NCBI GenBank assembly: GCA_964363345.1
Contig: CAYIHY010000001.1
Span: 7,483-71,482, forward strand
DNA length: 64,000 bases
Reading direction: 5' to 3'
Source: Candidatus Woesearchaeota archaeon
GTDB taxonomy: Archaea > Nanobdellota > Nanobdellia > Pacearchaeales > GW2011-AR1
The notes below the pieces were generated by a model. That model saw only the letters and a list, made by a program, of their open reading frames with translations, did no database searches and was not told where the DNA came from. The position numbers were made by a program, and so were the translations under genes. Shown piece after piece: positions 1 to 64,000 of this stretch. Each line of letters starts with the position of its first letter. Position 1 is the first letter of the stretch.

Positions 1-136
1 CTTCCTGGAGCTAAGGGAATTACCAAAGAAAATTTCATAATTAAAAAATAAGAAGTTTTGTCTTTAAAAATTCATTTATTCTCTAAAGATATCTTCAATA
101 CATTAGTTTTAAAAATTTATTTTATCTCTCTTATTA

Positions 137-1654
137 ATGAATGCACGAGAAAACTCTTTTAACATAAGAGATCAAATAATAAAAAATAGTTTTTGGAATG
201 TTATAAACAGCGGGATAAATCGGGTTGGGAGTTTCATATTAGTAATCTTGCTTTCAAGAATATTGATGCCCGAAGGATTTGGAAGATATTCTTTAGCCCT
301 AACTGTTGCTCTTTTTTTTATGACCTTTTCAGATATGGGGATTAATCAAACGTTGATAAGATATGCTTCTATGGGGATAAATAAAAAAAATGGAAAATCT
401 TCATCTTATTTTCGATATCTTTTAAAAATTAAATTCTTCCTTACTCTTTTTTTATCGGGAATTCTGCTTATTCTCTCATATCCTCTTTCTTTTTATATTT
501 TTCAGGATTCAGAATTATTTATCCCCCTTTTAATTCTTAGCTTTTATGTATTCCTAACTTCATTAACCGGATTTTTCGAATCATTGTTCTTTATTAAAAA
601 AAATGTAAGGTATATATCCTTCAAAGAATCTGCTCTTTTAGTTCTGAAGTTAATTGCAATTTCTTTAATCGGTTATTTAATCATTATTCAGGCAAGATTA
701 GTTTGGATTTTTCTTTCTTTCGTGATTCTCTCCATGTTAACTTTCTTCTTTGATTTTTATTTTTCTAAACGGGCGTATCCCAATCTTTTCCAAAAAACAA
801 AAGAAGAAATAGACAAAAAAGAAATTAGGAAGTTTATTCTTTCTTTAAACGTGCAGAATATCGCATTAACTATTCTTGCCCAAGCGGGCATTCTTTTTTT
901 AGGAATTTTTCTACCTGCAAAATATGTTGGATATTATAACTCTTCTTTGATTATTGTGGCAAGTTTAGCTAATTTATTTCTTTTCTCTTCAGTATTTTTA
1001 CCGATATTAACAAATATGAAAGAAGATAAGTTCAGGAATTTTATTAAAAAAATATTCAGATTATTTTTTCTTATTCTTCTCCCTCTTTCCTTTGGATTAT
1101 CTATCTTATCTAGGTTTTTTATTTTTGCAATATATGGAGAAGACTACCTTCCAGCATGGATTTCCTTAAGCGTGCTAGCATTTTTAATTCCCTGCATAGT
1201 CGGGGTAGATTTATCTTTAGTTTCTTTTTCATCCAAGAATAAATTAAAATCATTTTCCCGACTTATGTTACTCTCAACTTTAATTTTCATTTTTTTAAAT
1301 TATATCTTCTTAAAAATATTTTTAAACTTTTCCCCTGAAGCAGTTTTGGTTGGAGCATCAATTGCTGCACTAATAACATGGTTATTTTGTTTTATTTTTT
1401 CAGTTTTCCTTTTAAAAAAAGAATTAAACTTGCAGGTTATTTCTTCATGGATATTTAAGCCGATTCTTTCCTGCATAATTATGTCAGGATTTTTATTATT
1501 GTTTTTAAGATTTGGAGAAATGACTATATTAAAAGGAATTTTTTCAATTGTTCTTGGAGCCTTGATATATTTAATTTGCCTATTTTTAGTAAAAGGAATA
1601 AAAAAAGAAGAGATTGCTTCAATATTAAAAATAATTTTATCCAGAAAAAATTAA
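137..1654 (+). CDS. Polysaccharide biosynthesis flippase (Wzx-like, MOP/MATE superfamily); polytopic membrane protein
   Basis: 505 aa with ~12-14 hydrophobic segments. The N-terminus (NSFWNVINSGINRVGSFILVILLSRILMPEGFGRYSLA) is typical of Wzx/PST-family exporters. It converges on the sugar-biosynthesis operon. Confidence 0.55.
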   Translation: MNARENSFNIRDQIIKNSFWNVINSGINRVGSFILVILLSRILMPEGFGRYSLALTVALFFMTFSDMGINQTLIRYASMGINKKNGKSSSYFRYLLKIKFFLTLFLSGILLILSYPLSFYIFQDSELFIPLLILSFYVFLTSLTGFFESLFFIKKNVRYISFKESALLVLKLIAISLIGYLIIIQARLVWIFLSFVILSMLTFFFDFYFSKRAYPNLFQKTKEEIDKKEIRKFILSLNVQNIALTILAQAGILFLGIFLPAKYVGYYNSSLIIVASLANLFLFSSVFLPILTNMKEDKFRNFIKKIFRLFFLILLPLSFGLSILSRFFIFAIYGEDYLPAWISLSVLAFLIPCIVGVDLSLVSFSSKNKLKSFSRLMLLSTLIFIFLNYIFLKIFLNFSPEAVLVGASIAALITWLFCFIFSVFLLKKELNLQVISSWIFKPILSCIIMSGFLLLFLRFGEMTILKGIFSIVLGALIYLICLFLVKGIKKEEIASILKIILSRKN

Positions 1655-2769
1655 TCCTTTAAAATTTCTTTTAAAGAAGTGCAAACATATTTCATCTCCT
1701 CTTCACTTAAATTGCTTGAACTGGGTAAATAAAATCCTCTTAAGCCTATTCTATCTGAAACAGGATAGTCTCCAGAACAATCAGGAGCATTTTCAACAGT
1801 TTTGTTGAGATATGCTGGTTGCTGGTGCATTGGAATAAAAAAACTTCTTGTTTCAATTCCCTTTTCCTTTAATTTTTCTTTTACTTCATCCCTTAATAAT
1901 TTTACGCTTTCATCTAAAACTACTGCATACATCCAGTAAACATTTTTCATTTCTGGTTTTTCTTTTGGTAAAATAAGTCCTTTGGTTCCGTTTAAAAGAA
2001 CATTATATCTTAATCCAATATTTCTTCTAGCTTCAACTAACATTTTAGCATTTTCTACTTGAGCACATCCTATTGCTGCTTGGATATTCGTTAATCTGTA
2101 GTTGAAACCAACTTCGGTATGAGTAAATCTTGGAACATCAAAAGCATGATTTCTTAATTTTTTCATTTCATCGGCGAGAGCTTTATTATTAGTAATACAC
2201 ATTCCTCCCTCGCCGGTTGTTAAAATTTTATTTGCATAAAAACTAAAACACCCAATGTCACTCATTGCTCCGCACATCTTCCAGTGGTATTCTGCCCCGT
2301 GCGCTTCAGCTGCATCCTCTATCACATAAAGATTATATTTTTTCGCTAACTCATTAATCTCGTCCATGTCACAGGGATGTCCATAAATATGAACAGGCAT
2401 TATTGCTTTTGTATTTGGAGTAATTTTTTCTTCTATTTTTTTAACATCAATGCAATAAGTTTCTTTGTCGCAATCAACAAGAACGGGTTTTGCCCCGGTG
2501 AATATAACTGCATTTATCGAAGCGGCCATAGTGAATGTTGGAACAATAACCTCATCCCCTTTTTTTAAACCTAATGCCGCACAGGCTAAATGTAACGCAG
2601 CTAAACCGCTGGTGCAACAAACCCCATAATCTGCCCCACAGAATTTAGCAAAATCTTCTTCAAATTTTTCAATATATTTCCCACCGCTGCTTATCCAATT
2701 AGTATCAATCGCATCATCTACATATTTTTTTTCATTTCCAGGAAGCCAAGGTTTGCATACAGGAATCAT
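1651..2769 (-). CDS. DegT/DnrJ/EryC1/StrS-family PLP-dependent sugar aminotransferase
   Basis: 372 aa. The N-terminal region (GGKYIEKFEEDFAKFCGADYGVCCTSGLAALHLAC) and overall length match nucleotide-sugar 3-/4-aminotransferases. Confidence 0.85.
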   Translation of the reverse strand: MIPVCKPWLPGNEKKYVDDAIDTNWISSGGKYIEKFEEDFAKFCGADYGVCCTSGLAALHLACAALGLKKGDEVIVPTFTMAASINAVIFTGAKPVLVDCDKETYCIDVKKIEEKITPNTKAIMPVHIYGHPCDMDEINELAKKYNLYVIEDAAEAHGAEYHWKMCGAMSDIGCFSFYANKILTTGEGGMCITNNKALADEMKKLRNHAFDVPRFTHTEVGFNYRLTNIQAAIGCAQVENAKMLVEARRNIGLRYNVLLNGTKGLILPKEKPEMKNVYWMYAVVLDESVKLLRDEVKEKLKEKGIETRSFFIPMHQQPAYLNKTVENAPDCSGDYPVSDRIGLRGFYLPSSSNLSEEEMKYVCTSLKEILKD

Positions 2770-3173
2770 TTTATATATTCTTTCTCTCCTTCTCTGTAAG
2801 GTCCCTGCTTTATCGCTATATATTTTGTTCCTTTTTCTAAACTTTTTAATTCATGTCCCGAATTTAATATTATAAACTCTCCTGGGTTAAGAGTTCTTTC
2901 TGTAAATTTTTCATCTTTTTTAGAATAAATACCAACACTTATTTTTCCCTGAATAACATATATGAATTCTTGAGCAGCTAAAAAATTTAAATTTTCAAAA
3001 GGAGGATGTTTATGCGGGGCCCAGTAATCTTCTTGATTAGAATTTTGTACAACAAGCTGAATGCCAAATTCATTAGGAGTAATGAAGTTAGATTTCCCCC
3101 CTATTTCTTTAGTTTTTCCAACTATCGCTAATATTTTATCTTTATCTAAAATCTGCTCAATATTTTTGGACAT
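2766..3173 (-). CDS. Small cupin-fold protein (possible WxcM/FdtA-like sugar ketoisomerase or epimerase)
   Basis: 135 aa; the His-rich beta-barrel segment (WAPHKHPPFE ... FIILNSGHELKS) fits a cupin metal site. It is translationally coupled (4-nt overlap) to the DegT gene. Confidence 0.35.
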   Translation of the reverse strand: MSKNIEQILDKDKILAIVGKTKEIGGKSNFITPNEFGIQLVVQNSNQEDYWAPHKHPPFENLNFLAAQEFIYVIQGKISVGIYSKKDEKFTERTLNPGEFIILNSGHELKSLEKGTKYIAIKQGPYREGEKEYIK

Positions 3174-3188
3174 TTTTATTATTTTTTC

Positions 3189-3566
3189 TTAAATATTTAC
3201 TCTCACCACATCATCTTCATAACCTGTTCCTGCTCTAGACAAGCTTATCATATCAATCATATCTGAATCTTCTAATGCCTTAAAAACATGCACAATATTT
3301 GAATTTATTGTAATCATTTCTCCAGCATTCAATATGAAAGTTTCCCTTTCTTCAAGATTATCTGGATTAGCAACAGTAACTTCAAATTTACCTTTTAAAA
3401 TATAACTATATTGTATAGACTGTTTGTGGTAATGCTTTGCCCTTACAACCCCTTTTTTAGTTACTATAAATCCTACATGGCTAACTTCTTTATTTAAAAT
3501 ATCAGTTATTGTCCCTCTTTCATCAATATGCACCGGACTTATTTTTTCAACTGTTACTCCTTCCAT
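3189..3566 (-). CDS. Cupin protein, WxcM-like / FdtA-type NDP-4-keto-6-deoxy-sugar 3,4-ketoisomerase candidate
   Basis: 125 aa; HYHKQSIQYSYILKGKFEV ... NIVHVFKALED resembles the WxcM C-terminal cupin (FdtA family). It sits between the aminotransferase and the C-methyltransferase. Confidence 0.45.
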   Translation of the reverse strand: MEGVTVEKISPVHIDERGTITDILNKEVSHVGFIVTKKGVVRAKHYHKQSIQYSYILKGKFEVTVANPDNLEERETFILNAGEMITINSNIVHVFKALEDSDMIDMISLSRAGTGYEDDVVRVNI

Positions 3567-3567
3567 T

Positions 3568-4848
3568 TTATTTTTTTATCCCCTTATCTATGTTAATATA
3601 ACTTCTTATTTCTATACCTTGGGGAGTGATGGGATTTATAAATCTTCCTCCGTTGTCAGAAAATTTTTTATTATTTCTAATAATCTCCTCAGCAAAATTC
3701 CATGCAAAGATTATCCCATAATCTGGTTTATCCTCTAAAATTTTATTTTCATCGACAATTGGAATATGCATTCCGGGGGTGTAATTTCCTAATTTTATTA
3801 TTGATTTTTCTGTAGAATAATCAATAAGATTACTATCAATCTTGCAATAATTCAAAAGGGTATTTCCTTTCGCAGGGGCGCTGATTCCAATAATCTTATT
3901 GCCTTGCTTTTTTAATTCCCTCAGCAATTCAACAAACTGTTTTTTATGATTTTTTACTCTATCCGAAAAATTGTTCAATATTTCTTTTTTGTAAATTCCT
4001 TTTTCATTTTCTAAATCCAAAAACTTTTTTACATTTTCTTCAATCTTTCTTTTTCCATTCCAACAGACAAATACTCTTATTGAAGTTCCATGTATACTGT
4101 ATTTTTCAACATCAAATACATCCATCCCCCATTTGTTAAAAAAGTTAACTAAAGGTTTTACCGAGGTATATTCCAAATGGTCAATGTAAATTGTGTCATA
4201 TTCTAAATTATCAATTAAATCAACTAGATATGGTGCTTCAATTATAAAAACTCCTTCATCATCAAGCATAATCTTCAAGCTTTCCATTAATGATCCCTTG
4301 TTATCTATATGTGCAAAAACATTTGTTCCCGTTATAACTTTTGCTTTTCCCTTAAGTGAAACTATTCTTTCTGCCACTTTTTGATTGATGAATTCTTGCC
4401 AGGTTTCAATTCCGTTTTCATTTGCAATTTTTGCAATTTTAGGTGCAGGGTCAATTCCAAGAATTCTCATTCCATTTTTTTTGAATCCTTCAAGTAAAAC
4501 TCCGACATTGCTTCCTATATCAACTGCGAGGGAATTTTTTTCAAGATTAAGTTTTTTGCAGACTAAATCTGCCATCTCCCAAAAATGTTCCCTTCCCGTT
4601 TTGGTAATTGAAGATTCATACAGATATTTTTTTCCATATAATATCTCGGGATTTGGAGCATAGGTTAATTGGGTTAATCCACAATTTGAGCATTGACAAA
4701 CTTTCAGCGGAAAAAATATTTCTGGTTCATTAATTTCTTCAGAGGAAAGAATTCCATCTGCGGGGGGCATGAATCCCAAATCCAAAAAATTATACAAATT
4801 TTCAGAACCGCACATTCTGCAATTTGTTATTTTTCTTCCAAATTCCAT
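3568..4848 (-). CDS. NDP-sugar C-methyltransferase-like enzyme (N-terminal Zn-ribbon + class I SAM MTase + C-terminal C-MTase domain)
   Basis: 426 aa; N-terminal CRMCGS...C..C.NCG zinc ribbon; central VDIGSNVGVLLE (SAM-binding GxGxG-like); same architecture as the TylC3/NovU-type C-methyltransferases. Confidence 0.6.
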   Translation of the reverse strand: MEFGRKITNCRMCGSENLYNFLDLGFMPPADGILSSEEINEPEIFFPLKVCQCSNCGLTQLTYAPNPEILYGKKYLYESSITKTGREHFWEMADLVCKKLNLEKNSLAVDIGSNVGVLLEGFKKNGMRILGIDPAPKIAKIANENGIETWQEFINQKVAERIVSLKGKAKVITGTNVFAHIDNKGSLMESLKIMLDDEGVFIIEAPYLVDLIDNLEYDTIYIDHLEYTSVKPLVNFFNKWGMDVFDVEKYSIHGTSIRVFVCWNGKRKIEENVKKFLDLENEKGIYKKEILNNFSDRVKNHKKQFVELLRELKKQGNKIIGISAPAKGNTLLNYCKIDSNLIDYSTEKSIIKLGNYTPGMHIPIVDENKILEDKPDYGIIFAWNFAEEIIRNNKKFSDNGGRFINPITPQGIEIRSYINIDKGIKK

Positions 4849-6014
4849 TAGTTATCCTCTTCGTGTAATTTAATCCCATATTTTTCTGCAAATTCTAAAA
4901 GAGGTTTTATTGCAGAACTTATTTTTTCCCCGATTTCTTTTTCTCTGCCTAAAATATAAGCCTCTTTTCTAACTAAATCTAAATCATGCTCAGACATCTT
5001 TCTTACGAGTTCCTTAAATTTTGTTTTTGGTTCCCAACCTAATTTTGTTTTTGCTTTAGAAGGATTTGCGCATAAAAGTTCTACTTCTGCAGGTCTGAAA
5101 TATTTTGGATCAATTTTTACTATTATTTTTCCATTTTCATCTAAGTATTCTTCTTCAATTCCTTTTTTTCCATTTGAATGAATCTTAATCCCTAAAACTT
5201 TTGCAACCTCTTCTAAAAATTCTCTTACCGAATGAGTTTCGCCAGTTCCGATCACATAATCCCCCGGTTCATCCTGTTGCAGCATCAACCACATTGCTTC
5301 GACAAAATCCTCAGAATGTCCCCAATCTCTTTTAGCCTCCAAATTTCCCAGAGAAAAATTTTCTATCAATCCTAGTTTTATTTGAGCCAAGGACTTAGTT
5401 ATCTTTCTTGTAACAAAATTTTCCCCCCTTCTTTCTGATTCGTGATTAAATAAGATTCCATTAGATGCATGTATCCCATAAGATTCTCGATAATTTACGG
5501 TTATCCAATAAGAATAAACTTTTGAACATCCATATGGGCTTCTCGGATAAAATGGGGTTTTTTCTGATTGAGGAACTTCTGCAACTTTTCCAAACATTTC
5601 TGAAGAAGAGGCCTGATAAAATTTTGCTTTTGGACAGAGGTCCTTTATAGCTTCTAATAATCTGAGTGAACCTAACCCCGTAATTTCGGATGTGTTTTCT
5701 GGAATATCAAAACTAATCCTCACGTGGCTCTGGGCTCCCAAATTATAAATCTCGTCGGGCATAACTTCTTTTATTATTTTTTTTAGAGAAGAAGAATCTG
5801 TCAAGTCCCCATAATGAAGCACAATTCCTTCTGAATCTTCAAAGAATCTTTTTCCTTTGCTAAGATGTTCAATTCTTTCCGTATTAAAACTACTCGATCT
5901 TCTGACAATGCCATGGACTTCATACCCTTTTTTTAATAAAAATTCTGCAAGATAACTCCCATCTTGCCCGGTGATTCCAGTAATCAGAGCCTTCTTTTTT
6001 AATTCCATATTCAA
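4848..6014 (-). CDS. gmd: GDP-mannose 4,6-dehydratase
   Basis: [43 protein letters not shown] is the canonical Gmd N-terminus; Y..K catalytic dyad present; 388 aa with a C-terminal extension. Confidence 0.85.
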
Positions 6015-6123
6015 TTTTCATTGGGATACCTTAAATACTTTATTGAAGACAAATATATATCAAAAAAAGCAATATAACTCAGATAATTTATTTTTTGAAG
6101 AGTTTTTTTTATTAATTTAGAGA

Positions 6124-7002
6124 TTAATAAAAATCTTCTTGGATTATACTTTCTAATGCACCTAATGTGGAAAAAATAATCTCTGATTTTTCTCGCATCT
6201 TTTCTTCTTTTATCATCCTTTGCAAAGAGGGATAATTTTTAATAGAAATAAATTTTTTATGTTCTCTTTCTTTAACATTCTTTTTCCACGCTTCTGAGAG
6301 AAAATAAAACTGAGGGATATTGATTTTTACCAAATAACAAAAGTCTAAGTCATCTCCATTCATTTTTGGGTCTGAAAAAAGACCTAAAATTTTTAAATCA
6401 GCTATTTCTTCCAGAGAAATTCCAACTTCTTCATTAATTTCTCTTATCATTTCTTTTTTTAAACTAATCATAGAAGGATTTTCTTGATAGTCAACATTAC
6501 CTGCAATTCCTTGAAGTAATCCGTCATATATATCTTTTTGAACTTGCCTTTCTCCGACTATAATCCTTCTATCCGAAGTTAGAATAATTCCCGTTACTCC
6601 GAGATTTCTTCCAAAAAATGCATAGGGGTCATTAAAGTACCTTTTTCCCAATCTTGTTAATTTCTGTGTCTCATCTCGAGTTCTTTTTTTCTTTTCTATA
6701 ACATCTAAAAAAGTAATGTGACCAAGTTTAATAGTAAGTTTAGAATTAGAAAATGATGATGAATCATATCTCATCTTTCTATCATCATAAGGGCTATTTG
6801 AGCCGTCGCTTATTTTTCCTTCTTTTATCATCGGATTGAGAATATTTTCATCATACCAAGAGATATCTCTCCTATTTAACGGGCTTTTATAATCTGCCCT
6901 ACATAAACCGGGAAGGATAGAAATCTCCTTTAAACTACTGCAATTTTCCCTAGATATTTCAATTCCTTCTACACTTTTTTCTATCTCATATTTGGAGTTC
7001 AT
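6124..7002 (-). CDS. Nudix hydrolase domain protein (C-terminal Nudix domain with N-terminal extension)
   Basis: A Nudix-box-like element GIAGNVDYQENP....EMIREINEEVGI (G-x5-E-x7-REUxEExGU pattern) in the C-terminal half; 292 aa. Confidence 0.45.
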   Translation of the reverse strand: MNSKYEIEKSVEGIEISRENCSSLKEISILPGLCRADYKSPLNRRDISWYDENILNPMIKEGKISDGSNSPYDDRKMRYDSSSFSNSKLTIKLGHITFLDVIEKKKRTRDETQKLTRLGKRYFNDPYAFFGRNLGVTGIILTSDRRIIVGERQVQKDIYDGLLQGIAGNVDYQENPSMISLKKEMIREINEEVGISLEEIADLKILGLFSDPKMNGDDLDFCYLVKINIPQFYFLSEAWKKNVKEREHKKFISIKNYPSLQRMIKEEKMREKSEIIFSTLGALESIIQEDFY

Positions 7003-7024
7003 TTCCTCCCCAAAAAAAAGAACT

Positions 7025-8206
7025 CTATAAACTTTTCTGTTTAGAGTTTTCCCATTCTTTTAAAAGTTCAGAACTTGAGCGTATTTTTCCTCCGCCCACG
7101 TTAAAAATCACCTGACATCCTATTTTTTTACAAGCTTCAATTTCCTTTTCGGAAAATTGACTTAAACTGATCACATCCCCCCCTTTAGCGATAATATTTG
7201 GTTTTATTTTTAATATAACCTCACTAATCTCGGTTTTATCACTTTCTAAGGTTACGACTTCATCTACACAGTTTAATTCTTCAATTATTGCCTTTCTATC
7301 TTCTGCAGGCATAAATACTTTGCCCTTCTTATTCCGGATATAACTATCCCCATCTATAACTACAATTAATTTACCCCCAAGTTTTTTTGCTTCTTTAAAA
7401 TGGGTTAAATGCCCTAAATGGAGAGGGTCAAATCCCCCACTAACCATAATAATTTTATCTTCCTTTTTTTGTCCGATTAAAATCATATTCCAATCTTTTT
7501 CACTTAGTTCTTTATTTATTTCGAAAGAAGGACATTGTTGAATTAATTCTATTCCTTCATCTTCGGCATACTTCCTTAATTCTTGAGGAAAGAAAAATCT
7601 TACTTTATGTTTTTCTTCATAACTATCAATTAAATTTCCATCCTCAAAAACACTGATGTCAAATCTGATATCTACAGAATGATGCGCGTAATCTATAATA
7701 GGAAAACTTTTTCTAACAATTTTTAATCTTTCAACTTCCATAATTTTTTCCCGAGAAGAAGGGGGTTCATGAATCACCCCCAGACCATTCCAGCAGTCAA
7801 TTAGGAGCAATCCATTTTCATTCAAATGTTTTCTGGCAGTCTTAAAGAAATTTTCTATTTGTTTATTTTCAGTTAAATATCCTATCGCCGAAAACATGCA
7901 AATTATACAATCAAATTTTTCATTTATATCAAAATTAGACATGTCCCCCACAAGAAAATTCATGCCTGGATTCTTCTCTTTTGCTATTTGAATCATCTTT
8001 GGAGAAAGATCCAACCCAGTAATGTTATATCCTCTCTTTGCTAATTCTGCATCATGGATTCCGGTTCCACAGCCCAGATCCAAAATTTTTTTAATCGGTA
8101 AAACAGATTTTTTAAAAACCCCATCTAAAAAATCACATTCTTTACTATAATCCTTTCCCCGATTAAATAAATCATAATACTCTGCATAATTTTTATTGAA
8201 ACTCAT
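7025..8206 (-). CDS. Fusion protein: class I SAM-dependent methyltransferase (N-term) + cytidylyltransferase-like nucleotidyltransferase (C-term, RfaE-II/TagD-like)
   Basis: N-term LDLGCGTGIHDAELAKRGYNITGLDLSPKMI (SAM motif I); C-term IIMVSGGFDPLHLGHLTHFKEAKKLGGKLIVVIDGDSY (the (H/T)xGH motif of the cytidylyltransferase family). Confidence 0.65.
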   Translation of the reverse strand: MSFNKNYAEYYDLFNRGKDYSKECDFLDGVFKKSVLPIKKILDLGCGTGIHDAELAKRGYNITGLDLSPKMIQIAKEKNPGMNFLVGDMSNFDINEKFDCIICMFSAIGYLTENKQIENFFKTARKHLNENGLLLIDCWNGLGVIHEPPSSREKIMEVERLKIVRKSFPIIDYAHHSVDIRFDISVFEDGNLIDSYEEKHKVRFFFPQELRKYAEDEGIELIQQCPSFEINKELSEKDWNMILIGQKKEDKIIMVSGGFDPLHLGHLTHFKEAKKLGGKLIVVIDGDSYIRNKKGKVFMPAEDRKAIIEELNCVDEVVTLESDKTEISEVILKIKPNIIAKGGDVISLSQFSEKEIEACKKIGCQVIFNVGGGKIRSSSELLKEWENSKQKSL

Positions 8207-8207
8207 T

Positions 8208-9353
8208 TTAATTTTCTTCCAGAATTTTTTTTAATCTTTTGATAAAATTTTTTTCTGAAAAAAATTCTGCTCTTTTTGAGAATTTATTCGGGTTTAATTT
8301 CCCTTCCTCTATCTTTGAAATTATCTCTTTTAATTTTTCTGCTCCTTCTTGAACATCATTAAAACCATAACCATATTTCCCTTTGTCAAGTACTTCAAGA
8401 TAAGCACCGCTTTCTTTTTGCACCAAGATAATGCTCCCCGTAGCTAAAGCTTCAACAGAAGTTAAAGTCATGCTAACTTTTTTTTGAGAATCAATTAATA
8501 CGCTCGATTCTAAAAGGAGTCTTTTTACTTCTTCAAATAACGGGCTTTCAATTATTTTCACTCTATCTGATATCCCCAATTTATGGATAACCTTATTCAA
8601 ATATTCTGTATAAGTTTTCGTATCCGCAGTTCCTCCCCCAAAAATAACTAAATTGTATTCGGGGAAATTTTTTGTTCCAATAGCAAAGATGCGGATTGAA
8701 TCTTCAATGGACTTATTGGGGGTAATTCTTCCAAATACTGAAACTTGTTTTTTCTTTTTTCTTTTTTCATCCAGAAAAGTATCAATTTTTATCTCGGGAT
8801 ATAAAAATATATCCTGACAATTTATTCCCCATAATTTTAATTCCTCTTTAGTCCAATTATCAACGACATAAACTTTGTGATTTTTGCTGGGGATGCAATT
8901 TTTTGAGCCAAGTAAAATTTTAATAAATTCTTTTGTATTCCTGGAAAAACTATTCTTAACCCATGGTCTCTTTAATCCGATGCAGGAAAATCTCCAAATT
9001 ATATATTTTTTATCAAAATTTTTAGGAAGATATTTATGAACAATTCCCCCATCGATATCAATAATTAAATCTACTTCTTTTGCCATCTCAAGAAACTCTT
9101 TTTTCATAAATCTCCTTGGTAAAAAATTTCCCTTGCAGACAAAAGATTTAATTTTTCCGGGATAATAAATTTTTTTTACTTTAATTTTCCCAAAAAGACT
9201 TTCTATTTTTTTATAATCTAACTTAAAAGGAGTGAGAAGATATACTTCCCTATCTAATTTGTTTAATGCACTAATAAAATCAACTAATACTTTTGGGGCC
9301 CCCCCCGCAGAAGAGATATCAAACATCACAACTAATCCTATTTTTTTATTCAT
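8208..9353 (-). CDS. Glycosyltransferase, GT4-like (GT1 clan / GT-B fold)
   Basis: 381 aa; C-terminal SVEALATGSIILVQKESGAYLEV matches the E-x7-E region of retaining GT4 enzymes. Confidence 0.65.
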   Translation of the reverse strand: MNKKIGLVVMFDISSAGGAPKVLVDFISALNKLDREVYLLTPFKLDYKKIESLFGKIKVKKIYYPGKIKSFVCKGNFLPRRFMKKEFLEMAKEVDLIIDIDGGIVHKYLPKNFDKKYIIWRFSCIGLKRPWVKNSFSRNTKEFIKILLGSKNCIPSKNHKVYVVDNWTKEELKLWGINCQDIFLYPEIKIDTFLDEKRKKKKQVSVFGRITPNKSIEDSIRIFAIGTKNFPEYNLVIFGGGTADTKTYTEYLNKVIHKLGISDRVKIIESPLFEEVKRLLLESSVLIDSQKKVSMTLTSVEALATGSIILVQKESGAYLEVLDKGKYGYGFNDVQEGAEKLKEIISKIEEGKLNPNKFSKRAEFFSEKNFIKRLKKILEEN

Positions 9354-9365
9354 TTTAGATAATAT

Positions 9366-11162
9366 TTATTCTTTTGATTTAATTGCTGCCCTTATAATTT
9401 TTTCTTCCAAGTCTTTCCATTTAGGATCATCAGTTAAGTTATACAATGCTTCTGAAGTCGCAAATAAATTAGCTAATGTAACAAAATTTCTTGATAATTC
9501 TGATTTCTTAGTAATCTCTCTAAGTTTTTCAACTGCTTTTGGTAAATGTAAAAGGGCCTCAATTGAAGCGGTGCGCATTAAAGAATCATTTACTAAAGTT
9601 ATCTCTGGATGAGGAAAGATTATATTTAATTTTGGAACAACTATCTCTTCGCCGATATAATCGTAACCTGATTGTTTATTGTGAAACATTACTTTATCCT
9701 TGAATAATTCCTGCTGATAGGGGAATGTTCTTTTTACTTCATAAATTCCATCCCCCCAAATATCTGTTCCCGGGAGAGGAGTTAAAAATAAAGTTGCAGC
9801 TCCGTCGACATTCATTTCCCCGATATTATAACAGATGCCTAAGGCACTTTCATAAAAAGTTTCTGCGGTTGTAGCAGGAGTATATAAAATATAATTTTCT
9901 GCAGCCTTAAGTCCGTTATCTACAATAATCTTAATTGCTTCTGAATTTTTTTCAGGAGAAGTTTTTTTCCTCATATATTCTAATTCTTTAAGAGAATAAC
10001 TCTCAGAACCTACAGATACCACTTCAAATCCCGCTTCTTTTAAGAGTCTGCATATATCTGGATTTGATACAATATTGTCTGTCCTTGCTCTGCATTGAAA
10101 TTTTAAATTTTTTCTTATCTTACCAGATTTTTTTCTTTCTATAATCATTCCTAGAGTTTCTATCGCCCTTTGGGGATGAACAAGAAAATTTTCATCATCG
10201 ATATAAATGTCCATTGCAGGATATGTAGTCGAAACAGCTTCAATTATCGTCAATATATTTTCTGCATTGATATAACGCACAGGAGAAGTCTTAGTTCCCA
10301 TTGTTCCAGAAAAAAGTATAGAACTCTGGCAGAAAATGCATTTGTATGGGCAATGGTCGCTCGAAACAAAACGAAAATAACTATCTTTTTTTCCGCCAAA
10401 TATCAATCTGCTGAGTTCCCAATATTTCCCGATTGGAGAAAGATCCAAATGTTTTGCAAAGGCATTAAGGCTTATCTCTTGATAAAATTCTGGACTTATT
10501 CTTTCTTTGACAATTGCCAAAGGTTTAGTTTGATTCTCTTCTAAAATAGACATCCCTGAAATTTCATTTATTTTAGTTTCTTCTTTCAAATAATCTAAAA
10601 ATTTTTTCTTTTCTATTTTTTTGTTATTAGAAAATTTATCATAAATCTGAATTAATTTTTGCAAGGGTAATTCCCCCTCCCCCCGAATAATTATATCAAT
10701 TAAACCCCCAAGTTTCCCCCATTGAGGATTAAGTGAGGCTTCAAATCCCCCCGCAATTATAATTGATTCTGGAGAAATCTCAAGAACATGATTTATATTT
10801 TCTAAATCTCGACGCATACTATCATAATATGGACTAAACGCTATAAAGGGGGGATGATATTTGTCGATTCCTTCCCATAATTTTTTGAGATTATCCACAT
10901 CGCAATTGAACATGACTGATTTAATTCCCATTTCCTGCAAAAATGCATGTATTCTAAAAAGACCGTTATGAAGATTTGGAATAAAATAGGGGTCATTGTC
11001 GGTTCTTTTTCCCATATCGGGGGTGATTAAAATTATTTCAGTGTCTGATTCTATTTTTGTATCATACTGAACTAAACTCTCTGGGACATTATAATTTTCT
11101 TTAATCCCTCCGCTGCCCATATCCACAGAGATATGTAAATTTTTTTGGACTGATTCTTCCAT
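9366..11162 (-). CDS. Cobalamin-binding radical SAM protein (class B-like)
   Basis: 598 aa; CxxxCxxC motif DHCPYKCIFCQSS; N-terminal Rossmann-like B12-binding-type region; C-terminal extension. Confidence 0.65.
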   Translation of the reverse strand: MEESVQKNLHISVDMGSGGIKENYNVPESLVQYDTKIESDTEIILITPDMGKRTDNDPYFIPNLHNGLFRIHAFLQEMGIKSVMFNCDVDNLKKLWEGIDKYHPPFIAFSPYYDSMRRDLENINHVLEISPESIIIAGGFEASLNPQWGKLGGLIDIIIRGEGELPLQKLIQIYDKFSNNKKIEKKKFLDYLKEETKINEISGMSILEENQTKPLAIVKERISPEFYQEISLNAFAKHLDLSPIGKYWELSRLIFGGKKDSYFRFVSSDHCPYKCIFCQSSILFSGTMGTKTSPVRYINAENILTIIEAVSTTYPAMDIYIDDENFLVHPQRAIETLGMIIERKKSGKIRKNLKFQCRARTDNIVSNPDICRLLKEAGFEVVSVGSESYSLKELEYMRKKTSPEKNSEAIKIIVDNGLKAAENYILYTPATTAETFYESALGICYNIGEMNVDGAATLFLTPLPGTDIWGDGIYEVKRTFPYQQELFKDKVMFHNKQSGYDYIGEEIVVPKLNIIFPHPEITLVNDSLMRTASIEALLHLPKAVEKLREITKKSELSRNFVTLANLFATSEALYNLTDDPKWKDLEEKIIRAAIKSKE

Positions 11163-11216
11163 TATATTTCTTTTGATTTATCTTTTTTATAACTTACGTA
11201 TTTAAAATAATTGGTA

Positions 11217-12101
11217 TTACGAATTTTTATTTTTTAAATTACTTCTCAAAACTTCTTTATTTCTTTCACTTTCACGATCAAATAAAAAACCTTCCCAAAA
11301 ACCAGTTATATTAGCAATATGAATTAAAGGGGCAATTAATATTAAATAAATTGGGAATAAATGGGGATATTTTCTAAATGGGAACCTGCAGATAATTGAA
11401 ATAAATCCGAATATAGGAATAGATCTTAATATCCTATGCCAAAATCCCCCCTCATTTTCTCCGTAAGAGATGAGGGCATTCGCATGTCTTCTGACTAATT
11501 TCCCATTTCCTTCAGAATAAATTTTTAACTTATCTATCACTCCACGAAAACTTTTTTGTTTGTGCAGATGAAGCACTTTCACATTAGCGCGTGCAAATTT
11601 ACCCCTTTTTTTTAGTTTCATGCTTAGGTCAGCTTCAAGTCCAATTATCTTTGGATCTTCACTAATCAATCCTACCTCCATCAAATCTTTTTTTCTATAT
11701 GCACACGCTCTCATGTCCATGGTGGGATATTGTATATTTCTCTCATTTATCGTAGCTAATCGAAGCATAAATGGATATTTTTTCCAATATTTTTCAGGCA
11801 AGAATAAATCTGAAACTGTTGCAACAATTTTTTTATCTTCTAGCGGTTTGATTAATTTTTCAAGCCAAAATTCGTTTTCTGGGATACAGTCCTGAGCTAA
11901 GATAATGATTATCTCTCCCTTTGCTTCCTTTATTCCCAAATTCATTGAGACCGCTTCGGGATTATTCCATTTTTCAACAATCTCTGCTTTTATTGTCTGT
12001 TTTTTTAACATTTCTTTTACCCTTTCAAAAACTTCTTTTTCTGGCCTGTAAATCGGAATTACCACACTTACTTTTTTTTTGGCAGAACCTTTATTTTTCA
12101 T
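11217..12101 (-). CDS. Glycosyltransferase family 2
   Basis: VSVVIPIYRPEK at the N-terminus (the GT2 hallmark); DxD-type region (AQDCIPE); C-terminal hydrophobic helices. Confidence 0.7.
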   Translation of the reverse strand: MKNKGSAKKKVSVVIPIYRPEKEVFERVKEMLKKQTIKAEIVEKWNNPEAVSMNLGIKEAKGEIIIILAQDCIPENEFWLEKLIKPLEDKKIVATVSDLFLPEKYWKKYPFMLRLATINERNIQYPTMDMRACAYRKKDLMEVGLISEDPKIIGLEADLSMKLKKRGKFARANVKVLHLHKQKSFRGVIDKLKIYSEGNGKLVRRHANALISYGENEGGFWHRILRSIPIFGFISIICRFPFRKYPHLFPIYLILIAPLIHIANITGFWEGFLFDRESERNKEVLRSNLKNKNS

Positions 12102-12177
12102 CTTATCACTCAGAGAGATATCTGTTTTTAAAATTAATTGTAATTAAGTAATAGTTAGATTTTGGAAAGCAAGAACA

Positions 12178-12187
12178 TTTTTAAATA
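12178..12187 (+). promoter_or_regulatory. Archaeal TATA-like box TTTTTAAATA upstream of the 12209/12218 start
   Basis: 31-40 bp upstream of the ATG at 12218; this is the head of the co-directional 12.2-18.4 kb operon. Confidence 0.3.
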
Positions 12188-12217
12188 TTCTAACTTTATT
12201 AATAAATATTGGCGACC

Positions 12218-12901
12218 ATGAAAAAAAGAGCAAAATTTGATATAAAAAAATGTTGTTATAAGGAGAACACGGTATATTTAGCTAAAATAGCTGATCCTTA
12301 CACTGCAAAAATAGCACAATTTGTCTACAATACTTTCGGAATCTCTGCTAATATGATGACTTTGATAACTTTCTTAATAGGTATCGCGAGTCTATCAGTT
12401 TTATTTTTTGTAAGAAGTTATACGGGGTTAATTCTCGCAGCAATTCTCATTTTTATAAGAAATTTAACTGATACTCTTGACGGTAAAATTGCAAGAGGTA
12501 CAGGAAAAACAAGTTCAATGGGGGGATTTAGCGATATAGTCAGTGATTGGGTTTTTTTCCATGCTGCATTTTTTGTAATAATTGGCTATTTGACTAATAA
12601 TATTATCATTGGATTTTTATGTGTAACTGGATATATGAGCAGAGAATTTACAAGAAGAAAATTCACAGAAAAATATGGAGTCAAAATAACTGAAACCTCT
12701 GAAGCAAAAAAAATGCCATTCCTTGTTTCAATTGTAAGGAAATATAATCTCGGAGAAGTTACAATCCTTTCTCCATTGATAATTTTAATTAACCCCGTAT
12801 GGATAATTTATTTTGTGGCCTTTATGGAATATTTCCTTTTATTTGCAGAACTTGCATTTGATTACCTCTGCTTTTTCAAGGAAGAGAAAAATAAAAAATA
12901 G
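12218..12901 (+). CDS. CDP-alcohol phosphatidyltransferase family membrane protein (the track starts at a TTG at 12209; the ATG at 12218 is the more likely start)
   Basis: The motif DTLDGKIARGTGKTSSMGGFSDIVSD fits D-G-x2-A-R-x8-G-x3-D-x3-D; several TM helices. Confidence 0.65.
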   Translation: MKKRAKFDIKKCCYKENTVYLAKIADPYTAKIAQFVYNTFGISANMMTLITFLIGIASLSVLFFVRSYTGLILAAILIFIRNLTDTLDGKIARGTGKTSSMGGFSDIVSDWVFFHAAFFVIIGYLTNNIIIGFLCVTGYMSREFTRRKFTEKYGVKITETSEAKKMPFLVSIVRKYNLGEVTILSPLIILINPVWIIYFVAFMEYFLLFAELAFDYLCFFKEEKNKK

Positions 12902-12949
12902 CTATCTTTACTAAGAAAATTTTATAAATCAATTTCTGGAGGTTATAAA

Positions 12950-13687
12950 ATGAAAGCATTAATTCTTGCAGCAGGAGTTGGAAAAAGATTGCATCCTTTT
13001 ACAGAAGACATCCCAAAATGCCTATTAAAAGTTGGTGAAAAAAGCATATTAGAACATTTGTTGGACAGCATCTCTTCTTCGAAAATTAAAGAGGTAATAT
13101 TAGTTGTTGGATTTAAGAAAGAATTAATATACAAAAAAATTGGAGATTCTTATCAGGGGATGATTATAAACTATGCAACAAATAACTTTTTTGACCAGAC
13201 AAATAATCTATATTCTTTATGGTGCGCTCGACACTTAATTGATGACGCATTTGTCCAATTTAATGGGGATTTAATTGTAAACAGGGAAATAATTAAAAAA
13301 GTTTTCAATTCTCATTTAGAAGATGCAGTTGTAATTGACAGCAGCCCAAATAATTTTGTAGAAGACGCAAATCGAATAAGACTTGAAAAGGGCAGGGTTA
13401 TTTTGTTAAACAAAACAATTTCTAAAGAAGAATCTGCAGGGAGAGCATTTGGAATTTATAAATTTTCTAAAGAGAATGCACAGGAATATTGTAAATCTAT
13501 AGAATTAAATATCTATAAATTTAAAGATGGTTTTGAAACTGGATTAAGACCTTTACTGGGAAATTTTTTTTTCCAGATAATTGATATAAATGGATTACCT
13601 TATGCTGAAATCGATGATATGAATGATTTAGACTCCGCGAGAAAAAAAATTGATTATATAATAAATTATGGAAATTTTAAATCTTGA
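12950..13687 (+). CDS. Sugar/alcohol-phosphate nucleotidyltransferase (NTP_transferase family; IPCT/LicC-like cytidylyltransferase candidate)
   Basis: MKALILAAGVGKRLHPFTEDIPKCLL is the G-x-G-x-R-L signature of small nucleotidyltransferases; 245 aa. Confidence 0.7.
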   Translation: MKALILAAGVGKRLHPFTEDIPKCLLKVGEKSILEHLLDSISSSKIKEVILVVGFKKELIYKKIGDSYQGMIINYATNNFFDQTNNLYSLWCARHLIDDAFVQFNGDLIVNREIIKKVFNSHLEDAVVIDSSPNNFVEDANRIRLEKGRVILLNKTISKEESAGRAFGIYKFSKENAQEYCKSIELNIYKFKDGFETGLRPLLGNFFFQIIDINGLPYAEIDDMNDLDSARKKIDYIINYGNFKS

Positions 13688-15002
13688 AGAAATAGGAACC
13701 ACCCCCCTAAGAAGAAGTGCCTTAGAAATATTGGCTGCAGGGGTTGAAAGTGTTATGCCCGAAAGAGTATTATCCCAATATGTTAATTATATTGACGGAA
13801 AATTAAAAATTAAAAATGATGAATTTGAAATTGGTGATGTCTATGTTCTTGGTTGCGGCAAAGCTGTGGGATTAATGGCCTATGCTCTAGAAAAAATTAT
13901 TCCCTTAGAAAAAATAAAAGCAGGAATAGTTAATTCAATAAAAAATTTTCCAACAAAAAAGATTATAATCAATGTAGCAAATCATCCAATTCCCGACGAG
14001 AGGGGGCTTTATGGGGTTGAAAAAATGTTAGAACTAATTAAACAGATAAAACCCGAAGATACAGTAATCGGTTTATTTTCTGGAGGGGGTTCTGCTTTGC
14101 TTCCTGATCTTCCCCCCGGAATTGAATTGGGGGATATACAAAGATTAACTGAATTATTTATTAAATCAGGAGCAGAAACTTATGAAATGAACATTGTTCG
14201 GAAACATGTCTCTACATTAAAAGGAGGAAATCTTGCGAAAATTTTACAACCTTCCAGAATCATCTCATTAATGATTTCCGATGATTTAGACGGGAGAGAA
14301 GATATCGCTTCAAGGCCGACAACTTATGAAGATTCTACATTTCAAGAGGCATATGATTTGGTGAGAAAATATCATATTCTAGAAAAAATTCCAAAAAATA
14401 TAAGAATTTTCTTGGAAAAGGGATTGAGAAACGAAATTCCCGAAAATCCAAAAAAAGGGGAATCTTTTTTTGAGAATGTTTATAATTATATTTTAGCTGA
14501 CAATAAAACTGCTTTAGAGTCAATGAGAAAAAAAGCAGATTCATTAGGCTTTAATTCCTTTATTTTAGCAGAAACCCTTAAGGGAGAAACAAAAATATCT
14601 GCAAGAAATATGGGAAAACTATTTAGCGAAAAATATTCTTTAACAAAAACTCCTTTAGCTATTTTATATTCTGCGGAAACAATTGTTAAAGTTAAAGGAA
14701 ATGGAAAGGGGGGAAGAGCTCAGGAATTTACCGCTTCATTAATTCCGGAAATATCCGGGAAAAAAAATTCAGTTTTTGCTGCAATTGGTTCCGATGGAAT
14801 AGATTTTATTCCAGGAATTGGAGGAGCAATAATTGATGATACTACTCTTAGTCAATGTGCTGAAAAAGGATTAGAACTACCTAAATTTTTAAAAGAAAAT
14901 GATACCTATAATTTACATAAATATTTGGGGAATTTAATCCTAATGAATTCAACAAATACCAATGTGGGAGATTTGCATGTTTATCTTCAAAAAGATTATT
15001 AA
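13668..15002 (+). CDS. MOFRL-family kinase (glycerate 2-kinase-like, GckA/TtuD family)
   Basis: VLGCGKAVGLMAYALEKI (the GxGKA motif) and LFSGGGSALLPDLPPG (the SGGGSALL motif) are both characteristic of MOFRL glycerate kinases; 20-nt overlap with the upstream gene. Confidence 0.55.
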   Translation: MEILNLEEIGTTPLRRSALEILAAGVESVMPERVLSQYVNYIDGKLKIKNDEFEIGDVYVLGCGKAVGLMAYALEKIIPLEKIKAGIVNSIKNFPTKKIIINVANHPIPDERGLYGVEKMLELIKQIKPEDTVIGLFSGGGSALLPDLPPGIELGDIQRLTELFIKSGAETYEMNIVRKHVSTLKGGNLAKILQPSRIISLMISDDLDGREDIASRPTTYEDSTFQEAYDLVRKYHILEKIPKNIRIFLEKGLRNEIPENPKKGESFFENVYNYILADNKTALESMRKKADSLGFNSFILAETLKGETKISARNMGKLFSEKYSLTKTPLAILYSAETIVKVKGNGKGGRAQEFTASLIPEISGKKNSVFAAIGSDGIDFIPGIGGAIIDDTTLSQCAEKGLELPKFLKENDTYNLHKYLGNLILMNSTNTNVGDLHVYLQKDY

Positions 15003-15010
15003 AAATAAAA

Positions 15011-15772
15011 ATGGAAAATGTTAAATTTAATTTTGAAGGAAAAACAGTTGTAATAACTGGAGCATCCAGAGGAATCGGGTTGGCAATAGCAAACGCATTT
15101 TTAGAAAGTGGCGCATCAGTGATAAATATCTCAAAATCTAACTCAGAAGTAAATTTAGAAAAACCTAATTATATTTTCTTGCAGGAAGATATCTCTAATC
15201 TCCCCTCAATTGAAAAATGGATAAATGAATTCTACAACAGGGGCAAGAAAATAGATTTTTGGATAAACAATGCAGGAATTTATTTTGGTTCACCGCTGAT
15301 TAATGTCTCTGAAGAACATTGGGATGAAATTTTTTCTGTAAATTTAAAATCTCTTTTTTTCCTTTCTAAATTTGTTGCACAACACATGAAAGAAAATGGG
15401 GGGGGAATAATTCTAAATGCTTCTTCTTTTGCTGCAAAAATTCCTTCAATTAATCGAGGGATATATGCGGCTTCTAAATCTGCAGTGGTGAGCTTAACAA
15501 GATCTATGGCCGCCGAATGGGCCCAATATAAAATCAGGGTAAATAGTTATTGCCCCGGAGTTATCTTAACAGATATGACTAAAGATTTAACTGAGAAAAA
15601 AAATGATGAATTAATTTCAAATATAGCCTTGCATCGATATGGTTCCCCCGAAGAAGTTGCAAAGGTTATTCTATTCCTTTGCTCCGACTCTTCGGAGTAC
15701 ATCACAGGAGAAATAATAGAAATAAGTGGAGGAAAATTTCTTGTGCAAAACCAGAAAGACATCATCTTATGA
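15011..15772 (+). CDS. Short-chain dehydrogenase/reductase (classical SDR)
   Basis: VVITGASRGIGLAIANAF (TGxxxGxG); NNAG; YAASKSAV (YxxxK). Confidence 0.85.
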   Translation: MENVKFNFEGKTVVITGASRGIGLAIANAFLESGASVINISKSNSEVNLEKPNYIFLQEDISNLPSIEKWINEFYNRGKKIDFWINNAGIYFGSPLINVSEEHWDEIFSVNLKSLFFLSKFVAQHMKENGGGIILNASSFAAKIPSINRGIYAASKSAVVSLTRSMAAEWAQYKIRVNSYCPGVILTDMTKDLTEKKNDELISNIALHRYGSPEEVAKVILFLCSDSSEYITGEIIEISGGKFLVQNQKDIIL

Positions 15773-17349
15773 TAAAAACTATTTCTACCTCTTATAGTAA
15801 AGAAGATACCATTGATTTTATAATTGAAGATGATGCTGAATTTGATTGGGTTTCAAAATTTGATGATTCTAAATTTGATCGTCTTTTTGTAGTTGTAGAT
15901 AAAAATGTAAATAAATTATGGGGGGATAAGATTTTTTCTCAGTTAAAAAAACATAATAAAGAGATATTTTTATTTGATGTAGAAGCAATCGAAGAGAGTA
16001 AGTCGATAAATTTTTACCCAAAATTAATAGATTTTTTTGAATCTAATCGATGTGGATTATCTGATCTGGTAATTGGTATAGGGGGGGGAATAATAATCGA
16101 TTTAGTAACCTTTACCTGTTCAACATATATGAGAGGACTCCCAGTTTATCTAATTGCAACTACTTTAATCGGACAGATTGATGCTTCAAGCGCAGGCAAG
16201 ACTTGTTTAAATACCCAAAATGCAAAAAATGTTTTGGGAACATTTTATTATCCATTAAAAGTATATAATAATATTAATTTTTTAAAAACATGTTCAGATT
16301 ATCACGCACGCCAGGGCTGGTCCGAGATTTTTAAATACGGGCTTTTGGATTCTAAAGAATTATTGGATATGATTTCGGATTATTTTAAAAATAAGACTGA
16401 TAAAAAATTAATGGATATAATTGAATCCGCGATTAGCGTAAGAATTAAAATAAGAAATAAAAATCCTTTAGCAAGCAATTTAGGGCATACCTTTGGACAT
16501 GCCATAGAAAAAATATCAAACTTTAAAATTCTCCATGGAGATGCTATAGCCGTCGGAACAATCATCTCATTATATTTTTCTAAAAAAATAGGAATAATTG
16601 AAGAAGAAGAATTAAATGAGATAGTTTTAAGGATGAAAGAACTAAATTTGAATATTCTTTTAGACAAAGAGATAGAACCCAATTTAATGGTTGAATTAAT
16701 GATGCATGATAAAAAATCTTCAAGTAAGAATCTCAATCTTGTTTTAATAAAAGGAATTGCTAAACCCTACGAAGAGAAGGGATATTATTTCTACAAAACA
16801 AATCCCGAATTTGTGAAAGAATTCATCAAAGAGTTTCTTGTATCATATCCGTATACCCTCTCTGAATGTTCAAAAGTCATAACCTCCGATGAAATAAATT
16901 ATAATATCATAACTTCCATAAATCATCTAAGCTTTACTGTAAGTGATGCTGAAAAATCAGCAATATTTTATGAAAAAATATTAGGTTTAAAATTAGTAAA
17001 TATCTCAGAACGAGACCAAGTTTTTTCAGAAAAAGTTACAGGTATAAAAAATGCCCACCTAAAAATAGCCTACTTAAGCGGCAATAACTGTTCCATTGAA
17101 TTGATCCAATATCTTTCTCCTCAAGGAGAAAAAATAGATACGAAGACATGTAATGTCGGAAGTGCGCATATTTGTTTTAATGTTAAAAATTTTTCAGAAT
17201 TTATTGAAAATTTAAAAAATAAAAATGTTTTTTTTATAAATTCCCCCCAGATAATTCCCGACGGACCAAATAAAGGAAAAATGGTAGTATATTCTGAAGA
17301 CCCTGATTCAAATAAACTGGAATTTATCTCTGAAGAAAGAATAGAGTAG
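15769..17349 (+). CDS. Fusion: 3-dehydroquinate-synthase-like sugar phosphate cyclase (N-term) + VOC/glyoxalase-like domain (C-term)
   Basis: GIGGGIIIDLVTFTCSTYMRGLPVYLIATTLIGQIDASSAGKTCLN and GHTFGHAIEK....HGDAIAVG closely follow DHQS/EEVS/DOIS family motifs. The C-terminal INHLSFTVSDAEKSAIFYEKILGLK ... GSAHICFNV is a VOC module. The probable start ATG at 15769 overlaps the SDR stop (ATGA); the track ORF starts upstream at 15679. Confidence 0.7.
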   Translation: MIKTISTSYSKEDTIDFIIEDDAEFDWVSKFDDSKFDRLFVVVDKNVNKLWGDKIFSQLKKHNKEIFLFDVEAIEESKSINFYPKLIDFFESNRCGLSDLVIGIGGGIIIDLVTFTCSTYMRGLPVYLIATTLIGQIDASSAGKTCLNTQNAKNVLGTFYYPLKVYNNINFLKTCSDYHARQGWSEIFKYGLLDSKELLDMISDYFKNKTDKKLMDIIESAISVRIKIRNKNPLASNLGHTFGHAIEKISNFKILHGDAIAVGTIISLYFSKKIGIIEEEELNEIVLRMKELNLNILLDKEIEPNLMVELMMHDKKSSSKNLNLVLIKGIAKPYEEKGYYFYKTNPEFVKEFIKEFLVSYPYTLSECSKVITSDEINYNIITSINHLSFTVSDAEKSAIFYEKILGLKLVNISERDQVFSEKVTGIKNAHLKIAYLSGNNCSIELIQYLSPQGEKIDTKTCNVGSAHICFNVKNFSEFIENLKNKNVFFINSPQIIPDGPNKGKMVVYSEDPDSNKLEFISEERIE

Positions 17350-17365
17350 CACTGTTACATAATCT

Positions 17366-17375
17366 TTTTAAATAA
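17366..17375 (+). promoter_or_regulatory. Archaeal TATA-like box TTTTTAAATA 19-28 bp upstream of the ATG at 17394
   Basis: Suggests the GAPDH-like gene also has its own internal promoter. Confidence 0.3.
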
Positions 17376-17393
17376 TTTTTTGCAATTTTTTAG

Positions 17394-18431
17394 ATGGTGA
17401 AAAAACAATTCGGTATAAATGGTTTTGGAAGAATTGGCAGAGCAATCTTCAGAAAAGCTTTAGAAAATGGAACTTTTGATATCCCCCTAATAAACGATCT
17501 TAATCCAGATAATAATAATTTAGCTTATCAATTAAAATATGATTCTATTTACGGAACTCTTCCTTTTGAAATAAGGGGAAATGAAAAAGGTATAACAATT
17601 GAGGGAAAACAGTATGAGATTTCTCATGAGAGAGAGATAAATAAAGTTAATTGGAAAAATCTTGAATGTGTTGTTGATTCGTCGGGGGTAAAAGAAAATG
17701 TTGTCCTTGCAAGAAAATTAGTAGAACAAAATGTTAAGTATGTGATTGTAACCCATTCCCCTGAGGAAAAATTATTGGATAGAAGTGTAATAATGGGAGT
17801 TAATGAAAATGAAATTGATTTTAATAAAGATAGAATTATCTCTAGCAGTATCTGTGATGCAACGGCATTTGCTCCAGTAGTGCAACTTCTTGACTCTGCA
17901 TATGGGGTTGAACACGGATTCTTGACGACAATTCATCCTTGGCTTCAGCATCAACATCTTTTAGACGGTCCATCAACTTCTTGGTCAAAACCCGGACAAA
18001 TCTATCCCGGATACGAGGAAGGAAGAGCGAGCACTGTTTCATTATTGCCCAAACCAACTTCCTGTGTTAGTGCCACTTGCAAAGTGATTAAATCTCTTGA
18101 AGGAAAATTTGACTCTTTTTCTTACCGAGCTCCGACGGCAATTGTTTCAACCGCAAATATCAATCTTAAGCTAAATAAAAATCCTTCAAAAGAAGAAATT
18201 ATCTCATTATTCCTTGAAGCAGAAAAAAATCAAAAATGGAAGATATTTTCAAATAATTTCGAACCTTTAGTGTCAATAGATTTTAAAGGAAATGAACATT
18301 CTGTTTCTGTTGACCATAGATGGACCGCGATAAATAAATTTGGTTATGCTCGGTTGGTTCTTTGGTATGATAATGAACAAGGCTATGGGAGCAGAGTTTT
18401 AGATTTAGCTGATTATTTATTATCTCATTAA
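17394..18431 (+). CDS. Type I (bacterial/eukaryotic-type) glyceraldehyde-3-phosphate dehydrogenase-like dehydrogenase with a divergent active-site region
   Basis: FGINGFGRIGR, YDSIYG and LWYDNEQGYGSRVLDL are GAPDH/E4PDH signatures. The catalytic segment is SSICDATAFAP instead of the canonical ASCTTNCLAP. Confidence 0.65.
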   Translation: MVKKQFGINGFGRIGRAIFRKALENGTFDIPLINDLNPDNNNLAYQLKYDSIYGTLPFEIRGNEKGITIEGKQYEISHEREINKVNWKNLECVVDSSGVKENVVLARKLVEQNVKYVIVTHSPEEKLLDRSVIMGVNENEIDFNKDRIISSSICDATAFAPVVQLLDSAYGVEHGFLTTIHPWLQHQHLLDGPSTSWSKPGQIYPGYEEGRASTVSLLPKPTSCVSATCKVIKSLEGKFDSFSYRAPTAIVSTANINLKLNKNPSKEEIISLFLEAEKNQKWKIFSNNFEPLVSIDFKGNEHSVSVDHRWTAINKFGYARLVLWYDNEQGYGSRVLDLADYLLSH

Positions 18432-20296
18432 ATGTAATCATTAATTAAAAAAGAAGGTTTTTTTCTTGAATCATTCTCGAGAAATAATTTTTTCCATAAT
18501 TCTATATTCATCAAAAACAAAAGTTGTCTAAATGAATTATCTTTAGTTTTTCTTTGCTCTTCCATAAAATTTCCTTCTCTAATCTGTCTTATGAGTTTTT
18601 TTATCCGAGGGATATTATAATATTCTTTTTCTAATTCAGAGTTGGAGAAAATTGTTTCAGAAAAATAAAGAAGCTCTTTTTTAAAATATTCTGATAATGG
18701 CGTAACCATTGGCAATTTTTTTCTGTAAACAATCTCTTTTGGGAGTAATGGTAATGCTAATTTTTGGAGAATTATTTTTTTGTCTGCTCCATAAAATTTA
18801 TATTTTGCAGGAATTGTCATGGCAAATTCAACAACATTATGGTCTAAATAAGGAACTCTTACTTCGTGTGAATGAGCCATGCTGTTCTTATCTAGCTTAT
18901 TGCAATGAAAATAAGGAATTTCTGTTTTTAATTCGTAGAGTAGAGCTTTATTTAATTGGCTTCCGTCGTCATTTTTACAATTTTTTATTGTTTTACCAAA
19001 GGTATTCATAACATCAAGATCTTCAGGTATATTCAAAATACTTTTTTTAAAAAATTCTTCCTTGTCTTTGTCAAACACGCTGGAGGAAATATATTCTACT
19101 TTTTCTTTGAAAGGCATATTTATTTTATTTTTTAAATTTTCATAATTTTCTCTATTCAGTTCATTCTTCATTGGGGGAAGTTCAGTATACACATCATATC
19201 GGTTATACCCCCCAAATAATTCATCAGAACCCTCCCCACAAAGACTTACTTTTACACTTTTGCTTATGCCTTTGTATAAATCATATACCGAAACCATTGC
19301 AGGTCTGGAAAATGGAAATTCCATATGCCATAATGTTTTAATTAAATCCGTAACATAATCTTTTGAACTTAAATGCAACTCGGTGTGATCTGTCTGACAG
19401 TGTTCTGCAACCAACCTTGCAGCAGAATATTCATCTTCCGGAATATCAAATCCCGCAGTAAAAGTTTTTATCGATTCTTTAAATTTACTTGCTAAAGCAA
19501 CTATAACACTGGAATCAATTCCTCCAGACAAAGAAATTCCAACTGGAACGTCACTTATTAACATTCTTTTTACAGAAGAAGAAAGGAGCTCACTCAATTT
19601 TTTTATATAAAATTGTTCATTATTGCAAGTTTCATTTGATTCCAAATTCCAATATCTAAAAGAATCTATTTTATCGTCTTTTAGCACCATATAATGTGCA
19701 GGTTCCAACTGAAAGATTTTTTCTATTAATGTTTCTCCTCTAATTGGGTACTCATAGTAAACAATTTGTTTAAGGCAATTTTCATTCAAATCTCTTTTTA
19801 CTTCATCGGAGGCTAAAATAGATTTTATTTCTGATGCAAATATAAATTTAGAATCTTTGTAATAATAATAAAGAGGTTTTATCCCCATCCGATCTCTAGC
19901 TAAAAATAATATTTTTTTATTTGAATCCCAAATTGCAAATGCAAACATTCCATTAAACAAGTTCAAGCAATCAAATCCATATTCTTCATAAGCGTGGATG
20001 ATTACTTCCGTATCTGAACCTGAGTTAAACCTATGCCCCCTTTTTTCAAGTTCAGGCTTAATCTCCTGAAAATTATATATCTCTCCATTAAAAGCTATAA
20101 TAATGCTTCCGTCTTCATTAGACATAGGCTGTTTTCCCCTCTCACTCAAATCAATTATGCTTAATCTTTTATGCCCGAAAGAGACTGATTTATCCACATA
20201 ATATCCATCTTGGTCAGGGCCCCTATGAGAAATTGAACGAGCCATCTTTTTTATAAGTTCTTCATCCCCCCAGTTAAAACCACATATTCCACACAT
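18428..20296 (-). CDS. Asparagine synthetase B-type glutamine amidotransferase (a WbpS-like sugar amidotransferase is possible)
   Basis: N-terminal MCGICGF (Ntn Cys2); PP-loop SLSGGIDSS; 622 aa. Confidence 0.85.
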   Translation of the reverse strand: MCGICGFNWGDEELIKKMARSISHRGPDQDGYYVDKSVSFGHKRLSIIDLSERGKQPMSNEDGSIIIAFNGEIYNFQEIKPELEKRGHRFNSGSDTEVIIHAYEEYGFDCLNLFNGMFAFAIWDSNKKILFLARDRMGIKPLYYYYKDSKFIFASEIKSILASDEVKRDLNENCLKQIVYYEYPIRGETLIEKIFQLEPAHYMVLKDDKIDSFRYWNLESNETCNNEQFYIKKLSELLSSSVKRMLISDVPVGISLSGGIDSSVIVALASKFKESIKTFTAGFDIPEDEYSAARLVAEHCQTDHTELHLSSKDYVTDLIKTLWHMEFPFSRPAMVSVYDLYKGISKSVKVSLCGEGSDELFGGYNRYDVYTELPPMKNELNRENYENLKNKINMPFKEKVEYISSSVFDKDKEEFFKKSILNIPEDLDVMNTFGKTIKNCKNDDGSQLNKALLYELKTEIPYFHCNKLDKNSMAHSHEVRVPYLDHNVVEFAMTIPAKYKFYGADKKIILQKLALPLLPKEIVYRKKLPMVTPLSEYFKKELLYFSETIFSNSELEKEYYNIPRIKKLIRQIREGNFMEEQRKTKDNSFRQLLFLMNIELWKKLFLENDSRKKPSFLINDYI

Positions 20297-20345
20297 AATA
20301 ATCTATTATAAAAAAAGGTTTAAAGATTTTCGGTATGAATAATAT

Positions 20346-21038
20346 TTACAACTTGACAACCAACACTTGGCTTGCACATAATTCAATAAAAACTTCGGGC
20401 TTATCCCCAAAAAATTCTGCAAATGCTTTTGTAACTCCAATTGAATTTACATAGTCATGAGATATTATTATCCCTCCTTTACTCATTCGCGGATAAAAAA
20501 ATTTAAGACACTCTAATGTAGATTCATATAAATCTGCGTCAAGATGAACAAAAGAAAATTTTTTATTAACAATGGGTTCTGAAGTTGCAGGAAATATGCC
20601 CCTATAAAAATAAACATTTGGAAATTTTCCTAAATATCTTTTTACTTTATCCAATGGAGCAGAAAAATCTCCTTTTTCAAAATGTTTTTCCTCACTTGCT
20701 CCAGGCAATCCCTCAAAAGTATCAAATAAGTACAGACTTCTATTCCCCTTCATTTCACAAATTACCCTACCAGAAGCTCCTTTATAGACTCCAACTTCTG
20801 CAATATCCCCCTTTATTTTCTCTGTTCTTTTTGTGATAGAATAAATTTGATACATCTCGTCGTCGTCAAGAGTTGTTCCTATCTCCTTTTTTATTTGATT
20901 AATTAATTTGAATGCATTTATCCGATCTTCAGAACCATTATAAAAAGTCATTACCCCATTTTCTACAGAAATTCCTTTTTTTATTATCTCCCTCACAATT
21001 CTTGCAGGAATTCTCACTATTTTTGGTATCTTATTCAT
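20346..21038 (-). CDS. TylF/MycF-family SAM-dependent (sugar) O-methyltransferase
   Basis: DTFEGLPG and HLDADLYEST motifs are typical of macrocin-O-methyltransferase-family enzymes; 230 aa. Confidence 0.6.
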   Translation of the reverse strand: MNKIPKIVRIPARIVREIIKKGISVENGVMTFYNGSEDRINAFKLINQIKKEIGTTLDDDEMYQIYSITKRTEKIKGDIAEVGVYKGASGRVICEMKGNRSLYLFDTFEGLPGASEEKHFEKGDFSAPLDKVKRYLGKFPNVYFYRGIFPATSEPIVNKKFSFVHLDADLYESTLECLKFFYPRMSKGGIIISHDYVNSIGVTKAFAEFFGDKPEVFIELCASQVLVVKL

Positions 21039-21061
21039 TTTTAATAATAGAATCTGGGTTT

Positions 21062-23683
21062 TTAATATCTAATGTTTGTTGTTTTAGTTATTTTGTTAAA
21101 TACTTCTTCTCCTTTTTCTTTTCCAAGTCTATCTATTACACAATCATGATATCTAGCCATTGACAACATTTTACTCGTCTCGGAATTAAAATCAGTTTCT
21201 AAAGCCGCTCTTAACCATTTTTCATCGATAGGATTTTCTGTTAAATAATTTTTCCCTTCATTTGACAAAGCGTCCATCCACCTTTCATCAAGTTCTCCTT
21301 TTACATATAATGTTCCGAACTTGCAGATATTCCTTAATCTATTTTCTATCTCTTTAGGAAAACTAATCCCCCCAATTCCTGTATTTGTATCTCCAGAACA
21401 ACTATCATTAATTTGAAATCCTCTTTCCTTTGCTGTTTGTTCCACGTGGGTGTGGGGATAAATTTGCAAAGGGTAAAGAGAAATAATACTTCCTTTTCCA
21501 ATTCTTTTCATTCCTTCTAAGGTTTCTAGAGCATCTTCAACAGGATCAGATATCGGAAGTCCGACAATTGCCTGTAAATTAACCAGATAGCCAAATGAAA
21601 CGAGTCTATCATAAGCCTTTTTTATTTGTTCTTCATTATCCCATTGCCGATTAAATAATTTTAATGATTCTGAACGTATTGCCTGAACTCCAAGCCCGAC
21701 GCAATTAACTATATTTCTTAATTTTTTTAATATTTCATCTGAAGCTTTCAAAACGCTAACCGAAGTTGTTGAAACATACATGGGGATATTTATTTCTTTT
21801 TTCCAAACATCAACAAATTCAGAGAGCCATTCTTCTGCATTTTTACCGGCAAACAAATCATCGTCTACCCATTCAATATCATCAGTGGGATATTTTTTTA
21901 TTATCTTTGCTTCTTCTATAACTGTTTTAATATCCCTTCTTCCCAAAAAATAATTTGCCTGGGCATCATTTCCAAACAATTCTCTTCGATGCAAACTTGA
22001 AGAACTGCAGTAAGTACAAGCATAAGGACATCCAAGCATAGAGAGTATAACTTTCCTGTAACGCTGTCCCATTCTAGGAATATCTTCATAACATTTTTCT
22101 CTTGCGGGCATTGGTAAATCATTTGGATTTCCAGGGATTGTTGTGATTATCCCCCTTTCTCCGTTAAGAAATCTTTCAACTGAGCCATTAACAGGTCCGC
22201 GAACAACAACATCAACATTATTTAACTTTGAGATATCTGGAGAAGCAGTTGCATGGTGTCCCCCGAAAATAGAAATTATTCTAGGATTTTTCTCTTTAAT
22301 TTGATTTAAAATTCCGTACGCCTGCGGGAAAAAAGTAGTCATAGGAGAAAATAAAACATAATCCGGATTCCAATTTAAAATTTTTTCAGCAACTTTTTCA
22401 TCTCCTTCTGCATCAAAGAATTTTATTTCCTGATTAAATTTTTGTAACTCTCCCCCAACATAATATAAACCATATGACTCTTCATTACCAAAACATACCA
22501 ATGCGTGCTTCATTTTACTGCTTACTTTAGACAAAGTTTTTTGTTCATAAAATTCTTTTATTTTAGCGCAGACGTACTTAACATCTTTTTTGCTTACTGC
22601 AGGATTAATTGGCAAATAAAGATATCTCTCGTGGAGATAATCCATATTTGGACAAGGGCTCTTAAATTTTTTAAATATCTCAAATAAATCATTACGTAAG
22701 TGAATCATATTAACATCAACACCATTATTCAGAAGAAATTCTGCCAATTCATCTCTATATTCAGACAAAATTCCAAATAACCAATAAGAACCTCCAGCGA
22801 TAGGAATTACTTCTCTCGGTAATTCTTTTAGATAATCTAATGCTAAAGATTTCCTATACTCCATAATTAAATCTAAATAAGGAAGTGATGCTAATCCAAA
22901 ACAAGCATCAATGTCTGTCGGCTGATATTTATACCCCGCCTCTTCAATATCAAAAGTCATTTCTCTCCGTTCCCATGCCTGATAATTTTTTTTAGCTTTT
23001 AATTCTCTATCAATACCAAACCATCGCAATAATTTAGCCCTATCATAATCTTTTTTATTTTTTAAAACAAGTATTCCCCCATCGGCAGTAGTAATATGCT
23101 TAATTGCTTGAAGAGAATAACAAATGTAATTCCCCTCTAAATTTTTAGGTACATGGTGTTGTGATGCATCTACTATCACAGGGAGATTTTTTTCTTTAGC
23201 TAATTCAAATATTTTAGGATTTACTTCTATTCCTCCGAGATGAACTGCAACAATCGCCTTTGTCTTTTCAGTTATTTTTTTCCTTGCATCAATTGGGTCT
23301 ATATTTAACGTATCTTTTTCAATGTCTGCAAAAACAATTTGTGCTCCGCGTCTCACAAGCCCCATTTGTCCTGCAGTACAGTCCAAAATAGGCACTATAA
23401 CTTCGTCATCTTTTTTAATGTCTAATAAATGATAAGCAATTTCAAGTGCAGCAGTTCCAGAATTCATAAATAAAACATATTCATATCCAAATTTTTTAGC
23501 GAATTCTTTTTCAAATTTTTCTACTTTCGGACCCTGCCCCAACCATCTTCCCTCTAATGTTTCTTCTATTTCCTTTAATATCTCCTGTTTTGGAATAAAC
23601 GGCCAGAAAAGAGGAATCTTTGATTTTTTTGTATCCTGAAAAATTTCTTTCAGAGTTTTATCTTCGTCAATCTCTTTTATCAT
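21062..23683 (-). CDS. Tri-domain fusion: DegT-like PLP aminotransferase (N-term) + B12-binding domain + radical SAM domain (C-term)
   Basis: N-term LFMNSGTAALEIAYHLLDIKKDDEVIVPILD (DegT fold); middle ALVCFGNEESYGLYYVGG (Rossmann/B12-type); CxxxCxxC at MLGCPYACTYCSSS; 873 aa. Confidence 0.7.
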   Translation of the reverse strand: MIKEIDEDKTLKEIFQDTKKSKIPLFWPFIPKQEILKEIEETLEGRWLGQGPKVEKFEKEFAKKFGYEYVLFMNSGTAALEIAYHLLDIKKDDEVIVPILDCTAGQMGLVRRGAQIVFADIEKDTLNIDPIDARKKITEKTKAIVAVHLGGIEVNPKIFELAKEKNLPVIVDASQHHVPKNLEGNYICYSLQAIKHITTADGGILVLKNKKDYDRAKLLRWFGIDRELKAKKNYQAWERREMTFDIEEAGYKYQPTDIDACFGLASLPYLDLIMEYRKSLALDYLKELPREVIPIAGGSYWLFGILSEYRDELAEFLLNNGVDVNMIHLRNDLFEIFKKFKSPCPNMDYLHERYLYLPINPAVSKKDVKYVCAKIKEFYEQKTLSKVSSKMKHALVCFGNEESYGLYYVGGELQKFNQEIKFFDAEGDEKVAEKILNWNPDYVLFSPMTTFFPQAYGILNQIKEKNPRIISIFGGHHATASPDISKLNNVDVVVRGPVNGSVERFLNGERGIITTIPGNPNDLPMPAREKCYEDIPRMGQRYRKVILSMLGCPYACTYCSSSSLHRRELFGNDAQANYFLGRRDIKTVIEEAKIIKKYPTDDIEWVDDDLFAGKNAEEWLSEFVDVWKKEINIPMYVSTTSVSVLKASDEILKKLRNIVNCVGLGVQAIRSESLKLFNRQWDNEEQIKKAYDRLVSFGYLVNLQAIVGLPISDPVEDALETLEGMKRIGKGSIISLYPLQIYPHTHVEQTAKERGFQINDSCSGDTNTGIGGISFPKEIENRLRNICKFGTLYVKGELDERWMDALSNEGKNYLTENPIDEKWLRAALETDFNSETSKMLSMARYHDCVIDRLGKEKGEEVFNKITKTTNIRY

Positions 23684-23884
23684 ATTTTAATTTTAATTTT
23701 ATTATTTAAAAATATTAATGTCTTTTATAATATATTGAATTATGGCTATTTTTTCTTTTTAACTCTTATTGATTATTCATCTATATCTTTTCTTCTTATA
23801 AAAAAAGAATAAATCTTGAGAGATCGAGCAATCTTTATGAAGGGAAATCAGCATATTTAAAAGCGATTAAAATTCTTTATTAAC

Positions 23885-24361
23885 ATGCCAAAAAATCTGG
23901 AAGAAAAGATATCAGAGAAAAAATTAAAAAAATTTTCATTGAGAAAATTTGGTACTGATACTTTTGCAATGGTAAGTTTTTCTTTTGTGGTGGAAGGGAC
24001 AAGAGAATTAATAGTGGGGATGTCTCCAGAACAAACATTATATTCTCGACTTGCAGGAGTCCCAATTGATTTGGTTATTGGAAGACCTTATGGAAAATAT
24101 CTAGATTATCTGCAATCCAAATTTAAGATAACTGAAAAAAGTCCCTTCATAAAAAAAACTGCAGTTGATATCGGTGCATTTGTAAGCGCAATGATGCCGA
24201 TTTATGCAGGAATACTTTATTCAATTGGAGTGGATAAAGAAACAATTGCGGTCTCATGTGCTTCAGCAGCATTATTACAAACAGCTTATGGAAGGCCTTA
24301 TGGATTATATGTTGATTTTTTAAGGAAAAAATTTGGAAAGAAAAATATACCGATTATATAA
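23885..24361 (+). CDS. AlaE-like small membrane exporter (L-alanine exporter family)
   Basis: DTFAMVSFSFVVEGTRELIVGMSPEQTLYSRLAGVPIDLVIGRPYGKYLDYL parallels E. coli AlaE (DTFAMV..GMS.EQS.YSRL..P....I.WPYG.YRD). Confidence 0.5.
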   Translation: MPKNLEEKISEKKLKKFSLRKFGTDTFAMVSFSFVVEGTRELIVGMSPEQTLYSRLAGVPIDLVIGRPYGKYLDYLQSKFKITEKSPFIKKTAVDIGAFVSAMMPIYAGILYSIGVDKETIAVSCASAALLQTAYGRPYGLYVDFLRKKFGKKNIPII

Positions 24362-24459
24362 TTAATTCTCTAGGTATTAATTCAAGTCATCAAGATGAAT
24401 TATTCCTTGAGGAACTTCTATTATTGAATAATCTTTCCTACATATTTGTAATATTAAGA

Positions 24460-25098
24460 TTATTCTTCTCTAAAAGTTTTCTCATAAAGGATTTTTCTGC
24501 ATGTACAATAATTTCCAAGCTGACAAATAGCAATTCTTGAAGCAGTTAATCTCTTCGGAGTACCCCATTGTTTTTTAAGAACCCCATCTCCAATTGTTAT
24601 ATGTGGATTAAATTTTTCATAACTTGACTTTTTTAAAAAATTTTGAATATATTGAAACATCCAAGGGGTATCCTTAGCATCTATTTCAATGGAAGCGTAC
24701 ATCATCCTCTCATTAATTTCTCCCTCTAATAAAAATTCTTTTAAATTTTCTACTACAGACTTATGAATTTTAAATAATAGAGAATTTTTTTTAAGAGAAA
24801 TTCCACTTATGTAAACTTCTTTATCTTTAGTTGGAAGAGTTTCTAGCTCGATATTATTAATGTTTAATTTTGGGGGATTAAATTTAGAAGCAAGATAATC
24901 TAACTTTTTAGCTATCCCTTCTAATTGACTTTCGTCAATCACTCCCATTAACAATGAAATATGTGGAAAGCAATTTTCTTCATTTAAATAAATTTTTGCG
25001 GGAGAATAATCTCTTTTTAATGAATGATTAATTTTAATTAATTTCTTTTCCAAATTTGCAGGAAATAACAAAGCAACATCTACTACTATTTTAGTCAT
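24460..25098 (-). CDS. 2H phosphoesterase superfamily protein (LigT/cyclic phosphodiesterase-like)
   Basis: Two H-x-[ST]-x motifs (FPHISLLMG and NPHITIGDG) separated by ~110 aa. Confidence 0.45.
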   Translation of the reverse strand: MTKIVVDVALLFPANLEKKLIKINHSLKRDYSPAKIYLNEENCFPHISLLMGVIDESQLEGIAKKLDYLASKFNPPKLNINNIELETLPTKDKEVYISGISLKKNSLLFKIHKSVVENLKEFLLEGEINERMMYASIEIDAKDTPWMFQYIQNFLKKSSYEKFNPHITIGDGVLKKQWGTPKRLTASRIAICQLGNYCTCRKILYEKTFREE

Positions 25099-25232
25099 AT
25101 CAAAATTTACTTTATGCTATTTAAATAACCAATCATTTCCTTTGCTAATTCGGGAGAAGTCAGTTTAGTGCGGATTTGAAATAATTACCTAATTAAATTT
25201 ATCGAAGAATTTTTATTTTATTGGCGAGAGAA

Positions 25233-25670
25233 CTAATCGACATATTGAACATTAAGTTTTGTAAATCTTCGATGAGGGTTTATCCCAATCTTTTCAAGTT
25301 TGCCTGTTATTACATCTTCATCATTCTCTGGTCCCTGTAAATAAGCAGTATAAAAAGGAGTAATTTCTCTTGCCTTTGCATTTCCAAAATCTCCTTGAAT
25401 TCCGCTAAATATAACATTATTAACTCTAATTCCATACCCTTTTAGTAAAGAGATTATTCCTCCTCTCTTATATTCTGCCTCGCTTGGACAACGTATGAAA
25501 AATCCAGGTCTTAATAGGGTTAATGCATTTTTTTCAAAAAAATCTCTTAATTCAGATAAATTTATTCCCCATAAATCTTCCCCTCTTAAATCTGGGTGTT
25601 CTTCTAAAAGGTGAACTACTTCTCTTTTCTTTAACTTTGTTCCTTTAATTCCACGACATACTGATTCCAT
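25233..25670 (-). CDS. Hypothetical protein
   Basis: 145-aa ORF with good coding periodicity; no convincing motif. Confidence 0.3.
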   Translation of the reverse strand: MESVCRGIKGTKLKKREVVHLLEEHPDLRGEDLWGINLSELRDFFEKNALTLLRPGFFIRCPSEAEYKRGGIISLLKGYGIRVNNVIFSGIQGDFGNAKAREITPFYTAYLQGPENDEDVITGKLEKIGINPHRRFTKLNVQYVD

Positions 25671-25805
25671 CTAATTGGATGAGTATAGAGATTTATAAAT
25701 GTTTCTTTTTTACTACTCGAAAATTACAATCTGTTATCAGAAATTTTACTAGTCCTCTTTCCATCATGAATTATCTATTAAAAAAAATTTGTCTATTTTA
25801 GCTAC

Positions 25806-25830
25806 TGTTAAGTAAACCTGTAACTTAACA
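25806..25830. promoter_or_regulatory. Operator-like palindrome TGTTAAGT-N9-ACTTAACA
   Basis: Perfect 8-bp inverted repeat read directly from the sequence, inside a 330-bp intergenic region upstream of 26003..26887. Confidence 0.4.
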
Positions 25831-25840
25831 TGAATTTACA

Positions 25841-25867
25841 TTTGGAAAACAGGTATAGGTTTCCAAA
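25841..25867. promoter_or_regulatory. Inverted repeat TTTGGAAA-N11-TTTCCAAA
   Basis: Perfect 8-bp inverted repeat immediately downstream of the first palindrome. Together with ACCTGT/ACAGGT it could form a nested hairpin. Confidence 0.3.
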
Positions 25868-25935
25868 TCTGAGTATTTTAAGGGCTAAAGGCAGTAATTG
25901 TCCAAAAATCGTCAAGGTAAAAAAAAGTGTTAAGA

Positions 25936-25961
25936 TGTTAAGTTTGATTATGCACTTAACA
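25936..25961. promoter_or_regulatory. Second copy of the operator-like palindrome TGTTAAGT-N10-ACTTAACA (plus an extra half-site TGTTAAG at 25928..25934)
   Basis: Same 8-bp arms as the 25806 site; located ~10 bp upstream of the TTTTTAAAAA box of gene 26003. Confidence 0.4.
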
Positions 25962-25970
25962 GCTACGTAA

Positions 25971-25980
25971 TTTTTAAAAA
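25971..25980 (+). promoter_or_regulatory. Archaeal TATA-box-like element (TTTTTAAAAA) ~23-32 bp upstream of the ATG at 26003
   Basis: A/T box at the position expected for a leaderless archaeal promoter. Confidence 0.3.
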
Positions 25981-26002
25981 GGATTGTTTAATTTTTAATA
26001 AA

Positions 26003-26887
26003 ATGAATCTTACCCAAATTACAAGTATCGGAATTGAAGCATTAAGAAATGCTTATTCTATACAGAAAAAACTTTCCGAGGAAGGAATAATAAATGAGTT
26101 TTCTTACAAAGGAAATGGAACAGATAAGGCCTTGAAAGGAGATTGGGAATCAGAAGAGGTTGTGATTGAAACTTTCAAGCAAACAAAATTTCCAGTAAGA
26201 ATAATCTCAGAAGAACACGGACAAATTGACATAGTAAGAAACCCATTGTATCTTGCAGTTTTAGACGGGTTTGACGGAAGCAGTGGTTTGAAAATGAATC
26301 TAAGAGCAAGAGGAGGAACAATGTTGTCTATAGCAACAAATCTCAATCCAAATTATTCCGACTTTATATTAGGAGGATTAACTGAATTTTGCCAAGATAA
26401 AATTTTATATGCAATAAAAAATCAAGGAGCATTTTTAATTGATACTAAAAATGAATCAACCGAAGAAGTTGAAATTAAAAAAAGAGAATCTTTTAGAAAT
26501 AAAAGTCCAATCCATTTAGATGACCCTTCTCTTTATGAATATGCAAAAGGAATAACTTCTGGATTAGATGAAATTGGAAAATGCGTTAATGACACATTTA
26601 CAAAACCTCTCCAAAGAAGAAATTTTACAAATTTATATGCATTAAATTCAAGTTCTGCAATGTGCTTTGATTTAATTATTGGAAATGTTGATGCTGTTTG
26701 CGGAGTAATTGCTAAAGGAGTTTTTGAACCTCCTGCTGAATATGTTTTGTTAAGAGAAATTGATGGAAGTGCTTACGGAAAAGTTAATGGAAAATGGGAA
26801 GAAATTGGAAATAAAAAATGGAGTGGGTATGGGCGTCCTTTAGCTCCATTAATTCGTGTTGCTAATCTGAAATTGGAAATGAATTAA
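26003..26887 (+). CDS. Inositol-monophosphatase / FBPase-superfamily phosphatase-like protein
   Basis: ISEEHG (metal-binding EE), LDGFDGSSG (compare DPIDGT) and a C-terminal DLIIGNVDAVCG segment (compare WDxAAG). Confidence 0.4.
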   Translation: MNLTQITSIGIEALRNAYSIQKKLSEEGIINEFSYKGNGTDKALKGDWESEEVVIETFKQTKFPVRIISEEHGQIDIVRNPLYLAVLDGFDGSSGLKMNLRARGGTMLSIATNLNPNYSDFILGGLTEFCQDKILYAIKNQGAFLIDTKNESTEEVEIKKRESFRNKSPIHLDDPSLYEYAKGITSGLDEIGKCVNDTFTKPLQRRNFTNLYALNSSSAMCFDLIIGNVDAVCGVIAKGVFEPPAEYVLLREIDGSAYGKVNGKWEEIGNKKWSGYGRPLAPLIRVANLKLEMN

Positions 26888-26952
26888 TTAGTATATTTCA
26901 GATACATAAAGTTTAAAATACATTATAAGGAACTATTACCTTAATAACTAAA

Positions 26953-27942
26953 ATGAAAGTTGAAATTTATGATTTGTTAGGCAGAGAATTAACAATTAAT
27001 CCTACTAAAAGACCATTTAGATTTAATGGAGAAGTAGAAGGATTTGCTAGAACAAATTGGCTAGAGAAAAGAGCAAAATGGAATGACGCTATTGTTCCTG
27101 CTGGGAAATCAATTGTTTATACTCGCGATGGTGGAGTCACAATTTCAGCAGATGTTTCTAATTATAGTCAACATCTTGGAGCTATAGAATCAATAAGAGA
27201 AGGGAAAGACTTTGCTCCAAAAAGAGGGGTAAATGGTTTAGGAGTAACTTGTTATGTTGTTTCAAGTGATGATAAAATTATTCTTAAGAGGAGACCAAGA
27301 AATAATCCACATGCCCCAAGTTTTTACGACAGCATAGGTGGGGGTTGGATGACCTCTGCAAATATTGTTGGTTTGAATAAACTTTGCACTGATATGACAT
27401 TAGGGATGGCAGAAGCTCTTTATGAACCCCTTTGGCAGGCAGAAAGTGAGTATGAAGAAGAATCCCATTTGAAGCCAGTTTCATTTGAGTTAGATAATAA
27501 ACCTAGTTTTATTTGTAGGGGATTAAACGATGGATTAAACTTAGGCATTAGTTATATTGGAAAAGCTACTGTAAAAGCAGATGATATTATTGATGCAATT
27601 CAGGGATACGATAGAAAAGGTGAAGTCATAGAGCATGAAAGGGCTTTTGTTGCAGTGGATATAAGCAACTTGGCAAAATTATTGGAGACACAAGCAGAAT
27701 TGCAAAAAATTCCAAGGGAAGAACTAAGAGATTATGTTGTTAATCCTGACGGCACAGATGCTCCAATGGTGGATGAATATTTTGGAGGATTTTGGGCAGC
27801 ATATAAAAAATTAACAGGACGTCCCCTTCCACAATCTTTATCTCTCGACAGCCTTGCTAAACAGGGAATTGAAATAGATTTATTCCCCAGAGACGGAGAA
27901 AATCTAAAAGATGTAGAATACTCTTTTTTTGTAAATGAATAG
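26953..27942 (+). CDS. Hypothetical protein
   Basis: 329-aa ORF, no recognised motif. Confidence 0.3.
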   Translation: MKVEIYDLLGRELTINPTKRPFRFNGEVEGFARTNWLEKRAKWNDAIVPAGKSIVYTRDGGVTISADVSNYSQHLGAIESIREGKDFAPKRGVNGLGVTCYVVSSDDKIILKRRPRNNPHAPSFYDSIGGGWMTSANIVGLNKLCTDMTLGMAEALYEPLWQAESEYEEESHLKPVSFELDNKPSFICRGLNDGLNLGISYIGKATVKADDIIDAIQGYDRKGEVIEHERAFVAVDISNLAKLLETQAELQKIPREELRDYVVNPDGTDAPMVDEYFGGFWAAYKKLTGRPLPQSLSLDSLAKQGIEIDLFPRDGENLKDVEYSFFVNE

Positions 27943-27983
27943 TTATCAGTTTCAAACTTCCTTTTAATTTTTTATAATTAATT

Positions 27984-28955
27984 TTATCTTAATTCAGCAA
28001 GATTTATCTTTCCTTGTTTTAATCTAATTATCTTGTACCCTTTCTTTTTTATAATCTTTAATGCTTGCTTGTATGCTTTTTCTCCTTCAATGTGTCTTAA
28101 TGCCCCAAGTATTGTTCCAAAAGCATCCTCAACAATCATAAAACCTCCTGTTTCTGGATTTACTTCAGGAACATTGCCATAAATGTCTGGTTTTATTTTT
28201 CTTATTTTTCCGTCATTGCCAATAGATTTTAATATTTCAGGCAAGTCTTTCAATTGATAGCATAAGAATTCTTTGCCTTTTGTTCTTTTCATAACCTCTT
28301 CTGCTTTTAAGCTAATCTTAGCATATCCATTAAATAAAGAGGCTAAGCTGACTTCAAATCCTTTGCAGAAACCCGTGTAAAAGATTTTTCCAATCTCTTC
28401 TCTTTTTAAATTTAAATGCCTGATTAAATTCCATTTAGGAAATCCATTCATATCAAAAATATCTTTAATTAATAATGGCTGTTTTTTTCTTGCTTCTTTA
28501 AAGTATATCTCTGCGTTCTGTCCTGCAGTAGGAATGTCATAAAAACCAGCTCCATGCTGAGTTTTCTCCGGAGTCCTTTTCTCTATAAAAAAACATCTGT
28601 CCGAAGTGATAGGCATTATTTCAGTGGCTAACCCATTAATTAATTCAAGCGGTATCTTGTGGGTTTCTTTTGCTATTTTTACCATCCCAAGCAAATGCTT
28701 ATATTCTGTTTTCCCGCAATGTAAAACCATTGCCTCTTTTTTGCAATCGACTTGTATAACATTTGGGATAACTGAACTAGTCCACCCTTTATTTTCTAAT
28801 TCCCATTTGGGATTAGAATAGTCTTTAAATTTCTGACTAAGAATAAGCACACTATCATTTAAAGCACAAACTTTCCCCTCCGCAAGTGGAGTTTTTGATT
28901 GATAAAGATAAATCTCTTTTCTCGGGAATTTATTTTTCATCTTCTTTGAGGACAA
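27984..28955 (-). CDS. Hypothetical protein
   Basis: 323-aa ORF, no recognised motif; immediately downstream of rmlA. Confidence 0.3.
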   Translation of the reverse strand: MSSKKMKNKFPRKEIYLYQSKTPLAEGKVCALNDSVLILSQKFKDYSNPKWELENKGWTSSVIPNVIQVDCKKEAMVLHCGKTEYKHLLGMVKIAKETHKIPLELINGLATEIMPITSDRCFFIEKRTPEKTQHGAGFYDIPTAGQNAEIYFKEARKKQPLLIKDIFDMNGFPKWNLIRHLNLKREEIGKIFYTGFCKGFEVSLASLFNGYAKISLKAEEVMKRTKGKEFLCYQLKDLPEILKSIGNDGKIRKIKPDIYGNVPEVNPETGGFMIVEDAFGTILGALRHIEGEKAYKQALKIIKKKGYKIIRLKQGKINLAELR

Positions 28956-28998
28956 AATTACTTTTTAAATTTGATGTATCTAAAATAGAAGATATAAT

Positions 28999-29898
28999 TT
29001 ATTTCTTCCTCAAATAATCTAATACTTCTGCTTGTTTCTTAGTTATCTGAGAAAGTTTTTCAATAATTGTTTCCTGATCGTCTCCCTTTGACGGGAACTT
29101 AAATGTTTCTGCAAAATCATCTGTATCCAGCCAGAAATTATCTTCTTTAAGTTCTTTGTCTCTAACTAAATTACTAGCTCGACTTAATGATTCTATTGTT
29201 CCTGCATCTGACCAATATCCTTTAACCGGATTATAAAAACATTCTCCTCTTTGAACATAAATCGCAATAGAGTCAGTTATTTCTAATTCCCCTCTTGCAG
29301 AGCGTTTTTGTGTTTTGATTATGTCAAATATTTTGGAATCAAACATATACAATCCAGTCATAGCCAAATTTGATTTTGGATTTTCTGGTTTTTCTTCTAC
29401 CTGCACCACTTTTTCATTTTCAATAATTGCAACACCAAATCTTCTTGCTGCCTTTAGTCCCACTTCCTTCAAGAAAATTCCCGCGCCTCTTCCAGTTTCA
29501 GCAAGTTTTTTTTCAAAGTTTTGAACATAAGCAGACATATTATCTTCAAATATATTATCTCCAAGAATAACAGTTATCGAATCTTTATTTGCAAAATCTC
29601 CTGCAAGTGCCAATGCTTCAGCAATTCCTCCAGCTCCCTCTTGAACCTTGTAAGTTAATTTTATTCCAAAATCAATTCCAGAACCAAGCAGATTTGCAAA
29701 ATCTCCTGCATATTCTCTTCCAGAGATAATTAAGATGTCTTTAATTCCAGCATTAATCAAAGTAAATAAAGGATAGTAAATCATTGGCTTGTTATAGACC
29801 GGGAGCAAATGTTTATTTGTAACTTTTGTGCAGGGCATTAATCTTGAACCTGTTCCTCCTGCTAAAATAATCCCCTTCATTTTAAAATCCTCCACCAA
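28999..29898 (-). CDS. rmlA: Glucose-1-phosphate thymidylyltransferase-like sugar nucleotidyltransferase (long archaeal-type form)
   Basis: MKGIILAGGTGSRLMPCTKVTNKHLLPVYNKPMIYYPL is the RmlA/G1P-nucleotidyltransferase signature; 299 aa with a C-terminal extension. Confidence 0.8.
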   Translation of the reverse strand: MVEDFKMKGIILAGGTGSRLMPCTKVTNKHLLPVYNKPMIYYPLFTLINAGIKDILIISGREYAGDFANLLGSGIDFGIKLTYKVQEGAGGIAEALALAGDFANKDSITVILGDNIFEDNMSAYVQNFEKKLAETGRGAGIFLKEVGLKAARRFGVAIIENEKVVQVEEKPENPKSNLAMTGLYMFDSKIFDIIKTQKRSARGELEITDSIAIYVQRGECFYNPVKGYWSDAGTIESLSRASNLVRDKELKEDNFWLDTDDFAETFKFPSKGDDQETIIEKLSQITKKQAEVLDYLRKK

Positions 29899-30866
29899 TT
29901 TGTATTATTCTTATACCAAGAAACAAGTTCTTTAATTTCTTTTTCTAAATCTTTATGTAGATATTTAAAACCTAAATTTTTTAATTTTTCTCCCGAAATT
30001 GCATATCTAAAATCATGCCCCTTTCTATGCAGAACTTTTTCTATCATTTCTTCTCCAAGTCCAAAATTTTGAAGAAGTAATTTTGTCATTTGAATATTTG
30101 TTCTTTCATTTTCTCCGGGAATATTATAGGCTTCCCCAATCTTTCCATTTTGCGAGATAAACCAAATAGCTCTACAATTATCTTCTACATGAAGCCAATC
30201 CCTCACATTTAATCCCGGATTTTCTTCGGACCACATTAAAGGGACTTTTTTTCCTTCAATAAGATTAGTAATAAATAAAGGCAATAATTTTTCTGGAAAT
30301 TGGTATTCCCCATAATTATTTGCACTTCTAGTTATAATAACTGGGAAATTGTGTGTCTTGAAATAGGACAATGCAGTTATCTCGGCAGAAGCTTTTGTTG
30401 CAGAATAAGGACTAGAAGGATTTAGTTGAGCATTTTCAGAAAAAAATCCTTCATTGAGACTCCCATAAACTTCATCTGTTGAAATTTGTATAAATTTTTT
30501 TACTCCTCTCTCCATTGAGATTTTAAAAAGGTTGCACGCTCCAAGAAAATTTGATTTTTCAAAATCATCAGAATTAAAAATGCTTCTATCTACATGACTT
30601 TCTGCTGCAAAATTAAAAACAATTTCTGGTTTTTCTTCATCAAAGACTTTATCTATAATATCTTTATCACTAATATCCGCTAATATAAATTTGTAATTTT
30701 TATTTTCTGAAATCCCCATGTGAGAAATATTTTTTCCTTTTCCGGCATATGTCTTTTTGTCTACATTTACAACGTTAACCTCTTCTTTAACTTCTGGATT
30801 GGTAAGCAAATATCTTATAAAATTACTTCCAATAAATCCGCATCCTCCAGTTACTAGTATTTTCAT
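29877..30866 (-). CDS. rmlB: dTDP-glucose 4,6-dehydratase
   Basis: MKILVTGGCGFIGSNFIRYLL; YSATKASAE (YxxxK); 329 aa; overlaps rmlA by 22 nt. Confidence 0.85.
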   Translation of the reverse strand: MKILVTGGCGFIGSNFIRYLLTNPEVKEEVNVVNVDKKTYAGKGKNISHMGISENKNYKFILADISDKDIIDKVFDEEKPEIVFNFAAESHVDRSIFNSDDFEKSNFLGACNLFKISMERGVKKFIQISTDEVYGSLNEGFFSENAQLNPSSPYSATKASAEITALSYFKTHNFPVIITRSANNYGEYQFPEKLLPLFITNLIEGKKVPLMWSEENPGLNVRDWLHVEDNCRAIWFISQNGKIGEAYNIPGENERTNIQMTKLLLQNFGLGEEMIEKVLHRKGHDFRYAISGEKLKNLGFKYLHKDLEKEIKELVSWYKNNTNWWRILK

Positions 30867-30958
30867 TTTAATCTCTTTAATCTTATTTATTTAAATATCC
30901 TTATAATAAAAAATACATATTTGTAATATATAGAAAATAATATTTCATCTACATAATT

Positions 30959-30968
30959 CTTATAAATA
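30959..30968 (+). promoter_or_regulatory. Archaeal TATA-like box CTTATAAATA ~20-29 bp upstream of the ATG at 30988
   Basis: Match to TTTAWATA at leaderless-promoter distance. Confidence 0.3.
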
Positions 30969-30987
30969 TTCACTTTTCAACATTATT

Positions 30988-32190
30988 ATGAAAATTGCCC
31001 ACGTAAATATGTTTTTTCTTCCAACATTCGGCGGAGTTGAACAGGTGATATATGAATTAGCCACAAGGCAGGTTAAAGATGGACACGAAGTTCATGTTTT
31101 TTGCTGCGATTCTGACAAAAATAACAGAATAGAAATTAAAGAAGAAATAATTGAAGGAATCCACGTTCACCGAATACCTTATTGGTTCAGACTTTCTTTG
31201 AATACTTTTGTATGGCTGTCATTCTTATGGAAATTTAAGGGGAAATTTGATATTGTTCACAGCCACGTTTCAGGGCATGATTACATTTTATTTGCCGGAT
31301 GGTTATCTAAACTGAAAGGAGCAAAATATATCCACACAACACATTGCCCGTGGACAGATGCTTCATTCAGGCCGAAAATTATTCGCCCATTTTTATTTTT
31401 GAATGATATTTTCATGAACAAATTTTCGTACAAATTTATTGATAAAATAATTGCAATCACCCCCTGGGAATTGGAAACTTTGGAAAAATATTCAGAAAAA
31501 GAAAAAATTGAAATTATCCCAAATGGAGTCGATAAAATTTTATTTAAAGAAGTTAGAAATAAGCAGTTCAAAAAAAATAATAATATCAAAGAAAAATTTT
31601 TGGTTTTATTTTTCGGAAGATTGAATCCGACAAAAGGTCCGGAGATGCTTGCTAAAGCAGCAATAAATATAATAAAAAAAAGAAAAGACATCGCATTTGT
31701 CTGGGTTGGTCCCGATGAAGGAAAAGCCGAGGAAGTTAAGGAATTAATTAAGAATTTTAAAAATATGAAATATCTCGGTCCGATAAAAGGAAAAGAAAAA
31801 ATTGCAGATATGTATCAATCTGCTGATGTTTATGTTCTTCCAAGTTATCGCGAAGGATTGCCCTTAACTTTATTTGAAGCAATGGCCTCGAGACTTCCTA
31901 TCGTTGCTTCGCCTGTCAACGGAGTGCCCTTTGAAATGAAAGAAAATGAAAACGGCTTTTTTTCAAATTACGGAGACATTGATTCTCTGGAAAAAAATAT
32001 AATTAAATTAATTGATAACCCAAAACTTGCAAAAAAAATCTCAGAAAATAACTTTAAAAAATCAAAAAATTATAACTGGGATGACATATACAAAAAATAC
32101 ATGAATGAATATAAAAAACTTTTAATCAGCCGTGAGCAGTATATCAGCGGGAAAATGAGTGTAAAGAAACCGGAGGTGTCGTTCAGGTGA
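30988..32190 (+). CDS. Glycosyltransferase, GT4 family (GT-B)
   Basis: C-terminal EGLPLTLFEAMASRLPIVAS (the EX7E region); 400 aa. Confidence 0.75.
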   Translation: MKIAHVNMFFLPTFGGVEQVIYELATRQVKDGHEVHVFCCDSDKNNRIEIKEEIIEGIHVHRIPYWFRLSLNTFVWLSFLWKFKGKFDIVHSHVSGHDYILFAGWLSKLKGAKYIHTTHCPWTDASFRPKIIRPFLFLNDIFMNKFSYKFIDKIIAITPWELETLEKYSEKEKIEIIPNGVDKILFKEVRNKQFKKNNNIKEKFLVLFFGRLNPTKGPEMLAKAAINIIKKRKDIAFVWVGPDEGKAEEVKELIKNFKNMKYLGPIKGKEKIADMYQSADVYVLPSYREGLPLTLFEAMASRLPIVASPVNGVPFEMKENENGFFSNYGDIDSLEKNIIKLIDNPKLAKKISENNFKKSKNYNWDDIYKKYMNEYKKLLISREQYISGKMSVKKPEVSFR

Positions 32191-33725
32191 AAGTAACACT
32201 AATCTCAACTTCAACTTACCCCTCTGATCAAGGAATAAGAACAATCTCAAGCATTTTAAAAAAAGAAGGGCATGATGTAAAAATAGTTTTCATGTCTCTC
32301 AGCGAAGATTATTCCGAAAATTATTCTTTGTCCGAACTTTATCAATTGCTTAATTTATGCAAGGGAAGTGGATTAATAGGAATAAATTCATTCGCTTCAA
32401 CTTCTCAAAGAGCATCAAGAATAATTTCTTTCCTTAAAAAAAAGCTTAATGTTCCTATTGTTTACGGGGGAGTCCATGCAACAATCTCTCCCGAAGATTG
32501 CATAAAAGTTTCTGACCTCGTCTGTATCGGAGAAGCAGAGGAAGCAATTATTGATTTAGTGAATGCAGCTGAAAAAAGAAAAAGTTTTGATAAAATAAAA
32601 AATCTCTGGATAAAAAAAGACGATAAAATAATAAAAAATCCAGTAAGATCTTTAGTTGACAATTTGGATTCAATTCCTCTCCCAGATTACAACATAGGAA
32701 CTCATTATGTGCTTAACAAAGGAAAAATAAGAAAATTCCGAGATGAAGATTTGGCAGGACAGGTATTCTTTTTAACAGGGAGAGGCTGTCCTTATGGATG
32801 TGACTATTGCAGCAACTCTTTTTTTAACAAGCTCTATGAGGGAAAAAGAAAAGCAATTTTGAGATGGCATTCCCCCGAGTATATAATTAAAGGAATTTTA
32901 GAATTAAAAAAGAAATTTCCAACCTCGTTAGGATTTTTTGATATAAGGGACGATACTTTTTCTCTGAGACCTTTGGAGGATATAAAAAAATTCTGCAAAT
33001 TGTATAAAGAAAATGTAAAAATGCGTTTCAAATGCCTGGCTGATCCGCATACGGTTACTGATGAAAAAATAAAATTGCTTATTGATGCAGGGTGCACTGA
33101 TATTATAATCGGAATTCAGGGAAGTGAAAAAACAAACCAGGAAATCTATCATCGCCATCAAAAAGATGAAGATGTTATTAGAACTGCTAAAATTCTAAAT
33201 AAGTATAAAAATAAACTTGCGGTAATGTACGATGTAATAACCTGCAATCCTTATGAAAAACCAGAACATATTTTGAGTTTAATCAATCTTCTGCAAAAAC
33301 TTCCAAAGCCGTATTATCTTTCAGTAAACAATTTAGTTTTTTTCCCGGGCTCACAATTATTCCGTAGAGCAACAGAGGATAAAATCCTGGAAAAAGAAAG
33401 AAATGCCTCTTACAAATTAAATTATTGGGATAGAGCAAAGCATATTCGCCTAAAGAAAAAAAATGCCTATCTGGTTTTAATTTTAAATTTAATGAGGGGA
33501 AGCGTTACAGAAACAAGATTCGGATTTATGCCATCATTCTTATTGAACGGGCTTCTTGTTCCAAAAAGAGTTAAGAAAAATTTAAGAAATCCATTTCCAA
33601 CTTATTTAATTTTAAACTTAGTAAGTATAGTTGATTTAATGAGAGAGAAAGTAGCAAAGCCGTTTTATCGCTCTCTGCCTGTTGATTTCAAGGTTTGGTA
33701 TGACAAAATAAGATATAGAGTTTAG
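32187..33725 (+). CDS. Cobalamin-binding radical SAM protein (class B)
   Basis: N-terminal MKVTLISTST...GHDVKIVFMS (B12-binding Rossmann); CxxxCxxC at GRGCPYGCDYCSNS; 512 aa; overlaps the upstream GT4 gene by 4 nt. Confidence 0.7.
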   Translation: MKVTLISTSTYPSDQGIRTISSILKKEGHDVKIVFMSLSEDYSENYSLSELYQLLNLCKGSGLIGINSFASTSQRASRIISFLKKKLNVPIVYGGVHATISPEDCIKVSDLVCIGEAEEAIIDLVNAAEKRKSFDKIKNLWIKKDDKIIKNPVRSLVDNLDSIPLPDYNIGTHYVLNKGKIRKFRDEDLAGQVFFLTGRGCPYGCDYCSNSFFNKLYEGKRKAILRWHSPEYIIKGILELKKKFPTSLGFFDIRDDTFSLRPLEDIKKFCKLYKENVKMRFKCLADPHTVTDEKIKLLIDAGCTDIIIGIQGSEKTNQEIYHRHQKDEDVIRTAKILNKYKNKLAVMYDVITCNPYEKPEHILSLINLLQKLPKPYYLSVNNLVFFPGSQLFRRATEDKILEKERNASYKLNYWDRAKHIRLKKKNAYLVLILNLMRGSVTETRFGFMPSFLLNGLLVPKRVKKNLRNPFPTYLILNLVSIVDLMREKVAKPFYRSLPVDFKVWYDKIRYRV

Positions 33726-34435
33726 TTAGCTAATCTAAAATCCTTCATATTTTCTTTATAATCGGTAGGATCTTTTACATCTGCCCAATAAAATCCTTCT
33801 TGTCTCAATCTGCATGCAAGGCAATAACCGCAGTGTTTTCCACGAATGCTTCTGTGACAACTGAAAGTTTCCTTAAAATTAATTTTTAATTTTTCTCCAA
33901 TTTTTACAATCTCTTCTTTGTCTTTTTTTATCAATGGGGCAATTATTTTAAAGTTCTTGTAACATCCTATTCGGCTTAATTTGTTCATTTGTTCAATAAA
34001 TGCCGGAGTCGTGTCAGGGTAATATTCTTTTCCTTCGTTTTTGAAACCAGTAAATAAATCGTATTTCTCTTTCTTTTTAATATAAAGAGATTCTGCAAGA
34101 GCAAGAGAATAAACAAGAAAAACAATATTTCTGCAGGGGACATATAATCTTTCAGATTCCTTAGAGCTATCCTTTAACTCTTTTCTTGTAACTTTTTTCG
34201 GTTTGTTGTCTAAAGAATTTGTAATATTCCCGAGCCATTTTAAGTCCACTTCAATAAATTCCGCAGAAATGTCATTCGCACACTTTTTAGAACAAGCCCT
34301 TTCCGAAGCAAGACTTTTTTGATTATAATTAAAGAAAACAATTTTGATATACTCATAATTTAACTTTTTTTTGACATAATGCGCAGTTACAACACTATCC
34401 AATCCTCCAGAGCACAATACTATCGCATTTTTCAT
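33722..34435 (-). CDS. QueC-like PP-loop ATPase (7-cyano-7-deazaguanine synthase family)
   Basis: IVLCSGGLDSVV (SGGxDS); YNQK; VPCRNIVFL; a C-terminal zinc cluster CHRSIRGKHCGYCLACRLR that parallels the QueC Cys4 site. Confidence 0.6.
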   Translation of the reverse strand: MKNAIVLCSGGLDSVVTAHYVKKKLNYEYIKIVFFNYNQKSLASERACSKKCANDISAEFIEVDLKWLGNITNSLDNKPKKVTRKELKDSSKESERLYVPCRNIVFLVYSLALAESLYIKKKEKYDLFTGFKNEGKEYYPDTTPAFIEQMNKLSRIGCYKNFKIIAPLIKKDKEEIVKIGEKLKINFKETFSCHRSIRGKHCGYCLACRLRQEGFYWADVKDPTDYKENMKDFRLAN

Positions 34436-34456
34436 AACTATTTGATTTAGATAATC

Positions 34457-34465
34457 TTTATAAAT
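34457..34465 (+). promoter_or_regulatory. Archaeal TATA-like box TTTATAAAT ~21-29 bp upstream of the ATG at 34486
   Basis: A/T box at leaderless-promoter spacing. Confidence 0.25.
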
Positions 34466-34485
34466 TTGTTTTATAAGGATAGTTT

Positions 34486-34680
34486 ATGAAAAAATTAGCA
34501 AACCAATTAAAAAAAGGGGATAAAATAATTTTAGCCTCTCAAGAGTATTCTATTGAAGAGCTGGAAATATCAGATATAGGGAAACATGGAATGAGAAAAG
34601 TAAGAATTGTTGCAGTATCTCCAAAACAAGAAAAAATTATTCTAATCCGTCCTGAAGATTATCCTTTTGAATCAAAATGA
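34486..34680 (+). CDS. Small hypothetical protein (64 aa, basic, possible SH3/KOW-like beta fold)
   Basis: ORF with an upstream TATA-like box; 4-nt overlap with the downstream GT2 gene suggests co-translation. No confident family. Confidence 0.25.
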   Translation: MKKLANQLKKGDKIILASQEYSIEELEISDIGKHGMRKVRIVAVSPKQEKIILIRPEDYPFESK

Positions 34681-35579
34681 TAGATGTAATAATAACCTCT
34701 TACAATGAACCAAACTCCACACTAAAAGCGGCACAGATATTTTTAAAGCAATATTCGGGGGAAGATTTGAGATTAATCGTCGTTGATCCCTTCGAAGAAG
34801 TAGGCGAATTTCTGAAGAAAAATATAAATGATAAAAGATTTATTTTTTATCTGGATCCGGGAGAAGGAAAATCATACGCGCTGAATTTATTATTCCAGGA
34901 GTTTCCAGGAACAGATAAAGATATCTTTATTTTAACTGACGGAGATGTTTATGTTTCTGAGAATACACTCCACGAAATATTGGGTACTTTTCAAAATCCA
35001 AAGATTGGTTGCATAACCGCAAAGCCAGTTTCAGTAGACTCGAAGGAGACCAAATTTGGCTACTGGTCTCATCTGCTTTTTTCTGGAGCTAATAAGGTCA
35101 GAAAAAAATTATCCCAAAAAGAGAAATTTTTTGAATGTTCGGGTTATCTATTTGCAATTCGTAAGGGAGTCATTATGGATTTTCCTTTAGATGCTTCGGA
35201 AGATTCTGTTATCCCATATTTATTTTGGAAAAAAGGATACAAGATAAAATATCTTTCAAATGTTGAAGTTTATGTAAAAAATCCAGATAATATTAAAGAC
35301 TGGAAGAATCAAAAAATCAGGAACATAAAAGGACATGAAAATTTAAATAAGTTATTCCCCGAAATGCCAAGAACAAAATCTTTCCTTAATGAAATAAAAT
35401 TTGGGCTTTTTCACTCTTTGTTCTATCCAAGAAACTTAAAAGAATTGAATTGGACAGCAGAGTTATTTGGTGCAAGATATTCTATTTACAAAAAAGCTTT
35501 TAATGATATAAAACAGAAAACAAATTATTCTGATGGGTGGAGAGAAACAGAGATAGAATCAACAAAGCCCTTAGACTAA
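34677..35579 (+). CDS. Glycosyltransferase family 2
   Basis: IDVIITSYNEPNS N-terminus; ILTDGD (DxD); 300 aa. Confidence 0.65.
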   Translation: MIDVIITSYNEPNSTLKAAQIFLKQYSGEDLRLIVVDPFEEVGEFLKKNINDKRFIFYLDPGEGKSYALNLLFQEFPGTDKDIFILTDGDVYVSENTLHEILGTFQNPKIGCITAKPVSVDSKETKFGYWSHLLFSGANKVRKKLSQKEKFFECSGYLFAIRKGVIMDFPLDASEDSVIPYLFWKKGYKIKYLSNVEVYVKNPDNIKDWKNQKIRNIKGHENLNKLFPEMPRTKSFLNEIKFGLFHSLFYPRNLKELNWTAELFGARYSIYKKAFNDIKQKTNYSDGWRETEIESTKPLD

Positions 35580-36268
35580 TTTTTATTTCTATACATTACC
35601 AGTCGATTAAGATAAATAAAAGGAATATCAACTATTCCGACAAGCCACTTTATCATTAAAGTTCCTATAATCAAAGGCAAAAGTGGCTGAATCCCATAAA
35701 ACGCGATTGTTATAAAAATAATCGTGTCTACTGCCATTGAAGGAATTGAAGAAAAAATATTCCTCATCCATAAATGTCTCCCATTGGTTCTTTTCTTAAA
35801 CCAAGAGAAGAGATAGGCATCTATATTTTCGCTGATTAAAAATGCAATCCATGAAGCAAGCATTATCCTTGGAGCAAACCCCAGTATTTTAGTAAAGATT
35901 TCTTGATCGGTCCAAAAAGGGGCAGGCTCTAATGAGATTGCTATAAAAATAAAGAGGGCAGTAGAAATCTGAGTAAGAAATGCAATAAAAATCATCTTTT
36001 GTGTTTCTCTTCTGCCAAATTTCTCATTCACAATATCTGTTAAGAGAAAAGTTACAGAAAAAATTAAAGTTGCAGATGTTGCAAAAAAGGTAACAGATCC
36101 AAAGTCGAAGCTAACTATCTTATAAGCGATTATATTGCTGATTAAAATAAAAGCAATGTATAAACCAATAAGCGCATCAGGCTTATTATATCTCCGAACA
36201 TACCACGAACCAAATAATGAAAATGCGGTCGTTAACACAATCCATAGAATAATTAGTAATAACTCCAT
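35576..36268 (-). CDS. YhhQ/DUF165 (VUT-family) queuosine-precursor transporter-like membrane protein
   Basis: FLLTDIVNEKFG and IDAYLFSWFKKRTNGRHLWMRNIFSSIPSMAVDTIIFITIAF align with E. coli YhhQ blocks (FLATDLTVRIFG; LDVHVFNRLRQ..RWWLAPTASTLFGNVSDTLAFFFIAF). Confidence 0.7.
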   Translation of the reverse strand: MELLLIILWIVLTTAFSLFGSWYVRRYNKPDALIGLYIAFILISNIIAYKIVSFDFGSVTFFATSATLIFSVTFLLTDIVNEKFGRRETQKMIFIAFLTQISTALFIFIAISLEPAPFWTDQEIFTKILGFAPRIMLASWIAFLISENIDAYLFSWFKKRTNGRHLWMRNIFSSIPSMAVDTIIFITIAFYGIQPLLPLIIGTLMIKWLVGIVDIPFIYLNRLVMYRNKN

Positions 36269-36269
36269 T

Positions 36270-36710
36270 TTATTTAATCAAATTATTACCCGGAGTTTTA
36301 TCAGTATCTTTAAATTTCTTTAATTTCTTTTTTAGGTCTTCAAATGTTTTAACGATATCTACAGAATGTATTACTATCGCACTTAAATTTTCAAGAGCAT
36401 CTTCAATCGGTTCATCTTCTTTAATCCCGAGTATTGGAATTCCTTTTGCATAAGCATATCCCAATTCCCATGCAGTTCCAGCCCCAACATGCAATCCGTT
36501 CAGATTAGCAATTACTAAAGAAACATTTTCAAATCCTTGAATTATATCTTCTTTGAATATCCTTTCTACATCATCCATGCACTCCACTAAGCCCGCATCT
36601 CGATGAGGTAAATAAGTCTCAAAACCAATATCTTCTGCTAGTTTTGCTAATTTCTCTAAAAATTCCCTTTCACTTTCTGCACACAATTTTCCCGCAATAT
36701 ATACTTTCAT
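36270..36710 (-). CDS. Nucleoside 2-deoxyribosyltransferase-like (PF05014-like) Rossmann protein
   Basis: MKVYIAGKL at the N-terminus and GTAWELGYAYAKGIPILGI; 146 aa. Confidence 0.45.
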   Translation of the reverse strand: MKVYIAGKLCAESEREFLEKLAKLAEDIGFETYLPHRDAGLVECMDDVERIFKEDIIQGFENVSLVIANLNGLHVGAGTAWELGYAYAKGIPILGIKEDEPIEDALENLSAIVIHSVDIVKTFEDLKKKLKKFKDTDKTPGNNLIK

Positions 36711-36801
36711 AAGTTAAACTTTTTTCACAAGTTTAAAAATTCTTCTTTTCTTTAATTTAAAGAATTTATGGACTTAAATTATATATCTAAACATCTTAAT
36801 C

Positions 36802-36811
36802 TTTATAAATA
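36802..36811 (+). promoter_or_regulatory. Archaeal TATA-like box TTTATAAATA ~27-36 bp upstream of the ATG at 36838
   Basis: Strong match to TTTAWATA. Confidence 0.3.
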
Positions 36812-36837
36812 AACTGACCTGCCCTAGTTTAATCAAA

Positions 36838-38805
36838 ATGATGTATAATTGGAAAAGAAATTGCAGGTATTTTAAAGGGACAACTCCTTGCGATATGGTT
36901 CTTGAAAATCAAGTTGATAATTGTGAGGGATGTTCTTTTTGTGAACCAATTAAAAAAATATTAATTATTAAATATGGTGCTGCAGGAGACATTCTTCGGA
37001 CAACACCGATACTTTCTGCAATAAAAAAGAAATTCGGAGAGAATACTCAAATTTATTGGATTACTAATGAAAGAGATATAATGTTAATTAAAGATAATCC
37101 CGAGATAGATTACAAACTTGTTTTTAATCATCAAAATATCAGGAGATTAAATTTAATAAATTTTCATGCATTATTTAGTTTAGAGGCGGATAAAGAAATT
37201 TTAGCAGTTGCTAATTCAATAAATGCTGAAAAAAAATATGGATTTTTTTTAGACGAAGGAGATAACCCTGCATGTTTTAACAAAGGGGCAGAAGGTTACT
37301 TAGAAAAAATATGGTCTAATAGATTAAATAAAGGAAATAGAAGAACTTACCAAGAATTTCTGTTTGAAATATGCGAATTAGAATATCATAAAGAAGATTA
37401 TTCTTTTTATCTTGATAATTATGAAAAAAAATTATCAGAACAATTAAAAAAAGAAAACTCTCCGATCATCGGAGTGAGTATTGCAGTAGGAAGTAAATGG
37501 CCTTCAAAGCATATTTCAAATGAAAAAAAAATTGAATTGATAGAAAAACTACACAAACTGAATTTAGGAAAAATAATGATTATAAGTGGAATTCAGGAAA
37601 AAGAACTTAAAGAAAATATTCTAAACAAATTAAAGGAAAAGGGAATAAATGATATAATTTCTTGGGAAGGAAATACAACTGCGGATCATATAGCAGAAGT
37701 TGAATCTTGTGATACAGTTATTTGTGGAGACAGTTTATCTATGCATATCGCTCTTGCATTAAAAAAGAAAGTAATCGGATTATTCTTATGCACCCCCCCA
37801 TGGGAAATAGAAGATTATGGGAGGATGACCAAAATTACAAGCCCATTACTAGATAAGTATTTTTTTACAGATCAGTATGAAGAAGAATTAGTGAATAGTA
37901 TAAGTGTAGAAGAAATAATAAATGAATTAGAACTAAAAAAAATTTTTAGAAATATAAATGAAATTAAGGACTTGATAACTAATCTTGAAAAGAAAGGAAA
38001 AAAAGTAATGATAACAAATGGGTGTTTTGATTTGCTTCATGCAGGGCATATAACCTTTCTCGAATATGCAAAGAAACAATGTGATGTTTTGATTGTTGCT
38101 ATTAACTCAGATAAATCTGTGCGAGCATACAAAGGACAAAATCGTCCAATAAATAACGAAGATTTCAGAGCATATCTGCTTTCAAAAATTAAAGATGTAG
38201 ATTATGTCTATATATTTGATGAAACAAAATTTGAAGGAACGCTTAGAGAATTAAAACCAAAATTATATGCAAAAGGAAGAGATTATACTTTGGAAACAAT
38301 AGAACAAACCGAAAGAGAAATAATTGAAAGTTATGGAGGAAAAATAATTATTGTTAAACATCCTATCGAAATTACGACTTCAGAAATTATAAAAAAAATG
38401 AATGAACCTGAAGTTAGAGTGGTTAATGCAATAATAAAAAATCCTTTGAATGAGACTGTTCTTGTTATAAAAAGAAAAAATGAGAGTATCCATGAAGGAA
38501 AATGGGCTTTTCCCGGAGGAATTGTTAAAGAGGGAGAATCAAATGAAATCGCATTAAAAAGAGAAATTCAAGAAGAAGTTGGATTAAAAATAAATAAAAT
38601 TATTAAAAAAATTTCAGAATATACCTACACGCGACCTGACGGAAAATTCACTTTAGGGATTTCTTATTTAGTTGAAGCGGAAGGATATGTCATTATAGAT
38701 AAAAATGAAGTTTCAGATAGCAAATGGGTTACAGTTGAAGAATTTGAAAATTTAGACCACATTGAAGGATTAGAAAAAGAAATATTCGATGCATTTTATT
38801 TGTAA
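36838..38805 (+). CDS. Tri-domain fusion: GT9 heptosyltransferase-like + RfaE-domain-II-like cytidylyltransferase (heptose-1-P adenylyltransferase-like) + Nudix hydrolase
   Basis: GT9: KILIIKYGAAGDILRTTPILSAI ... VICGDSLSMHIALALKKKVIGLF. Adenylyltransferase: KVMITNGCFDLLHAGHITFLEYAKKQCDVLIVAINSDKSVRAYKGQNRP. Nudix: GKWAFPGGIVKEGESNEIALKREIQEEVGL. Confidence 0.7.
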   Translation: MMYNWKRNCRYFKGTTPCDMVLENQVDNCEGCSFCEPIKKILIIKYGAAGDILRTTPILSAIKKKFGENTQIYWITNERDIMLIKDNPEIDYKLVFNHQNIRRLNLINFHALFSLEADKEILAVANSINAEKKYGFFLDEGDNPACFNKGAEGYLEKIWSNRLNKGNRRTYQEFLFEICELEYHKEDYSFYLDNYEKKLSEQLKKENSPIIGVSIAVGSKWPSKHISNEKKIELIEKLHKLNLGKIMIISGIQEKELKENILNKLKEKGINDIISWEGNTTADHIAEVESCDTVICGDSLSMHIALALKKKVIGLFLCTPPWEIEDYGRMTKITSPLLDKYFFTDQYEEELVNSISVEEIINELELKKIFRNINEIKDLITNLEKKGKKVMITNGCFDLLHAGHITFLEYAKKQCDVLIVAINSDKSVRAYKGQNRPINNEDFRAYLLSKIKDVDYVYIFDETKFEGTLRELKPKLYAKGRDYTLETIEQTEREIIESYGGKIIIVKHPIEITTSEIIKKMNEPEVRVVNAIIKNPLNETVLVIKRKNESIHEGKWAFPGGIVKEGESNEIALKREIQEEVGLKINKIIKKISEYTYTRPDGKFTLGISYLVEAEGYVIIDKNEVSDSKWVTVEEFENLDHIEGLEKEIFDAFYL

Positions 38806-38861
38806 TACAAATTTAACCTTCATAATCTTTTTATATTCATTTTTAAATAATTTAAGTACAG

Positions 38862-39731
38862 ATGATAAAAATAGTTTTTTGTGATATAGATGGATGTATG
38901 GGAGATTTTGTAAAGCCAGAGTATCCTCTAAAACAGGATTTGTATGAAAATAGAGAACAATTAGAAGAAATACAAAAAAAAGCTTATCAGATTTCTCTTG
39001 TAGAACCAGAAATTTTATTTGGGGTTTGTACAGGTAGGTCATTTTATCAAGCAGACCATATCATGAAGAAAACAGGATGTCAAGGACCATCTATTTTTGA
39101 AATGGGAAATGTTATTTTTGATCCAAAAGAAGGAGTTTATAACTTGTTTGAAAAATATGACCGATTTAAAGCAAATATCGAATTGCTAAATGCCTTTATT
39201 CAATGGAAAAATAAAATGAAAGGAAGTGAAGAACAACTAAAAAGGAAGTTTCCAAACTCAGGATTAAGACAGATGAAAGATAGAACATGTATGCTGACTT
39301 ACGAATTTGAAGAAAAAATAGGGGAAGAGTTATACCAACATATTTTAGAGATTATACCATCTCAATTTAAAGAAGCGATAGATATGTCTCTTTTAAGAGT
39401 TTCTTTGTCTAAAAATGCAATAGACATACTTCCCAATATTACAAAAGGGGATGCAGTTACTTATTTGATTAATCTCTATGGGATATCTAAAGAAGAAGTT
39501 TTAGCGATAGGAGATTCAAGTCATAGCGATTTGGATTTACTTAAATCTGCCGGGCTGGTTGCTTGTCCTGATAACGCAGATTTAGAGTTAAAGAAGTATG
39601 TTTTTGAACATAATGGATTTGTTGTTCCAAACAGTTCAAATAAAGGGCTGATAAATATTCTTGACTTAGTCGAGAATCTTATTAAATTTACCAACTTAAA
39701 AAATGAATCTAAACTTGTTAGACAGATTTAA
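38862..39731 (+). CDS. HAD-superfamily phosphatase, subfamily IIB-like (Cof/MPGP-like)
   Basis: IVFCDIDGCMGDF (motif I DxD) and C-terminal AIGDSSHSDLDLLKSAG (motif IV); 289 aa. Confidence 0.5.
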   Translation: MIKIVFCDIDGCMGDFVKPEYPLKQDLYENREQLEEIQKKAYQISLVEPEILFGVCTGRSFYQADHIMKKTGCQGPSIFEMGNVIFDPKEGVYNLFEKYDRFKANIELLNAFIQWKNKMKGSEEQLKRKFPNSGLRQMKDRTCMLTYEFEEKIGEELYQHILEIIPSQFKEAIDMSLLRVSLSKNAIDILPNITKGDAVTYLINLYGISKEEVLAIGDSSHSDLDLLKSAGLVACPDNADLELKKYVFEHNGFVVPNSSNKGLINILDLVENLIKFTNLKNESKLVRQI

Positions 39732-40698
39732 AGAAAGAAAAATTTTAGTAGTGGGAGATTATTGTATTGACAAATTTTATTTTGGAGAACCAAGAGGAAT
39801 TTCTCCTGAAGCACCAATCTTAAGAAATGTGGGGAGCAGGAATGATATAAAAATAAATCCAGGAATGGCGGGAAATATCGCTGCTGGAGTTAATGCTCTT
39901 GGAGCAAAATGTTATGTGGTGGGGGTTATTGGAGGTGATGGAGACAGTGCGAGTAGAGAAATGATAAATATTTTTAACAAAATGGGAGTAAATACAGGAG
40001 GAATGATTTTACAAAAAGATAGGACTACTCCAGAATTTATTCGCATAGTTTCAGGAGGTATAAAATACCCTTCTCAACAGATAATCAGACACGACGTAGA
40101 AAATACTGCTCCAATAACTAAGTCAACAATAAAAAAACTAGAATCTTTTATTTATAATCAAATAAATGAAATTGGGGGATTTGATGCAATAATTGTGGGG
40201 GACTATAACGAATTTGGAGAAGGGATAATTACAAATTATTTGCTCAATAAACTAATAGAAATTTCTAGCGATAAAAGAATATTTTCTATCGGAGATTCAA
40301 GAAAAAATTTTAAATCTTTTCATGATTTTACTTGCATAAAACCAAATCTTAACGAAGCAAGACAATTAGAAAAAACAAAAGGTATGTCTTTAGATAATCT
40401 TGCCCTTAAAATTACCAAGGATTTAAAATTAAAGGCAGTTTTGATTACTAAAGATAAAGAAGGAATGTATCTCCTAACAAATTCTGGAATAAAAAAAGAT
40501 TTTCCTGCTTATGCTAAGGAAGTAGTAGATGTTACGGGAGCAGGAGATAGTGTAACAAGTGCATTTACACTTGCATTAACTTCAGGATTTGGTTATGAAC
40601 AATCTGCACAATTAGCAAGTTATGCCGCAGCGATCTCTGTATCCAAGCCAGGAGTTAGCGTTGTTTCATTGGAAGAATTAAAAAAATTTACACTTTAA
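39703..40698 (+). CDS. PfkB-family sugar kinase, RfaE domain I-like (D-glycero-beta-D-manno-heptose 7-phosphate kinase candidate)
   Basis: ILVVGDYCIDKFYFGE (compare RfaE ILVVGDVMLDRYW.G) and VDVTGAGDSVTSAF (the PfkB DxTGAGD signature). Confidence 0.75.
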   Translation: MNLNLLDRFKERKILVVGDYCIDKFYFGEPRGISPEAPILRNVGSRNDIKINPGMAGNIAAGVNALGAKCYVVGVIGGDGDSASREMINIFNKMGVNTGGMILQKDRTTPEFIRIVSGGIKYPSQQIIRHDVENTAPITKSTIKKLESFIYNQINEIGGFDAIIVGDYNEFGEGIITNYLLNKLIEISSDKRIFSIGDSRKNFKSFHDFTCIKPNLNEARQLEKTKGMSLDNLALKITKDLKLKAVLITKDKEGMYLLTNSGIKKDFPAYAKEVVDVTGAGDSVTSAFTLALTSGFGYEQSAQLASYAAAISVSKPGVSVVSLEELKKFTL

Positions 40699-40706
40699 AA
40701 AAGAAA

Positions 40707-41201
40707 ATGAGAGATAAAATAAGAACATTAGATGAATTAAAAGAAATAACTTCTAAGTATAAACAAGAATCCAAAAAAATAGGAACAACAAATGGTTATT
40801 TTGATTTGCTTCATATAGGCCACATTTATATGCTTGAGAGTGCTAAATCTTTAACCGACATATTAATTGTTTTAATAAATAGCGATGATTCTACAAAGAA
40901 ATTAAAGGGTTCAAAAAGACCAATAGTCCCAGAAAAAGAAAGAGCAGAGATGCTTTCTTCATTAGAATGTGTAGATTATGTTACAATATTTGATGGAGAT
41001 AACCCTTTAGATTACATACGAGAATTAAAACCTGATATCCACATAAAAGGAGGAATTTTTGAACAGGACAGGATAAAAACAGAAAGAGATTTAATCGAAT
41101 CCTGGGGTGGAAGACATATAACTCTCCCCTTAGTTGAAGGATATTCTACAACCAATCTTATAGATAAAATAATTAAGGCTTATGAAAACAATTCATCATA
41201 A
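40707..41201 (+). CDS. Cytidylyltransferase-family protein, RfaE domain II-like (heptose 1-phosphate adenylyltransferase candidate)
   Basis: IGTTNGYFDLLHIGHIYMLESAKSLTDILIVLINSDDSTKKLKGSKRP; 164 aa. Confidence 0.8.
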   Translation: MRDKIRTLDELKEITSKYKQESKKIGTTNGYFDLLHIGHIYMLESAKSLTDILIVLINSDDSTKKLKGSKRPIVPEKERAEMLSSLECVDYVTIFDGDNPLDYIRELKPDIHIKGGIFEQDRIKTERDLIESWGGRHITLPLVEGYSTTNLIDKIIKAYENNSS

Positions 41202-41214
41202 AAACAAATAAAAA
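41195..41214 (+). repeat. 20-bp motif ATCATAAAAACAAATAAAAA, copy 1, immediately upstream of the ATG at 41215
   Basis: Identical 20-mer recurs at 42310..42329. Confidence 0.4.
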
Positions 41215-42255
41215 ATGGAAAATAAAAAAAATTTATTTGATAAAACAGAATTAAAAACTATTCCCCTTAGTTTAAGAGAAAGCAAATCTTCAATAGAAAA
41301 TATAGTTGTTAATCCAAATTCAAAATTATATCCTGCCTCAGATGACAGGATAGAACATATTGCTGAACAAATAATTTCTGCAAGAAAAAAAAATAAACCT
41401 GTAATATTAACTTATGGAGCACATTTAATAAAAAATGGACTAGGGTTAGTTTTAAGGAAAATGATTGAAGAAAATATAGTTACTCATCTGGCAACAAATG
41501 GTGCAGGCTCTATCCACGACTGGGAATTTGCCTTTCAGGGTAAGACTGAAGAAGATGTTAAAAAAGCAATTTCCGTAGGGCAATTTGGTTTAGGGGAAGA
41601 AACTGGAAAATATATCAACTTAGCTCTTATTTCTGGAGCAGAAAGAGGAATTGGATATGGAGAATCAATTTGTGAAATGATTCATAATGAAAAATTAATT
41701 CTCTCCGGTATAAAAAATGATAAATTAGAAAGGCTATCAATAAAAAGAGAAGATGTTTCTTTGTTGCATCCTTACAAACATTATTCTGTCCAAGAGGCTT
41801 CATTCGGAAAAATTCCCTTAACAATTCATCCCTGTTTCGGTCAGGACATAATTTACACACACCAATTAAGTGATGGTGCATCAATTGGAAAATGCGCAGA
41901 AATAGATTTTTTAAAATTTGTTGATAGTGTAAGTAAACTAGAAAACGGGGGGGTTTATCTTTCTGTGGGTTCTGCAATAATGTCTCCGATGATTTTTGAA
42001 AAATCTTTATCTATGGCGAGAAATATTGCGATTCAAAAAGGAAAAACCATTGAAGATTTTATGATTGTTGTGAATGATATTCAGGAAGGGAAATGGGACT
42101 GGAGTAAAGGGGAACCTCCAAAAGATAACCCTGCTTATTATCTACGTTTTTGCAAAACTTTTAATCGTATGGGTGCAAGAGAACTGCATTATATTCAAGT
42201 GGATAATAGAAATTTCATTTTATCCCTTTACCAATCTATAAAAAATAAAAAATGA
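41215..42255 (+). CDS. Hypothetical Rossmann-like protein (weak resemblance to deoxyhypusine-synthase-like fold); a candidate for the missing isomerase step
   Basis: 346 aa; YGAHLIKNGLGLVLRKMIEENIVTHLATNGAGSIHDWEF. The family assignment is uncertain. Confidence 0.3.
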   Translation: MENKKNLFDKTELKTIPLSLRESKSSIENIVVNPNSKLYPASDDRIEHIAEQIISARKKNKPVILTYGAHLIKNGLGLVLRKMIEENIVTHLATNGAGSIHDWEFAFQGKTEEDVKKAISVGQFGLGEETGKYINLALISGAERGIGYGESICEMIHNEKLILSGIKNDKLERLSIKREDVSLLHPYKHYSVQEASFGKIPLTIHPCFGQDIIYTHQLSDGASIGKCAEIDFLKFVDSVSKLENGGVYLSVGSAIMSPMIFEKSLSMARNIAIQKGKTIEDFMIVVNDIQEGKWDWSKGEPPKDNPAYYLRFCKTFNRMGARELHYIQVDNRNFILSLYQSIKNKK

Positions 42256-42309
42256 ATCCCCCGATGCAAATTTCTTAGCATATGACCTGCTTCATGCAAG
42301 TTATTTTAT

Positions 42310-42329
42310 ATCATAAAAACAAATAAAAA
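42310..42329 (+). repeat. 20-bp motif ATCATAAAAACAAATAAAAA, copy 2, 21 bp upstream of the ATG at 42351
   Basis: Exact repeat of 41195..41214. Confidence 0.4.
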
Positions 42330-42350
42330 CCCTCGATTAATCAATTATTT

Positions 42351-44084
42351 ATGGAAGAAATAAGCGGGGAAATTAAGCCTTCTGCTAATGAAAAAGAGAT
42401 TGAAAAAGGAAAATCAAAAATAAAAAATTTCTTTTTGGGTTGGGTAAAAGATAATTATGATAAAATTTTCATTGGGATTCTAATTCTTGCTTTTATAATT
42501 CGTCTTTGGATTTTTTTCAAAACAATGAATCAGCCATTCTGGTGGGATGAAGCAGATTATCTTTCTGCCGCTAAAAATTGGGGATTAGGATTGGACATTC
42601 GCGATGTTTGGTATTACCGAAGAGGCTTTTTATTCCCTTTAATTGGAGCATTGATATTCCGATTGGGGCTGGGAGAGATTGGAATGAGATTTTTAGTTGT
42701 TCTTTTCTCAACAGGGATAGTTGCAGTTTCATATTTTATAATTTCAAAGATGTTCAATAAAAAACTCGCTTTGATTACAAGCCTAGTTCTAAGTTTATCT
42801 TGGATATTATTATTTTTTACAGGAAGAGTTCTGACTGATATTCCTGCCGCATTTTTTGCCTTATTGTCTCTTTTGTTTTTCTGGAAAGGCTATGTATTAA
42901 AAGAAGGAAATAAATTTCTTTACCTATTCGGTTTATTTCTGGCACTCGCAGTATTAACAAGAATGCAGTCTTTTATGTTCATTCCCCCATTTTTAATTTT
43001 TATTTTAATTCGAGAAAAATCAAAAATATTCAAAAATAAACATCTGTGGATTACGTTAGGAATATTTTTATTATTACTTGTTCCCCAATTTGTTTTATAT
43101 TCTATGCATTATGGTAATGCTTTTAACGATTTAGCTGCCCATTATCTAGGAATCGGCGCCTCATCTAATTCAACTTATGCTGGAGACCAAAGAGCATTTT
43201 CCTTAGCAACTTTTAATTATTTTGCAAATCTCCCTTACATGCTTTCCACAATCATTTTTGGCCTATTAATAATCGGGGCGATATATTTCTTTACAGATTT
43301 ATTCATCGGCATTGATAAAATTTTCAAAAATGAAATCCTCCAAAAAAAATTATTTGTCTTAATGTGGGTTCTTTCCTTATTTTTAATTATGGGTTATATC
43401 GGTTCAGTTTCTTATGTAGAACAGAGGTATATCACTGCAGGATTGCCATTTTTATTCATGATTGCAGTTTTCCCAATTATTTTTGTTAGTGACTTTTTAA
43501 TGAAACAGAATAAACTAAAAAAAATAATTCCCGGAATTCTTTTTATTGTTTTGATTGCTTTGATGATTCCGAATTTGATATTATCAAATTCTCTTTTGAA
43601 TCAGCAGGCAGACTCATATTCGCAGGTTAAAAAAGTTGGGGAGCTTATGAAATCAGATTCTAATACTCGGGATATAATTATGTCGACCTCTCTTCCCCAA
43701 ATAACTTATTATTCTGAACGTTCAACGTATCCCTATGATATCCAACATGATGGTGTCGCTAAAGGGGATAAGTCCCTATTAAACTATAGCGATGGACAGA
43801 AAGGATTTGAAGAATTCTTGAAGAATAAACAACCTAAGTATTTGATGGCTTCTGTTTTTGAAACTGATCCAGACTGGATTTTAAAAAAAGGTACTTATAA
43901 CGAGGATAACTATATTATCTTACCCTTTTTTAATTCATCAATGTCTTATAACTCCCAAGGACAGATAACTTCGTTAGACTTAAATCAAGAAGTAAAAAAA
44001 GATGGTATGACTCTAACCTTATTCTATCCTAAGACTTCCGGGCAGATTAATGGAATATTTATTTACAAAGTGGAATATTCTTAA
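42351..44084 (+). CDS. GT-C-fold membrane glycosyltransferase of the GT39/GT83 type (PMT/ArnT-like dolichyl- or undecaprenyl-phosphate-sugar-dependent transferase) with a C-terminal soluble domain
   Basis: N-terminal FWWDEADYLSAAKNWGLGLDIR (the extracytoplasmic D-E loop motif of PMT/ArnT); GRVLTDIPAAFFALLSLLFFWKGY; >10 TM helices; 577 aa. Confidence 0.55.
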   Translation: MEEISGEIKPSANEKEIEKGKSKIKNFFLGWVKDNYDKIFIGILILAFIIRLWIFFKTMNQPFWWDEADYLSAAKNWGLGLDIRDVWYYRRGFLFPLIGALIFRLGLGEIGMRFLVVLFSTGIVAVSYFIISKMFNKKLALITSLVLSLSWILLFFTGRVLTDIPAAFFALLSLLFFWKGYVLKEGNKFLYLFGLFLALAVLTRMQSFMFIPPFLIFILIREKSKIFKNKHLWITLGIFLLLLVPQFVLYSMHYGNAFNDLAAHYLGIGASSNSTYAGDQRAFSLATFNYFANLPYMLSTIIFGLLIIGAIYFFTDLFIGIDKIFKNEILQKKLFVLMWVLSLFLIMGYIGSVSYVEQRYITAGLPFLFMIAVFPIIFVSDFLMKQNKLKKIIPGILFIVLIALMIPNLILSNSLLNQQADSYSQVKKVGELMKSDSNTRDIIMSTSLPQITYYSERSTYPYDIQHDGVAKGDKSLLNYSDGQKGFEEFLKNKQPKYLMASVFETDPDWILKKGTYNEDNYIILPFFNSSMSYNSQGQITSLDLNQEVKKDGMTLTLFYPKTSGQINGIFIYKVEYS

Positions 44085-44610
44085 TCTTTTTTGGTCCAAG
44101 TAAAAATATTTTTGTGACTGTAAAAAAATTAACTTTCTTTTTTACCTCAAAATTTTCTTTTAAGATTTTTAGAATGTCTTCATAAGAAGTTATGTGCTCT
44201 TTAGGAACTTCTGTTTTCCCGACGAGTTTTCTCACTTTTCTTGAAATAAAATTTCCGGTAGGAATTGAAACAACTAACTGGAAGTTATCATTCATTTCCT
44301 TAAAATTGTTTATAGTCCTCCTTATCTCTGAAGGGAGAATATGTTCAAATACATCAAGACAGAAAATTTTAGTGGGTTTTAATGTTCTGTAATCTTTAAT
44401 AAAAGTTTTATCTGGATTTATATCATATCCGATTATGTTAAATCCCTTAAGTTTTTTTTCAAGCCATCCTGCTCCGCAGCCAAAATCAAGAATTATATCT
44501 TCTTTTTTTAAATTAGCGATTTTTATGGAAGCATCAATCTTTCTTTTAAAATAAGTTCGTGTCAAAAAATTCTTGTTTTCATATGTATTTTCTAAAAGAT
44601 TATTTTCCAT
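44059..44610 (-). CDS. Class I SAM-dependent methyltransferase
   Basis: ILDFGCGAGWLEKKL (motif I); 183 aa. Confidence 0.6.
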   Translation of the reverse strand: MENNLLENTYENKNFLTRTYFKRKIDASIKIANLKKEDIILDFGCGAGWLEKKLKGFNIIGYDINPDKTFIKDYRTLKPTKIFCLDVFEHILPSEIRRTINNFKEMNDNFQLVVSIPTGNFISRKVRKLVGKTEVPKEHITSYEDILKILKENFEVKKKVNFFTVTKIFLLGPKKIKNIPLCK

Positions 44611-45481
44611 TTTCGTTTTTCTTATTTTTTATTTCTAAAAATATTTTATGCAACTCTTCAACTTTAAGATTCTTTTTAATTCCTTCTCTGTTTAATAAAT
44701 AAATCGCTTTCATTTCTTTGTCTTTCCCGTCATATCCATGCATGGCTTTGACAGGATTTTTCCCCTGCCAATAATTGGGGAGTATTAAGACCCCAGAATT
44801 TGCGAGAAAAATATGCTCCCCATACTTTTTATCTTTCCATTCAATCCATTTTCCGTCTCTGGAATCAAATTGTGGTTTTTGTCCCCAATACCTTGCCATA
44901 TCCGAATCAATAAAACAATTATCTGTTTTTGGGACAGAAATATTTTTTTTAATGTCTATCATCCCATGGTCAGAAAGGATTATATCAAACTTCATCCTTA
45001 AAATCTTTTCATCAACTTTTTTTATTGCGGATATTATTTCTTTGCTTTTCGTCCCATATTTGTGCCCGACAATATCTAAGTCCTGAATATAAAAATATTC
45101 AACTCCTTTAATTTTGTAAAATGGCTCATTAACTGAAAAATCAAATTTCCACAATTCTTTCAGAGGGATATTCTCGGTTCTGAATAATTCATATCTTCTG
45201 ACAAATCGAGGGAAATTAATCATGGAATCAACAATAAATCTTCCAACCTTTCCAAATTTTTCCAGAAATAAAAAATGTTTAATAAATTTTAAAGAAGAAT
45301 TTTCCTTCTTGTAAATCAAAGCAAGTTTGTCTGAACTTCCTTTAAAAAAAATTTCCATTCCCCCTTCATGCCCCGTTGGCATTTCCAGTTCCCCCCATTG
45401 GAATTTTTTTGTCAACGAAGAAAGATAAGGTGCATACTCAAGATATTCTGGCTTGAATGCATCTATCATGACTACCTTCAT
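44600..45481 (-). CDS. Alkaline-phosphatase-superfamily metalloenzyme (nucleotide pyrophosphatase/phosphodiesterase- or phosphomutase-like)
   Basis: N-terminal MKVVMIDAFKPEYLEY (compare the V.IDALRPDYL of AP-superfamily enzymes) and ILSDHGM (DHG metal motif). Confidence 0.4.
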   Translation of the reverse strand: MKVVMIDAFKPEYLEYAPYLSSLTKKFQWGELEMPTGHEGGMEIFFKGSSDKLALIYKKENSSLKFIKHFLFLEKFGKVGRFIVDSMINFPRFVRRYELFRTENIPLKELWKFDFSVNEPFYKIKGVEYFYIQDLDIVGHKYGTKSKEIISAIKKVDEKILRMKFDIILSDHGMIDIKKNISVPKTDNCFIDSDMARYWGQKPQFDSRDGKWIEWKDKKYGEHIFLANSGVLILPNYWQGKNPVKAMHGYDGKDKEMKAIYLLNREGIKKNLKVEELHKIFLEIKNKKNENGK

Positions 45482-45484
45482 TTT

Positions 45485-46927
45485 TTACTTAAATTTTTCA
45501 AGATTATATTTATTTACCGTAAATCTGAATGCATTGTCTATCTCTAAGTCATATTTTCTTTTGTAATAAGCAAAAAATAACCCCAGATCAAACAAGAACC
45601 TAAACGGATTCATTTTTAATCCCTCAAATAGAACTTTTTTTATCTGATAAATTCTGACTTTATTTACCACTTTCTTTATATCTTTCATCTTTACATATTT
45701 TGTTCTGGAAACAGGGGAAGTGAACATAAGATGAGAATCTTTGAAACCTTTCCCCTCAATTAAATTTTCTTTTTCACAGATTTCTTTTATTTCTGTTGCG
45801 GGGAGAGGCATTAATATTGGGAAAAGTGTATAGTTTGCATTTATCTTCATAGCCATTTTGTAACTTTCATTCATTGTTTTCGTAGTTTCATAAGGGGCTC
45901 CGACGATAAATTGCACTCTTAAATGCAAGCCGTATTTTTTTATTATTTTAACCGCATTGTAAATTTGTTCTTCGCTCATTTCTCTTTTGTACAGCTTATT
46001 TCTGATTTCATCATTTCCCGCTTCAACCCCCATACGGACTTCATAACATCCTGCATCTTTCATAGCCTTTATTATTTCATCTGTAACTAAATTTGCTCTT
46101 ACATTAACATTCCATCTTAATTTTTTGTCAAATCCCTTTTCTTTAAATCTTTTGCAGAAATCAAGGGCAAATTTTTTGTCAAGAATAAAAGTATCATCAT
46201 AAAAAAATAAATATCTCATTCCAATAGGATAATATTGTTTTATTCTTAATTCTATTTCTTTTATAATGCTTTCAACACTTCTGATTCGAACATATTTTCC
46301 CTCAAGTTTTTTCCTTATTGCATGATTGCTGCAATAAGTGCAGTTGTAGGGGCATCCTCTCGAGCCCATAATTGGAAGATGATCATTGTTTATTAAAAAA
46401 TATTTTTTTAAATCGTAATCTTCAAAATCAGGAAAAGGAAGCTCATCTAGTTCTTCAATCAATCTTAAATTTGGATTTTTGATAATTTCTCCATTTCCTT
46501 TTTTATACCAAATCCCCCTTACTTTTTTGCAATCTAATTTTTTATCAAGCAAATCTTTCAATACATATTCTCCTTCGCAGGTGCAGACAATATCAACCTC
46601 TTTATTTTTTATTGTTTCTTCGGGCATTAATATTGCATGTACTCCGCCGAAAATTATTTTTATATTATAATGTTTTTTTATAAATTGCGCCATTTTTAAT
46701 GCCTGACTGTAATCAAAACTCATCACAGAAAATCCAATCAAATCTGGTTTAAATTTTTCTATCTTCCTCTTGAGATACATTTCCCAATCTTTTTTATGGA
46801 AAATAAAATCAGCTATCTCTGCTTTATGTTCGGTTTTATTATTTACAAAAGATTTCAAAGTAGCTAAAGCCATGCTGGGCATTAAAGCATACCCTTCTAT
46901 GTTTGGTTCTACTAATAATACTTTCAT
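45485..46927 (-). CDS. Cobalamin-binding radical SAM protein (class B)
   Basis: MKVLLVEPNIEGYALMPSMALATLKSF B12-type N-terminal domain; GSRGCPYNCTYCSN CxxxCxxC; 480 aa. Confidence 0.7.
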   Translation of the reverse strand: MKVLLVEPNIEGYALMPSMALATLKSFVNNKTEHKAEIADFIFHKKDWEMYLKRKIEKFKPDLIGFSVMSFDYSQALKMAQFIKKHYNIKIIFGGVHAILMPEETIKNKEVDIVCTCEGEYVLKDLLDKKLDCKKVRGIWYKKGNGEIIKNPNLRLIEELDELPFPDFEDYDLKKYFLINNDHLPIMGSRGCPYNCTYCSNHAIRKKLEGKYVRIRSVESIIKEIELRIKQYYPIGMRYLFFYDDTFILDKKFALDFCKRFKEKGFDKKLRWNVNVRANLVTDEIIKAMKDAGCYEVRMGVEAGNDEIRNKLYKREMSEEQIYNAVKIIKKYGLHLRVQFIVGAPYETTKTMNESYKMAMKINANYTLFPILMPLPATEIKEICEKENLIEGKGFKDSHLMFTSPVSRTKYVKMKDIKKVVNKVRIYQIKKVLFEGLKMNPFRFLFDLGLFFAYYKRKYDLEIDNAFRFTVNKYNLEKFK

Positions 46928-48318
46928 TTTTTGTCTAATCCCAAAAAAGCAATCCCCGCATTTAGATATATTTTAAATTTTTCAAGGTCTTTAATATTTT
47001 TCAATGCCTTAAGAATTATTTTTGGTCTGAAATAAAATTCCCGATAAGCTTTTTTTTGCATTTCCAAAAGCATTTTTCCGTCAAGATTTCCATGCTTGAA
47101 TATCACATGCCCATAAGCGATATAATCTCGGTAACTTTTTGGGTATATTTCTCCCTCTTCTTTTATTATTTTCCAATAATCTGTATTCGGAAAAGGAATT
47201 GTTATATGAAATGTTGCAGTATCCAAATCAAGGGATTTTGCAAAATTTATTGTGTCTTTCATAGTTTTTTCATCTTCCCCAAAATTTCCAAACATAAATA
47301 ATCCTCGCGTTTCAATTCCCGCTTCTTTGCACCATTTTACCGCAGTTCTGACTTTTTCTAAATCAATACTCTTCTTCATTTTTTTCAAAATCTCTTCATT
47401 TCCGGATTCTATTCCCAAGGAGACCATGTAGCATCCCGCATTTTTCATTTTTCTAAGTAATTCAGGATTTATTCGGTCTACTCTTATTCCGTTAGAGCAC
47501 CTCCAGCTCATTTTTTTGTTTAATCCTTTTTCTATCATCAAATTGCAGAATTTTTCAACACGGTCTATAAAAAGAGTAAAATTGTCGTCGACAAAATCCC
47601 AGTCTCTTGCACCTCTTTTGTAAATTTCTTCAACTTCTGCAATAATACTTTCCGGGCTTCTGAATCGGAATTTTCTGCCGTGAACTAAATGGTCTGCGCA
47701 GAAAAGACATTGATACGGACATCCCCTTGAGCTTAAAATATAATCACTCGGTTTTTGTTTTGAACCCGCACTAAAATATTTATCCATTGGCAATAATTCT
47801 CTTGCAGGAAAAGGAAGTTCATCCAATTTTTCATTTAGTTCTCTTTCTGTATTGTGAACTATTTTTCCATTTTTTCTGTAAGATAAACCTTTAATCTTTG
47901 AAATATTTTCTCCAAGAACAAATTCTAACATCGCAAATTCCCCCTCTCCTCTTACAAGATAATCAAATCTTTCAAATTTTTCTAAAGTTTCCTGGGGCAT
48001 AGAACTTGCATGAATCCCCCCGATAATAACTTTAATTTCTTTTTTGCACAGCCTTGCCAGTTCATGCGCTTCTTCGATCAGAGAAGTAGTTGAAGTAATA
48101 CCAACAATATTCGGAGAATAATTTTCAATTTCTTTTTCTATCTGAGAATGAGTTAAATCAAGTGCATTCGCTTCTAATATTTTAACTTCGACATTATTTT
48201 TTTTCAAAACTGCTGCAATATATGCTAGCCCGAGGGGGGGAAAAATTGGAGTTATTTCCTTTTTCTTGGCATAAGCATAAATTCTCCGATAATTCGGCTG
48301 TATCAATAATACTTTCAT
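46924..48318 (-). CDS. Cobalamin-binding radical SAM protein (class B), in tandem with 45485..46927
   Basis: MKVLLIQPN...PPLGLAYIAAVLKKNNVEVKILEANAL; SSRGCPYQCLFCAD; 464 aa; 4-nt overlap with the downstream paralog. Confidence 0.7.
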   Translation of the reverse strand: MKVLLIQPNYRRIYAYAKKKEITPIFPPLGLAYIAAVLKKNNVEVKILEANALDLTHSQIEKEIENYSPNIVGITSTTSLIEEAHELARLCKKEIKVIIGGIHASSMPQETLEKFERFDYLVRGEGEFAMLEFVLGENISKIKGLSYRKNGKIVHNTERELNEKLDELPFPARELLPMDKYFSAGSKQKPSDYILSSRGCPYQCLFCADHLVHGRKFRFRSPESIIAEVEEIYKRGARDWDFVDDNFTLFIDRVEKFCNLMIEKGLNKKMSWRCSNGIRVDRINPELLRKMKNAGCYMVSLGIESGNEEILKKMKKSIDLEKVRTAVKWCKEAGIETRGLFMFGNFGEDEKTMKDTINFAKSLDLDTATFHITIPFPNTDYWKIIKEEGEIYPKSYRDYIAYGHVIFKHGNLDGKMLLEMQKKAYREFYFRPKIILKALKNIKDLEKFKIYLNAGIAFLGLDKK

Positions 48319-48367
48319 TTTACCTTAGAAATCTCTAAATAATGACATTAATAAATATTATCCTTGT

Positions 48368-49528
48368 TCAAACCAGCTTTTGCAGGTAATATATAGAATA
48401 CAATTTGAGTATTCTGTCTTTTAGAGGCTTTATTTTGTTGGTTAATTTTTTTAGATATTTTAAGGATTCCTCTTCTTCCCCCAAGGAATAAAGAATCAGG
48501 GATAGTGCAATAGTTATTCCAGCATCTCTCCATCTCATCAGACTCTTCAGCAAAAATTCTTTTTTTCTCAATCCTTCTAAAAAAAATCGAATATTCAAAT
48601 AATATTGCGCAGGAAAGAAAAATTTGCCCCCAAGATAATCATTAAAATAAACATAAGGCAATTTTTTGTAAGTTTCTCTGCATATAATCTTCCAGTCATC
48701 TGATTTTATCTCGAGCTGTTCTTTAAGGATTTTTTTCAATCCCCATTCAACCCATTTTTTTGATTCATTAAAAAAAGAGTCAACATTTTTTATTATGTAT
48801 CCATCATACAATTTTGCTTTTGTAGCTTCACTTAGAAATTTTTTTAATTCTTCGGGAAAATCAAGAGAGTAGAAAACTTTTTCTCTTTCTTCTGCTTTTG
48901 ATAAATACTTCCCCCCAAGAATAAGCAATGCAGAGCATAAATCAACAAAACCCTTGATTGCATAAATTGATTTAATTTTTTCTGAATTTCCCTCGGCAAT
49001 TGCAAAATGGTCAAATTTGTTAAATAATAATCGTATTGCATCAGATTTTGAAATCTTTGTAGGGGGGATTTTTTCTAGAATATTTTCATCTCCATAAATT
49101 ACTAAACTTGTTCTTAAATCAAAAGTTCTCTGGGTGGGATATAATTTACCCAACTCATTGCTAAGAATGCAGTGCAGGTCAACATGAAAAAATTTATTTT
49201 CATCATAAGTTTTTTCGAAATTTTCAACAATTTCAAGTCCGCCTCTCCCAATTGCAGCAGAGCATTTCTCTCCAAGTTTTTCTAACAATCGTCCGCTTGC
49301 TTTTTTTTTTGTTATCAAATAAAGATCATAATCATTTAATGGAGTTATTTTCCCTTTAATTTTTTTAAAGCTCCCATTTCCGTGCCCAAATCCTCCAAAA
49401 AAAACTATTGCAATCGGATTAATCTCTTTCAAAACTATTTTCTTTATAATTTCTAAATCTCTTTCAATTTTTTTATCAGCTTCTTTTGATGTGGTGTATT
49501 TCATTTTTTTTATCCAATAAAATAACAA
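48368..49528 (-). CDS. Predicted nucleotidyltransferase (Pol-beta-superfamily minimal NTase fold) with a C-terminal helical domain
   Basis: FFGGFGHGNGSF-x12-NDYDLYLI fits hG[GS]-x9-13-DhD; the start is probably the internal Met (MKYTTSK). Confidence 0.35.
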   Translation of the reverse strand: MLFYWIKKMKYTTSKEADKKIERDLEIIKKIVLKEINPIAIVFFGGFGHGNGSFKKIKGKITPLNDYDLYLITKKKASGRLLEKLGEKCSAAIGRGGLEIVENFEKTYDENKFFHVDLHCILSNELGKLYPTQRTFDLRTSLVIYGDENILEKIPPTKISKSDAIRLLFNKFDHFAIAEGNSEKIKSIYAIKGFVDLCSALLILGGKYLSKAEEREKVFYSLDFPEELKKFLSEATKAKLYDGYIIKNVDSFFNESKKWVEWGLKKILKEQLEIKSDDWKIICRETYKKLPYVYFNDYLGGKFFFPAQYYLNIRFFLEGLRKKEFLLKSLMRWRDAGITIALSLILYSLGEEEESLKYLKKLTNKIKPLKDRILKLYSIYYLQKLV

Positions 49529-50450
49529 TTATCGCGATTATCGAAGGAATTACACTTGCAATAATTATGCTCAAAATTGACATTGAAAATACCTTTGTTG
49601 CCCCAATTCCCAGTACTCCAAATAGTCCAATCAAAGTTAATTCCCTTGTTCCAAAGCCGTTTATGGTTATTGGAATTTGGGCAATTAATGTTGCTATCGG
49701 CAATATTATAAGGAAATATTTGAAACTTATATTTATTCCTAAAGCTAAACCAATAAGATAGATATTAACATAATTAACAACCCAAGTCATCAAATTAACG
49801 ATGAGAGCCATGAATAAAAACGGCACAGAAGGAAGGTCTTCATAAAATGAATTAAATAAAATTCTGCTTTTTTCTTTTAATCTTTGAGGAATAAATTTTT
49901 TATATACAAATCCCAGCAAAAATCTGCTGCTGTCTTTATTGTAAAAAACAATAAATAATAACATTAACAAAATAAATGTTCCAATTAAAATATACCATTC
50001 TCCGTTGGGAATTATTTTTTTATATATTGTAAATCCAAATACAATCAACAGGATGAATAATGAACAAAAATCAAGAACTTTATCTATAACAAAATTGCTT
50101 ACCCCCTTTCCTGTTTCTGCTCCTTTCTTTTTTAGATAATCTGTCCGGATAATTGTTCCTATTTTTCCAGGAGTCACAAACCCATAAAAATTTGAAATAA
50201 AATTTATCTTAAAAGCTTCGTTGAATGAGATGTTTATTTTTTGCCTTTTCGCAAGGATAAACCATTTTAATGTCTGGAAAATTAAAAAAATTAAAACAAA
50301 AACAAAAGAAAGAGCAATATAACTCCAATTTAGATTATTAAACTCTGAAAATATTTTTGTAACATCTAATTTTACAAGAAGGTAAATAAATATAGCAACT
50401 CCGACGATTGGAAGATATTTTTTAATTGTTCCCCATTTCATAAAAATCAA
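49476..50450 (-). CDS. Integral membrane protein, UPF0104 / LPG-synthase-TM-like (flippase-like domain often paired with GT2 in archaeal and bacterial glycan loci)
   Basis: 324 aa, ~8 TM helices, short loops, GxxxG-rich; located next to the radical SAM and GT2 genes. Confidence 0.4.
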   Translation of the reverse strand: MIFMKWGTIKKYLPIVGVAIFIYLLVKLDVTKIFSEFNNLNWSYIALSFVFVLIFLIFQTLKWFILAKRQKINISFNEAFKINFISNFYGFVTPGKIGTIIRTDYLKKKGAETGKGVSNFVIDKVLDFCSLFILLIVFGFTIYKKIIPNGEWYILIGTFILLMLLFIVFYNKDSSRFLLGFVYKKFIPQRLKEKSRILFNSFYEDLPSVPFLFMALIVNLMTWVVNYVNIYLIGLALGINISFKYFLIILPIATLIAQIPITINGFGTRELTLIGLFGVLGIGATKVFSMSILSIIIASVIPSIIAIIVILLDKKNEIHHIKRS

Positions 50451-50485
50451 TGATTTTTTGTCAATAAAAACCTTTTGTATTATTC

Positions 50486-51943
50486 TTACTTCTTCACAAA
50501 ATCTTTCAAATGGCCGAAAACGGCTTTGACTCCTCTCAAATTAAATTTGAAATCATTCCAGGTTCTGATATTTTTCATTCTTTGAAAAATATAATTTGGA
50601 GTTAAAAAAATTGTATAAATTTTTCCGCAGATTCCTGCAATTTCCTGGGCATTTCCGTTTTCAATTTTCAAAACCGGTTCTCTCATGTCATATCTTTCAT
50701 ATTCAAGAGGATTAAACAAAAACCAATTATTTTCTTTTGCTTCTTTCCATAACGGAGTTCCAGGATATGGAACAAGAACTGTTGCCTGAAGTAAATCCGC
50801 TTTTCCGCTTTGCATTAATTTTCTTGCAAGTTTAAAAGTGTACATAGCATCTTCTTTTGTTTCCCAGGGGTAGCCAACAATCATAGTAAGATGAACTGTA
50901 AGTCCTGCCTTTTTTGCCATTCTGCATCCGTTTAAAATATCTTCAACCTTTATCCCCTTGTTTAATCTGTCAAGTGTTTTTTGATTCGCACTTTCTAATC
51001 CGAATTTTAATAATCTAAACCCTGCCTTTTTCATCAAAATAAATTCTTCTTGATTCAGAGCCCCGAAACGCATGTTGCATGAATATTTTATTTTTTTGTT
51101 GTATCCTCGTTTAATTAATCCTTCGCATAAATCTTTCAGCCATTTTCCCGTCATCAAAGTTCCGGAGTCATCAAAAATTTCCTTAACCTTATATTTTTCA
51201 ATTAGCATTCCTATTTCATTTAAAACATTTTCAACACTTCTTACTCTAAATCTCGGAAACAGCGTTGGCCACGCGCAGAATTTGCATTTTCCCCACCAGC
51301 AGTCTCGGCCAGACATTATATAAAAAAATGGATTTCCCTGAAGGTTATACTCTTTTTCATAAAGCTTCCATTTAGTTAATTCTCTGTCAATAAATGGAGC
51401 TTCATCAAGTCCGTGCCTCAAAGCAAATTCCCCCGAATTGATTATTTTTCTATTTTTTTTGTAATAAACTCCTGCAGGACATTTTTTTATTTTTCCAGAA
51501 ATCCAATCACATAATTCCATCAAACTAAAATCAAAATCTCCACCCCTTATAACAAAATCAGCTTCAGAATTTTTCAAGCTTTCTTCTGGAAATGAAGTAA
51601 CATGATCCCCCAAAAGAGCAATTTTCATTTCAGGAAATTTTTTCTTTAGTTCGTTGATAATTTTCCAATGCTGTTTTATTACCGGAGTTTTTGTTTCAAA
51701 TGCAAATAAATTAGGTTTTTCATTTTCTATCTTTTTGATAAATTCATTCCACTGAATTTTTTCTGCAATTGAATCGACCCAGAAAACTTCATGCCCCTCT
51801 TTTTTCAATAAAGTCGCTGCACTTCCAAGAATAACAGGAAATAAATAACTTGGATTTGAAAACCACTGAAATTGCCTGTTTTGGCTCAGCAACGCAATTC
51901 CCTTTTCAGAGTTTGTCGGAGGATAACCAATAAATATCTTCAT
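50486..51943 (-). CDS. Cobalamin-binding radical SAM-like protein with an atypical CX4CX2C cluster motif
   Basis: N-terminal B12-type Rossmann region; SGRDCWWGKCKFCAW (C-x4-C-x2-C rather than C-x3-C-x2-C); 485 aa. Confidence 0.55.
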   Translation of the reverse strand: MKIFIGYPPTNSEKGIALLSQNRQFQWFSNPSYLFPVILGSAATLLKKEGHEVFWVDSIAEKIQWNEFIKKIENEKPNLFAFETKTPVIKQHWKIINELKKKFPEMKIALLGDHVTSFPEESLKNSEADFVIRGGDFDFSLMELCDWISGKIKKCPAGVYYKKNRKIINSGEFALRHGLDEAPFIDRELTKWKLYEKEYNLQGNPFFYIMSGRDCWWGKCKFCAWPTLFPRFRVRSVENVLNEIGMLIEKYKVKEIFDDSGTLMTGKWLKDLCEGLIKRGYNKKIKYSCNMRFGALNQEEFILMKKAGFRLLKFGLESANQKTLDRLNKGIKVEDILNGCRMAKKAGLTVHLTMIVGYPWETKEDAMYTFKLARKLMQSGKADLLQATVLVPYPGTPLWKEAKENNWFLFNPLEYERYDMREPVLKIENGNAQEIAGICGKIYTIFLTPNYIFQRMKNIRTWNDFKFNLRGVKAVFGHLKDFVKK

Positions 51944-51984
51944 AAAGTTAGTGGATTTTCAGGTTATTTAAATTTTATTAAGCT

Positions 51985-52767
51985 CTACTTAATTTTAAGT
52001 TGTTGTGGAAGTTTTCTATAAAATCTTACAAAAAAATTGAAAGGAGAGTGAATTAGTCTAAGTCTTATCGCAGACAGAAACATCATTATTGGGGTTTTTT
52101 TAAGATTGACTTTTGAGCCAACCTCGTCGTGCCAGACTGTCGGGATAGATTTTATTTTTGCATGACTTTCTTTTTTAAGACAATACAACAACGCAATGTC
52201 AAATCCCCAATTGCTTGTAGCGAGTTTAGATATATTTTTTTCAAGAACTTCTCTTTTGAAAACTTTTGCTCCGCATTGAGTATCTCTGTAAGGAAATAAA
52301 AAAAGGCTTCTCACAATCCAATTATATCCTCTGCTGACGAATCTCCTAAACCCGCTTTGTTTCGGAGTTATAACGCTTCTTTTATTCCATCTGTCTGCAA
52401 TTGTTCCATCATACGCATTTATTTTCCTGATTAAATCATAATAAGCTTCTGGCGGAGTTGACATGTCTCCGTCGACAAAACCAATAAGTTTATTCTTCTC
52501 ATTTTTTAAAGCATCTTTAAATCCCTCGGTTATTGCAAAACCCTTCCCTCCTTTTTCAAATCGGATAAACCTAATTTCAGAATACTTCTTTGCAAATTTT
52601 TTAACCACTTCTTCAGTGTTATCTTTGGTATTATTTATAACAATTAAAATTTCAAAATCGCTAATTTCCCGACCCTTCTTTTTCTTTTCAAAAAAGGCCC
52701 CATAATTTTCCAAAATTTTGCCTATCCTTTTTTCTTCATTATACGCAGGAATTACTATCGAAATCAC
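51985..52767 (-). CDS. GT2 glycosyltransferase, Dpm1/GtrB-like (dolichyl-phosphate sugar synthase candidate)
   Basis: MISIVIPAYNEEKRIGKIL N-terminus; FVDGDMS (DxD); 260 aa with a C-terminal hydrophobic tail. Confidence 0.7.
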   Translation of the reverse strand: MISIVIPAYNEEKRIGKILENYGAFFEKKKKGREISDFEILIVINNTKDNTEEVVKKFAKKYSEIRFIRFEKGGKGFAITEGFKDALKNEKNKLIGFVDGDMSTPPEAYYDLIRKINAYDGTIADRWNKRSVITPKQSGFRRFVSRGYNWIVRSLFLFPYRDTQCGAKVFKREVLEKNISKLATSNWGFDIALLYCLKKESHAKIKSIPTVWHDEVGSKVNLKKTPIMMFLSAIRLRLIHSPFNFFVRFYRKLPQQLKIK

Positions 52768-52825
52768 AATTTAACTCCACTTATTCTGCTTAAAAGATTA
52801 ATTATTTCAGAATATATACATATTT

Positions 52826-53851
52826 TTAGAAATTGGGGATAGTTTGAAGCCCAATTAATTCTTTCCAGAAAATAACTAGCCCCAATATTATTATTAAAAT
52901 CTGGAACGCGTTAATCAAGTAAACCACATCTGTTTCATGAACTTTTTTAGTTGGTCTTATTTTTTTAAGAATTAAAATAGATAAATGTTCAAGCCCGTAA
53001 ATTTTGTCATAGGGAATTTCCAGGCTTCCATCTTGATTTACTTTAGCAAAACTTTGTTTTTTTAATTTCCCTCTTGATTTCAAAATTGTTTCAATTATAT
53101 ACGGAATAAAAAAGAAAATTGCTATTTTCTCTAGATTCCCTATTATTGCAATTGTTGCAATTAGTGCTCCAACAGAATACGTCAAAATATTTCCTGGAAA
53201 AACTTTTGCAGGATATTTATTAAATATATAAAAAGGAACCAGCGAAGCAACCATGCATAAGCAGATAATACTGAGCCATTTATTTCCCATAAAAAAAGTT
53301 ATTCCCGCAAGAGAAGAAAGAAGTATTATTCCCTGACTTGATTCTAACCCATTATATCCAGCGAGAAAATTAAAAGTTGCAGATGCTCCAACGATTCCAA
53401 TTGGAATTAAAAGAATTGGGTACAGCAATCCGAAATTTATTCCCAAAACATTTGATTCTCCCGCATTTATTACAATCAAAGGAATTGACGCAAAAAAAAG
53501 CAAAATCAATCTTGATCGAATAGATAACCCCCCTTTTTTCCACCCCAGTAAGTCATCAAGAATCCCAATAAATGCAATTACCAATACGACACTTAATAAT
53601 GCAAAAATTGCTATGATATTATCCTGAGATCTGAAATAAAATGTTTTTATCGCAATATAAGTAAATGTTCCGACGATAAAAGCTAAAAATACTGCGACTC
53701 CTCCAGAACCCGCAACTTCTTTGGGATGCTCTGGCTTGTTCATATCTTCCCAAATCAATCCGATCTCTTTTGCTTTTCTAATCCAAAAAGGAATTAAAAA
53801 CAAACACACAAAAAAACTGAGCAGCAATGGAAGAATTAAAATCAGATTCAT
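52826..53851 (-). CDS. aglH: Polyprenyl-phosphate HexNAc-1-phosphate transferase (MraY/WecA/AglH family, glycosyltransferase family 4)
   Basis: ILDDLLGWKKGGLSIRSRL (DDxxG loop); NFLAGYNGLESSQG (the NxxDGxDGL-like motif); ~10 TM helices. Confidence 0.7.
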   Translation of the reverse strand: MNLILILPLLLSFFVCLFLIPFWIRKAKEIGLIWEDMNKPEHPKEVAGSGGVAVFLAFIVGTFTYIAIKTFYFRSQDNIIAIFALLSVVLVIAFIGILDDLLGWKKGGLSIRSRLILLFFASIPLIVINAGESNVLGINFGLLYPILLIPIGIVGASATFNFLAGYNGLESSQGIILLSSLAGITFFMGNKWLSIICLCMVASLVPFYIFNKYPAKVFPGNILTYSVGALIATIAIIGNLEKIAIFFFIPYIIETILKSRGKLKKQSFAKVNQDGSLEIPYDKIYGLEHLSILILKKIRPTKKVHETDVVYLINAFQILIIILGLVIFWKELIGLQTIPNF

Positions 53852-56653
53852 CTAATACACTCCAGGGTTTACGGTTTCTAATTCAGCAGGATATTCTGTA
53901 TCAAGATAAGTTTGATTAAGTTTAATCTCTGTTGGATAAGATATCTCCCAGATTTTAATTGGACCTTGTACTCCCTGGTAATAAACAAAATCTTCAACAT
54001 TCATCCCCTGTTGTTTTAAACTATCCATCAATAAATTTCCTTCGGTATGAACTAATTTAAAATAATTTGAGGGTTCATTAAATAAATATAGTTTTACTAA
54101 TTCTGAATTAACTGTTCTCTCACTCAAATAAAATGCCGCTCCGATTGGATTAATCTTCGTTTTTCCGTCTGAAGATGGACTAATCGATGGGAATATATAA
54201 ATCCCCCCCTCAAATCCCGAATCAAAATTATACAATTTTCCATTTATGTAAATATGTTTCAATGGAAGTTGATGCTGATTCCCATTGTAACTTATGAAAA
54301 CTTTTGGTTGAGAGATTTCATTATTTTTGTTTTCTGAAAAAATAACCCCCATGATTATCGCTTTCCTTTGAGGAAGAAGAATTTCTTTTCCATTATCCAG
54401 AAAAATAAAATCCTGATCAATTGGGGTTCCAACAGGATATACATAATTTGTTCCATTATTTGTTTCACTAATCTGTGTTTCATCTAAGAATATTGTTGGG
54501 ATCCATGAATATCTATCATAGCTTCCATTTGAACCAATACTTGAAAATGCACCATATTTTCCAATATCCGTTGAATCAATTAAAAGATGAGTTCCCTTGT
54601 GGGTATAAAGGAAATCCAAGGCTTCTCTTTCGTTAGTTCCGGTTAAAACGTTTCTCCCCATAAAATAATCCCAGTATCCAATTGCATTTCCGCCATCTAA
54701 TATAGTCGCTCTTTCGCCTATTGATTGCACCCAGTATCCATAATCCCACCAGTGTGCGAATACCGCGGTCGTCGGAGTATTATCTCGTACCCAGGCCATT
54801 GTTTTTTGCCATTGCCATTGATACAATCCGGGAACATAATTTTCCGCAGTATTTTTATCTGTTTGATAATATGTCCAAATAGTAAAAATCGCAGACATTA
54901 AAATCAGAAGAACTAAAATTCCCCCAATCAATTTTTTAAAATCTTCTTTTTCAGAAAGATAATTTTTTATTGTTTTAACTATTAAAAATCCAATAACTAT
55001 CGGACTTACCGCCCCGAGAACCATGATAAGTCTTACTGCGCCTCTCGCCGCCATGATTGTTATTGTTAAGATGATTAAATAAAATATATAAGCAAAATTT
55101 AATTCTGAAAATTCAGCAACTTTTCCTTCTTTATTTTTTTTGTAATACAGCCTAACCAAAGTCCCGATAAAAAATAAAGCCCCCCCAAAATAAACTAGCA
55201 AACTTAGCAGATTATCCCCATTAAGGATACTGCTCGAAGAATATTTGCTGAATATTAAACTACTTAAAAAAATCAGGTAACTTATTATTAAAATTCTTTT
55301 CTCTTTTTTCTCCAAATATTTTACTGCATAGCTAAAAAGAAATACTGCCCCCGCAAAAAATAACCAAAAATAAAGAGGGATATTAAATGCAGAAGGACCA
55401 AAAGAATCCGCCCAATCATTCATAAAATAAGATTGTTTGTTTTCTGCAACGGTTATACTGAATCTCCCTTGACTTATCGGATTGATTGTACTGGAAATAA
55501 CATCTTCAACCATTCTTGGAACAAATGAGATTCCAACTGTAACAGAAGCCAATATCACTAATAATAATCCTCCTAAGATAACCGAACTTATTTGGTGAGG
55601 TAATTTTATCTTGTTGAATTTTTGTTTAATCTTCGAGTCTTTTCCGAATATGATTAAGTCAATTAGTAAGATAAAAAAGACAATAAAACATAATGCCGTT
55701 GAAGTGGATTTAATTAGGTCTATAATATTATATCTTTCTGAGAAAGGAGTTGTGAATGCAATAAACCCGACAATCCAGACCGAAAAATAATAAAATTTAT
55801 TTCTATCGATTCTTCCAAGAATAAATTCTATAAAAACAGTTCCCGCAATAATCACAAATACCAAGTCTCCAAATCCGGAAATTAAACTTAAGATTCCTGT
55901 TGAAATCCCGGCAAGGGTCCCGAATATAAGCCCTCTTTTTAATTTATCTGAAGTAAAGGCTTCAAGGAAAAAATAAAATGCAATGAATATAAAAAAGAAA
56001 GCCGCGGATTCTTTTTCAGGAATTCCTGCAATTGCTCTTGGCAAAAGTGAAGGGACTAAAACGAAAAAAGCAGTTGATATCAATGCGATTACATTAGCTG
56101 TTTTTTTATCTTCTTTATAGAATAATTTCCTTGCAAAAATAAAAAATGCAATTCCAGTCAGAACTGCCATAACTACTGGGAAAATAATTGCAGCATATGT
56201 AACGCTGGCGTTGCTGTTAAAAATAGAAATTAAATGATAAAACCAGCTTATCATATAAGGAAGAAGAATTGTTTCCCCCGAAGGGTCAACCGGAGAACAG
56301 GATGCTCCTGAACAAATCTGCGCTGTTGGGACATATCTCATCAAATCTAATACGAATAATTTTCCGTGTTCTGCAATATATTTTGCCCATCGTAAAAATA
56401 AAAAAGGATCCAAGTCTGGCCCCAAAGTCCAGTTATTTGTGGCAATATCCCACAACCCCGGTTTTCCCGTTGAGGGATTTATTTTCATTGGCAAGATTCT
56501 GATATAAACACTAACAGAAAGTATTACCGCAAGTATAGCATAAATTACTAAATTTGTTTTTTCTTTAAAAAAATGAATTAGATTTTTTTTTCTGTTTTCT
56601 ATCTCTTTGCCGATAGAATCTTCTTTTGAATTATTCATCACTTCCATCCTCAA
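53852..56653 (-). CDS. aglB: Archaeal oligosaccharyltransferase AglB (STT3 family)
   Basis: The WWDYGYW signature (AHWWDYGYWVQSIGERATILDGGNA); 13-TM N-terminal domain with the DxD-type loop (LGPDLDPFLFLRWAKY); large C-terminal periplasmic-type domain; 933 aa. Confidence 0.85.
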   Translation of the reverse strand: MRMEVMNNSKEDSIGKEIENRKKNLIHFFKEKTNLVIYAILAVILSVSVYIRILPMKINPSTGKPGLWDIATNNWTLGPDLDPFLFLRWAKYIAEHGKLFVLDLMRYVPTAQICSGASCSPVDPSGETILLPYMISWFYHLISIFNSNASVTYAAIIFPVVMAVLTGIAFFIFARKLFYKEDKKTANVIALISTAFFVLVPSLLPRAIAGIPEKESAAFFFIFIAFYFFLEAFTSDKLKRGLIFGTLAGISTGILSLISGFGDLVFVIIAGTVFIEFILGRIDRNKFYYFSVWIVGFIAFTTPFSERYNIIDLIKSTSTALCFIVFFILLIDLIIFGKDSKIKQKFNKIKLPHQISSVILGGLLLVILASVTVGISFVPRMVEDVISSTINPISQGRFSITVAENKQSYFMNDWADSFGPSAFNIPLYFWLFFAGAVFLFSYAVKYLEKKEKRILIISYLIFLSSLIFSKYSSSSILNGDNLLSLLVYFGGALFFIGTLVRLYYKKNKEGKVAEFSELNFAYIFYLIILTITIMAARGAVRLIMVLGAVSPIVIGFLIVKTIKNYLSEKEDFKKLIGGILVLLILMSAIFTIWTYYQTDKNTAENYVPGLYQWQWQKTMAWVRDNTPTTAVFAHWWDYGYWVQSIGERATILDGGNAIGYWDYFMGRNVLTGTNEREALDFLYTHKGTHLLIDSTDIGKYGAFSSIGSNGSYDRYSWIPTIFLDETQISETNNGTNYVYPVGTPIDQDFIFLDNGKEILLPQRKAIIMGVIFSENKNNEISQPKVFISYNGNQHQLPLKHIYINGKLYNFDSGFEGGIYIFPSISPSSDGKTKINPIGAAFYLSERTVNSELVKLYLFNEPSNYFKLVHTEGNLLMDSLKQQGMNVEDFVYYQGVQGPIKIWEISYPTEIKLNQTYLDTEYPAELETVNPGVY

Positions 56654-56688
56654 AAATTGGAGTAAAAAACCTATTTAAACATTATGTA

Positions 56689-57549
56689 TTATTTGAACAG
56701 AAGCGGAGTAAAATAAACTTCTATAACTGCTGCACCGACTAAGATTATTGACGCAATTAAGATTAATGCGATTACATTAAGAACAACTTTGACGAATTTT
56801 TTATTTCCAATTCCGTGTCTTATTACTCCGACCCCCAAAATTCCGCCTGCAAGCGCAGTAATGAAATAAGCTGCAATTTCAGGGAATCCATGAATCATAT
56901 ATCTAACTAATCCTAATGGAATCTCGCTGATTTTATAACTTGTGAATATTCCTATCGCCGCAGAGATAACACTTGCATTCCACGCTAAAACAAAAATTGC
57001 TCCTGCTCCGAAAATCAATGAAAAAATTAAAGTAAATATCATCACTCCGAAATTATTTTCTATTATAGAAAAAAATCTTGCCCCATTATTTAATGCGTTT
57101 GTTGATACTACTTGACTAGTGAAAGAATATTGTGCAATGCAATTTTCAACTGCTCCGGGATTATTTATATTGCAATAAGTTTCTATCTGCGCATTTAATA
57201 AATTGGGATCCTGAAGAACCGCATATCCGACGGAAAATGCGACTATAAAACCAAGGAAAAGCCAGAGGAATGCATAAATTGCATCTTTGTGCATTTTCCA
57301 AACTCCTAAAAATCCCTCTGTTTCTTCGTCTTCCATTTCTTCCTGCCTGAAAATAAAATACATAAATGGAATTGAAAACATCACACAAAATAAAACAACC
57401 ATCAGTCCAGAAAATTTCGCAAGGATTGTATCACTCTTAAAAAGAAAATGAACTAACAAAAGTGAAAGCGATGCATACAAAAAACCAATGAAAAACATTT
57501 TCCATGGTCCCTTCTCAGCTCTTTTTGGATTAATCAAAGACTCTAACAT
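56689..57549 (-). CDS. Hypothetical integral membrane protein
   Basis: 286 aa, 6-7 TM helices; immediately upstream of aglB on the same strand. Confidence 0.3.
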   Translation of the reverse strand: MLESLINPKRAEKGPWKMFFIGFLYASLSLLLVHFLFKSDTILAKFSGLMVVLFCVMFSIPFMYFIFRQEEMEDEETEGFLGVWKMHKDAIYAFLWLFLGFIVAFSVGYAVLQDPNLLNAQIETYCNINNPGAVENCIAQYSFTSQVVSTNALNNGARFFSIIENNFGVMIFTLIFSLIFGAGAIFVLAWNASVISAAIGIFTSYKISEIPLGLVRYMIHGFPEIAAYFITALAGGILGVGVIRHGIGNKKFVKVVLNVIALILIASIILVGAAVIEVYFTPLLFK

Positions 57550-57599
57550 ACAATCTTATAGAAAAGAGATTTTTTAAACTTTCATATCTTATTTTCTTA

Positions 57600-58424
57600 A
57601 TGGGCAACAAAAAAAGATTTGATAAAATAGTTAGTGATATAAAATCTGTAAAAATTCAGGGTGCAAGAAATATTGCAAAGGCCGCTTTTTTTGCTTATTC
57701 TTTAATTCCTACAAAAAATTCTATTAAAAAGCTTCTCTCTCTCCGCCCGACAGAGCCAATGGTTGAGAAAGTTTTATCTCTCGTCGGTAAAATGTCCGAC
57801 AAAAAAATTATTGAGCATTTTGATTCCGCGCAAAATCAGATTAACAAATATGTTTTGAAATTAATAAAGCCAAATGACAGAATTTTCACTCATTGTCATT
57901 CAACAAATGTTTCTAATGCTTTGATTTTCGCAAAAAAATCCTGGGCTAAGTTTGAAGTTTACAATACTGAAACACGCCCATTATTTCAGGGAAGAAAAAC
58001 TGCAAATGAATTGAGAAAGGCAGGAATAAAAGTTACAATGTTTGTTGATTCTGCGATGGCAACTGCAATTGAAAAAGGAAATTCAAAAGATAAAGTGTTT
58101 GTTGATAAAGTTTTTCTCGGCGCTGATGCTTTGCTTACAAACGGCGTAATAAATAAAATAGGAAGCGGAATGCTCGCAGAGCTCGCATATAATCACAAAA
58201 TTCCGTTTTATGTAATTGCAGATTCATGGAAATTTTCAAAAAAGAAAGTTCCAATAGAAAACCGTAGTTTGAATGAGGTTTGGAATCGTGCGCCAAAAAA
58301 TGTTAAAATAAAAAATCCTGCTTTTGAATTTGTTCCAGAAAAATATATTTCAGGAATTGTAACTGAATTAGGAATTATGAAATATAGGGATTTTGTAAAG
58401 AAGATGAGAAAGGAGAAAAAGTAA
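57600..58424 (+). CDS. eIF-2B alpha/beta/delta-like (e2b2) family protein (aIF-2BI / ribose-1,5-bisphosphate isomerase / MtnA-like)
   Basis: LGADALLTNGVINKIGS matches the conserved GAD.(I/L).NG...NKIGT block of the family; 274 aa. Confidence 0.6.
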   Translation: MGNKKRFDKIVSDIKSVKIQGARNIAKAAFFAYSLIPTKNSIKKLLSLRPTEPMVEKVLSLVGKMSDKKIIEHFDSAQNQINKYVLKLIKPNDRIFTHCHSTNVSNALIFAKKSWAKFEVYNTETRPLFQGRKTANELRKAGIKVTMFVDSAMATAIEKGNSKDKVFVDKVFLGADALLTNGVINKIGSGMLAELAYNHKIPFYVIADSWKFSKKKVPIENRSLNEVWNRAPKNVKIKNPAFEFVPEKYISGIVTELGIMKYRDFVKKMRKEKK

Positions 58425-58425
58425 A

Positions 58426-58962
58426 ATGCCACAAGCAGTTACTCATTTTTTAATTCCTGTAATTTTGCTTGAATTATTCAGAGAACTTTTTATTATGAAG
58501 AAAAAATCTTTCCCAGTTCATTATATTTTCATCGGCGGATTAGCCGGATTAATTCCCGATTTGGACATTGCAGTTTATTATTTTCTGAGTTTTTTTGGAT
58601 TTACAATTAAGGAAGTTCACAGAACTTTTTCCCATAATTTATTTGTTCCCTTGATTTTTGTTCTTCTTGGATTATTTTTCTCAAAATTTAAGAATAAAGA
58701 ATTGGGAGAGCATCATTTAAAATTAAGCAAAATATTTTTTGTAATTGCATTTGGAATTTTTATCCATCTGCTTCTTGACGCAACAATTTCAGGAATGATA
58801 ATGCCGTTCTATCCATTTTCAACTTTGACAATCGGATTAAATTTAGTAAACCTTCTTCCCCATCCTTGGCAGTCTACAATTTTGCCTACTCTCGACGCTA
58901 TTATGCTGATTTTATGGATGATTTATTTAGAAGTAAAGCACAAAATTTCTCAGTTTATTTAA
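58426..58962 (+). CDS. Membrane-bound metal-dependent hydrolase (DUF457/YdjM-like)
   Basis: N-terminal VTHFLIPVIL (His near the N-terminus) and HRTFSHNL; 4-5 TM helices; 178 aa. Confidence 0.4.
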   Translation: MPQAVTHFLIPVILLELFRELFIMKKKSFPVHYIFIGGLAGLIPDLDIAVYYFLSFFGFTIKEVHRTFSHNLFVPLIFVLLGLFFSKFKNKELGEHHLKLSKIFFVIAFGIFIHLLLDATISGMIMPFYPFSTLTIGLNLVNLLPHPWQSTILPTLDAIMLILWMIYLEVKHKISQFI

Positions 58963-59002
58963 AATAAGGAAAGTTTAAAAATAGAGTATTTGTGATAAAT
59001 TT

Positions 59003-59380
59003 ATGAATAAATTGCAAAAAATTATTGGTATCGGAGTGACGGTTTTAGGTTTGGCAAGCTGTATGCCTCCGAAACTTGAATATTCTGGAAATATTGAGGG
59101 AGAACAAGTTGCATATTTTGAACATTTGATTTACGATGGAGATTTTTGTACTTATGATGGATTTAGCCAATATGAAATAGACATAACAAAAAAAGATGGA
59201 ACTCAAATTAAATATTTTTGTAGAAGTTCAAAAGGAGAATTAATTCTTTTTGAAAAACAAATTAATAATGGCGAAACAACACGAACTTATAACCGAGGAG
59301 AGGTACTTCATACAAATGAGATAAAATCTGGACAGAGTGAAGTTAATAATTATATAAATAAAATTAGAGAATTTAAATAA
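59003..59380 (+). CDS. Putative secreted lipoprotein (lipobox-like LASC)
   Basis: N-terminal hydrophobic signal IGIGVTVLGLASCMPPK with Cys after the signal; 125 aa. Confidence 0.4.
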   Translation: MNKLQKIIGIGVTVLGLASCMPPKLEYSGNIEGEQVAYFEHLIYDGDFCTYDGFSQYEIDITKKDGTQIKYFCRSSKGELILFEKQINNGETTRTYNRGEVLHTNEIKSGQSEVNNYINKIREFK

Positions 59381-59386
59381 AAAATT

Positions 59387-60259
59387 ATGATAAAAGCAGA
59401 CTTAAAACATTGGGGAGGACGAAGAGGAGTAAACGGACCATATGAAATAGATTATGGAAGATTTGTTCAACAAGCCCGTAATAGGTTAGGAGATGGGGGA
59501 GTTGTAGGAATTCCAAATGCACGAGGACCAGATAATTTACTAGGTGCAGAATACAGATTTGAAGAACTTTATGATCTTGCAAAAAAATCAAATTCAATTA
59601 CTCCTTTAGGAGACGGAAGAGTTTTTCATGATAATGAATATAATATCTGGTTTGTTAAGTCTCAAGAAATCAATAGTAAATTTAATGAAAGAAAGTTAAC
59701 TTATTTAGCTTTTAATGTTCCTTTTGGAAAAAATTTCAAAGAATGGAATGACGAAGCTCTTTATAATGCAGAAGCAATAAATGTCTTAACTCTTCCATCT
59801 TGCATAGAACAAATAAAAACAGATACTCTGACATCTTTTCTAATGGAATATTTTGCCGGAGTCATTGTTCATTCAAGCAGTGCAGCGATTTTAAATGGAG
59901 TAAACAAACAAGCTGAAGAATCTTATAACCAATTTGTTAGGGGGAAAATCTTTGATGGGAGAAAAGGAACAATTCACCAAATCGGAGCAATTGTTGTGAG
60001 TGGAGGACATAGAACCCCTAAAGAAGGCTTACTTCAAAAAATTATTTCTCCAATTTCAATAGCTTCAAGTTATACTCCTCTTCCAGAATTTGAAGGAGAA
60101 ACTTTAGATGACTTTAACTATTGGTTAAAAACTTCAATAGAGGATTCTCAAGATACAGACAAACTTGTTAAGGGAAGTAGCATAAGAGAAATGGCTTTTC
60201 AGCATCTTCCCAGAATGATTCAAGGAGTATTAACCAGAGAAAGGAAAGCAATTAGATAA
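59387..60259 (+). CDS. Hypothetical protein
   Basis: 290-aa ORF, no recognised motif. Confidence 0.3.
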   Translation: MIKADLKHWGGRRGVNGPYEIDYGRFVQQARNRLGDGGVVGIPNARGPDNLLGAEYRFEELYDLAKKSNSITPLGDGRVFHDNEYNIWFVKSQEINSKFNERKLTYLAFNVPFGKNFKEWNDEALYNAEAINVLTLPSCIEQIKTDTLTSFLMEYFAGVIVHSSSAAILNGVNKQAEESYNQFVRGKIFDGRKGTIHQIGAIVVSGGHRTPKEGLLQKIISPISIASSYTPLPEFEGETLDDFNYWLKTSIEDSQDTDKLVKGSSIREMAFQHLPRMIQGVLTRERKAIR

Positions 60260-60277
60260 TTAACATTAATAAAAATT

Positions 60278-61198
60278 TTATGCAGCTCTCTCATATTGTC
60301 TTTGCTGAACATGACGATTTTCTTGCTTTTCCCAATCTTTATTAAACAATTTGTTCAACACAATCATCAAGACGTGATGAAAAATTCTGTAAATTGGAAT
60401 TGGGTGGTAATGAGTTTCAAAATTATTTTCTCTGACTTGATTATTTATTGAATCTCTAAATACTCTTTCAGAAGAATATTTTAATGATTCTGATTTGAAT
60501 ATATTGTAGCACTTTCCTATATCTTTTGGATGATGTCCATCCGCATCTGTGATTAATGGAATATTATATTTTTTAGAATATTTAATTACTTTATAATCCG
60601 CAAATGAAAATGGGAGGTAAAAATTTCCATTTCTTTCTAAAGCATCGACTTTATCAGATATTTCTTTAGGATTTTTTGATTTGGCCATAACTCCATTCTG
60701 TCCTCTTATTCCGCAAAATGGATGGTCTGCAATTTTTAATTCGCCGTCATTTGATTCTTTAAGAGTTTCATCTAATGATTTCCCATCAGAAAATTTTTTT
60801 CCTCTTTTTATTCCTGCAAAAAGCATATGCCCTTGTTCTGTTGGAACCTCTTCAGATTTTCCAATTGCTTTAACTTTCCCATCTTTTTTAACAAATGTAA
60901 AGTAATCTCCTTGTTCTATTTGATAACCCGCAAGTTTTGCAATTTCTAATTGTTCTTTTGAAGTCCAATTTTCATATCTTGAATCAGAAAAATTAGTGAC
61001 ATATAAAACATCTAGGTCTGATTTATACAATCCATTCAAAAGCTGAGACAAATTCTCAAAACCTTCAGATAAAAATAATCCTTTGATCTTATTTTTCAAT
61101 CCTTTTTGTTTTTGTCTGAATACGCTTCCAGTCTGTCCGTGATTATGAAAATCAATTCTAATTTCTTTATTTTTTGCTAATTCTTCTAATAATGTCAT
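60278..61198 (-). CDS. Hypothetical protein, possible PHP-like phosphoesterase
   Basis: N-terminal IRIDFHNHGQTGS resembles the PHP-domain HxH start; weak. Confidence 0.25.
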   Translation of the reverse strand: MTLLEELAKNKEIRIDFHNHGQTGSVFRQKQKGLKNKIKGLFLSEGFENLSQLLNGLYKSDLDVLYVTNFSDSRYENWTSKEQLEIAKLAGYQIEQGDYFTFVKKDGKVKAIGKSEEVPTEQGHMLFAGIKRGKKFSDGKSLDETLKESNDGELKIADHPFCGIRGQNGVMAKSKNPKEISDKVDALERNGNFYLPFSFADYKVIKYSKKYNIPLITDADGHHPKDIGKCYNIFKSESLKYSSERVFRDSINNQVRENNFETHYHPIPIYRIFHHVLMIVLNKLFNKDWEKQENRHVQQRQYERAA

Positions 61199-61232
61199 TA
61201 CTACAGAATTAAGAAATATCTTATAAATGTTT

Positions 61233-61955
61233 CTACATATAATCTTCCGAGTTTGATTTTGGCAAATATCCCAAGACTTTTTCTAAATGAGATAAATCAA
61301 TAAATTTCTCAGAATTATCTGAAACACAAACAATATCTGCATTTTCTTCGAAGTTAATTGCTCTTTTTACTATTTCAATTAAATCTTCGTGGCTTAACCA
61401 GGTTGAAAAATCAAAAGGATAATTTGTATAAGGTTTATCTTCTGAACTAACTCCCCCCAGTCTTAAGTTTAAATATTTTATTCCAAATCCTTCACTATAA
61501 TTTTTTAATAAATTTTCACACATTATTTTTGAGATAGAATACATCCCTCTTCCTGTTCCGTCTTTCCATTCTTTAACATTTGGTTTTAGCGGAGTGTCTT
61601 TAGTGATTTTCTTTCCTTCTCGGTATAAATTATCGAAATCATAAACATGAATTGAACTTGAGAAAATAATTCTTTTAACCTCACCTGAAACACTTGCATT
61701 AAGCACATTCCACATCATTAAAACATTTTCTTCTGCTTTTTCAAAATCAATATAAGGCTGAGGATTTGCAGCTAAATGTATTGCTAAATTTGCCCCCTTA
61801 AAATATCCGGAGAGATCATCTTTTAAGATATCAATCCCAAGCTTCTTGTCAATTAAAATAAGTTCATGCTCCAACAAAGCTTTTTTAACCACTTGTCCAA
61901 CAGTTCCTTCAGAATCTGTAATTAATATTTTCATTCTTCTTTCCCATTTTCGCAC
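61233..61955 (-). CDS. Short NAD-dependent epimerase/dehydratase-like (extended-SDR-related) protein
   Basis: MKILITDSEGTVGQVV (Gly-rich NAD motif variant); YSISKIMCE (YxxxK); 240 aa. Confidence 0.45.
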   Translation of the reverse strand: MRKWERRMKILITDSEGTVGQVVKKALLEHELILIDKKLGIDILKDDLSGYFKGANLAIHLAANPQPYIDFEKAEENVLMMWNVLNASVSGEVKRIIFSSSIHVYDFDNLYREGKKITKDTPLKPNVKEWKDGTGRGMYSISKIMCENLLKNYSEGFGIKYLNLRLGGVSSEDKPYTNYPFDFSTWLSHEDLIEIVKRAINFEENADIVCVSDNSEKFIDLSHLEKVLGYLPKSNSEDYM

Positions 61956-62380
61956 TCACATTCTCCTTCTCCGCAATGTTGACATTCGTGTGGTTGAGTT
62001 TGTTCCATCGTTCTGTTGATTTCTTTTCCCAATTCATCAAGATTATTCTCTAATTCAGTTTTTATTCCTTCTAATTTTTTAATCTGTTCTAAAATTAATT
62101 TTTTTGTATCAGGAATATTTTTCGTTACAAGATTTCCGTTTCCGATATCAACATTAAGTTCTTCAGAAATTAATTTAGCCTTTACAAAAATTCCTTTTCC
62201 TAACGGAGCATAAATTTCCTTTCCCGTATTTCCAACAAGTTCGTCCATCGCAAAATTAAGAGAAGTCAAATCAACAATTCCATTTTCAACCGCTTCAATC
62301 TGCTGCTGCATTTCTCTTATTTGTTTTTCATACATTGCAAACTTAAAATAAAGTTCCTGCTGTTCTTGTTCATTTTCCAT
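61931..62380 (-). CDS. Prefoldin alpha-subunit-like coiled-coil protein with an acidic Cys/His-rich C-terminal tail
   Basis: Coiled coil - beta hairpins (IYAPLGKGIFVKAKL; VDIGNGNLVTKN) - coiled coil, i.e. the prefoldin alpha layout; tail HECQHCGEGECECENGKEE. Confidence 0.5.
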   Translation of the reverse strand: MENEQEQQELYFKFAMYEKQIREMQQQIEAVENGIVDLTSLNFAMDELVGNTGKEIYAPLGKGIFVKAKLISEELNVDIGNGNLVTKNIPDTKKLILEQIKKLEGIKTELENNLDELGKEINRTMEQTQPHECQHCGEGECECENGKEE

Positions 62381-62414
62381 GGGAATTAGATTTAGTTTTG
62401 GCTTTTAAAAGTTA

Positions 62415-62873
62415 CTATTTTGAATTCTTAAAAAGAATTTTCATATTGTTAAATAAAACCCCTAAAACAAAGAAAATAATTATTATTAAAGAAAGTAAAA
62501 AATATACTATTCCAATATTAAAGAAAAAATAAGAATAAAAGGCAATTATTAAAAACAAAATAATTTCTCCCATCCAAGCAGTTCTAGAAAAAAATGTTTT
62601 ATCCAATTGTTTTTTCATCTTTACTTCATCTATCTTCTCCATTAATGTTATTTGAATCCTTTTCTTAGTTCCGCAACCTAAGATTGCTAAAACCGAATAA
62701 ATAAGGCAAATAAATCCAAAATACAAACTTAAAATTTTAAAAGTAAAGTTATATAAAAAAGGTTCTCCATATGAAAGATAAATTATTGCTAAAGATATTA
62801 ACACTCCTGTAGAAAAGATAGTCCAAATCTGCTTTTCATATTCTATAATGTCCGTCATAATTAACCTGTTCAA
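62415..62873 (-). CDS. Hypothetical small membrane protein
   Basis: 152 aa, 4 TM helices. Confidence 0.3.
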   Translation of the reverse strand: MNRLIMTDIIEYEKQIWTIFSTGVLISLAIIYLSYGEPFLYNFTFKILSLYFGFICLIYSVLAILGCGTKKRIQITLMEKIDEVKMKKQLDKTFFSRTAWMGEIILFLIIAFYSYFFFNIGIVYFLLSLIIIIFFVLGVLFNNMKILFKNSK

Positions 62874-62899
62874 GGTAACTTTAAATCATTTATCTTCTT

Positions 62900-63451
62900 T
62901 TAAACAACCTTCATATACTTTCTAAGAAATCCACTGAATACAATCGTGAAGATAAAATAAAACCAGAACCAGCTCAAAAATCCAAAGAATATTGGATCTC
63001 CCATTGCAGTGAAAACATCAGTGAACCATCTGAAGAATAAAACAAACGGAATACCTGTAAATAAAATTGCTCTGCTGGTAAGTCTAAAAGTTCTTGGAAG
63101 AAATTCCATTTGTTTCTTCGACAATTCAGCAACTTTTTCAGGGTGGTCTTTGAATTTTTTCATTTCTTCCTGAAGAATTTTCTGTTCTGCTCTAAGTTCT
63201 TTCAATGCTTTTTGGTCTGTCGCATATTTCTGAATCAAAGTTGTTATTAATGAAATAATCAAAACAATAAGCATCATTCCCCAAGTAACATTCCAGTTTA
63301 GCAACGCTCCTGCGCTTGGATTAAGAACCGCATGAACAGAATCTTTTATAATTGGAATCTTGTCCCAATAACCTGCAATAACTAAAGAAGCAATCATTAC
63401 AATAATTATCGGAAGAAAACTTCCTTTCTTATTTTGATTTAAATTTTCCAT
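62900..63451 (-). CDS. DUF106-family membrane protein (archaeal EMC3/TMCO1/YidC-like insertase homolog)
   Basis: TM1 - long basic coiled-coil (LKELRAEQKILQEEMKKFKDHPEKVAELSKKQMEFL) - TM2/TM3, the characteristic DUF106 layout; adjacent to secY. Confidence 0.5.
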   Translation of the reverse strand: MENLNQNKKGSFLPIIIVMIASLVIAGYWDKIPIIKDSVHAVLNPSAGALLNWNVTWGMMLIVLIISLITTLIQKYATDQKALKELRAEQKILQEEMKKFKDHPEKVAELSKKQMEFLPRTFRLTSRAILFTGIPFVLFFRWFTDVFTAMGDPIFFGFLSWFWFYFIFTIVFSGFLRKYMKVV

Positions 63452-63487
63452 TTTATATATTTGAAGATGGTATTTTGATTTTTAAAT

Positions 63488-64000
63488 TTACGTCTTCATG
63501 AACTTTCTGAATGCGGGATTCATATCTGTCTGATGCTGCTGAACAATGTTCTGATAGAACTGGAAGAATATCATGATTACCAAAAGAATCGCTGTTCCGG
63601 AAACTAACGCGCCCATAAGGTTTGTCACCGACGCCAAAAGCCCAATTGCAATTCCACCCATCACTGTTAACGGCATTACATATCTTTCAAGTATGCTTTC
63701 TAAAACTCTTTCATCCTGTCTGAATCCTGCGATTTGCAATCCGGATGCTGTAATTTTGTGCGCCTGCGCTTTAGCATCCATTCCAGAAGTTTTAACCCAG
63801 AAGACAGCGAATACCGTCGACAAAACAACATAAATAAATGTGTGAGTCAATCCCTGAAGAAGATATTTAGGCAAAAGTCCGCCTCTGATTATTAATTCTA
63901 AAAGATTGCTTGAACCCATCCAGAATGATAATCCTGAAACTGGCTGTCCGTTTATGAAGTGTCCTAAAAATCCAAAGTATGATGCAAATTTAGCGACGCC
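63488..64000 (-). CDS. secY: Preprotein translocase SecY, C-terminal part (the gene continues beyond the window end)
   Basis: The reading frame stays open through base 64000 (...GVAKFASYFGFLGHFINGQPVSGLSFWMGSSNLLELIIRGG...); C-terminal TM8-TM10 region ends ...MNPAFRKFMKT. Confidence 0.8.
   Translation of the reverse strand, partial: GVAKFASYFGFLGHFINGQPVSGLSFWMGSSNLLELIIRGGLLPKYLLQGLTHTFIYVVLSTVFAVFWVKTSGMDAKAQAHKITASGLQIAGFRQDERVLESILERYVMPLTVMGGIAIGLLASVTNLMGALVSGTAILLVIMIFFQFYQNIVQQHQTDMNPAFRKFMKT

Follow-up and report, generated by a model that had tools for sequence, protein, structure and literature searches.

The window analysed here is a stretch of 64,000 nucleotides from a tiny, Pacearchaeota-like member of the DPANN archaea that comes from Hainich groundwater. 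Between positions 44059 and 57549 it contains an uninterrupted run of minus-strand genes in which every overlap or gap is below 60 nt, as stated in the original prediction. The thirteen genes counted there proved to be a miscount of 11 ORFs, the number also named in its own list, and with such short junctions there is no room for an additional gene between them. Every family call of that prediction was borne out by profile, motif and structure matches, including its "6-TM protein" which is a SpoIIM-like membrane protein (PF01944). The block, in gene order, and the convergent gene that closes the island are:

56689-57549, minus strand: SpoIIM-family multi-pass membrane protein that opens the block and belongs to the core (PF01944, 54.9 bits)
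53852-56653, minus strand: AglB/STT3 oligosaccharyltransferase (PF02516, 35.1 bits; cut-off 24.5)
52826-53851, minus strand: AglH-like GT4 polyprenyl-phosphate HexNAc-1-P transferase (PF00953, 96 bits)
51985-52767, minus strand: GT2a, a Dpm1/ArnC/GtrB-type GT2, predicted polyprenyl-phosphate sugar synthase (PF00535, 76 bits)
50486-51943, minus strand: rS7, a cobalamin-domain radical SAM enzyme, CX4CX2C (PF02310 and PF04055)
49476-50450, minus strand: UPF0104/MprF-flippase-domain protein, predicted lipid-linked-sugar translocase (PF03706, LPG_synthase_TM/UPF0104, 139 bits)
48368-49504, minus strand: ANT-like Pol-beta-fold nucleotidyltransferase (NTase) with a HEPN-like helical domain, DPANN-restricted
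46924-48318, minus strand: rSB, a class-B (B12-binding) radical SAM enzyme, CX3CX2C (PF02310, 78.6 bits; PF04055, 95.3 bits)
45485-46927, minus strand: rSA, another class-B radical SAM enzyme with CX3CX2C, in tandem with its paralogue rSB but deeply diverged from it (B12-binding and Radical_SAM domains)
44600-45481, minus strand: cytoplasmic NPP-type alkaline-phosphatase-superfamily (AP) enzyme (PF01663 Phosphodiest, 33.7 bits; cut-off 23)
44059-44610, minus strand: small class-I SAM-dependent methyltransferase that ends the block (PF13489, Methyltransf_23, 36.8 bits)
42351-44084, plus strand: PMT_2 GT-C glycosyltransferase, convergent (PF13231, 56.8 bits; PF02366, 40.2 bits)

Counted from the 44059 end, the junctions of this putative operon are -11, +3, -4, +49, -53 (or -29), +35, +41, +58, 0 and +35 nt. 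The NTase ORF opens at 49528 (48368-49528), with the ATG at 49504 the likelier start. Tight intergenic spacing is typical of the whole genome and not just of the block. The gene order is nevertheless beyond chance and the block is a conserved unit, being retained across species-level genomes in which AglB identity is merely 42-67%.

SpoIIM, AglB and AglH form a near-constant core among relatives. The SpoIIM gene lies immediately upstream of AglB and co-directional with it in 50 of 61 AglB-centred loci, and AglH follows AglB in 29 of the 30 loci whose downstream sequence reaches 8 kb or more. AglB (933 aa from a TTG start, 928 aa from the ATG used by gene callers) has an invariant WWDYGYW motif and a DxxK motif (D696-x-x-K699), and its family profile matches STT3A/B and A. 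fulgidus AglB, while the closest solved structure to AglH is human DPAGT1. P. furiosus Dol-P-Man synthase (5mlz) ranks best among PDB matches to GT2a, followed by ArnC and GtrB, and polyprenyl phosphate is therefore its expected acceptor. The UPF0104 protein scores 114.8 bits against TIGR00374 (cut-off 43.2); this family was earlier predicted to be an archaeal glycosylation flippase, occurring in neighbourhoods with GT2 and PMT/STT3-like genes and with deacetylase and glycosyltransferase genes (Makarova et al., PMC5898192). The order GT2, rS7, UPF0104 in the block matches a make, modify and flip sequence. The 3' end of the PMT_2 gene overlaps the methyltransferase gene by 26 nt, and its product matches no curated NCBIfam model, Agl23 included.

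The cluster motif of rS7 is DCWWGKCKFC and those of the rSA/rSB pair are CPYNCTYC and CPYQCLFC; the pair is 34% identical and the start of rSA overlaps the stop of rSB by 4 nt. All three have HpnJ as their best NCBIfam match (169-236 bits), which is not the case for the three other B12-radical SAM proteins in the window. Their scores are however far below every curated family cut-off (for HpnJ, 192.6 bits for rS7 against 577.6, and 235.7 bits for rSB), which counts against the reading that we favour below. The AF2 model superposes on TsrM, MgmA, OxsB and AprD4 with TM scores of about 0.57-0.60 in alignments of less than 20% sequence similarity. The closest solved relative of both rS7 and rSB is the peptide methylase MgmA, and the sugar-modifying AprD4 is also among the nearest structures. 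Methylases are found among these neighbours along with a ring-contracting enzyme and a diol dehydratase, so several reaction types are admissible. Of the remaining enzymes, the NTase has a fold of the aminoglycoside-modifying-enzyme type, the AP enzyme retains its bimetal ligands (D7, D136, H140, D171, H172 and H248, each kept in at least 85% of 21 relatives), and the methyltransferase was found in 12 related archaeal loci at 54-81% identity.

Downstream of the fixed core, two alternative cassettes were identified. A Wzx-type cassette lacking rS7, UPF0104 and NTase is present in 17 of the 30 AglB-centred loci, and rS7, UPF0104 and NTase occur together without Wzx in nine (Fisher P = 7e-7, uncorrected for phylogeny and with a few near-duplicate loci included). 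The gene right after AglH is Wzx in 31 loci and UPF0104 in 26. Across 107 loci the two are mutually exclusive (UPF0104 only, 39; Wzx only, 38) but for two loci having both, and the cassette types are interleaved on a neighbour-joining tree of AglB constructed without support values. Viewed from rS7, 31 archaeal loci extend 8 kb or more upstream of the gene; among them, AglB is co-directional upstream in 23 and AglH in 27. The usual company of rS7 in these loci is UPF0104 (24), a second B12-radical SAM gene (23), NTase (20), the AP enzyme (19) and PMT_2 (18), the last located at the block end and on the opposite strand every time.

The distribution of rS7 extends well beyond this setting. Within DPANN it forms more than 120 clusters at 73-90% identity, and it is carried by at least 577 species genomes including many bacterial phyla, whose homologues are 49-64% identical. 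We found 23 bacterial rS7 loci with no AglB, AglH, UPF0104, NTase or AP gene; these are ordinary polysaccharide clusters with GT2, epimerase/dehydratase, Wzx and DegT genes, in which the cassette order is Wzx, an AglJ/ArnC-like GT2, a membrane-anchored GT2 (c1) and rS7. The AglJ/ArnC-like gene is orthologous to GT2a, with AglJ, ArnC and PpgS as best matches. The universal partner of rS7 is c1, which in 41 loci is the gene immediately before rS7 (median gap -4 nt), and the absence of c1 from the window also counts against our favoured reading. Some bacterial cassettes open with an Agl23-family PMT_2 protein scoring above the curated cut-off. Many relatives have a minus-strand GT2 and a minus-strand PF01522 deacetylase adjoining UPF0104 and rS7; the window contains no PF01522 deacetylase, another point against the favoured reading. 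Bacteria and some Woesearchaeota have rS7 where AglB is missing, which indicates that rS7 is independent of AglB and likewise counts against that reading. Together with the Wzx-type loci that lack rS7, this indicates that the radical SAM module is an exchangeable accessory beside aglB-aglH rather than intrinsic to the AglB pathway. The original prediction is partly supported: the linkage is there in 23 of 31 archaeal rS7 loci, but AglB occurs without rS7 in relatives and rS7 occurs in unrelated contexts in bacteria. The oligosaccharide transferred by AglB is one possible substrate of the radical SAM and transfer activities.

We favour, at roughly even confidence, a surface-glycan island anchored by aglB, in which a fixed core is joined by an exchangeable radical SAM/UPF0104 cassette tailoring a sugar linked to polyprenyl phosphate. 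AglH would start the AglB glycan by putting HexNAc-1-P on dolichyl phosphate, and the Dpm1-like GT2 would place a sugar on polyprenyl phosphate. On the cytoplasmic face, rS7 may then alter the lipid-linked sugar at an unactivated carbon, by C-methylation or by a radical rearrangement such as ring contraction, and rSA and rSB may act similarly. The NTase, NPP-type phosphodiesterase and small methyltransferase could attach a phospho-, nucleotidyl- or methyl group or remodel an existing one. The UPF0104 MprF-type protein would turn the tailored lipid-linked sugar outward in place of a Wzx flippase, for installation on surface proteins by AglB (en bloc onto Asn) and/or by the convergent PMT_2 enzyme (as a single sugar). 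As substrates, the Dol-P-monosaccharide of PMT_2, a nucleotide sugar and a membrane-lipid head group are equally compatible with the data as the AglB oligosaccharide. The cassette probably builds a chemically unusual surface sugar, of a chemistry not yet described for protein glycosylation.

A compact DPANN genome might simply pack unrelated genes together, with the radical SAM enzymes acting on RNA, a cofactor or a peptide, as the genome-wide short spacing and the relationship of rS7 and rSB to MgmA would allow. This is very improbable and disfavoured by the synteny data, because the order persists over many species-level genomes whose proteins are roughly 50% identical, UPF0104 and NTase co-vary with rS7, and in two domains rS7 keeps its coupling to GT2 genes within polysaccharide clusters. 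A less remote but still unlikely alternative is that the radical SAM enzymes modify soluble NDP-hexoses by C-methylation or deoxygenation, giving unusual donors for the neighbouring GT2s, and that the lipid-linked glycan passing through UPF0104 and AglB is otherwise ordinary. A DegT sugar aminotransferase fused to a B12-radical SAM domain (21062-23683) points to nucleotide sugars, and the window also has NDP-hexose C-methyltransferase, GDP-Man dehydratase and RfaE-like heptose genes. The epimerase/dehydratase and DegT genes abundant around bacterial rS7, the structural proximity of AprD4, and the tight coupling to a GT2 that a donor-making enzyme would also show are in keeping with it. The fused domain is however only 24-28% identical to rS7, rSA and rSB, the specific partner of rS7 is a membrane-embedded GT2 rather than nucleotide-sugar enzymes, and the co-variation of rS7 with flippase type in AglB-centred loci is hard to explain by the donor sugar alone. 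Evidence on the choice between a lipid-linked and a nucleotide-sugar substrate fits either equally.

Doubtful to a similar degree is a pathway for lipid head groups like those of HpnIJKL or GpgSDF/HexSDF. Here GT2, B12-radical SAM and UPF0104 proteins (with a deacetylase in relatives) would make a modified aminosugar or cyclitol head group on a membrane lipid, which a DPANN cell may take from its host, and would flip the product to the outer leaflet; proximity to aglB would reflect only clustering of envelope genes. Two parallels speak for the favoured island as well: HpnI, HpnK and HpnJ set a precedent for GT2, deacetylase and B12-radical SAM enzymes acting on a lipid-linked aminosugar (PMC13459092), and a genuine hopanoid locus has hpnI (GT2), LPG_synthase_TM and hpnJ in order with hpnK nearby. 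The Hpn enzymes of the bacteriohopanetetrol cyclitol ether pathway, grouped here with calditol synthase (Cds), share with the block and its relatives the adjacency of GT2, LPG_synthase_TM and B12-type radical SAM genes, and the deacetylase. The specific HpnJ match of the three block enzymes, the GpgSDF-like synthase, deacetylase and flippase set of relatives, the comparable neighbourhood already noted by Makarova et al. (PMC5898192) and the aminoglycoside-type NTase fold also favour it. Against this, identity is only 26-29% (29% between rS7 and HpnJ), the curated cut-off is missed by a factor of about 3, the deacetylase of relatives belongs to PF01522 and is not HpnK, HpnJ is CX3CX2C whereas rS7 is CX4CX2C, UPF0104 has no BLAST match to HpnL, and c1 matches HpnI weakly. 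The window lacks both a deacetylase and a hopanoid context, the block GT2 is of a type expected to use polyprenyl phosphate, the bacterial cassette lies within Wzx-type polysaccharide clusters, and linkage to aglB-aglH is kept in 23-27 of 31 archaeal loci.

For the favoured island, the closest functional analogues are probably HpnI/J/K/L, GpgSDF, and AglD/AglS or Agl22/Agl23. In GpgSDF/HexSDF (aminosugar lipids) a UPF0104 flippase candidate is likewise encoded with the transferase making its presumed cargo, but GpgS belongs to the GT4 family and uses phosphatidylglycerol, and the system has a deacetylase and no radical SAM, NTase or AP enzyme. AglD/AglS (Haloferax), Agl22/Agl23 (Haloarcula), which form a Dol-P-hexose branch (PMC11182771), and the bacterial three-component systems ArnC/ArnT and GtrB/GtrA resemble the island in that a GT2 of the Dpm1/ArnC kind is encoded with a translocase and a GT-C enzyme of PMT_2 type, and AglD is itself a GT2-UPF0104 fusion; unlike here, no tailoring enzymes lie between synthase and flippase. 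The agl clusters of Haloferax, Methanococcus and Sulfolobus are alike in having AglB (WWDYG, DK) beside an AglH-type transferase, GT2s, a methyltransferase and a flippase candidate, and in that glycan genes downstream of aglB differ between relatives. None of the described agl pathways includes a radical SAM enzyme, in contrast to three B12-radical SAM enzymes in a conserved cassette here, and the ANT-like NTase and NPP-type enzyme of that cassette and SpoIIM fixed upstream of AglB are further features of this island. The word "radical" is absent from a 2024 review, we found no report in the literature searched joining radical SAM with AglB and DPANN, or Pacearchaeota with radical SAM and glycosyl, and radical SAM with aglB returned only an unrelated plant-pathogen genomics study. 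Characterised class-B enzymes acting on sugars (GenK, GenD1 and OxsB, with AprD4 as a B12-less relative) have the same architecture, with a Rossmann/B12 domain at the N terminus and a radical SAM barrel after it, but serve in antibiotic biosynthesis, whereas rS7 lies in a protein or polysaccharide glycosylation context and has the CX4CX2C motif.

The genes between 44059 and 57549 form an unbroken run of 11 open reading frames on the minus strand, with overlaps of up to 53 nt and gaps of up to 58 nt; the largest overlap becomes 29 nt if the likelier ATG start at 49504 is used.

56689-57549 (-), SpoIIM-like membrane protein
53852-56653 (-), AglB
52826-53851 (-), AglH
51985-52767 (-), GT2 glycosyltransferase
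50486-51943 (-), B12-type radical SAM (rSAM) protein with a CX4CX2C motif, rS7
49476-50450 (-), UPF0104 membrane protein
48368-49504 (-), Pol-beta-fold nucleotidyltransferase (NTase)
46924-48318 (-), B12-type rSAM protein, rSB
45485-46927 (-), B12-type rSAM protein, rSA
44600-45481 (-), AP-superfamily enzyme
44059-44610 (-), methyltransferase

The co-directional arrangement with overlaps or gaps below 60 bp had been correctly predicted; the count of thirteen genes had not, as only these 11 were found, the original prediction itself names 11, and no gap fits another. Its family assignments for the block genes all hold on domain scores, motifs and closest relatives, and what it called a 6-TM protein belongs to the SpoIIM family. 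On the plus strand, a convergent PMT_2 gene (42351-44084) shares 26 nt with the last gene of the block. Beyond the other end, an AT-rich spacer of 50 bp (57550-57599) separates the SpoIIM-like gene from a divergent IF-2B-family gene and contains TTTTTTAAA, ~21-30 nt from both start codons, a possible archaeal TATA element for both genes, albeit on weak evidence in a genome of 69% A+T. GC content is low (about 31%). Exact-sequence matches to the locus are contigs from the 0.1-µm filter fraction of Hainich groundwater, and among public genomes the closest carry the label Nanoarchaeota or Candidatus Pacearchaeota, making the organism a DPANN archaeon. A scan of the 64-kb window returned zero tRNA genes and hence no tRNA-flanked island boundary; nor were cobalamin synthesis or uptake genes seen within it.

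The AglB protein scores 35.1 bits against PF02516 (STT3; gathering cut-off 24.5), and its family profile matches STT3A/B, yeast Stt3 and A. fulgidus AglB with E values of 1e-16 to 1e-11. Its WWDYG motif (W635 W636 D637 Y638 G639; WWDYGYW in full) is invariant in an alignment of 11 sequences, as are K699 and I706 of the DK/MI motif downstream of it (D696-I-G-K699...I706), and also D693. With 67.6 bits against the archaeosortase-A-associated subfamily TIGR04154 (cut-off 450), it is an AglB outside that subfamily. AglH (PF00953, 96.2 bits) is closer to human DPAGT1 (49.9 bits) than to MraY (28.8 bits). The block GT2 (PF00535, 76.4 bits) matches P. furiosus Dol-P-Man synthase (5mlz) first in the PDB, then ArnC and GtrB, and falls below every curated equivalog cut-off in the NCBIfam scan. 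The window PMT_2 protein has no NCBIfam match at E <= 1e-5 and does not reach the Agl23 model TIGR03663 (cut-off 126 bits), against which one protein from the bacterial cassettes described below, c30, scores 298.8 bits.

The UPF0104 protein carries an MprF-type flippase domain (arCOG00899; PF03706, 139 bits against 33.4; TIGR00374, 114.8 bits against 43.2). Catalytic residues are intact in the soluble NTase, the NPP-type AP enzyme and the methyltransferase. The ANT-like NTase has the NTase fold, the hG[GS]x9-13Dh[DE]h motif and a third acidic residue. In the AP enzyme (PF01663, 33.7 bits against 23) all six bimetal ligands (D7, D136, H140, D171, H172, H248) are conserved and, of the candidate nucleophile positions, S62 but not T36 is conserved. 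In PDB sequence searches neither the UPF0104 nor the PMT_2 protein had a match, and the one match of the NTase, a de novo TIM barrel, is spurious.

PF02310 and PF04055 are both present in rS7, rSA and rSB, PF02310 exactly at its cut-off in rS7 (32.1 bits), and the three are predicted cobalamin-type (class B) rSAM enzymes, a B12-binding-type domain being able to exist without B12, as in AprD4. They share only 28-34% identity; the cysteine motif is CX3CX2C in rSA and rSB and CWWGKCKFC (CX4CX2C) in rS7, where it is invariant across the family. Foldseek with an AF2 model of rS7, whose pLDDT is only 68 because its alignment held close relatives only, retrieved the fold of TsrM, MgmA, OxsB and TokK, with AprD4 also among the nearest structures; at the level of a predicted model this confirms a class-B fold but no particular reaction. 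By PDB sequence search, MgmA (9ccb) and AprD4 come closest among rSAM structures, both at low scores. The rS7 family reaches no curated cut-off, and no characterised close relative was found in the searched open-access literature. Orthology to HpnJ was rejected for rS7, rSA and rSB, which score 192.6, 168.9 and 235.7 bits against TIGR03471 (equivalog cut-off 577.6) and are 26-29% identical to Caballeronia HpnJ, the cysteine motif of rS7 differing as well. A phosphonate P-methyltransferase function was likewise discarded, PhpK and Sden_1168 reaching up to 161 bits and always ranking under HpnJ and BchE; no PEP-mutase-type match occurs among the window ORFs scanned. Beyond the block's three, the window encodes three additional B12-binding rSAM proteins (9366-11162, minus; 21062-23683, minus; 32187-33725, plus), and all six adjoin glycosyltransferase or sugar-modifying genes.

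We compared 80 metagenomic loci retrieved with an alignment of 11 AglB sequences. Of the 61 loci with sufficient flank, 50 have SpoIIM immediately upstream of AglB, and AglH follows AglB in 29 of 30; the IF-2B-family gene is divergent from SpoIIM in 28 of 44 related loci. What lies behind AglB-AglH varies between two main types.

Cassette content downstream of AglB (30 loci, each with 8 kb or more of flank)
Wzx, without UPF0104, rS7 or NTase: 17/30
UPF0104 + rS7 + NTase, without Wzx (the type in the window): 9/30
UPF0104 + NTase only: 1/30
Neither cassette: 3/30

UPF0104 and rS7 are associated (Fisher p = 7e-7, a statistic that ignores phylogeny). Among 107 loci with AglB or AglH, 39 have UPF0104 only, 38 Wzx only and 2 both; a few comparison loci are near-duplicates between data sets. 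In 31 loci the gene immediately 3' of AglH encodes Wzx, in 26 it encodes UPF0104, and UPF0104 thereby fills the post-AglH slot otherwise occupied by Wzx, the two being mutually exclusive but for those 2 loci, which indirectly supports UPF0104 as a candidate translocase for a lipid-linked sugar. On an AglB neighbour-joining tree (drawn without support values) the two types are interleaved, excluding a single lineage-specific insertion of the rSAM genes. Synteny, cassette counts and tree together indicate a fixed aglB-aglH core behind which the cassette has been exchanged repeatedly, akin to serotype-determining glycan loci, with the B12-type rSAM as a frequent, non-obligatory component. Support for this island and its cassettes is good. 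Some Wzx-type DPANN loci (L146:16785-18203, L105:9568-11073, L091:21814-22728) have another B12-type rSAM gene after c1, a membrane-anchored GT2 found beside rS7 in relatives; its product has the motif C[AVT]FKCGFC (CX3CX2C), is only 26-30% identical to rSB, and suggests that an rSAM enzyme was paired with c1 a second time, independently.

Relatives of rS7 at 73-90% identity form more than 120 clusters (90% level), and two rS7 peptide motifs led to 577 or more confirmed loci in species-representative genomes. Its median identity is 71%, against 53% for AglB. The best 80 of these loci were labelled through tblastn searches with proteins of the window, and their ORFs were clustered.

Genes accompanying rS7 (31 archaeal and 23 bacterial loci whose flank upstream of rS7 is 8 kb or longer)
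AglB upstream, co-directional: archaeal 23/31; bacterial 0/23
AglH upstream, co-directional: archaeal 27/31; bacterial 0/23
UPF0104: archaeal 24/31; bacterial 0/23
NTase: archaeal 20/31; bacterial 0/23
AP enzyme: archaeal 19/31; bacterial 0/23
Second B12-type rSAM: archaeal 23/31; bacterial 5/23
PMT_2 (convergent wherever present): archaeal 18/31; bacterial 0/23
c1 membrane GT2: archaeal 22/31; bacterial 22/23
Wzx-type flippase: archaeal 6/31; bacterial 17/23
Window-type GT2: archaeal 29/31; bacterial 14/23

The bacterial loci belong to Omnitrophota, Dehalococcoidia, Elusimicrobia, Goldiibacteriota, Kiritimatiellae, Desulfosudaceae and others, and their rS7 proteins are 49-64% identical to that of the window. 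In these bacteria rS7 is directly preceded by c1, a 320-aa GT2 with C-terminal membrane helices, itself usually preceded by an AglJ/ArnC/PpgS-like GT2 and a Wzx-type flippase. The c1-rS7 gap has a median of -4 nt (n=41 loci), implying that the two are translationally coupled. Among 144 ORFs neighbouring rS7 in bacteria, a Pfam census yielded GT2, epimerase/dehydratase, Wzx, GT1, DegT and NHL proteins, the content of an ordinary surface-polysaccharide cluster, and a zinc-ribbon PMT_2 protein exceeding the curated Agl23 cut-off opens four bacterial cassettes. The rS7 proteins of Lentisphaerae, Verrucomicrobiota and Kiritimatiellae (L029, L032, L034-L038) are 61-64% identical to the Pacearchaeota protein, nearer than most Woesearchaeota-labelled ones (L040-L049; mostly 56-61%, two loci at 66%), suggesting that rS7 moved between domains. 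These PVC loci have a GHMP kinase and GT1 as neighbours, without GT2 and c1.

Clusters based on aglB, Dpm1/GT-C branches and UPF0104 as a predicted glycosylation flippase in archaea are already known, the last recorded beside GT2 and PMT/STT3-like genes or a deacetylase and a GT, and fused to GT2 in AglD (PMC5898192). Archaeal SpoIIM homologues are mostly stand-alone genes according to Makarova et al. (PMC5898192). In the Dol-P-hexose branches Agl22/Agl23 (PMC11182771) and AglD/AglS, one sugar is brought outside the cell. The searched open-access literature yielded no rSAM enzyme in an archaeal glycosylation pathway, no Wzx/UPF0104 alternation after AglH and no fixed SpoIIM-AglB pair.

The block order GT2-rS7-UPF0104 fits a make, modify and flip sequence, in which the NTase, NPP-type enzyme and methyltransferase are plausible agents of phospho-, nucleotidyl- or methyl decoration and AglB and the convergent PMT_2 enzyme candidate installers. 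We infer what the substrate and the reaction are, in which order the steps run and that UPF0104 acts as the flippase, and give about even chances to the overall model of a tailored lipid-linked sugar flipped by UPF0104 and installed by AglB or PMT_2. The more specific proposal that rS7 represents a cross-domain cobalamin-type rSAM family making a radical change to a polyprenyl-phosphate-linked sugar, the DPANN product being flipped by UPF0104 and attached via AglB or PMT_2, is tentative; the change could be a C-methylation or a ring contraction of the HpnJ/Cds kind that yields a carbocyclic pseudosugar. That the block is no functional unit at all is very improbable, its synteny being conserved across species.

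Two other readings, each rather unlikely, place the radical chemistry elsewhere. One is a lipid head-group pathway analogous to HpnIJKL, where a GT2, a deacetylase and a B12-type rSAM enzyme (HpnI/K/J) convert lipid-bound glucosamine to a cyclitol ether (PMC13459092), or to GpgSDF, where a transferase, a deacetylase and a UPF0104 protein produce an aminosugar lipid. HpnJ is the top curated match of exactly the block's three rSAM proteins and not of the window's other three, and a genuine hpn locus has the layout GT2/LPG_synthase_TM/rSAM, matching the window's families, the first two of which are adjacent here. However, identity to HpnJ is low and the cysteine motif differs, no window or cassette protein showed sequence-level orthology to HpnI or HpnL, the block GT2 is Dpm1-like, and linkage to aglB is conserved. 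The deacetylase, of another family than HpnK, occurs only in relatives; like c1 it is absent from the window, where no deacetylase homologue was found anywhere in the 64 kb, leaving the GpgSDF/HexSDF module incomplete, although the full trio of GT2, deacetylase and UPF0104 is present in relatives (e.g. L010, L016, L147, L166). The other, action of the rSAM enzymes on nucleotide sugars, we consider similarly doubtful: many NDP-sugar genes lie nearby, and the 873-aa product of 21062-23683 (minus) fuses a DegT/PseC-like sugar aminotransferase to a B12-type rSAM domain, which suggests a radical step on an NDP-aminosugar, but the coupling of rS7 is specific to a membrane GT2 and rS7 co-varies with flippase type.

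The DPANN cell surface mediates host attachment, and we know of no experimental work on DPANN glycosylation. The locus predicts a large DPANN clade with surface sugars made by radical, B12-dependent chemistry; if the proposal for rS7 above holds, a protein glycosylation pathway would gain its first assigned rSAM step and its first flippase for lipid-linked glycans other than Wzx, and host-dependent cells with reduced genomes would need scavenged cobalamin for envelope biogenesis. Far more conserved than its neighbours, found in anaerobic bacteria of many phyla and linked to a membrane GT2 by translational coupling, rS7 offers by virtue of these features a compact system for finding a new sugar modification, and the clean alternation of Wzx and UPF0104 in one slot provides a testable handle on flippase identity for archaeal lipid-linked glycans.

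Other sugar genes occur in the window and its relatives. A 3-dehydroquinate-synthase-like domain fused to a glyoxalase/VOC domain (15679-17349) resembles a sugar-phosphate cyclase plus epimerase and is flanked, within 12209-21038, by CDP-alcohol phosphatidyltransferase, NTP-transferase, DUF4147/MOFRL kinase-like, SDR, GAPDH-like, Asn-synthase-type amidotransferase and TylF O-methyltransferase genes, a possible cyclitol or pseudosugar pathway. Just past PMT_2, L008:18853-20786, L020 and L031 encode a SPASM-type rSAM protein and a GT2 with a GT21-like signature; that GT2 has a 34-44% identical homologue at 34677-35579, ~7 kb off, with no SPASM partner found in the window by tblastn. Heptose-type genes recur beside rS7-like genes in several genomes: the window has RfaE domain I- and II-like kinase and adenylyltransferase genes, a HAD phosphatase and a GT9-adenylyltransferase-NUDIX fusion at 36838-41201, a GHMP kinase gene lies by the rS7-like gene in Kiritimatiellae (L034:1064-2041), and SIS and HAD-IIIA genes adjoin two rSAM and several methyltransferase genes on a Lawsonia intracellularis plasmid (L168). 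Between the RfaE-like and PMT_2 genes, 41215-42255 (plus) encodes a 346-aa protein of the curated GSU2086 family (301.9 bits against 250), a 63%-identical copy of which lies between AglB and AglH at L160:12797.
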